Below, one piece after another: positions 1-30,632 of a stretch of DNA of 30,632 nt. Source of the stretch: Candidatus Hermodarchaeota archaeon (lineage in GTDB: Archaea > Asgardarchaeota > Lokiarchaeia > Sigyniarchaeales > SOKP01); contig JBHLLP010000041.1 of assembly GCA_048885525.1 (NCBI GenBank), positions 1 through 30,632 on the forward strand, read 5' to 3'. A program made the translations under genes and the position numbers. Every line of letters starts with the position of its first letter. Within the stretch, counting starts at the first letter, position 1. Under the pieces are notes generated by a model. It saw only the letters and a program-made list of their open reading frames with translations. It was not told where the DNA came from and made no database searches.

Positions 1-271
1 CTTCTATAGATTTTTCACCATAAGGTACTGATTTCAAAATTTTTTTTTCATTTACGTTTTCTGGATATGGTGCGCCAATTTTTATATGGACCTTCATTCT
101 TAATAAATCATTTGGTTCTTTCAGACCATATATTTCACTTAAACCAATTAAACAGTTATTAGAAATTGCATTTTTAACTGCTTTTATAGAAGCATTGGTG
201 CAATCATTATTATACCTGTGCTGGTCAACTCCCATACCGAGCTGGTTTATAAAAACTCTTTCTTTATTCAT
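1..271 (-). CDS. Lin0512 family protein (partial, runs off window start)
   Basis: Not in ORF track. Manual translation from ATG at 271: MNKERVFINQLGMGVDQHRYNNDCTNASIKAVKNAISNNCLIGLSEIYG...KVHIKIGAPYPENVNEKKILKSVPYGEKSIE. Matches the Lin0512-family pattern GMGVDQH..D.T.A...AV..AI...LPYG. Confidence 0.75.
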   Translation of the reverse strand, partial: MNKERVFINQLGMGVDQHRYNNDCTNASIKAVKNAISNNCLIGLSEIYGLKEPNDLLRMKVHIKIGAPYPENVNEKKILKSVPYGEKSIE

Positions 272-382
272 TATCGCATCAATTCGAAGAGATAATTAAA
301 GATTAAACTATTATATAATATTAAATGTCAAATATTATTAATAAAAATACAATGAAAGATTAAAAGAAATTGGTATAAGTTC

Positions 383-1057
383 ATGAATCTAAATTTAATG
401 AATAAGAGGATCTATCTTCTCGCCCTTTCAGGGATTATATTATACATAGTACTTATCGTTATAGCCATGTTTACTTATCCGGGTGGTATAAGAGATAACA
501 TATCAATTGTTGGATATTCATTTTGGGGGAATACATTTAGTGATTTAGGTAGGGTTACTGCCTGGAATGGTGATCCTAATCCAATCTCCATGATACTTTT
601 TTCCTTCGCTTATGGTATCCATGCTACTACAATGATTTTCTTTTATCTGGTGTTTATGCAGAAATTTGAAGGAGAAAAATTAGAAGGCAAAACTTGCAAA
701 ATAGGATCTTTTTTTGGAGTTTTGTCATCAATAGCTATAATCGGAATTATATTTACACCAGCAGATATTTTTTATGTCCCTCATTGGATCTTTGTATTTA
801 TTGGATACCCATCTATATTTCTCATGGGTCTTTTCTATTCAATAACATTATTCTTAAGCAACTATTTTTCTAAGAATTTTAGTTATATATTTACTATATG
901 TCTTATTGTATTCTTTGTAGCTTTATTGGTAGGGTTAATAGGAATATCTATTAGTCGTACAATAATGGTGATAGGACAAAAAATTATGAGGATTGCTTTA
1001 CTAATCGATTTAAGTATTTTAATCTATGGAGCTTGGAAATTAGAAGAAAAAAAATAA
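383..1057 (+). CDS. Polytopic membrane protein, DUF998-like
   Basis: About 6 hydrophobic segments. YPGG and YSFWGNTFSDLG motifs near the N-terminus, and a His after a TM segment (D....PH), as in DUF998/Frag1-like proteins. Confidence 0.6.
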   Translation: MNLNLMNKRIYLLALSGIILYIVLIVIAMFTYPGGIRDNISIVGYSFWGNTFSDLGRVTAWNGDPNPISMILFSFAYGIHATTMIFFYLVFMQKFEGEKLEGKTCKIGSFFGVLSSIAIIGIIFTPADIFYVPHWIFVFIGYPSIFLMGLFYSITLFLSNYFSKNFSYIFTICLIVFFVALLVGLIGISISRTIMVIGQKIMRIALLIDLSILIYGAWKLEEKK

Positions 1058-1140
1058 TGAATCTTAAAAATTAAATTTTGTTTCTTATTTTTAACTTTAA
1101 TTTATACTATTTGAGTATATTATTTTTTATTAAGAAAGAG

Positions 1141-2265
1141 ATGAAGACTATGGTTAAGGAAAATAAGAATCTGTATGAAATTGATAATTCTGTTTACAAA
1201 CGTTTTAAACAGAAAAATAATATGTTATTCAGAAGATTATGGGATAAAGCTTTACCAACTTACCAAAAAATGATTGATACAAACATCGAAAAACATATAG
1301 AATCTAAGAAAGAGGGTTATTCAAGGATAGATTTTGCTTTAGTTACAGCTGGCTGGACAATATATGAAATGTTCCCTTATGCTTTTACCTGGGAAAGGAA
1401 AGATTTGGTGGATATTGGTTATGGAGTAAATTGGATGAGATCTAAACATATTTTTGAAGATTTAGATAATTTTACACTAACTGTAAAAAAAGCAGCAAAA
1501 TTTTATGGCGCATCAATAGTAGGAATAGCAGATGTCAATGAAAAATGGATATATAAAACAGGATTTGTAAGGCCCGAGCAAGCTAGTGAAGCTGAAGCAA
1601 AGCAAGAAGTTCGTAAAGGAAAAGCAGCAGATTCCACTTACGATCAACCTATAGAATTACCAGAGGGAATAGACAAAGTAATAGTAATGGGAGTAGAGAT
1701 GGATGTAGATGCAATTTCAACAGCCCCAGCCCAACCAGCAGCAGCAGCTTCGTCTATTGCTTATTCTAAAATGGCATTTATTATATCATGTTTAGGAGAA
1801 TTTATTAGAAATTTAGGATATAGGGCTATTCAATGTGGTAACGATACTGCGCTTAGTATACCGTTGGCAATTGATGCTGGACTTGGTGCCTTAGGTAGGA
1901 ATGGATTATTACTTACTCCCGAATTTGGTCCAAGAGTTCGTATTTGTAAGGTCTTTACAGATTTACCATTAATTTCTGATGTACCAAACCAAGAATTCAT
2001 TGAAAAAATTAAAAACTTTTGTAAAACCTGTTTTAAGTGTGCCAAGGCTTGTGAAACTGATGCAATTAGCGAAGAGGAGAATCCTACATTTGAATCACCA
2101 ACAATTTCTAACAATCCCGGGATTGAAAAATATTATGTTAATGTAGAAAAATGTTTTGAATTTTGGGTTGAAAATTCTAGTGATTGTGGCAAATGTATTA
2201 TGGTATGTCCTTTTTCCAAAATCAAAGAATTTTTATCCCCTTTAGAATTTTGGAACAAAACTTAA
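1141..2265 (+). CDS. Reductive dehalogenase (RdhA)-like cobalamin / 2x[4Fe-4S] protein, no Tat signal
   Basis: Motifs KKAAKFYGASIVGI, AYSKM, FIRNLGYRA, SIPLAIDAGLG, GRNGLLLTPEFGPRVR..KVFTDLPL. Fe-S motifs CKTCFKCAKAC and C-x10-CGKCIMVCP. The start is more likely ATG 1141 or 1150 than TTG 1078. Confidence 0.85.
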   Translation: MKTMVKENKNLYEIDNSVYKRFKQKNNMLFRRLWDKALPTYQKMIDTNIEKHIESKKEGYSRIDFALVTAGWTIYEMFPYAFTWERKDLVDIGYGVNWMRSKHIFEDLDNFTLTVKKAAKFYGASIVGIADVNEKWIYKTGFVRPEQASEAEAKQEVRKGKAADSTYDQPIELPEGIDKVIVMGVEMDVDAISTAPAQPAAAASSIAYSKMAFIISCLGEFIRNLGYRAIQCGNDTALSIPLAIDAGLGALGRNGLLLTPEFGPRVRICKVFTDLPLISDVPNQEFIEKIKNFCKTCFKCAKACETDAISEEENPTFESPTISNNPGIEKYYVNVEKCFEFWVENSSDCGKCIMVCPFSKIKEFLSPLEFWNKT

Positions 2266-2327
2266 ACTTCAGATTGAATTATAAGAAATTCAATAGTAAT
2301 TCATATAATTTTAAATGATAAATTATA

Positions 2328-3374
2328 ATGGAGAAAGTTAAAGTAGGTATAATTGGTACGGGTTTTAGTGCAAAAGATCATCTTAATGCCTATAAATTAG
2401 TTCCAAATGTAGAAATCGTTGGAATCGCGGGGACTTCATTAGAAAAAGCAAAAACTTTTAAGAAGAAGTGGAATATTCCGGGTAAACCATTTGGAAATTA
2501 TGAAGATTTGTTGAAACTCGAATGTAACGCAATATCTGTATGTCTTCCTAATTTTTTACATAAAGATGTTACTATGGATGTTTTAAATTCGGGAATACAT
2601 GCGCTTGTTGAAAAACCATTGGCAAGAAATACAAAAGAAGGAGAAGAAATGTTAGATACAGAGAAATCATCAAATAGAAAGATATTTTATTGTGAGAATA
2701 ATATGTATGCTCCTTCATTTAGTAAAGTAAAAGAAATTATTGATGAGGGCGCCCTTGGAACTATATATATGGGGAGAGGAAAAGAACAACATTCTGGACC
2801 TCATTCGGAATGGTTTTATAAAAAGGATAAAGCTGGGGGGGGTGCATTGATAGATTTAGGTATTCATAATGTTGCTTGTTTAGTCTGGTACTTAAATTGC
2901 GATGTTTCAGAAGTATTTTGCCAAACCAAGACCATTATTCCTAGCAGAAAAGAATTTGGGGAATGTGAAGTTGAGGATAATGCAGTAGGAATACTCTATT
3001 TTGAAAATGATGCACAAATTATTATCGAGGAATCTTGGACTGCTCCAGGAGGTTATGATATGAGGTTTGAATTATTTGGCACTACTGGTCATATTAAGGC
3101 AGCACCAACATTCAGCAACTTAATTAGTGTATATAGTGAAAAAGGATTTGGTTATGCCGTTGAAAAAGCATCAACAACTAAAGGTTGGACATTTCCAGTT
3201 CCAGAAGAAGCATGGTCTTTTGGTTATCAACAAGAGATCAGCCATTTTATTGATTGCATAATTCAAAATAAAAAGCCATTGACAGATGGAAAGTATGGTC
3301 AAAAAATACTTCAAATAGTTGAAACAATGTATAATAGCGCTGAAACTAAAAAGATTGAAGAGGTAACTCAATAA
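2328..3374 (+). CDS. Gfo/Idh/MocA family NAD(P)-dependent oxidoreductase
   Basis: N-terminal Rossmann motif VGIIGTG, plus HALVEKPLA and GGGALIDLGIH. Confidence 0.92.
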   Translation: MEKVKVGIIGTGFSAKDHLNAYKLVPNVEIVGIAGTSLEKAKTFKKKWNIPGKPFGNYEDLLKLECNAISVCLPNFLHKDVTMDVLNSGIHALVEKPLARNTKEGEEMLDTEKSSNRKIFYCENNMYAPSFSKVKEIIDEGALGTIYMGRGKEQHSGPHSEWFYKKDKAGGGALIDLGIHNVACLVWYLNCDVSEVFCQTKTIIPSRKEFGECEVEDNAVGILYFENDAQIIIEESWTAPGGYDMRFELFGTTGHIKAAPTFSNLISVYSEKGFGYAVEKASTTKGWTFPVPEEAWSFGYQQEISHFIDCIIQNKKPLTDGKYGQKILQIVETMYNSAETKKIEEVTQ

Positions 3375-3447
3375 CGATTCTCTTAATAATAAATTTTTCA
3401 AAAGAAGAAAGGAAAAGAAAATGAAATTTTTTTATTTAATATTGTTT

Positions 3448-3798
3448 TTACTCACCTTTATACCAAGAACGTTGAGATTTTCTAAGCGTTTCAGGCATGT
3501 CTTCATAAGGTGAAATTTCTTCTAAAAGTTCACATTCAACACCATAACGTAGGTTAGTTTTAGGGTGCACGTAGCCCGTTTTTGATATTCCATTAGCGGC
3601 TCTTAACGCAGTACGACGCACTATTAATGAGGCACCTTTAATATAAAAATATCTCCATTTTTTTTCATCAATCAATTCCATGAAAATCCCTTCATTCATA
3701 TCTGCCTCGGATTCGATAGGCATAAACTGACTAGAGTCATCATTCCATTTCAGCATAAAATTGTCTTTTTTTTCAGTCATTCTTTTCCCAAAATCCAT
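3448..3798 (-). CDS. Hypothetical protein, possible single gelsolin-like domain
   Basis: Clean 116-aa ORF with a TATA box about 33 nt upstream. IFMELIDEKKWRYFYIKGASLIVRRTALRAANGISK resembles the strand-strand-long helix core of gelsolin repeats. The fold call is tentative. Confidence 0.45.
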   Translation of the reverse strand: MDFGKRMTEKKDNFMLKWNDDSSQFMPIESEADMNEGIFMELIDEKKWRYFYIKGASLIVRRTALRAANGISKTGYVHPKTNLRYGVECELLEEISPYEDMPETLRKSQRSWYKGE

Positions 3799-3831
3799 TT
3801 TTTAGGTTATATGAAATTTATTTGATAGATT

Positions 3832-3839
3832 TTTATAAA
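3832..3839 (-). promoter_or_regulatory. Archaeal TATA box for 3448..3798
   Basis: TTTATAAA about 33 nt upstream of ATG 3798. The AT-rich background weakens this. Confidence 0.4.
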
Positions 3840-3886
3840 TTTTTAACATTTTTTTAAAAATATTATAAAATTAATATTATTTAATC

Positions 3887-5092
3887 TTATTTTAACGATT
3901 TAATATATTCAACCATCCAATCTAGTTTCTTTTTTGATGCTAGAAGAGTTTCATGAGGAAATTCTATATTTCTAGAATATATATCTGAAACAACAGGAAA
4001 ATTCTTATCATCACTTCTCTCTCTTCCCCAATTAGCTTTGCTATAATCAATCCCTTTCTTTAGTTTTATATTTTTAAAGCAATCTAATCTATGTAAGGGA
4101 GGATAACAATCGTCCGTTGGAATTCCATTCCTATTCAACTTTTTATAAAACTCCATTTTAGTTATCTCTCCAAATTGTGAAGGATCAAATATTATTGGAT
4201 ATATATAATATCCACATTCTTCAGTTCCAGGTGTTAGTTTCATTATTTGAATACCATCAATTTCATTTAATTTTTTTCCTAAATATCGAGCATTTTCATT
4301 TCTTAATATATGTTGTTTTGGGAACTTTTCTAACTGTTTTCGAAGTAAAGCAGCATGAAATTCACCCAATCTATAGTTAGTTCCGTAGGTATAATGGGCA
4401 TAAGAATAACCATTCCTTTTTCTCCCACAATCAATATATGAATAGATCTTATCAGCTAAATCAGTAGAATTACATATAATTGCGCCACCTTCTCCACTTG
4501 TTATAATTTTTGAAGCTTGAAAACTAAAGGTTCCAGCAACACCCCAATTACCTACTCTTTTTCCTTTATAACGAGAACCATGGGCATGGGCACAATCTTC
4601 TATAATATAAAGATCATTTTTATTCGCGATCTCTAATAATTTGTCTAATTCGACTGGATTTCCACCCAAATGTACAGGTATAATTGCTTTGGTTCTTTCT
4701 GTAATTAATGATTCAACTTTATTGATATCCATCACGAGAGTATCAGGATCAATATCACAAAAGATAGGTACTGCATTTGTTGCTATTACTGCTGAAGCAG
4801 AAGCGACAAAAGTATAATCTGAGACAATTACTTCATCTCCTAGACCAATATCTAAAGCCATCAGTACCGATTCTATAGCCACAGTTCCATTGCACACTGC
4901 AATGCAATGATTTGCTTCTTGAAATCGAGCAAATTCTTCTTGGAATCTCCAGATATTTTCACCTGCATGATCTTCAGGAAAGCCACCCCACCAATTAAGT
5001 GATTTTATTACATCTCTTAAAGCAAAGACGTCACTTTTATCATATATGGGCCATTTAGGAAATTTCTTTTTTGCGTCTTGTTTAAATGACAT
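3887..5092 (-). CDS. DegT/DnrJ/EryC1/StrS PLP-dependent sugar or cyclitol aminotransferase (RifK/BtrR-like)
   Basis: Motifs NGTVA, GDEVIV..YTFVAS, IEDCAHAHG and FSFQASKIITSGEGG (PLP lysine), GTNYRL. Confidence 0.92.
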   Translation of the reverse strand: MSFKQDAKKKFPKWPIYDKSDVFALRDVIKSLNWWGGFPEDHAGENIWRFQEEFARFQEANHCIAVCNGTVAIESVLMALDIGLGDEVIVSDYTFVASASAVIATNAVPIFCDIDPDTLVMDINKVESLITERTKAIIPVHLGGNPVELDKLLEIANKNDLYIIEDCAHAHGSRYKGKRVGNWGVAGTFSFQASKIITSGEGGAIICNSTDLADKIYSYIDCGRKRNGYSYAHYTYGTNYRLGEFHAALLRKQLEKFPKQHILRNENARYLGKKLNEIDGIQIMKLTPGTEECGYYIYPIIFDPSQFGEITKMEFYKKLNRNGIPTDDCYPPLHRLDCFKNIKLKKGIDYSKANWGRERSDDKNFPVVSDIYSRNIEFPHETLLASKKKLDWMVEYIKSLK

Positions 5093-5217
5093 AATTCAAT
5101 AAAACCCTAATTCAAATACATAAATTTTATGAGCTATTTTAGATATATTTATTAAAACAGATAAAAGTTACATTCAACTTAGAAATTAACGCAAAAGAAT
5201 TTTTTATAATTTTAAAA

Positions 5218-6927
5218 ATGATTGTTATAGATAAAAGATCATTAGCTCATCTTTTGAAGGAATATATCTCAGATCTAAAAATGGAAGAAATAGAAGCATT
5301 AATAGAAATACCTCCTCCGGAATTTGATTATGCTTATGCATTTCCTTGTTTTAAACTTTCAAAAATTTATAAAAAGAAACCAAATTTAATAGCTCAGGAA
5401 TTGAAAGATAATATTGAATTCCCAGAATTTATTAATAATATCGATGCTGTAGGACCATACTTAAACTTTACAATTAAACCAAAATATATTCTTGAGAGTA
5501 TCTTTAAATTAAAGAATGATTATGGAAGGATAAGAGATATTTTAGAAAAGCCTAAAGAACTAAGAATAGTAGTTGAATATCCCTCACCAAACACTAATAA
5601 ACCAATTCATTTTGGTCATATTAGAAATATTTTACTAGGCAAATCGCTTTCTAATTTACTTGAATATAAGGGACATAAAGTTTTTCAAGTAAACTTATAT
5701 AATAATCGTGGAATTCATATTTGTAAAAGTATGCTAGCATATAAAAAATGGGGAAATAATAAGGAACCAAATAAAAAGAGTGATCATTATGTTGGAGATT
5801 TTTATGTAAAATATAGTGATATGGTAGAAAAAGATCCAACTCTTGAGAAACAAGCTTATGATTTATTAAGATCATGGGAAAATGGTGATGAGGAAACTTT
5901 AAAATTATGGAAAAGAATGAATGATTGGGCTTTAGAAGGTTTTAGGGGCACATTTAAAAAATTTAGTATTTCTTTTGATAAAGAATATTTTGAATCAGAT
6001 TTATATCTTAAAGGAAAAGAGATTATTCTAGATGGTGTAAAGAATGGGATATTCGAAAAAACTAAAGATGGAGCCATATTTGTAAGATTTTCAGATAAAT
6101 ATGATCTACCCGATAAATTCTTAATCCGGAGTGATGGAACTTCAATTTATATTACTCAAGATATTTATCTCGCTTATAAAAAAAAAGAAGATTTTGATTA
6201 TGATAGATCAATTTATATCGTGGCGGATGAACAACTTCAACATTTTAAATGGTTATTTGCCATATTAGATATGTTAGGTTTTAAAGAAGATAATTACCAT
6301 CTCTCTTACGGAATGATTGATTTACCTAGTGGGAAAATGAAATCACGAGAGGGGACTGTAGTAGATGGAGATGATGTTATCGAGGAGGTAGAAAATTTAG
6401 CATTAAATGAAGTTAATAAAAGATACCCAGATTTAAGTGATAACGAGAGGAAAAAAAGAGCTGAAAAAATAGGTTTAGCTGCAGTGATATTTTATATTTT
6501 GAAATATAATCCTGCTAAAGGTTTTATTTTTAGACCAGATGAGAGTATTTCTTTCGAAGGAGAAACAGGTCCTTATATTCAATATTGTTATGCGAGGATT
6601 GCGTCAATAATTTCAAAAACTGAGAGGGAAATCAGTACAGACATCAATTGGGATTTATTATCTCATGAAAAAGAGATTTTTTTAATAAAGCAGTTAGTTT
6701 ATTTCCCTGAAATTATTGATGCTTCTGAAAAAACCTATAATATTCATTTAATCCCGCAATACCTTCTTAGTCTATGTCAAGCATTCAATTCATTTTATAC
6801 TTCTTGTCAAGTAATTTCTGAGAATATAGAATTAGAAAAGGCTAGATTATTATTAATTTATTGTGTTCAAATTATTATTAAAGAGGGATTAGATATCTTA
6901 GGAATTGAAACTTTAGAAAAAATGTAA
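5218..6927 (+). CDS. argS: Arginyl-tRNA synthetase
   Basis: EYPSPNTNKPIHFGHIRN (HIGH), RSDGTSIYITQD, GKMKSREG, FEGETGPYIQY.YAR and C-terminal LGIETLEKM. Confidence 0.97.
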   Translation: MIVIDKRSLAHLLKEYISDLKMEEIEALIEIPPPEFDYAYAFPCFKLSKIYKKKPNLIAQELKDNIEFPEFINNIDAVGPYLNFTIKPKYILESIFKLKNDYGRIRDILEKPKELRIVVEYPSPNTNKPIHFGHIRNILLGKSLSNLLEYKGHKVFQVNLYNNRGIHICKSMLAYKKWGNNKEPNKKSDHYVGDFYVKYSDMVEKDPTLEKQAYDLLRSWENGDEETLKLWKRMNDWALEGFRGTFKKFSISFDKEYFESDLYLKGKEIILDGVKNGIFEKTKDGAIFVRFSDKYDLPDKFLIRSDGTSIYITQDIYLAYKKKEDFDYDRSIYIVADEQLQHFKWLFAILDMLGFKEDNYHLSYGMIDLPSGKMKSREGTVVDGDDVIEEVENLALNEVNKRYPDLSDNERKKRAEKIGLAAVIFYILKYNPAKGFIFRPDESISFEGETGPYIQYCYARIASIISKTEREISTDINWDLLSHEKEIFLIKQLVYFPEIIDASEKTYNIHLIPQYLLSLCQAFNSFYTSCQVISENIELEKARLLLIYCVQIIIKEGLDILGIETLEKM

Positions 6928-6957
6928 GATTTGTAACTTAAGAGGAGAGAATCTCAA

Positions 6958-7854
6958 ATGAATTTTTTTGAATTTGGTGATATTGTCAATGAAGACACTC
7001 AATTTGTAATATTTGGCATACCTTGGGATTATTTAACTTCTATAGATTTACCAAATTCATCAATCGCTCCAGAAAGAATTAGAAATGTGACAAATGACAT
7101 TGGTTGGACAACAGAATCGGGAGATCCCATTAATAAGTTTAAAGTAGCGGATGTAGGCGATATTCCTATTGAAAAATACAATATAGAGAAAAATCTTATA
7201 GGAATCAATAATTACTTAAATGATTTATACACAAAAAATGAAAAAGTTATTCCTATTATGATGGGTGGAGACCATTTTTGCTCGTTCCCCGTTATTAAAG
7301 CTGTAGGCAATCATTTTAACAAGAAAGAAGAATTTGGGGTTCTTATTTTTGATGCACATTTAGATTTTTACCAAGAATGGGATAAAGGTGTGTATTCACA
7401 TGCAACTTTAAGTCATAGAATATTTGATTTAGATTATATTAATAATAAGAATCTATTCATAGTGGGAGTTAGAGATATTGATATCCCGGAGTTAGAATTA
7501 GTAAAACAAGAAGAACTTAAATATCTTAGTGCTCACCAGTTGTCAGAGGGACTTAATAATTACATTGAAAAAATAATTAAGTTTTTCAAAAAATCAGGTA
7601 TTAAATATTTGTATCTATCTATAGATATTGATGCTTTAGACCCTTCTGTTGCTCCAGGTACTGGTTTTGCAATGCCTGGTGGATTTACTTATCGTGAATT
7701 ATGGAACATATTGAAGTCTATAACCAAAAATTTTGAGATAATTGGATTTGATCTTGTTGAAGTCGCTCCAAATTTAGATTTAAAAAATAAGATGACATGT
7801 AATTTAGCTGCAAAATTGATTATCGAACTCATTTCTTTTATTTCATTTAGATAA
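6958..7854 (+). CDS. speB: Agmatinase (ureohydrolase family)
   Basis: Motifs GIPWD, GGDH, DAHLD, SIDIDALDPSVAPGTG and DLVEVAP. SD-like AGAGGAG upstream. Confidence 0.88.
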   Translation: MNFFEFGDIVNEDTQFVIFGIPWDYLTSIDLPNSSIAPERIRNVTNDIGWTTESGDPINKFKVADVGDIPIEKYNIEKNLIGINNYLNDLYTKNEKVIPIMMGGDHFCSFPVIKAVGNHFNKKEEFGVLIFDAHLDFYQEWDKGVYSHATLSHRIFDLDYINNKNLFIVGVRDIDIPELELVKQEELKYLSAHQLSEGLNNYIEKIIKFFKKSGIKYLYLSIDIDALDPSVAPGTGFAMPGGFTYRELWNILKSITKNFEIIGFDLVEVAPNLDLKNKMTCNLAAKLIIELISFISFR

Positions 7855-7860
7855 TAATTA

Positions 7861-8826
7861 ATGATTCAAATGCCAGATAAAGATTTTATAGAAATTTTAA
7901 AAAAAGTAAATCAATTCGAAATAAAAAATAATACAGATATTGTTGAATTGATAAACTCTTTAAAAGAAACAGGATTTAATGCAAAAAGGTTAGCTCTAGC
8001 TTGTGAAATCTACAACGAAATGATAAATAATCCAGATTGCGTTAAATTTTTTGGATTAGCTGGGGCGCTTGTTCCAGCTGGAATGCAAAGAGTAATTTAT
8101 GATTTTATAAAAGAAGGGTATATTGATATATTAGTTACCACAGGCGCAAATTTAACCCATGATCTTGCAGAAGCTTTGGGATATAAACATTTACAAGGAG
8201 ATATTGAATCGAGAATAACGAATGATAATTTTTTACATAAGGAACAAATCAACAGAATTTATGATGTGTTCATGCCTAATAAAGTATATGAGGGCATTGA
8301 AGATTTTGTATCAAAATTAGACATACCAGATAAAAAGATGTCTGTTAGTTCTTTTTTAAGATTTCTTGGAGAACAATTACCAAAAGATTCAAATTCAATT
8401 TTGAGAATATGTTATGAAATGCAAATTCCAATATTTTGCCCTGCTTTTACAGATTCGGGTTTAGCATTACAATTAGGATTTCATCATCAAAAAATAAACT
8501 TAAATCATTTTGCTGATATGCTAGAAATGGTTAATTTATCATGGGATGCTAAAGTAGCTGGTATATGCATTGTTGGAGGTGGTGTGCCTAAAAATTTTAT
8601 TATGCAATCATTACAATTCAGTCCAAACTCCGCTGCCTATGCTATTCAAATAACCATGGATCGCCCTGAGCCAGGAGGATTGAGTGGAGCTACTTTAAGA
8701 GAAGCTATCTCATGGGGTAAAATTAATGAAAAAGCAAAATTTTCAACGATAATTTCTGATGCTACAATAGCCCTACCTATAATATTATGGTTTTTAAAAA
8801 AATCTAATAATAAAACAAAATATTAG
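7861..8826 (+). CDS. dys: Deoxyhypusine synthase
   Basis: Motifs TGFNA, VTTGANLTHD, PAFTDSGL, GGGVPKN, GGLSGATLREAISWGK (catalytic Lys) and DATIALP. Confidence 0.95.
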   Translation: MIQMPDKDFIEILKKVNQFEIKNNTDIVELINSLKETGFNAKRLALACEIYNEMINNPDCVKFFGLAGALVPAGMQRVIYDFIKEGYIDILVTTGANLTHDLAEALGYKHLQGDIESRITNDNFLHKEQINRIYDVFMPNKVYEGIEDFVSKLDIPDKKMSVSSFLRFLGEQLPKDSNSILRICYEMQIPIFCPAFTDSGLALQLGFHHQKINLNHFADMLEMVNLSWDAKVAGICIVGGGVPKNFIMQSLQFSPNSAAYAIQITMDRPEPGGLSGATLREAISWGKINEKAKFSTIISDATIALPIILWFLKKSNNKTKY

Positions 8827-9284
8827 AATACTCCTTTTAATTTTTGATCAATAGTTTGTGTATCGCTTCCAAAAATTTTATCAAGTTTTTTTTTAAAATC
8901 CTTGAACTGAGATACTTCAGAAAGATTTTTTCCTGAATTCAATGTTTTAAATTCTTTTGAAACTTGTTTCAATAAGGGTTGAATGATTTTACGAATATAT
9001 TTTTCAATTCTTTTTTCCTTATCTAAAATAGCATAAGAAATTATAAGTTCAGGTTCAAAGCTATCCTCAGCAGTAATTTCATCATCAGTAAATGCAATAA
9101 CGAATTTCTTTCCCTCAAAATATTCTACTATATCTTTAGAAAAGGTTGATTGAGCAAAATTTAAAATTGCTGTGAGTAAACCGCTTCTCAGATCGGTATC
9201 AATTTTACCTTTTGAGGTTTTATGATAACTTTTTTTTACTAAAGTAAATCCTCTAAATAACAAGCCTGCTTCTCGAACAACCAT
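8823..9284 (-). CDS. Longin-like domain protein (Asgard type)
   Basis: Two N-terminal strands, then the helix DTDLRSGLLTAILNFAQSTF, three strands and two C-terminal helices: the longin beta-beta-alpha-beta-beta-beta-alpha-alpha pattern. Confidence 0.6.
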   Translation of the reverse strand: MVVREAGLLFRGFTLVKKSYHKTSKGKIDTDLRSGLLTAILNFAQSTFSKDIVEYFEGKKFVIAFTDDEITAEDSFEPELIISYAILDKEKRIEKYIRKIIQPLLKQVSKEFKTLNSGKNLSEVSQFKDFKKKLDKIFGSDTQTIDQKLKGVF

Positions 9285-9461
9285 TTTTAAGAATATTAAA
9301 TTAATTTATCTAATTTTTGAGGATTATTTTTCTTAATTTGTTATTACTTCAATATTTTAATTATAAAAGTTTTTAATAATAAATCCTTTGATTATCCAAC
9401 TAGTTGATTTAACTTTAGATATTTAATAAGGAATATTATTTATCAAATATTTTTTTTAGAT

Positions 9462-10652
9462 ATGATTACTAGGGAAAAAATTAAATTGTGTGCTGAAAAT
9501 ATTACCAAAAGTGTAAATATGAAAAAAGAAGGCGAATTCATTATAATAAGAGGAGCTCACTATTGTCAGGACCTCCTAGAAGAAATAGGTTTAAATGTTC
9601 TTAGAAAAGGAGGAATCCCGCATATTTATTCCGTTAGTGATTATTTTGAGGAATCAATGTGGCAAGATGAACAAATTAAAGCGAAAACATTACAAACAAC
9701 GCCACTACATTATCTGGAGATGATTAAAAAAAGTGATGCTTATATAGTAATTGAGTATCCTGAAGATCCTTTAATTCGTAATAAAGCACCAGAAGAAAAA
9801 CTAAAAGCTTATTTCAAAGGAATTGCTCCATTACGAGAAGTGTTGTATGGACATAAGGAAGAGTATGCTCCTGGAAAGAAATGGTGTTATGCTGCTTGGC
9901 CATCTAGGAAAGCGGCAGATTACTACAATATTGATTATGACTTATTTGAAAAATTTATTTTAGATGGAATGTGTATTCAATCAGAAGAATTACATAAAAT
10001 CACTCAGAATGTGGGAAAATATTTTGAAAATGCTAAAAAGGTTTATATCAAGGATAACTTTGGCACAAATTTTTGGGTTTCAATAGAAAATCGCCCTAAA
10101 ATCCTTGATGATGGTATAATTTCAGATGAACAGATCGCTATCGGAGATTTAGGGGGAAATTTACCCGCTGGTGAAGTTTTTTTCCCTCCACATGAAAAAC
10201 AGGGAGAAGGGAAGATATTTTGTCCATTGACAAAGGAAAGATATTATTCAGAAGAAATCTTGAAAAACGTAGAATTAGTTTTCAAAGATGGAAAATTAAT
10301 GATTGATAAAGTTTCTGCAGATTCCAATATTGATAAACTTTTAACAAGTTTTAAACTAAGGGAAGAACTTGATAAGGAAAGTAATGTAAAAGAATTAAGA
10401 ACTTACAATATTGCAGAGCTTGGTATTGGATGTAATCCAATAATTACTAAAGCAATAGGATATATACTTACAGACGAAAAAATTGGAGGAAGTGTTCATG
10501 TAGCATTTGGATCAAACAATCATATGGGAGGTACTTCGGTATCACAAATGCATTGGGATTTTGTTACAGCACCAGAAGCGAATATAACAGTAGAATATAT
10601 AGATGGTACTGAAAAACGTATAATGGAGAATGGAAGATTAACTGAAGAATAG
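9462..10652 (+). CDS. Aminopeptidase, peptidase family M29 (AmpS/AmpT-like)
   Basis: Metal-ligand motifs NLPAGEVF, ELGIGCNP, DEKIGGSVHVAFG and SQMHWD. Confidence 0.9.
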   Translation: MITREKIKLCAENITKSVNMKKEGEFIIIRGAHYCQDLLEEIGLNVLRKGGIPHIYSVSDYFEESMWQDEQIKAKTLQTTPLHYLEMIKKSDAYIVIEYPEDPLIRNKAPEEKLKAYFKGIAPLREVLYGHKEEYAPGKKWCYAAWPSRKAADYYNIDYDLFEKFILDGMCIQSEELHKITQNVGKYFENAKKVYIKDNFGTNFWVSIENRPKILDDGIISDEQIAIGDLGGNLPAGEVFFPPHEKQGEGKIFCPLTKERYYSEEILKNVELVFKDGKLMIDKVSADSNIDKLLTSFKLREELDKESNVKELRTYNIAELGIGCNPIITKAIGYILTDEKIGGSVHVAFGSNNHMGGTSVSQMHWDFVTAPEANITVEYIDGTEKRIMENGRLTEE

Positions 10653-10663
10653 TTATTATATAT

Positions 10664-11173
10664 TTAATACTTTATGAATTCTTTCTGAAATAATTCTTCT
10701 AGAAATTGAATAATTTTCTCTAAGACTTTTTCTTTAAATTTAATACGATCTGTTTTGAAATTGTATTTAAGAATAGATGTCTCTTTTTTAGTCGAGATGC
10801 CTATAAACACAAGTCCCACTGGTTTTTCTGGTGTTCCTCCAGTTGGTCCAGCAATACCACTAATACCAATTCCTATATCAACATTTGAAAGAAATCTTAT
10901 ATTATTAGCTAGATCTTTAACGACATTTTCTGAGACAGCACCAAATTTTTCAATTGTTCCCGGATCTACATTGAGTAGATCTATTTTTGCTTGATTACTA
11001 TAACAGACGATTCCTCTCTCAAAGACTTTTGATGCTCCAGAAATATTTGTAAACATATGTGATATGAAACCCCCTGTACAACTTTCAGCGATAGAAATCT
11101 TTAGGTTTACCTCTGAAAAATCGTTAATGAGTTTTTCAATTCTTTTTAATATATCCATAATTTCAATTACCAT
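10664..11173 (-). CDS. pncC: Nicotinamide-nucleotide amidohydrolase (CinA C-terminal / PncC)
   Basis: Motifs IAESCTGG, SGAS..F..G.V.YSN.AK, GAVSE and GIAGPTGGTPEKPVGLV. Confidence 0.92.
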   Translation of the reverse strand: MVIEIMDILKRIEKLINDFSEVNLKISIAESCTGGFISHMFTNISGASKVFERGIVCYSNQAKIDLLNVDPGTIEKFGAVSENVVKDLANNIRFLSNVDIGIGISGIAGPTGGTPEKPVGLVFIGISTKKETSILKYNFKTDRIKFKEKVLEKIIQFLEELFQKEFIKY

Positions 11174-11622
11174 TAAATGTTAAATTTTTTCCCACATGAA
11201 CCGCAAAATACTGTCCCCTCATTTAAAGATTTACCGCAATAAGGACAATGCCATTTTGTTATTAATTTTGGAGAAGGAGTTAAAGTTTTATAAATTTCTG
11301 ATTCTTTTTCTCCAAATGGTTTATAATCTAGATTTTTTTCAAAAGTTTTATCAAAACATCTTGGACAATAATTTTTCTTCTGAAATATATAATAGATAAG
11401 ATATGGATTTATAATCAAGAAACCCCACATAAAGAAGATAAAAAGAAAAACCTCTGAAAAAATTGAAAAAGAAAGAATAGAGATTATGGTAAATATAATA
11501 AACATCATTATAGCAAAAAATCCAAACATTTTAATATTAAATCTTGGTCGAGTAGGAAACACATTCATGCAACAACTTTTACAAAAAGCCATTTCGTTTA
11601 TATTTTGAACCATAAATCTCAA
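11173..11622 (-). CDS. LITAF-like Zn-knuckle membrane protein with C-terminal zinc ribbon
   Basis: CKSC, a long hydrophobic hairpin, YCPRC, then CPYCG-x9-CGSCG. The start may be ATG 11592 (MAFCKSC). One-base TAATG overlap with pncC. Confidence 0.6.
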   Translation of the reverse strand: MRFMVQNINEMAFCKSCCMNVFPTRPRFNIKMFGFFAIMMFIIFTIISILSFSIFSEVFLFIFFMWGFLIINPYLIYYIFQKKNYCPRCFDKTFEKNLDYKPFGEKESEIYKTLTPSPKLITKWHCPYCGKSLNEGTVFCGSCGKKFNI

Positions 11623-11753
11623 TGTTAAAATGAATTGTTATTATATATAAATTAATAACAAATAAAATTAAATAAAAAAATATTATTGTATACTTTTGAT
11701 AAATATTGCATTATAAACAGAAATAAATAAAAATTAATGACCGAGTGATTTAA

Positions 11754-12293
11754 ATGGGAAAAAATAGTACTGCTAAAGGATTCGTATTTAAAATAACTGT
11801 AATTGGGAATGGTGCTGTCGGGAAAACCTCCTTAATTAAAAAATATACTCAGGGTAGTTTTCAAAAAGATTATATTAAAACATTAGGTGCCCAATTTTCC
11901 AAATATGATGAAGAAATTGAGGGGGATAATTGTAAATTGTTTTTTTGGGATATTGCAGGGCAAGATGAGTTTAATTTTATGCGTCCTACGTTTTATAAGG
12001 GGAGTAAGGCTGCAATTATTGTATTTTCTCATACTGATGAAGATAGTTATGACAATATTGTAGATTGGCATGAAGATATTAAAAAATACACTGGTGAGCT
12101 CCCTATTGTTTTGTTTGGTAATAAAACGGATTTAGTTGATGAAGATAATTTAGATGATGAAAAAGTAACAGAATTAGTAGATGAAAGGAACTTTCTTGGT
12201 TATTATAAGACATCTGCAAAGACGGGGCAAGGAGTATTCGAAGCATTTCAAGCAATAATAAAAGAGTTATACAACAAATATAAAGAAGATTAG
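11754..12293 (+). CDS. Rab-like small GTPase (Ras superfamily), no prenylation motif
   Basis: G1 GNGAVGKTS, switch I YIKTLG, G3 WDIAGQ, G4 NKTD, G5 TSAK. Confidence 0.93.
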   Translation: MGKNSTAKGFVFKITVIGNGAVGKTSLIKKYTQGSFQKDYIKTLGAQFSKYDEEIEGDNCKLFFWDIAGQDEFNFMRPTFYKGSKAAIIVFSHTDEDSYDNIVDWHEDIKKYTGELPIVLFGNKTDLVDEDNLDDEKVTELVDERNFLGYYKTSAKTGQGVFEAFQAIIKELYNKYKED

Positions 12294-12296
12294 AAA

Positions 12297-12596
12297 ATGT
12301 ATGATGATATCAATCAAGGATATCCAAAGATATTATTTTTCTCTTCAAATCACTGTGCTCCGTGCAAACCAGTTGAAGAAATGTTAAAGAAAATAAATAT
12401 TTCCTTGTTTGGTAAAAAATTATTAATAGAGAAAATTTCAATCGACCTTGAAGAAAATCGTAAATTTACTCAGGAATATCATATTACTTCAGTTCCCACA
12501 TTGATTATAGCAGATAAAAAAATATCTGTAAATATTCAAGAAGAAGAAATCATAGATGCAATTCTTTATGCATTTATATCTTCAGTTAAAATATAA
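12297..12596 (+). CDS. Thioredoxin-fold protein
   Basis: CAPC active site and cis-Pro motif ITSVPTLII. Confidence 0.88.
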   Translation: MYDDINQGYPKILFFSSNHCAPCKPVEEMLKKINISLFGKKLLIEKISIDLEENRKFTQEYHITSVPTLIIADKKISVNIQEEEIIDAILYAFISSVKI

Positions 12597-12650
12597 TTAA
12601 AAAATAAAGAAAAAAAAATTTATAAAAAACCAAAAATAAGGTGAAATTTA

Positions 12651-13130
12651 ATGGATAGGCAATTACTCTCCAAAATTCTTGCCCAAATGAGAAAGAATTT
12701 AAAAGAAGGCAAAACAATAGGAGATATGAAAGTTGGAGCCTTATTAGCTTTAGGTCATCAATTAGAAGCTATTTTTTACTATTTAGGACATGAATTAGGA
12801 ACTATCTTAAAAGTTAAGCCTGTAAAAGAAATAACTCAAATTCCAGATGAATTAAAACGAATTATTGATGAATTCAATCTTGGAGCAGCTGAGATAACTG
12901 AAAGTACCGATGAAATAATACAATTAAAACTAAAAGATCATTCATCTATCAAAGACTTAATAAAAAAAGGAATTAAAACAACAGGAAGCTTTTGCTCGTT
13001 TGAAGCGGGATTATTAGCAGGAGTTGTAGAAAAGCTAAGTGATCGTCATTGTTTTGCCCAAGAACTTGGATGTAGTTTACAAACAGGGCAGAATTATTGT
13101 GAATTTATGCTCGTATTCCAAAAAGATTAA
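12651..13130 (+). CDS. Stand-alone V4R (4-vinyl reductase) domain protein
   Basis: IFYYLGHELG, FNLG and FCSFEAGLLAG...ELGC...G.NYCEF, with the typical V4R Cys/Glu metal ligands. Confidence 0.85.
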   Translation: MDRQLLSKILAQMRKNLKEGKTIGDMKVGALLALGHQLEAIFYYLGHELGTILKVKPVKEITQIPDELKRIIDEFNLGAAEITESTDEIIQLKLKDHSSIKDLIKKGIKTTGSFCSFEAGLLAGVVEKLSDRHCFAQELGCSLQTGQNYCEFMLVFQKD

Positions 13131-13381
13131 CTAATTTTAGTATTTTTTTGCTAATACTTTTTTTAAAAAAATTTTTATGCTAATAAAGGTTAAATTTTTA
13201 ATTTTACAGTATTATTAGAAAATTATTAATAAGTATAAACTATACTATGAATATAAAATAAAATTATGAGTTTATTACCATTTGATCCTTCATTTTATTG
13301 ATTTAAAAACTATAAAACATAATTTAAAAAAAAAATTAAATTTAATTACTCAACAAAAAAACCACTTTAATAAGAAGAGAT

Positions 13382-13915
13382 GTGAGGAGATTGGAACATA
13401 AATATATAATAAAGATTTGTTTACTGGGGGAAGCGAATGTAGGGAAAACATCATTAGTATATAGATTTATTGAAAATAAATTTAGGGAAAATTATAAATC
13501 AACCCTAGGTGTTAACCTTCTTAGGAAAGATTTGGAATTAAAAAAGTATGGTTTTGTTTCTGCCCAAATATGGGATCTAGGGGGTCAAGAGTCATTTAAA
13601 TCTCTTAGAAAGCTCTATTTGGAAGGTGCAAATGGAGCTCTCTTAGTTTACGACATGACTGATGAAAAAACTTTTGAAAAGCTTGATGAATGGGTTCAAA
13701 GTTTCAGAGAGGCTAGAATTGATGCTCCAATAATATTAATAGGAAACAAATCTGATTTGGAGAGTCAAATTAAAATAACCGAAAGTAAATCAAAAAAGTA
13801 TGCAAATACAAATAATTTAGGAATGGTAATTACTTCCGCTAAAACTGGTCTTAATGTTGAAGAAGCATTTATTGAGTTAACTACCAAAATTATAAATCAG
13901 ATTTCAGATGATTAA
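13382..13915 (+). CDS. Rab-like small GTPase, no prenylation motif
   Basis: G1 GEANVGKTS, YKSTLG, WDLGGQ, NKSD and TSAK. GTG start. Confidence 0.92.
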   Translation: MRRLEHKYIIKICLLGEANVGKTSLVYRFIENKFRENYKSTLGVNLLRKDLELKKYGFVSAQIWDLGGQESFKSLRKLYLEGANGALLVYDMTDEKTFEKLDEWVQSFREARIDAPIILIGNKSDLESQIKITESKSKKYANTNNLGMVITSAKTGLNVEEAFIELTTKIINQISDD

Positions 13916-14040
13916 AAATCTTTAAAAAGGTTTTTAGCTAATTTCTTTTCTTTCATTAATTTTTGTAAAATATTTTTTTTAGTATTTTAATAACTATCTA
14001 AATTTGGAGATTTGAGCTTTATTCTTTTTTAAATCTACCA

Positions 14041-14052
14041 CCTTTATAAAGG
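14041..14052 (+). promoter_or_regulatory. Candidate TATA box (within palindrome CCTTTATAAAGG) upstream of tbp
   Basis: TTTATAAA at 14043-14050 inside a perfect 12-bp palindrome, about 95 nt before the tbp ATG. Confidence 0.35.
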
Positions 14053-14146
14053 AAGATTTATTTAAATAAAATTAACAAAAAAACCTCGATATAAAGAATA
14101 TTTTAATTTTACAAATTTCAAATCACAATTATCACTTAATATTATC

Positions 14147-14842
14147 ATGTCAGATGAAGAATTTGAAGATGAATTTGATGAGTTTGAAGATGAAGACGAA
14201 TTCGAAGAGGAAGAAGAAGAAGAAGGAGAAGAAGGGGAATATGACTATGAGACTGACTTAGATTACAAAATAGAAAATGTTGTAGCAACAGTAACAGTAG
14301 AAATAACAGAAAAGATAGATCTCAACCAAATAGCAAGAAGACATGCCGAAGTTGAATATAATCCAGAACGTTTTCCCGGACTTGTAATGCGAATTGAAAA
14401 ACCACGTGCTACAATATTAATATTTTCTACGGGAAAAATGGTTGTTACGGGCCTTAGGCAAGCAGCAGAAGCAGAACGAGTTGTTGATAAGGTTGTAAAG
14501 AACATAAGAAAAGCAGGAATAAAATTATCTAATCCAGAAATTACTATTCAAAATATAGTAGCTTCGGGAGATCTCCATACTAACATTGATCTTAATATGG
14601 CAGCTATTGTAATGGAATACGCAATGTACGAACCAGAAGTATTTCCAGGTTTAATTTATCGTATGCAAGATCCAAAAACAGTATTTCTAATTTTCTCGAC
14701 AGGCAGGATTGTATGCACAGGTGCGAAGCAAAAAGAAATTGTGAGAGATGCTGTTTTAAAATTAAATCAACAAGTTAGAGAATTAGGAGTAGCAAGAAAG
14801 GATATTAGTGATTCAGATTATCAAGACATTACTTTTATCTAA
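14147..14842 (+). CDS. tbp: TATA-box binding protein with acidic N-terminal extension
   Basis: Two repeats: IENVVAT...EYNPERFPGLVMR...LIFSTGKMVVTG and IQNIVAS...YEPEVFPGLIYR...LIFSTGRIVCTG. Confidence 0.98.
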   Translation: MSDEEFEDEFDEFEDEDEFEEEEEEEGEEGEYDYETDLDYKIENVVATVTVEITEKIDLNQIARRHAEVEYNPERFPGLVMRIEKPRATILIFSTGKMVVTGLRQAAEAERVVDKVVKNIRKAGIKLSNPEITIQNIVASGDLHTNIDLNMAAIVMEYAMYEPEVFPGLIYRMQDPKTVFLIFSTGRIVCTGAKQKEIVRDAVLKLNQQVRELGVARKDISDSDYQDITFI

Positions 14843-14878
14843 TTTATTTTTATCCTTTTTTGCTTTATAACTTTTTTT
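14843..14878 (+). terminator. Oligo-T archaeal terminator candidate after tbp
   Basis: Several T6-T7 runs right after the stop, between convergent genes. Confidence 0.4.
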
Positions 14879-14923
14879 CCAAATTAAATAAGCCTATACC
14901 TACTGGAACTATTAAAAAGTATT

Positions 14924-15262
14924 TCAGATCGATTTCTTTGTGTTAATTGCTTTTATAGAATTAATGTATTCATTATAAAGTACTTCAAGCAATTTATATT
15001 CTTTAGCTTTGTTAAGTGCTAATAGAAACAGTTGATTGAGTGGTTTTTTGTTATTAATATCATATATATCATCTTGGAGACCTATTTTATCACTATATTG
15101 GTCCAAAAAATTACATATAATATACCTATTTTCATTTCTCATATTTATTTTATTTAGTGCTCCAAACATTCTTAGAATTAAAGGTGTTTGAAATCTAATT
15201 TTATTATGGTGCAATGATTGAAATACTTTAAGATATTCATTTCGTTTTAAGAAAACCGACAT
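14924..15262 (-). CDS. Hypothetical protein (helical, 112 aa)
   Basis: ATG-initiated ORF filling the gap, with TTTATAAA upstream. No recognised motif. Confidence 0.6.
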   Translation of the reverse strand: MSVFLKRNEYLKVFQSLHHNKIRFQTPLILRMFGALNKINMRNENRYIICNFLDQYSDKIGLQDDIYDINNKKPLNQLFLLALNKAKEYKLLEVLYNEYINSIKAINTKKSI

Positions 15263-15348
15263 AAATAAAGAATTTAAGCAATCCTTATTGAAAGGAAGTG
15301 TTACGAGGATATTATCTTTTATAAACTTGTCAAAAAGCTCTAGAGAAG

Positions 15349-15633
15349 TTAATATTCAAACATATAATCGAATTCTTTAAATTCTTTAGTAGCTTGTGAG
15401 AATTCATGTTGAACTTTTTCAACCCGAGCATGTTTAGGTCCAAGTTTTGAAAATTCTAAAAGCTCGTTTAATTTATCTTTTGGACCTTCAGCTTCGATAT
15501 AAACGGTTCCATCTGGTAAATTTTTAACATAACCAGTTAAACCTAATTTTCGTGCAAATTTCCGAGTAGTATAACGAAAAAATACGCCTTGTACATATCC
15601 AAATACTTTGATTTTTATCCTCAATTCATTCAT
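15349..15633 (-). CDS. acyP: Acylphosphatase
   Basis: Signatures VFGYVQGVFFR and GYVKNLPDGTV..EAEG. ATGA overlap with the upstream gene. Confidence 0.95.
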   Translation of the reverse strand: MNELRIKIKVFGYVQGVFFRYTTRKFARKLGLTGYVKNLPDGTVYIEAEGPKDKLNELLEFSKLGPKHARVEKVQHEFSQATKEFKEFDYMFEY

Positions 15634-16265
15634 ATCTTCAAATAGTAAAAATCTTTTTCAGAGTTATATCCTATAACTTCATTTTTTACAAGTGTTTCAA
15701 GAACATTAATCAACCATCTCTTATTTGTTTTTATCACTGTTTCAAAATCTTTAACACTTGCTGTGTCTTTTATCGCTAATAGAAATAGTATTTTACTTTT
15801 CACTGATAAGTGATTTGATTTTATAATATAGTTAAATTTTACTTCATAGTCATATTCTCGGGTTTTTAAAAAAGCGACTTCATTGCTTAATTTTATTATA
15901 ACTTCATCAGTGGTTCGGAAGGCATCTAAACTAATGAGAAACATACTTTCCAAGTGTTCTTTGAGTTTTTGTTCTTTTGTTTCTTTTTCTATTTCTTGAT
16001 TAAATTTTTCAAGAATTTCTAAGTAATCATTGCCATCATCATATCTGCTTAAAACTAAAACAAGTATCATTTCCTTATTTTCATTGTAATAAGACACCGA
16101 GTTCCAATTTTTCTCTTCTGTAATAATATAAGATTCAGTAAAGTTATGGGATATTGTTATTTGTTGAACTACTGGATCTGGGATCTCTAGATCTTCTGGG
16201 TATTTTAAATAAATTGTTCCCCCCTCAACTACATCCCAGCGAATAAGAAAAATTCCATTTGGCAT
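15630..16265 (-). CDS. uDENN/longin-like domain, coiled coil and winged-helix protein
   Basis: N-terminal GIFLIRWDVVEGGTIYLKYPEDL resembles the uDENN/NPR2 start. C-terminal KSKILFLL...SVKDFETVIKTNKRWLINVLETLVKNEVIGYNSEKDFYYL fits a wHTH. Confidence 0.55.
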   Translation of the reverse strand: MPNGIFLIRWDVVEGGTIYLKYPEDLEIPDPVVQQITISHNFTESYIITEEKNWNSVSYYNENKEMILVLVLSRYDDGNDYLEILEKFNQEIEKETKEQKLKEHLESMFLISLDAFRTTDEVIIKLSNEVAFLKTREYDYEVKFNYIIKSNHLSVKSKILFLLAIKDTASVKDFETVIKTNKRWLINVLETLVKNEVIGYNSEKDFYYLKI

Positions 16266-16477
16266 TAATTCTACGTTGGCATCTAATTTGATTTTTAATA
16301 ATTAAATAATAGTTTATTATTAAAAATTTAATTCTTATTTACCTAATTAATCAATTATGATATCGTAATATATATGATATATATTTGAAGGCAAGATAGT
16401 CCAATTAGACCTATCTTAAAGAGATTGCCTAAAAAAATAAATAATACAAAATTGATTTATTACATAGAGGATATTTT

Positions 16478-16753
16478 ATGAATGTATACTATGTATATAT
16501 TTTAGAAGTTTTGGCTAAATCTGGAAAAAGAAGTTATTACACTGGATACACTAACAATCTCTATAGGAGATGGCACGAACATCGTAATGGTACGGGAGCT
16601 AAATTTTGTCGCGGTAAAAAAAAAATTGAGTTAAAATATTTTGAAACTTATACAAATAGAAAAGAAGCAATCAAAAGGGAATTGCAGATAAAAACATTTT
16701 CGAGAAAAGAAAAACGAGAATTAATAAAGAGTATAAGTGATAAAATATTGTAG
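16478..16753 (+). CDS. GIY-YIG nuclease family protein (UPF0213-like)
   Basis: YYVYIL, YTGYTNNLYRRWHEHRNGTGAKF and EAIKRELQIK..SRKEK. Confidence 0.92.
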   Translation: MNVYYVYILEVLAKSGKRSYYTGYTNNLYRRWHEHRNGTGAKFCRGKKKIELKYFETYTNRKEAIKRELQIKTFSRKEKRELIKSISDKIL

Positions 16754-17575
16754 TTGATTACGTTCTTGAACAATAAAAATTTTTTAATCTGTTTAGTAGG
16801 ATTACCTGCCTCGGGTAAAAGCACATTTGCAAAACTATTAAAATTTGCAATTGAAAAAAAATATAATAATTCGAAGGTAAGGATCATTGATCCTGACATA
16901 ATTAGACTGAATTTGACTGCAAATAAGTTTGATTATAAAAAAGAACATATTATTAGAAAAGAGAACCTTAAAAAAATAAAAACTGAATTAGAGAAAGGTT
17001 ATATTGTAATTAGTGATGATTTAAACTATTACTCCAGTATGAGACACGATTTAAAAGATATTGCTGATACTCTTGGCATTGATTTTTTCATTATTCATAT
17101 AGCTACTCCCATTGAAATTTGTATGAATTGGAATGTAAAAAGAGGTGAACCTATTCCAAACATGGTTATAAAAAGAATCTATGAAAGATTTGACAATTTT
17201 AATAGATATAAGTGGGATGTTGCTGATGCGATATATGATCTTTCACAAATGATTGAGCTAAATCCATTTGTTGAAGATTTTCTAGAGAAGGTCCTTGTAA
17301 AAGAATATGATAAAAAATGTGAAATTAAATCTATAGAAATGAAAAAAAGAACTTCAAATTTAGACAATGAAAATCTAGATAAAATAACAAGGATTTATGT
17401 AGGAAGACTTTTGCATCAATCCAGTTATTTACCATTAAAAAAGAGAATTATTAAACTAAGAAAAATTTTTGTGAAACAAAATAAAAATAGAACATTTAGT
17501 GAATTAGAGATATCAAAGTCATTTAGATTTTTTTTAGAAAAAAATTTAAACGTCGAAATAAATGAAGATCTCTAA
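16754..17575 (+). CDS. pstK: L-seryl-tRNA(Sec) kinase (PSTK) / KTI12-like P-loop kinase
   Basis: LVGLPASGKST, DPDIIR, ISDDLNYYSSMRHDL, WNVKRGEPIP and YKWD, with a C-terminal helical domain (LDKITR). TTG start at 16754 or 16766. Confidence 0.75.
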   Translation: MITFLNNKNFLICLVGLPASGKSTFAKLLKFAIEKKYNNSKVRIIDPDIIRLNLTANKFDYKKEHIIRKENLKKIKTELEKGYIVISDDLNYYSSMRHDLKDIADTLGIDFFIIHIATPIEICMNWNVKRGEPIPNMVIKRIYERFDNFNRYKWDVADAIYDLSQMIELNPFVEDFLEKVLVKEYDKKCEIKSIEMKKRTSNLDNENLDKITRIYVGRLLHQSSYLPLKKRIIKLRKIFVKQNKNRTFSELEISKSFRFFLEKNLNVEINEDL

Positions 17576-17667
17576 TAAATAGTTTATTATAAAAATTAAA
17601 GAAAAAGAAAATAAACCATCATTTACTTATTTTTTATAGAGTTAAAATTATATTTTTTAAAAATTAG

Positions 17668-19968
<2,301 letters not shown>

Positions 19969-20096
19969 CTAACATTTCTATTATCTATTTTTGATCTACC
20001 TACATATGGTATATAAAATCCCTTATTAATTTTGTAAAATTTTATTAGAGACATTATCTAATTATTATTATTCAAATAATTTAAGAGAGTTTTGAA

Positions 20097-21299
20097 ATGA
20101 ATGATATAAAAGTAGATTGGAAAGGTCATGTGAAAAAATATCAAGCAGCGATGGATGAATTAAACCTTGATTTTTGTGTTCTTACTCGTGTTAAATCGAT
20201 TACGTATCTAACTGGTTGTTTCGTACCTTGGAAAAGTTATATATTTCTCCCGAAAGAAGGTGCTGGAGAACCAATCTTATTTACTGTTTTATTAGATACC
20301 GAAAGAGTAAAAACAGAAGGACACTTGGAAGATGTTCAGGGCTGGGGTCCTCTTAAAGGTTTCTATATTGAAAAAAAACTCCAAAAGGAAGCTAAAAAAT
20401 CTGGCTTATATAAAATAAAAGGTTCCCCACCTAGAATTGGAGTTGAATTAGGACTCGATATCTGTGTGACAGGTCAAATGTTATCTTATTCAGAGGCTCA
20501 ATTATTAAAACAAGTGTTTCCAGGGTGCGAATTGGTGGATTTTAATGAAAAAACTGAAAGGATACAATTTATTAAAGAACCAGAAGAAATCATCTTATTG
20601 AGAAAAGCAAGTGAAATCACGGATATAGGTCAAATGACTGTAAAGACAGCATTAGAAGAACGCCCTTTGGGTAAAATTTTCACAGAAAATGAGATAGCGG
20701 GAATTGGGACGTTAGCAATGAGGAAAGCTGGAAGTAATTATGAATGGACGTTTACTGGGAATCAAGAGATCGGTTCAGGATACCGTGCGAGTTGGACTTT
20801 TAATGGGTGTACACCTGCAACAAATAAAAAAGTTAAAGAGGGTGAATCGTTATTAGTAGATCTTCACAGTGAATTTGGATGTTATCTCGGAGATTTAAGT
20901 CATAATTACATCCTTGGTAAATATCCTTCAGAATTGAAAGCCTTTAATGATGTATATGAACAGCTTTGTTATACTCTTATCGATAATATGTATCCTGGAA
21001 ACACATTTGAAGATTGTTATCAAGAAGTAAGAAAGGTTGCTGAAAAAGAGGGATATGAAAATGATTTATTCTTTGGAATTGGTCATGGGATAGGGTGTAT
21101 TGGAAATGAATCATGGCCAGTTGTAATCCCCGGGAAAGAATGGGGTCCGATGGTCTTTGAGGAAAATATGGTTGAAATAGCAGCAATAGTATTTAATCGT
21201 CCCGGACTTGGAGGTCTTCGACTTGAGTCACCAACCCTGGTTACAAGTAAAGGCGCCGAAGTACTTCCCAAAACGCCATTCGAAGTTGATTATGTATAG
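20097..21299 (+). CDS. Peptidase M24 / creatinase-like (Xaa-Pro peptidase family), divergent active site
   Basis: Creatinase-like N-domain (ITYLTG), IKEPEEI, VDL..Y.GD, GHGIG and GGLRLE..LVT..GAEVL. Confidence 0.85.
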   Translation: MNDIKVDWKGHVKKYQAAMDELNLDFCVLTRVKSITYLTGCFVPWKSYIFLPKEGAGEPILFTVLLDTERVKTEGHLEDVQGWGPLKGFYIEKKLQKEAKKSGLYKIKGSPPRIGVELGLDICVTGQMLSYSEAQLLKQVFPGCELVDFNEKTERIQFIKEPEEIILLRKASEITDIGQMTVKTALEERPLGKIFTENEIAGIGTLAMRKAGSNYEWTFTGNQEIGSGYRASWTFNGCTPATNKKVKEGESLLVDLHSEFGCYLGDLSHNYILGKYPSELKAFNDVYEQLCYTLIDNMYPGNTFEDCYQEVRKVAEKEGYENDLFFGIGHGIGCIGNESWPVVIPGKEWGPMVFEENMVEIAAIVFNRPGLGGLRLESPTLVTSKGAEVLPKTPFEVDYV

Positions 21300-21455
21300 A
21301 TTTGATTATTTCATCTTTAGAATAATTAAATTTAAGTTCTTTTAACAAAAAATTCCTAAATGCTATGGAAACATCTAAATCTTAAAAGGAAACATTTTTT
21401 CAATTTATTGAATCTAAAAATCTATTTAAAATACCATGATACTCATTTCTTTTGA

Positions 21456-21698
21456 GTAAAGTGCCAAGAACTCAATGAAAAAGCAATTAAATTTATGAAA
21501 ATTCAATCAACTGGTCCAACAATTGCTTTTAATACAATTAAAAGATTACTTAGAGAATATTTTAATGCCGGTTTAGAAAAATCAGAAAAATTATTATTAG
21601 AAATAGTTCCTAAACTTTTTGAAACAGAGGATATCAAAATTGGCATTGAATCTTTTAAAAGAAAAGGACCTGGGAAAGCAATCTTTAAAGGTAAATAA
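21456..21698 (+). pseudogene. C-terminal remnant of an enoyl-CoA hydratase/crotonase gene
   Basis: ELNEKAIKFMKIQSTGPTIAFNTIKRLL...LFETEDIKIGIESFKRKGPGKAIFKGK matches crotonase C-terminal helices (TED.K.G...F.....P.F.GK). The frame is closed by TGA at 21453 and the catalytic domain is absent. Confidence 0.7.
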
Positions 21699-21765
21699 TC
21701 TTATTACCATATTATTTTTATTTTAATTTGAGATACGTAAAATGTAGGAGTTATAGGAGTCTTTT

Positions 21766-22923
21766 CTATAATTTAAGAACAAATTTTTCAATTCTGTTCA
21801 TCGCTTCCGTAAGTTTTTCTATCTCAGTAGCATATGATATTCGTATCATATTATCTGAAAATGACCCGAATATATTTCCAGGTACGATGGCTACAGCTTG
21901 TTCTTTCATAATTCTCTGTGAAAATTGAGAACCAGTCAAATTAAATTTTTCAGTTGATGGCATTACATAAAATGCTCCTTGTGGCTTAATAAGATCAAAC
22001 CCAATTTCTTTTAATCTCCTATATACTAAATTTCGTCTTTTATCGAAACTCTTCCAAATTTCCTTAAAAAAATCAGTTCCCATTTTATAAGCTTCAATAA
22101 AACCATATTGAGCAGCATGATTAGTTCCAGCTACTGTATATTGATGGAACTTTTCCATTAAATCAATTATATTTGATGGAGCAACCACATAACCTAATCT
22201 GAATCCAGTAGCAGAGAACAATTTTGAAATAGCATTTACAGTCACAGTTCGTTCAAACATACCATTTAGAGAAGCTGGACTTATATGTTTAAGACCATCG
22301 TAGATATAATTTTCATAGACCTCATCGGTGATTAGATATAAATCATGATTAATAATAATATCTATAATTTTGGTTAATTCTTTTGGATTAAGAGCATGAC
22401 CAGTTGGATTATTTGGAGAATTGATAAGCATAGCCTTAGTTTTATTTGTAACTGCTTTTCTTATTCCTTCAATATTAAGGCTAAAATCTTTGTTTCTCTC
22501 AACTTCTATTACCTTCACACCAAAAAAGGAAGCACAATAAAAATAGGAGACAAAGTTTGGTGAAGAAATGATCATTTCATCCCCAGGATTAAATAAAGAT
22601 GCAAATGCTAGAGTTATTGCTTGACTAGCTCCATTAGTAACAATAATATTTTCTCTCCAATTAATGGGGATCTTATTAACATCAGCCATCTTTTTTTCAA
22701 TCAATTTTAATAACTCCGGAACACCTCTAGTAGGGGCATACATTGTAATATTTTTTTTCAATGCATTAATGTTACCTTGTATTACAGGTGCAGGTGTATG
22801 AAAATCTGGCTGTCCAATCCCTAGACTAATAACATCTGAACGTTCTAAAGCAAGATCAAATAAATCTCTAATAGCTGACTTTGGAGCTTTAGATAATCTA
22901 TGTGAAGTCTCTTTCATGATCAA
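21766..22923 (-). CDS. Class I/II PLP-dependent aminotransferase (aspartate/aromatic type)
   Basis: Motifs LGIGQPDF, VTNGASQA, NSPNNPTG, TDEVYE, SKLFSATGFRLGY and IRISYA. Confidence 0.95.
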   Translation of the reverse strand: MIMKETSHRLSKAPKSAIRDLFDLALERSDVISLGIGQPDFHTPAPVIQGNINALKKNITMYAPTRGVPELLKLIEKKMADVNKIPINWRENIIVTNGASQAITLAFASLFNPGDEMIISSPNFVSYFYCASFFGVKVIEVERNKDFSLNIEGIRKAVTNKTKAMLINSPNNPTGHALNPKELTKIIDIIINHDLYLITDEVYENYIYDGLKHISPASLNGMFERTVTVNAISKLFSATGFRLGYVVAPSNIIDLMEKFHQYTVAGTNHAAQYGFIEAYKMGTDFFKEIWKSFDKRRNLVYRRLKEIGFDLIKPQGAFYVMPSTEKFNLTGSQFSQRIMKEQAVAIVPGNIFGSFSDNMIRISYATEIEKLTEAMNRIEKFVLKL

Positions 22924-23004
22924 TTCTTTTTATTTGATTATATTAAAAGTTTGCTTGTTACTATACTGATACAAAAAAGAGTTTTTTGAGGTTATTAAAA
23001 TTTT

Positions 23005-23559
23005 TTAAATATATACCCCATGATTACTCAAAATTTCATGTACTAAAAGAGAAAAAGCTTCTTCGATATTTTCTCCTAATTTGGCACTTGTTTCTATGAA
23101 GTGGCTAGCTTTGATTTTTTTAGCTAATTCTTTTCCTCTTTGGGTGGGGATTACTCTCTGATCTTTTAAATCACTTTTATTCCCAATTAATATAAATGCT
23201 CCTTTTTTCTTTACGTGTTTTTTGAAGTCTCGTAGCCATCTATTATTAATGTTCTCTAACGTATTATATCGTGTTACATCATAAACAAGTAGAGCACCTT
23301 GACACCCTTGAAAGTACATACTACGAACTACTTGATATTTTTCTTGACCCGCCAAATCCCACATGATTAATCTTACTTTTGTACTATTCAAGATTACATC
23401 TTTACGTACAATATTTGCTCCTAATGTAGGCTTGTAATCCTCATTAAATGAGCCTTCTACAAACTGACTTATCAAAGATGTCTTTCCTACAGCAGCATCT
23501 CCGAGTATTACTATTTTATACACAAATTCACGATCGAGATTAGCTTCTTCTAAAGTCAT
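23005..23559 (-). CDS. Rab-like small GTPase, no prenylation motif
   Basis: G1 GDAAVGKTS, YKPTLG, WDLAGQ, NKSD and ETSAK. Confidence 0.93.
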   Translation of the reverse strand: MTLEEANLDREFVYKIVILGDAAVGKTSLISQFVEGSFNEDYKPTLGANIVRKDVILNSTKVRLIMWDLAGQEKYQVVRSMYFQGCQGALLVYDVTRYNTLENINNRWLRDFKKHVKKKGAFILIGNKSDLKDQRVIPTQRGKELAKKIKASHFIETSAKLGENIEEAFSLLVHEILSNHGVYI

Positions 23560-23686
23560 TATGCAATTTATTATTTTGTTGTAAGTCTATTTAATATTTT
23601 ATTTCTAAAATGATAAATGAGATTTTTATATTACAAATATTAGGATTCCTTCTATAAATTATACTAATATAATCTTCATCAAAATA

Positions 23687-24253
23687 TTATTTAAGACTTT
23701 TCTTAATTTTTAATTTAACTAAAAAACTATTATGAGTTGGATCGTTTACATCTTCTGCTTCAGTTTCATAGATAACCATTTGTTCTGATGGTAATGATTT
23801 CTGTAAAGAATGAACTAAAAACCCGATAAATAAGTCGCAAGGAACTCCAATCTCAGAACAGAAGATACACCTTTCAACTTGAATAGTAATTATATTTTCA
23901 TTATTACTTAAAATCTCAACGTTCCAATCTGTTATAATAGACGTATTAATTTCATTTATTATCTCTTCAAATTTTAACCCAAAAGGGAATAAGTAAAAGG
24001 AAAATTTCTTACCGATTTCATAGAGTAGTTTTGTAGATTCATATAATAAGCAATTCTGAGCAGAAATGATTTTCTTAAATGAGAAATAATCTAAAGTATC
24101 TTGTGGGTTTATATCCTTTATATCTTTTATATGCATCATTTCTGCTTCTCTTAGAATTGATTTCATTCCATCATAATCAAGGATGTCATAATATGCTTGT
24201 AGTAATGCTATGACTACCTTGTTCTTTACGAATCCTTTATAATCTCCAATCAT
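23687..24253 (-). CDS. V4R/H-NOX-like domain protein
   Basis: NK....LL.A..DIL..DG.KSIL N-terminus, LLYEIGK and IQVERCIFCSEIGVPCDLFIGFL, typical of long 4VR proteins. The distal Cys pair is missing. Confidence 0.65.
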   Translation of the reverse strand: MIGDYKGFVKNKVVIALLQAYYDILDYDGMKSILREAEMMHIKDIKDINPQDTLDYFSFKKIISAQNCLLYESTKLLYEIGKKFSFYLFPFGLKFEEIINEINTSIITDWNVEILSNNENIITIQVERCIFCSEIGVPCDLFIGFLVHSLQKSLPSEQMVIYETEAEDVNDPTHNSFLVKLKIKKSLK

Positions 24254-24309
24254 TTCTGTTAAAAATGATGTTTTATTTTAGTAATTTTTCTAATTTAATT
24301 AATTTTTTT

Positions 24310-24870
24310 TTAATTTAATTCGATATTAACTCCACTTTTATTTAAAATATATAAAATTAAGCTCTTAAATACCATTTCTACATTTTCTCCATATTTAGCA
24401 CTTGTTTCAATAAACTCAGCTGCATTAATTTTTTGAGCTAATAATTTCCCATGTTCGGATGATACATTAATTGAATCCTCTAAATCTAATTTGTTACCAA
24501 TCAAATTAAAAACTCCATTGGGTTTACCAAATTTTAAAAAATCCTCAAGTCATTTTGAAGTTATATGTTTGTATGTTGAATATCGTGTTTTGTCGTAAAC
24601 AAATAATGCTCCTGAACATCCTTGAAAAAACATCTTGCGTGTTAACTCATATTTAGCTTGACTAGCGATGTCCCACAAGAGAAGACGAATATTAGAATTA
24701 ATCTCTTCAATATATTTGTCTTTTGTAACGATATTTACACCCAAATTAGGCTGGTAATTCTCACTAAATGAATCAGTGATATATTTATCAATTAAAGATG
24801 TTTTCCCTACGGCAGGATCTCCTAGTATCGCTATTTTTAATGCTCATTCTCTCTTTTTAATTTCTCCCAT
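24310..24870 (-). pseudogene. Full-length Rab-like GTPase frame interrupted by two in-frame TGA codons
   Basis: Single frame from ATG 24870: MGEIKKRE*ALKIAILGDPAVGKTS...YQPNLG...WDIASQ...HITSK*LEDF...LIGNKLD...ETSAKYGENVE...ELN*. TGA at 24846-24844 and 24552-24550. Joins track ORFs 24550..24744 and 24310..24504. Confidence 0.85.
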
Positions 24871-24887
24871 TAATCATTAACCTACTC

Positions 24888-25316
24888 TCATATATTTAAA
24901 AGTAACAAATCGAATTGAGGATCATTAGTTCGATAAAATTTTTTATCAGTTTCAAATATACTAACCTCCCCAGTAACTGAAACGATACTCGGTTTACCTA
25001 AATGCCCACCTATTACACTATAATCTTTTCTTCCTAAAGATACATGCAAATGAATAACTGGTTCATCGTCCTTATAAGTTACATTTCCTATACACGTAAT
25101 CAATTCAACATTTTCATTAAAAGTTTCTATTTTATAGTTTTTAGAATCAATTTCAAAAAACCCAATTGTAAATTTTTTCAGCGCTCCAATAGCGTTGATA
25201 ATTCCAGATTTAATATTATGTTTTTTTACTATATTAATTATAGAATCCATTAAATCCTCATCAGGCTCTACTTTTCCAATAATTATTCGTTTGCTTTTAG
25301 TTTCAAAACTCTTCAA
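24888..25316 (-). CDS. PPC domain / DUF296 (AF0104-like) protein
   Basis: EPDEDL, AIGAL, ELITCIGN, IHLHVSLG, GGHL and VTGEV. Confidence 0.9.
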   Translation of the reverse strand: MKSFETKSKRIIIGKVEPDEDLMDSIINIVKKHNIKSGIINAIGALKKFTIGFFEIDSKNYKIETFNENVELITCIGNVTYKDDEPVIHLHVSLGRKDYSVIGGHLGKPSIVSVTGEVSIFETDKKFYRTNDPQFDLLLLNI

Positions 25317-25343
25317 TTTAACACACTTGAATGGTTTAAATAT

Positions 25344-25472
25344 TTAATTTTCAATCCTTAAATTTTCCAAAACCTTGTCAATTGATTTCTTGAATGCTTC
25401 TTCTACATTATCTCCATATTTGGAGATAACGTATAAACCCAGTTTTAAAACGATAAACTCGTCTCCAAACAT
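25344..25472 (-). pseudogene. C-terminal remnant of another small GTPase gene
   Basis: 42-codon frame MFGDEFIVLKLGLYVISKYGDNVEEAFKKSIDKVLENLRIEN*. KYGDNVEEAF matches the G5/alpha5 region of its neighbours (SAKYGENVEMVF, SAKLGENIEEAF). Confidence 0.6.
25404..25433. repeat. Quasi-palindrome with 13-bp arms, 1 mismatch and a 4-nt loop
   Basis: TACATTATCTCCA-TATT-TGGAGATAACGTA. Confidence 0.8.
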
Positions 25473-25612
25473 CGATGATCGAAAAATCCCTTCTAATATG
25501 TTATAGTTAAGATAGATTCATTTCTTTTATATTTGAGCTAAAGAAGTGATTTTTAGATCTTTTCTACGAAATATAATTTTGACTTTAATTCGAAAAATTA
25601 ATTACAGTAAAC

Positions 25613-25620
25613 TTTTATAA
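25613..25620 (+). promoter_or_regulatory. BRE/TATA promoter of the MoxR operon
   Basis: GTAAAC-TTTTATAA about 31 nt upstream of the GTG start at 25652, consistent with a near-leaderless archaeal transcript. Confidence 0.5.
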
Positions 25621-25651
25621 GAATTATTAGTATATAGGAATGTGAAATATT

Positions 25652-26611
25652 GTGCCCGAGAAAATAAAAATTTCAGATGTAGAATTACTGTTATCTGAAC
25701 CAGCTCAAGTTGATATGGAATGGGTTGGAAATGATGATTTAATTAAGCAGTTAAAAGCAGCATGGATGATTGTCGATAAAGAGGACTTACCTCTCAATCC
25801 TCGAATTCTTGGAAAACCTGGTGTAGGGAAAACGACACTTGCTTATGCTGCTGGAAGAAGATTAGGAAAAGATGTATATATGTTTCAATGTACAATGGAT
25901 ACACGCCCCGAAGATCTACTAATCAGTCCTGTTATTGCTTCAGATAATAAAATAGCATATGTTGCGAGTTCTTTAGTGTCAGCTATGGTGAAAGGAGGCG
26001 TTTGTTTGCTGGATGAGGGAAATAGAATGAGTGAAAAAAGTTGGGCATCATTAGCGCCTTTGATGGATAAAAGACGATACGTTGAGAGTATTATTGCCGG
26101 AATAAGGATTTACGCTCATCCAGATTTCCGATTATGCGTGACCATGAATGCTGATTCAAGTACATATGAAATTCCAGAATATATTCAATCACGTCTGCAA
26201 CCTAAGATTTATATAGATTTTCCAAATAAAATTGATGAATTGAAAATTCTAAAATACAACTTACCATTTGCCTCAGATGAAATATTAGAATATTGTGTAA
26301 AATTTCTTCAGAACGCTCATAATTATGACGAACCATATACTGTGAGAGATGGAATCAATATTATAAGGTATTATACAAAATCAAGATTAATGAATAAAGA
26401 AAACAAAGGCAAATTAGAAAAAAATACGTTTGAAAACGCAGTTATTCAAGTATTAGAAGAGGCTGCTTTAAAATATTTACCTGAAAATTATGAAGAGTTT
26501 TTAAAAAAACAAAATGAATCATTCTCATTTAAAGTATTTAGAGATTTTGATGAAGTTAATGATTATTATGATAAATTTATAAAAAAAACAGATAAAGATT
26601 CACATGGATGA
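25652..26611 (+). CDS. MoxR/CbbQ-like AAA+ ATPase (AAA_5)
   Basis: GKPGVGKTT, FQCTMDTRPEDL, LLDEGNR, AHPDFRLCVTMN and IQSRL. Confidence 0.88.
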   Translation: MPEKIKISDVELLLSEPAQVDMEWVGNDDLIKQLKAAWMIVDKEDLPLNPRILGKPGVGKTTLAYAAGRRLGKDVYMFQCTMDTRPEDLLISPVIASDNKIAYVASSLVSAMVKGGVCLLDEGNRMSEKSWASLAPLMDKRRYVESIIAGIRIYAHPDFRLCVTMNADSSTYEIPEYIQSRLQPKIYIDFPNKIDELKILKYNLPFASDEILEYCVKFLQNAHNYDEPYTVRDGINIIRYYTKSRLMNKENKGKLEKNTFENAVIQVLEEAALKYLPENYEEFLKKQNESFSFKVFRDFDEVNDYYDKFIKKTDKDSHG

Positions 26612-28592
26612 GAATCCTTTTATTAAATTTAAGAATATTTACGTTATTCCAACCTTTCATTCACGTATTGAATTTGCGAAATTAGTAAGATCAGCATTAT
26701 TTAAAGTATTTCCGGACGTAATTGCTGTAGAACTACCAAATAATATGCAAGATGAAGTAATAGAAGCAATTGATAGACTACCGTACTTATCTTTAATTGG
26801 ATATGCTGATACATTAAATCCAAAAAGATTGAATTATATACCAATAGATCCAGGAGATTCTATAATAGAAAGTATACGAATCGGTCTTGAACATAATATA
26901 CCAATCGAATTCATAGATCTTTCAGTCTCAGAGTACTTGCCTCCAAGTTTCAAACTTCCTGATGATTATGCGATTAATCAACTTGGGCTTCAAAAGTTTT
27001 ACAAGCAAATATCCGAATACTTTCAAGAAGAGTTTAAGAATAAAAAAGAGAAATTTAAAGATAATACTAACTTAGAAGAGTTCCTTAAAAATCAAGAAAA
27101 CATCGACAATGAATATGATTATACAGAAAAAGATATACTTAGAGAAAAATATATGGCAGCTCACCTATTAAAAATGATGCCTTTATATCATAGAATCTTA
27201 CTCGTTATTGGCATGGCTCATTGGGAAAATGTTAAATATTATTTAGAAAATCCTAAAAAAATTGATGACGTAGAATTGGATTTAATTCCTAATAAATATG
27301 TAAAAATTTACAATATAAGAGCTGCTGATGCGAGGTTTCTTTTAAGAGAATTGCCTTATCATACACATAAATGGTTAAAATTTAGAGATAAGTTTTCAAA
27401 AGAAAAATTAGAAAAAATTGAATCTCCTGAAGAAATTTATAAAATACTTAATTGTTATAACAAGATTGAACATATTAGAAAGATTTTTTTAAAAAGTAAA
27501 TATGATTATGAAGAGGAATTTAAAGAATTTGTAGATCTTCATAAATTAAAAACAATATTTCAATACTTAAGAAATCTTTCATTATCAGACAAGAGACTAT
27601 TGCCTAACTTGTATCAATTATTGATTGCATCAAAAAATATTGTTGATGATGATTTCGCTTGGAAAGTTATGGAAAAAGCGACAAATTATCCATATAATGA
27701 TGAAAGTGATAATTATGAGACATTAAAGATGGATTTAGAAGGTGGCCATGATCCAGATGGCAAATATATAAAATTACGTAGACATCACCCATATAACTAC
27801 GGAAAAGAAAAAGAGGTACCTCTAAAAGAAAGACCTAAAGAAAAATATCCCGGTGAATGGCGAGATAAATGGGAAGAAGGTAAAGATTATACAGTTTCTT
27901 GGCCTCCGGAAGATATTCTAGAGGAAGACTATTTTGCTTTTATAAGAAAAAAAACAATTAAGAATTTAAAAAATCAGAGAATAAAAATAGAAGAATTCAA
28001 ATCCAGTTTAATGGATGGAATCGCGATTAAAGAAACTATTAGGAATTGGGCTTTTAAAAAGAAGATTTATGTGCAGAATATTCAACAGATTCAAGGTAAA
28101 ATCGATACAATTGTTGTCATATTTGATAAGGATGATGAAAAAATAGAAAGATATCCATATAAATTGACTTGGTGGGCAGAACATGATAGAGAGAGTGATA
28201 TGGCTTTCTATTCGACTAATCCTGGAGATTATATTATTGGCCCAGGAATTACACATGTTGAAGTTGGAGGATTATTGTCAATCTTTCCAGCACTGTTTCT
28301 AAGATCAATTTTTGACCCATATATGGATAATGAATACAGAGATACTAAAAATAAAGCAGAACGCTTACTTAAGGCTGCAATTATTTATTCAAAAGAACGG
28401 TATATAGCCTATGTTGCAAAAGAACCACCTCGTAAATATTTCTATTCCTTAGCGGGAATCAAAAATCGAGAACTAATTTATATTCCAATTGATAATTTTA
28501 GCAAAGATTCACTTAAAACAATCAAACATATTCACATTCTTGCTGGAAGGAACAAAAGGAAAATTGCTCATAATTATATATTTTTAGATTAA
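26604..28592 (+). CDS. Conserved MoxR-associated protein: TraB/TIKI-like N-domain and degenerate VWA-like C-domain
   Basis: IPTFHS, PDVIAVELP, REKYMA and LLVIGMAHW (TraB/TIKI/ChaN-type motifs). C-terminal DGIAIKETIRNW...IVVIFD. 8-nt overlap with the ATPase gene. Confidence 0.6.
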   Translation: MDENPFIKFKNIYVIPTFHSRIEFAKLVRSALFKVFPDVIAVELPNNMQDEVIEAIDRLPYLSLIGYADTLNPKRLNYIPIDPGDSIIESIRIGLEHNIPIEFIDLSVSEYLPPSFKLPDDYAINQLGLQKFYKQISEYFQEEFKNKKEKFKDNTNLEEFLKNQENIDNEYDYTEKDILREKYMAAHLLKMMPLYHRILLVIGMAHWENVKYYLENPKKIDDVELDLIPNKYVKIYNIRAADARFLLRELPYHTHKWLKFRDKFSKEKLEKIESPEEIYKILNCYNKIEHIRKIFLKSKYDYEEEFKEFVDLHKLKTIFQYLRNLSLSDKRLLPNLYQLLIASKNIVDDDFAWKVMEKATNYPYNDESDNYETLKMDLEGGHDPDGKYIKLRRHHPYNYGKEKEVPLKERPKEKYPGEWRDKWEEGKDYTVSWPPEDILEEDYFAFIRKKTIKNLKNQRIKIEEFKSSLMDGIAIKETIRNWAFKKKIYVQNIQQIQGKIDTIVVIFDKDDEKIERYPYKLTWWAEHDRESDMAFYSTNPGDYIIGPGITHVEVGGLLSIFPALFLRSIFDPYMDNEYRDTKNKAERLLKAAIIYSKERYIAYVAKEPPRKYFYSLAGIKNRELIYIPIDNFSKDSLKTIKHIHILAGRNKRKIAHNYIFLD

Positions 28593-28908
28593 TGAGTGAA
28601 TAAATAGAGAAAATACCAAAATATTTTTTAGAACGCTTTGCTTTATTTTAAATATAACGTGGATGTGGAAGCTATGAATAAAAATGCTAAATTCTTTGGT
28701 TTTACACAAAATATGATTGAGATCATATCCACGATTATTATTATCTAAATTCATTTATTTGTGAAGCGAATATTCTAAGCTTTTCCTCCACATCCTGCTT
28801 CAGAAATATCCCATATTTGAATTTTAATATTAACTCATAACTGTTAATTAAATATTTTTTTTGTATTTGTAAGTCAAAATTAATGATGGATAAAAAAAAT
28901 TAAGAAAG

Positions 28909-30632
28909 GTGTTAAAAATTTCATATAATGAAAAAGAAGTAGAACTGTTGGAATTTTGGAAAGAGAATGAAATATTTGAAAAAAGTGTAGAACAAAGACC
29001 AAAAAATAAACCATACATATTTTATGATGGCCCCCCATTTGCGACGGGATTACCTCAACATGGTAATATATTAAGTATTGTAACAAAAGATGTTTTTCCG
29101 AGATATTGGACAATGAAAGGGCATCGTTGTGAGAGGAGATGGGGTTGGGATTGCCATGGGCTTCCTATAGAAAGTGTTTGTGAAAAAGCTCTAAATTTAA
29201 AACAAAAGAATGAAATTTTTGATATGGGAATTGGAGAATTTAATGAATTTTGTCGTTCAAAAGTGCTTTGGTACGCTAATGAATGGAAAAAGACCGTTGA
29301 TCGAATGGGCAAGTGGATAGAATTTGATAATTCATATAAAACTATGGATAATACTTATATGGAAACTGTGTGGTATATTTTTAAGAAGATATATACTGAT
29401 GGTCTTATATATAAAGGCAAAAAAGTACTTTTCTATTGTCCAAGGTGTGAAACTCCACTCTCTAATTCGGAGATTTCTATGGATAATAGTTATAAGGACG
29501 TAACTGAACAATCTGTAACAACAAAATTTGAATTAAAAGAAGAACCAGGGACATTTCTTCTAGCATGGACTACTACCCCTTGGACATTAATCGGAAATGT
29601 GGCTTTAGCTGTAAACAGTAAGCAACTATATGTTAAAGTAAAGATTAATAGCAAATATTTCATATTAATAAAAAACAGATTAGACACCATCAAAGAAGAG
29701 TATGAAATAATTAAGGAATTTAAAGGAAAAGAATTGTTAGATAAAGATTATGAACCCTTATATCAAATTTCTACTAAGAGCGAAAAAAAAGGGCATTTTG
29801 TCATTGATGGTGGTGATGAAGTTTTATCCGATGAAGGAACTGGAATTATACATATAGCACTTTATGGTGAATTTGATTATGAAATGATAGATAAGTATGA
29901 TCTTCCAATAATTCAACACATTGATGAACATGGCAATTTGGCTGATGGCCCTAAAGATTGGAATGGATTGTGGTTTAAAGATGTAGATGAAGAGGTTTTG
30001 GAGGATTTACATGATCGGAATCTGTTATACCATTCAGAAGATTACATACATTCATATCCTTTCTGTTATAGATGTGATACGCCCTTAATTTATAATGTTC
30101 TTGATGCTTGGTTTATAAACATTCAGCATATAAAACCAAGACTTTTAGAAACTAATAAAGACATCAACTGGTATCCCAAAGAAATTTCTAAAAGATATCA
30201 AAAGATAATAGAAACTGCTCCTGATTGGTGTATTTCAAGAAATCGGTTTTGGGCAACAGCAATGCCCATCTGGGAATGCGAAGATTGTAAAGAAGTTAGA
30301 ATTATTGGATCAGTGAAAGAATTACAAGAAAATGCGATTGAAGAGGTTCCTGATGAATTGGATCTTCATAGACACATAGTGGATAATATACATATTAAAT
30401 GCCCCAGTTGTGGTAAAGTAATGAATCGTATATCAGAGGTATTTGATTGTTGGTTGGAATCTGGTTCAATGCCATATGCTGCAAAGCATTACCCTTTTGA
30501 AAATATTAAATGGTTTCAGAACAATTTCCCGAGCGATTTTGTTTCAGAATATATTGCTCAGGTCAGAGCATGGTTTTACTATATGCATGTAATATCAATT
30601 CTACTATTTGATGATATTCCTTTTAAAAATGT
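28909..30632 (+). CDS. ileS: Isoleucyl-tRNA synthetase, type 2 (partial, runs off window end)
   Basis: Not in ORF track. FYDGPPFATGLP, WGWDCHGLP, CPRCETPLSN, WTTTPWTL, GTGIIH, HSYPFCYRC, DWCISRNRFW and FDCWLESGSMP. First in-frame start is GTG 28909. Confidence 0.95.
   Translation, partial: MLKISYNEKEVELLEFWKENEIFEKSVEQRPKNKPYIFYDGPPFATGLPQHGNILSIVTKDVFPRYWTMKGHRCERRWGWDCHGLPIESVCEKALNLKQKNEIFDMGIGEFNEFCRSKVLWYANEWKKTVDRMGKWIEFDNSYKTMDNTYMETVWYIFKKIYTDGLIYKGKKVLFYCPRCETPLSNSEISMDNSYKDVTEQSVTTKFELKEEPGTFLLAWTTTPWTLIGNVALAVNSKQLYVKVKINSKYFILIKNRLDTIKEEYEIIKEFKGKELLDKDYEPLYQISTKSEKKGHFVIDGGDEVLSDEGTGIIHIALYGEFDYEMIDKYDLPIIQHIDEHGNLADGPKDWNGLWFKDVDEEVLEDLHDRNLLYHSEDYIHSYPFCYRCDTPLIYNVLDAWFINIQHIKPRLLETNKDINWYPKEISKRYQKIIETAPDWCISRNRFWATAMPIWECEDCKEVRIIGSVKELQENAIEEVPDELDLHRHIVDNIHIKCPSCGKVMNRISEVFDCWLESGSMPYAAKHYPFENIKWFQNNFPSDFVSEYIAQVRAWFYYMHVISILLFDDIPFKN

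Follow-up and report, generated by a model that had tools for sequence, protein, structure and literature searches.

The closest described relatives of V1 and V2, the two proteins at the centre of this study, are the stand-alone V4R proteins (PF02830; MJ1460, the PoxR and DmpR sensor domains, MsvR and BchJ), whose fold they share, V1 matching PoxR, DmpR and MJ1460 with Z scores of 14-15. In contrast to these relatives, V1 and V2 are not fused to an output domain of the AAA+ or HTH kind, their genes stand in fixed genetic linkage to that of a Rab-like GTPase, and V2 bears an H-NOX-like N-terminal helical part and Zn ligands that have partly decayed in the family supplying the 30,632-nt stretch of Lokiarchaeia DNA analyzed here (the window). 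The H-NOX heme sensors provide the best whole-length fold match of V2, but the heme motif is missing from the conserved columns of V2.

The fold is also homologous to that of the TRAPP core (Bet3, Trs31 and Trs33, with the longins Bet5 and Trs23) and of Thorarchaeia TRAPPC3 (7YH2, 7YH3; PMC10933270), and an association with Rab-type GTPases is shared as well. Unlike TRAPP, the units described below have neither a constant longin partner nor a prenylated GTPase tail, are restricted to Lokiarchaeia in our sample, and have their predicted GTPase contact made by the V4R protein V2 itself. MglA-MglB is likewise a two-gene prokaryotic unit of a soluble GTPase and its partner, there a cognate regulator from the same operon, but V2 has the V4R rather than the roadblock fold and G3 is Rab-like rather than MglA-like. 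V4R proteins may be linked to MglA/MglB in bacteria; no description of such a link was found in the literature searched. A search of plasmids matched only BchJ, and neither unit was found described in the literature searched, which covered few subscription journals.

Gene content of the window

The genes relevant to the analysis are as follows.

8823-9284, minus strand: possible longin-like protein (Atlas cluster lead only)
11754-12293, plus strand: G1, intact Rab-like GTPase (PF00071, E 2e-44)
12297-12596, plus strand: thioredoxin-fold protein with a CxxC motif (PF13098, E 4e-8)
12651-13130, plus strand: V1, Cys-containing V4R protein of 159 aa (PF02830, E 2e-5)
13382-13915, plus strand: G2, intact Rab-like GTPase (own clade, support 100)
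15630-16265, minus strand: protein ending in a winged helix, its N-terminus putatively uDENN/longin-like (orthologue Pfam matches)
23005-23559, minus strand: G3, intact Rab-like GTPase of 184 aa (PF00071, E 1e-53)
23687-24253, minus strand: V2, V4R/H-NOX-superfamily protein of 188 aa (AF2 fold match)
24310-24870, minus strand: G4, interrupted G3 duplicate (TGA at 24846 and 24552)
24888-25316, minus strand: PCC/DUF296 protein (PF03479, E 3e-32)
about 25344-25424, minus strand: remnant, C-terminal piece of a third G3-clade GTPase (alignment to relatives)

The GTPase inventory of the original prediction, three intact Rab-like genes, one interrupted copy and one remnant, is borne out by the PF00071 matches, the two TGA stops and the remnant alignment. 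G1, G2 and G3 retain intact G1-G5 nucleotide-binding motifs and match PF00071 above its cut-off (E 1e-44 to 1e-53 by Pfam scan), and the best PDB match of the G3 profile is the Thorarchaeota Rab 7EZB. As had also been proposed, these GTPases are non-prenylated: none of the three, and none of 38 short GTPases in the genome, has a C-terminal Cys prenylation motif or any Cys among its five final residues, and G1-G3 lack the hypervariable tail with prenylation cysteines that marks eukaryotic Rabs.

G4 is a pseudogenised, lineage-limited duplicate of G3, to which it is 52% identical and inside whose clade it falls in quick trees, the basis of all GTPase phylogeny here. Both of its TGA sites are Trp codons in intact orthologues, its DxxG motif carries a G-to-S change, and both stops recur unchanged in contigs that the same study assembled separately, from runs that may be the source sample. 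Recoding of TGA as Trp or Sec was rejected, since in-frame TGA occurs in only 1 of 71 GTPase matches, and is further countered by the altered DxxG motif and the deletion of the neighbouring copy to a remnant; an assembly error is unlikely given the agreement among these contigs, possibly of the source samples. Over 25 aa the remnant is 60% identical (E 2e-7) to the C-terminus of the intact GTPase that, in relatives, precedes the PCC/DUF296 gene; those intact copies nest in the G3 clade. The PCC/DUF296 gene itself sits between the remnant and G4, and by synteny only the window's family carries it upstream of V2. G4 and the remnant would both be dispensable tandem copies of G3.

Conservation of the two gene units

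We favour, with moderate confidence, a reading in which the locus holds two independent units of a GTPase and its partner, brought near one another by regional synteny, with V2 as the dedicated, effector-type partner of G3 and with thioredoxin, V1 and G1 as the second unit. The original prediction had started from a layout instead, each V4R gene lying between two co-oriented GTPase genes. In the window G1 and G2 do flank V1, and G3 and G4 flank V2, but the thioredoxin gene, which the original prediction does not mention, intervenes between G1 and V1, and as a repeated design the sandwich dissolves on comparison: an extra G3 duplicate lies upstream of V2 at only 26 of 73 loci, decayed in the window to G4, and G2 follows V1 at 0 of 9 loci in the MK-D1 family.

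The prediction had also called for counting V4R-GTPase adjacency against GTPase copy number. The window's genome encodes about 71-73 small GTPases; of its remaining genes, 4.0% directly adjoin one, and 8 of 3248 are flanked on both sides by co-oriented ones. A GTPase gene is the immediate neighbour of three of the roughly 14 V4R-superfamily genes (P ~0.014), a figure that falls to about 1 of 11 (P 0.36) when V1 and V2 are set aside. Outside Lokiarchaeia, adjacency was seen for 1 of 69 V4R genes, in an Asgard sample of high-scoring genes biased to strong PF02830 matches and with short flanks at some loci. The single-genome statistic is weak, and the real evidence is conservation across genomes. 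On another contig of the genome, a third V4R gene lies beside a longin-like-Arf GTPase gene.

V2 lies directly upstream of G3 at 76 of 77 loci, in all six Lokiarchaeia families sampled, between which V2 identity is 28-34%. G3 follows V2 at all nine testable loci of the deep families and on seven of seven further Helarchaeales-type contigs, where the gap is -14 to 30 nt; spacings of 100-250 nt are common in the window's family. The V2-linked GTPases are compatible with a single clade (AU p 0.58, in a second quick tree that excluded five long-branch paralogues). No V2 turned up in 118 Asgard genomes from outside the Loki lineage, nor were V2 or G3 found, with the queries used, in MK-D1 and the same-family genomes G054 and G038. 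Among 26 Helarchaeales neighbour pairs, seven are still adjacent in the window's genome: five ribosomal or RNA-polymerase operon pairs, RtcB-archease and V2-G3.

The adjacency of V2 and G3 outlasts divergence between orders, as otherwise only ribosomal operons and RtcB-archease do, and this speaks against the view that the pairs are co-regulated pathway members or frozen synteny, with no direct contact, and that the complex score reported below reflects a generic stickiness of Rab switches. We regard this view as quite unlikely, although a GTPase neighbour is missing for about 11 of 14 V4R-superfamily genes here and for 68 of 69 elsewhere in Asgards, GTPase genes are dense in the genome, with a 4% background adjacency, and G3 outlives V2 in one genus. 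The persistence of G3-clade genes in that V2-less genus indicates that the pairing is optional.

In the second unit, the thioredoxin gene begins 3 nt after G1 and lies between G1 and V1. It is directly upstream of V1 at 49 of 49 loci, and G1 lies upstream of thioredoxin-V1 at all 46 testable loci, in two families that include the cultured MK-D1 (G1 WP_147663613.1, thioredoxin WP_147663615.1, V1 WP_147663616.1). V1 orthologues were not found in families f3-f6 with the queries used. V1 keeps C115, C134, C141 and C150, the first CxxC having been lost in the window's family, and thioredoxin most likely controls these cysteines, with G1 as a linked switch. G2 is found downstream of V1 at 26 of 27 loci of the same genus and can sit upstream of G1 in the MK-D1 family; judged by gene order, it is a loosely linked fourth gene. 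Of the two units, V2-G3 would be the older. The genes of each may be co-transcribed; a scan for Sigma-70 promoters and terminators returned 16 sites against 17.8 expected and is uninformative for an archaeon.

V2 and its predicted complex with G3

The description of V1 and V2 as two very different V4R proteins stands: both place a helical layer on a four-stranded sheet, as do the solved members of the V4R/H-NOX/Bet3 superfamily, and they are about 20% identical. The AF2 model of V1 (pLDDT 90.7) resembles PoxR (Z 15.0), MJ1460 (Z 14.1) and TRAPP subunits (Z ~12), and V1 scores 25 bits against PF02830 (cut-off 31), where its MK-D1 orthologue reaches 31.3. The V2 model (pLDDT 90.9) is closest to H-NOX (Z 11.1; rmsd 4.0 A over 166 residues, the best full-length match), followed by DmpR and PoxR (Z 8.4-8.6) and TRAPP subunits (Z 7.3-7.8). 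V2 itself does not match PF02830; its Helarchaeales orthologues do, at 46-59 bits against the same cut-off, one with E 6e-16. Only Lokiarchaeia-type proteins appear among the best 120 matches of the V2 profile. V2 orthologues also match the MsvR and BchJ models below the cut-offs of those models; against MsvR model NF053755, which needs more than 220 bits, an orthologue scores 33, over the V4R part only, and no HTH domain was matched in V1 or V2 by Pfam scan. Neither the proximal His nor the YxSxR heme motif of H-NOX appears in those columns of the V2 alignments that are invariant or nearly so, making heme binding unlikely. The Zn-type residues C129, C132, C139 and H174 are not universal among V2 orthologues; the C-terminal V4R half may relay a metal or small-molecule signal.

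The complex modelling suggested by the original prediction, carried out for V2-G3, supports a direct contact: the predicted complex scores 0.69, against 0.31 for the best of three controls, which were unrelated proteins rather than paralogous GTPases, a choice that bears on specificity for G3. The score mark is reached by 58 of 80 solved pairs and 2 of 110 mismatched pairs in a calibration from which the V2-G3 job differed in using its own alignments and two V2 copies. Runs agreed in at least 84% of contacts, with partner pLDDT of 81-82. Replacing V2 by an unrelated protein while keeping G3 gave a score of 0.00, a result at odds with generic switch stickiness.

In the model, which contains no nucleotide, residues 24-36 and 68-79 of V2, which form N-terminal helices, would dock on switch I, the interswitch and switch II of G3. 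Five of the 12 invariant V2 residues fall in the predicted 19-residue interface (p 0.003), a conservation that is partly circular because the alignment is an input to the model. The contacts on G3 include I50 and Y82, which align with two of the three residues of the hydrophobic triad of Rabs. The surface formed by this triad has been described, and the same switch surface also serves GEFs, GAPs and GDI (PMC5902227). Interface residues drift on both sides after partner loss, again in disagreement with an absence of contact: in the V2-less genus the G3-like copy has changed at 7 of the 17 conserved positions within the interface, compared with 13 of the 77 outside it (p 0.034, a single event), and a V2 paralogue without a GTPase neighbour has changed at L69, L70 and E79.

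V2 could bind G3 and act catalytically on its cycle, working on its own in the manner of a GEF, a GAP or a GDI-like factor and perhaps under the control of a ligand. The linkage and the model fit this too, exchange factors and GAPs use the switch surface, TRAPP touches the central sheet, switches and P-loop of Ypt1, and the invariant acidic residues D28 and E79 of V2 lie at the predicted interface. The listed contacts, however, include none to the P-loop or nucleotide pocket, no invariant Arg or Gln finger is present in the interface, G3 retains its own catalytic Q72, and V2 has a basic C-terminal tail, in contrast to Bet3, whose C-terminus opens the nucleotide pocket. We think a catalytic V2 unlikely. 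V2 would most likely be an effector-type reader or a sequestering partner of one nucleotide state of G3, probably the GTP-bound one, and would not be a TRAPP-type exchange factor. What survives of the earlier proposal is an old and close linkage of certain V4R-fold genes to certain non-prenylated Rab-like GTPases, together with a V2-G3 complex upheld by a controlled prediction.

TRAPP and the biology of Lokiarchaeia

The original prediction further drew the V4R proteins, two longin-type neighbours, one of them uDENN-like, and the GTPases into one system, a precursor of TRAPP-Rab coupling. The longin assignments stayed at the level of leads. The protein at 8823-9284 belongs to an Atlas cluster with Fuz_longin_1 on 22% of its members (score 0.88) and has five paralogous matches in the genome; that at 15630-16265 has orthologues with wHTH/MarR-type Pfam matches (best E 5e-7). 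Neither has a Pfam or PDB longin match, and hhalign gave the longin/uDENN comparison a probability of 18%. Both genes lie on the strand opposite to V1. Within the window's family the longin-like gene lies near V1 at 6 of 10 long loci, and at 0 of 10 in the neighbouring family; the uDENN-like gene, at 1.4-7 kb from V1 in 14 long loci and nearly always on the opposite strand, mostly travels with a GIY-YIG/kinase/CDC48 block. From their position and strand, the first is judged to lie outside both modules and the second probably does so; the two look like local synteny.

An exchange-factor complex of V4R, longin/uDENN and GTPase proteins ancestral to TRAPP-Rab coupling is accordingly poorly supported, and we hold it very improbable. 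V4R and Bet3 are homologous (PMC2253512), V1 resembles TRAPP subunits, the V2 profile weakly matches Thorarchaeia TRAPPC3 (E 0.009), the last residue of most V1 orthologues is Asp or Glu, and the uDENN-like gene lies 1.4-2.2 kb from V1 at five MK-D1-family loci. Against this, in TRAPP it is chiefly a longin subunit that carries the Rab (PMC10152722), and neither unit has a constant longin gene, by a measure of gene linkage that a trans-encoded longin would escape. The longin-like-V4R fusions of other Asgards adjoin genes for small membrane proteins, not GTPases. PF04051 (Bet3 family) matched neither V1, V2 nor their orthologues in Pfam scans and went unmatched genome-wide, a weak point since control genomes were also blank. 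The folds of V1 and V2 are nearer PoxR/MJ1460 and H-NOX, half of the predicted GTPase-binding patch of V2 is N-terminal of the region aligned with eukaryotic Bet3-family chains (alignments start at model residue 46-58), and the linkage is confined to Lokiarchaeia within the sample, as the adjacency counts and the V2 searches of other Asgards attest; a lineage-specific V4R-GTPase partnership is well supported.

A wider interpretation, which we offer tentatively, is that V4R-fold proteins are an unrecognised class of direct small-GTPase partners, recruited at least three times in Lokiarchaeia (V1 with G1 via thioredoxin, V2 with G3, and the third V4R protein with the longin-like-Arf GTPase), V2 gating or reading the nucleotide state of G3 in answer to a ligand. 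If so, a Bet3-superfamily protein would act on a Rab-like switch without longins, as a functional parallel of TRAPP and not its ancestor.

According to Tran et al. (2024; PMC10933270), GTPase genes of MK-D1 as a rule share no operon with genes for roadblock, longin or TRAPPC3 proteins, which makes their regulators hard to assign. Lokiarchaeia have dozens of Rab-like GTPases, and V2-G3 and G1-thioredoxin-V1 are specific, conserved exceptions to this rule: the first a pair of proteins whose modelled interface points to individual residues, the second a three-gene unit present in cultured MK-D1. Both make the question of Asgard Rab-like GTPase partners testable with small soluble proteins, and if V2 does bind G3, the Bet3 superfamily fold alone can engage a Rab-type switch. 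The Lokiarchaeia-limited distribution argues that the V4R-GTPase partnership is a Loki-specific invention and tempers claims of TRAPP ancestry, V2-G3 being predicted to be a testable GTPase-partner pair rather than a forerunner of the eukaryotic TRAPP complex.

GTPase and V4R genes of the window

The window belongs to a genome that is 99% complete and falls in the class Lokiarchaeia (Promethearchaeota). The original prediction had described several Rab-like GTPase genes together with V4R genes, and this gene content was confirmed.

Rab-like GTPase and V4R genes of the window
11754-12293, + strand: G1, intact GTPase, strong PF00071 match
12651-13130, + strand: V1, V4R-superfamily gene
13382-13915, + strand: G2, intact GTPase, strong PF00071 match
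23005-23559, - strand: G3, intact GTPase, strong PF00071 match
23687-24253, - strand: V2, V4R-superfamily gene
24310-24870, - strand: G4, interrupted GTPase copy, 52% identity to G3
about 25344-25424: GTPase remnant of 25 residues, matching the end of an intact GTPase at the equivalent position in relatives

G1 and V1 are separated by a thioredoxin gene, and upstream of G4 there is a PCC/DUF296 gene. Prenylation cysteines were looked for in G1, G2 and G3, and none was found. G4 carries TGA at two codons where intact orthologues have Trp, in addition to an altered DxxG motif, and both stops are also present in separately assembled contigs from the same study. In a phylogenetic tree, G4 and the GTPase copy that precedes the PCC gene nest within the G3 group, and a GTPase copy is found upstream of V2 in only 26 of 73 loci. 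The GTPase-V4R-GTPase sandwich had been taken for a repeated design; around V2, it is a tandem duplication with decay.

Elsewhere in the window, the interval that separates the Xaa-Pro peptidase gene from the aminotransferase gene (21330-21700) contains, by eye, an apparent decayed C-terminal fragment of enoyl-CoA hydratase type on the + strand. TATA-binding protein is encoded twice in the genome, on contig C2 (88983-89612) and in the window (14147-14842); the latter copy, with its long acidic N-terminus, is located after G2 in the window's family.

Longin and uDENN genes had been assigned to the same system as the GTPases. The longin candidate at 8823-9284, a lead only, lies on the strand opposite to G1 and is near V1 within one family only. 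The gene at 15630-16265 encodes a C-terminal winged helix. Its proximity to V1 extends across two families, but the two genes are nearly always on opposite strands, and GIY-YIG, kinase and CDC48 genes mostly accompany it. Neither gene lies alongside V2-G3 in the loci of distant families. Strand, restricted or alternative linkage, and this absence argue against membership in one system.

Two conserved gene units

The genome contains 71-73 small-GTPase genes; among its other genes, 4.0% have one as an immediate neighbour, and 8 of 3248 are flanked on both sides by co-oriented GTPase genes. Of about 14 V4R-superfamily candidates detected with a broad profile, three have a GTPase neighbour, namely V1, V2 and a gene on contig C2 that follows a longin-like-Arf GTPase. 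When the two window genes are excluded, the proportion is about 1/11 (P 0.36), indicating that V4R genes are not generally GTPase neighbours. V4R genes are present in 145 of 151 Asgard genomes, and in a sample from outside Lokiarchaeia (n=69) one abuts a GTPase and six are within two genes of one, approximately the chance level. The predicted V4R-GTPase association therefore fails for V4R genes at large and holds for specific orthologous groups.

The GTPase immediately preceding the third V4R gene (C2:17702-19457; L101:6703-8458) combines a longin/uDENN-like N-terminus with an Arf-like domain, and the pair is retained in 27/29 testable same-family loci, some with an extra Rab-like gene downstream. 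Outside Lokiarchaeia, a V4R gene immediately preceded by a GTPase gene was seen once (L125, G143:C51:9685-12855), with a 475-aa V4R protein encoded 6 nt behind a GTPase having an N-terminal extension.

Searches detected V2 in 100 of 121 Lokiarchaeia genomes, representing all six sampled families, and it is directly followed by a co-oriented GTPase in 76 of 77 testable loci. This order is present in 9/9 testable loci of five other families, at V2 identities of 28-34%, and in 7/7 additional Helarchaeales-type contigs. As a synteny control, 26 distinct neighbour pairs from Helarchaeales loci were compared with the window's genome, where only 7 are still adjacent, namely five ribosomal/RNA-polymerase operon pairs, RtcB-archease and V2-G3; the loci were centred on V2, whose neighbour was not a selection criterion. 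A tree constrained to unite the V2-linked GTPases in one clade is 3.3 log units better (AU p 0.58), which is consistent with a single clade but does not demonstrate it. A V2 profile search of 118 non-Loki Asgard genomes gave no match at E 1e-9. In many Helarchaeales, the S13-S4-S11-RpoD ribosomal operon immediately follows V2-G3 (L084, L085, L086, L087, L319, L321, L323), an arrangement that possibly hints at growth-linked expression.

V1 was detected in 104 of 121 Lokiarchaeia genomes, from two families only. Thioredoxin directly precedes it in all 49 loci, and G1 lies ahead of this pair in all 46 testable loci, co-oriented in 45. G2 follows V1 in 26/27 same-genus loci, in 8/10 from other genera of the family and in 0/9 from the family of the cultured lokiarchaeon MK-D1, where it is sometimes upstream of G1. 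MK-D1 carries all four genes (G1, WP_147663613.1; G2, WP_147663611.1; thioredoxin, WP_147663615.1; V1, WP_147663616.1). Proteins of 480-550 aa that fuse a thioredoxin-like domain to two V4R domains in several non-Loki Asgard families (L104, L109, L111, L118, L119, L124, L126, L127, L131) fit a thioredoxin-V4R partnership, and we infer a redox role for the G1-thioredoxin-V1 unit. A second thioredoxin gene of the genome directly precedes two V4R-superfamily-like genes (170 and 490 aa; C51:2932-7415, L292), with a roadblock-like gene two genes beyond; a pair of this type (157 and 490 aa) is also found in MK-D1.

V4R folds and the predicted V2-G3 complex

The two V4R proteins are distantly homologous (20% identity), and both models are confident (pLDDT 90.7 for V1 and 90.9 for V2). 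The best fold match of V1 is PoxR (Z 15.0, rmsd 3.2 Å, 137 residues), and it is nearer to PoxR, DmpR and MJ1460 than to TRAPP subunits or Thor TRAPPC3 (Z ~12). V2 itself has no Pfam match, but membership in PF02830 is clear for its Helarchaeales orthologues. It best matches H-NOX (Z 11.1, rmsd 4.0 Å, 166 residues) but lacks the H-NOX heme motifs; DmpR, PoxR and then TRAPP subunits (Z 7.3-7.8) follow.

A model of two V2 copies with G3 scored 0.69, versus 0.31 for the best control; the score mark was reached by 58/80 solved and 2/110 mismatched pairs, a calibration that applies only roughly to V2-G3. Runs share at least 84% of contacts, with partner pLDDT 81-82. One V2 copy (residues 24-36 and 68-79) is predicted to contact G3 at 13, 15, 45-52, 65, 70, 75, 78 and 80-85, corresponding to switch I, interswitch and switch II. 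By alignment to Rab11, these include two positions of the hydrophobic triad. This Rab surface has been described (PMC5902227).

Five of 12 invariant V2 residues fall within the predicted interface (p 0.003), a partly circular comparison. The predicted contact agrees with three natural controls: neither V2 nor G3 was detected, with the queries used, in MK-D1 and two more genomes of its family; where V2 has been lost, in a single genus, the G3-like copy is altered at 7/17 conserved interface residues versus 13/77 others (p 0.034, one event); and L69, L70 and E79 are missing from a V2 paralogue that lacks a GTPase neighbour. Linkage of V4R and GTPase genes with no contact between their products appears quite unlikely.

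The Rab bound by TRAPP is seated mainly on the longin Trs23, and its nucleotide pocket is opened by the C-terminus of Bet3 (PMC10152722). The V2-G3 model has neither a longin-borne Rab nor Bet3-type C-terminal pocket opening, and V2 alignments to eukaryotic Bet3-family chains start only at residue 46-58. Catalytic regulation of the GTPase by its V4R partner, for all that the predicted contacts cover both switches, is unlikely. The architecture closest to TRAPP is that of longin-like-V4R fusions, whose genes are preceded by two small membrane-protein genes, and we consider the proposed proto-TRAPP very improbable.

Several Asgard families and MK-D1 have this trio, two small membrane-protein genes and then a 270-300 aa longin-like (by eye)/V4R protein, with no GTPase neighbours (L148, L156-L159, L161, L164, L141, L283, L284). 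Helarchaeales proteins of 555-590 aa combine a KaiC/RecA-like N-terminus (by eye) with V4R domains (L300, G010:C1:198008-201301; L301); at L300, a divergent GTPase-domain gene comes next.

The protein families involved were already known (PMC2253512, PMC10933270), and no description of either gene unit was found in the literature searched. On the modelled complex and conserved gene order, the best reading, which we favour with some reserve, is an effector-type partnership between V4R protein and GTPase that is specific to Lokiarchaeia and probably direct.
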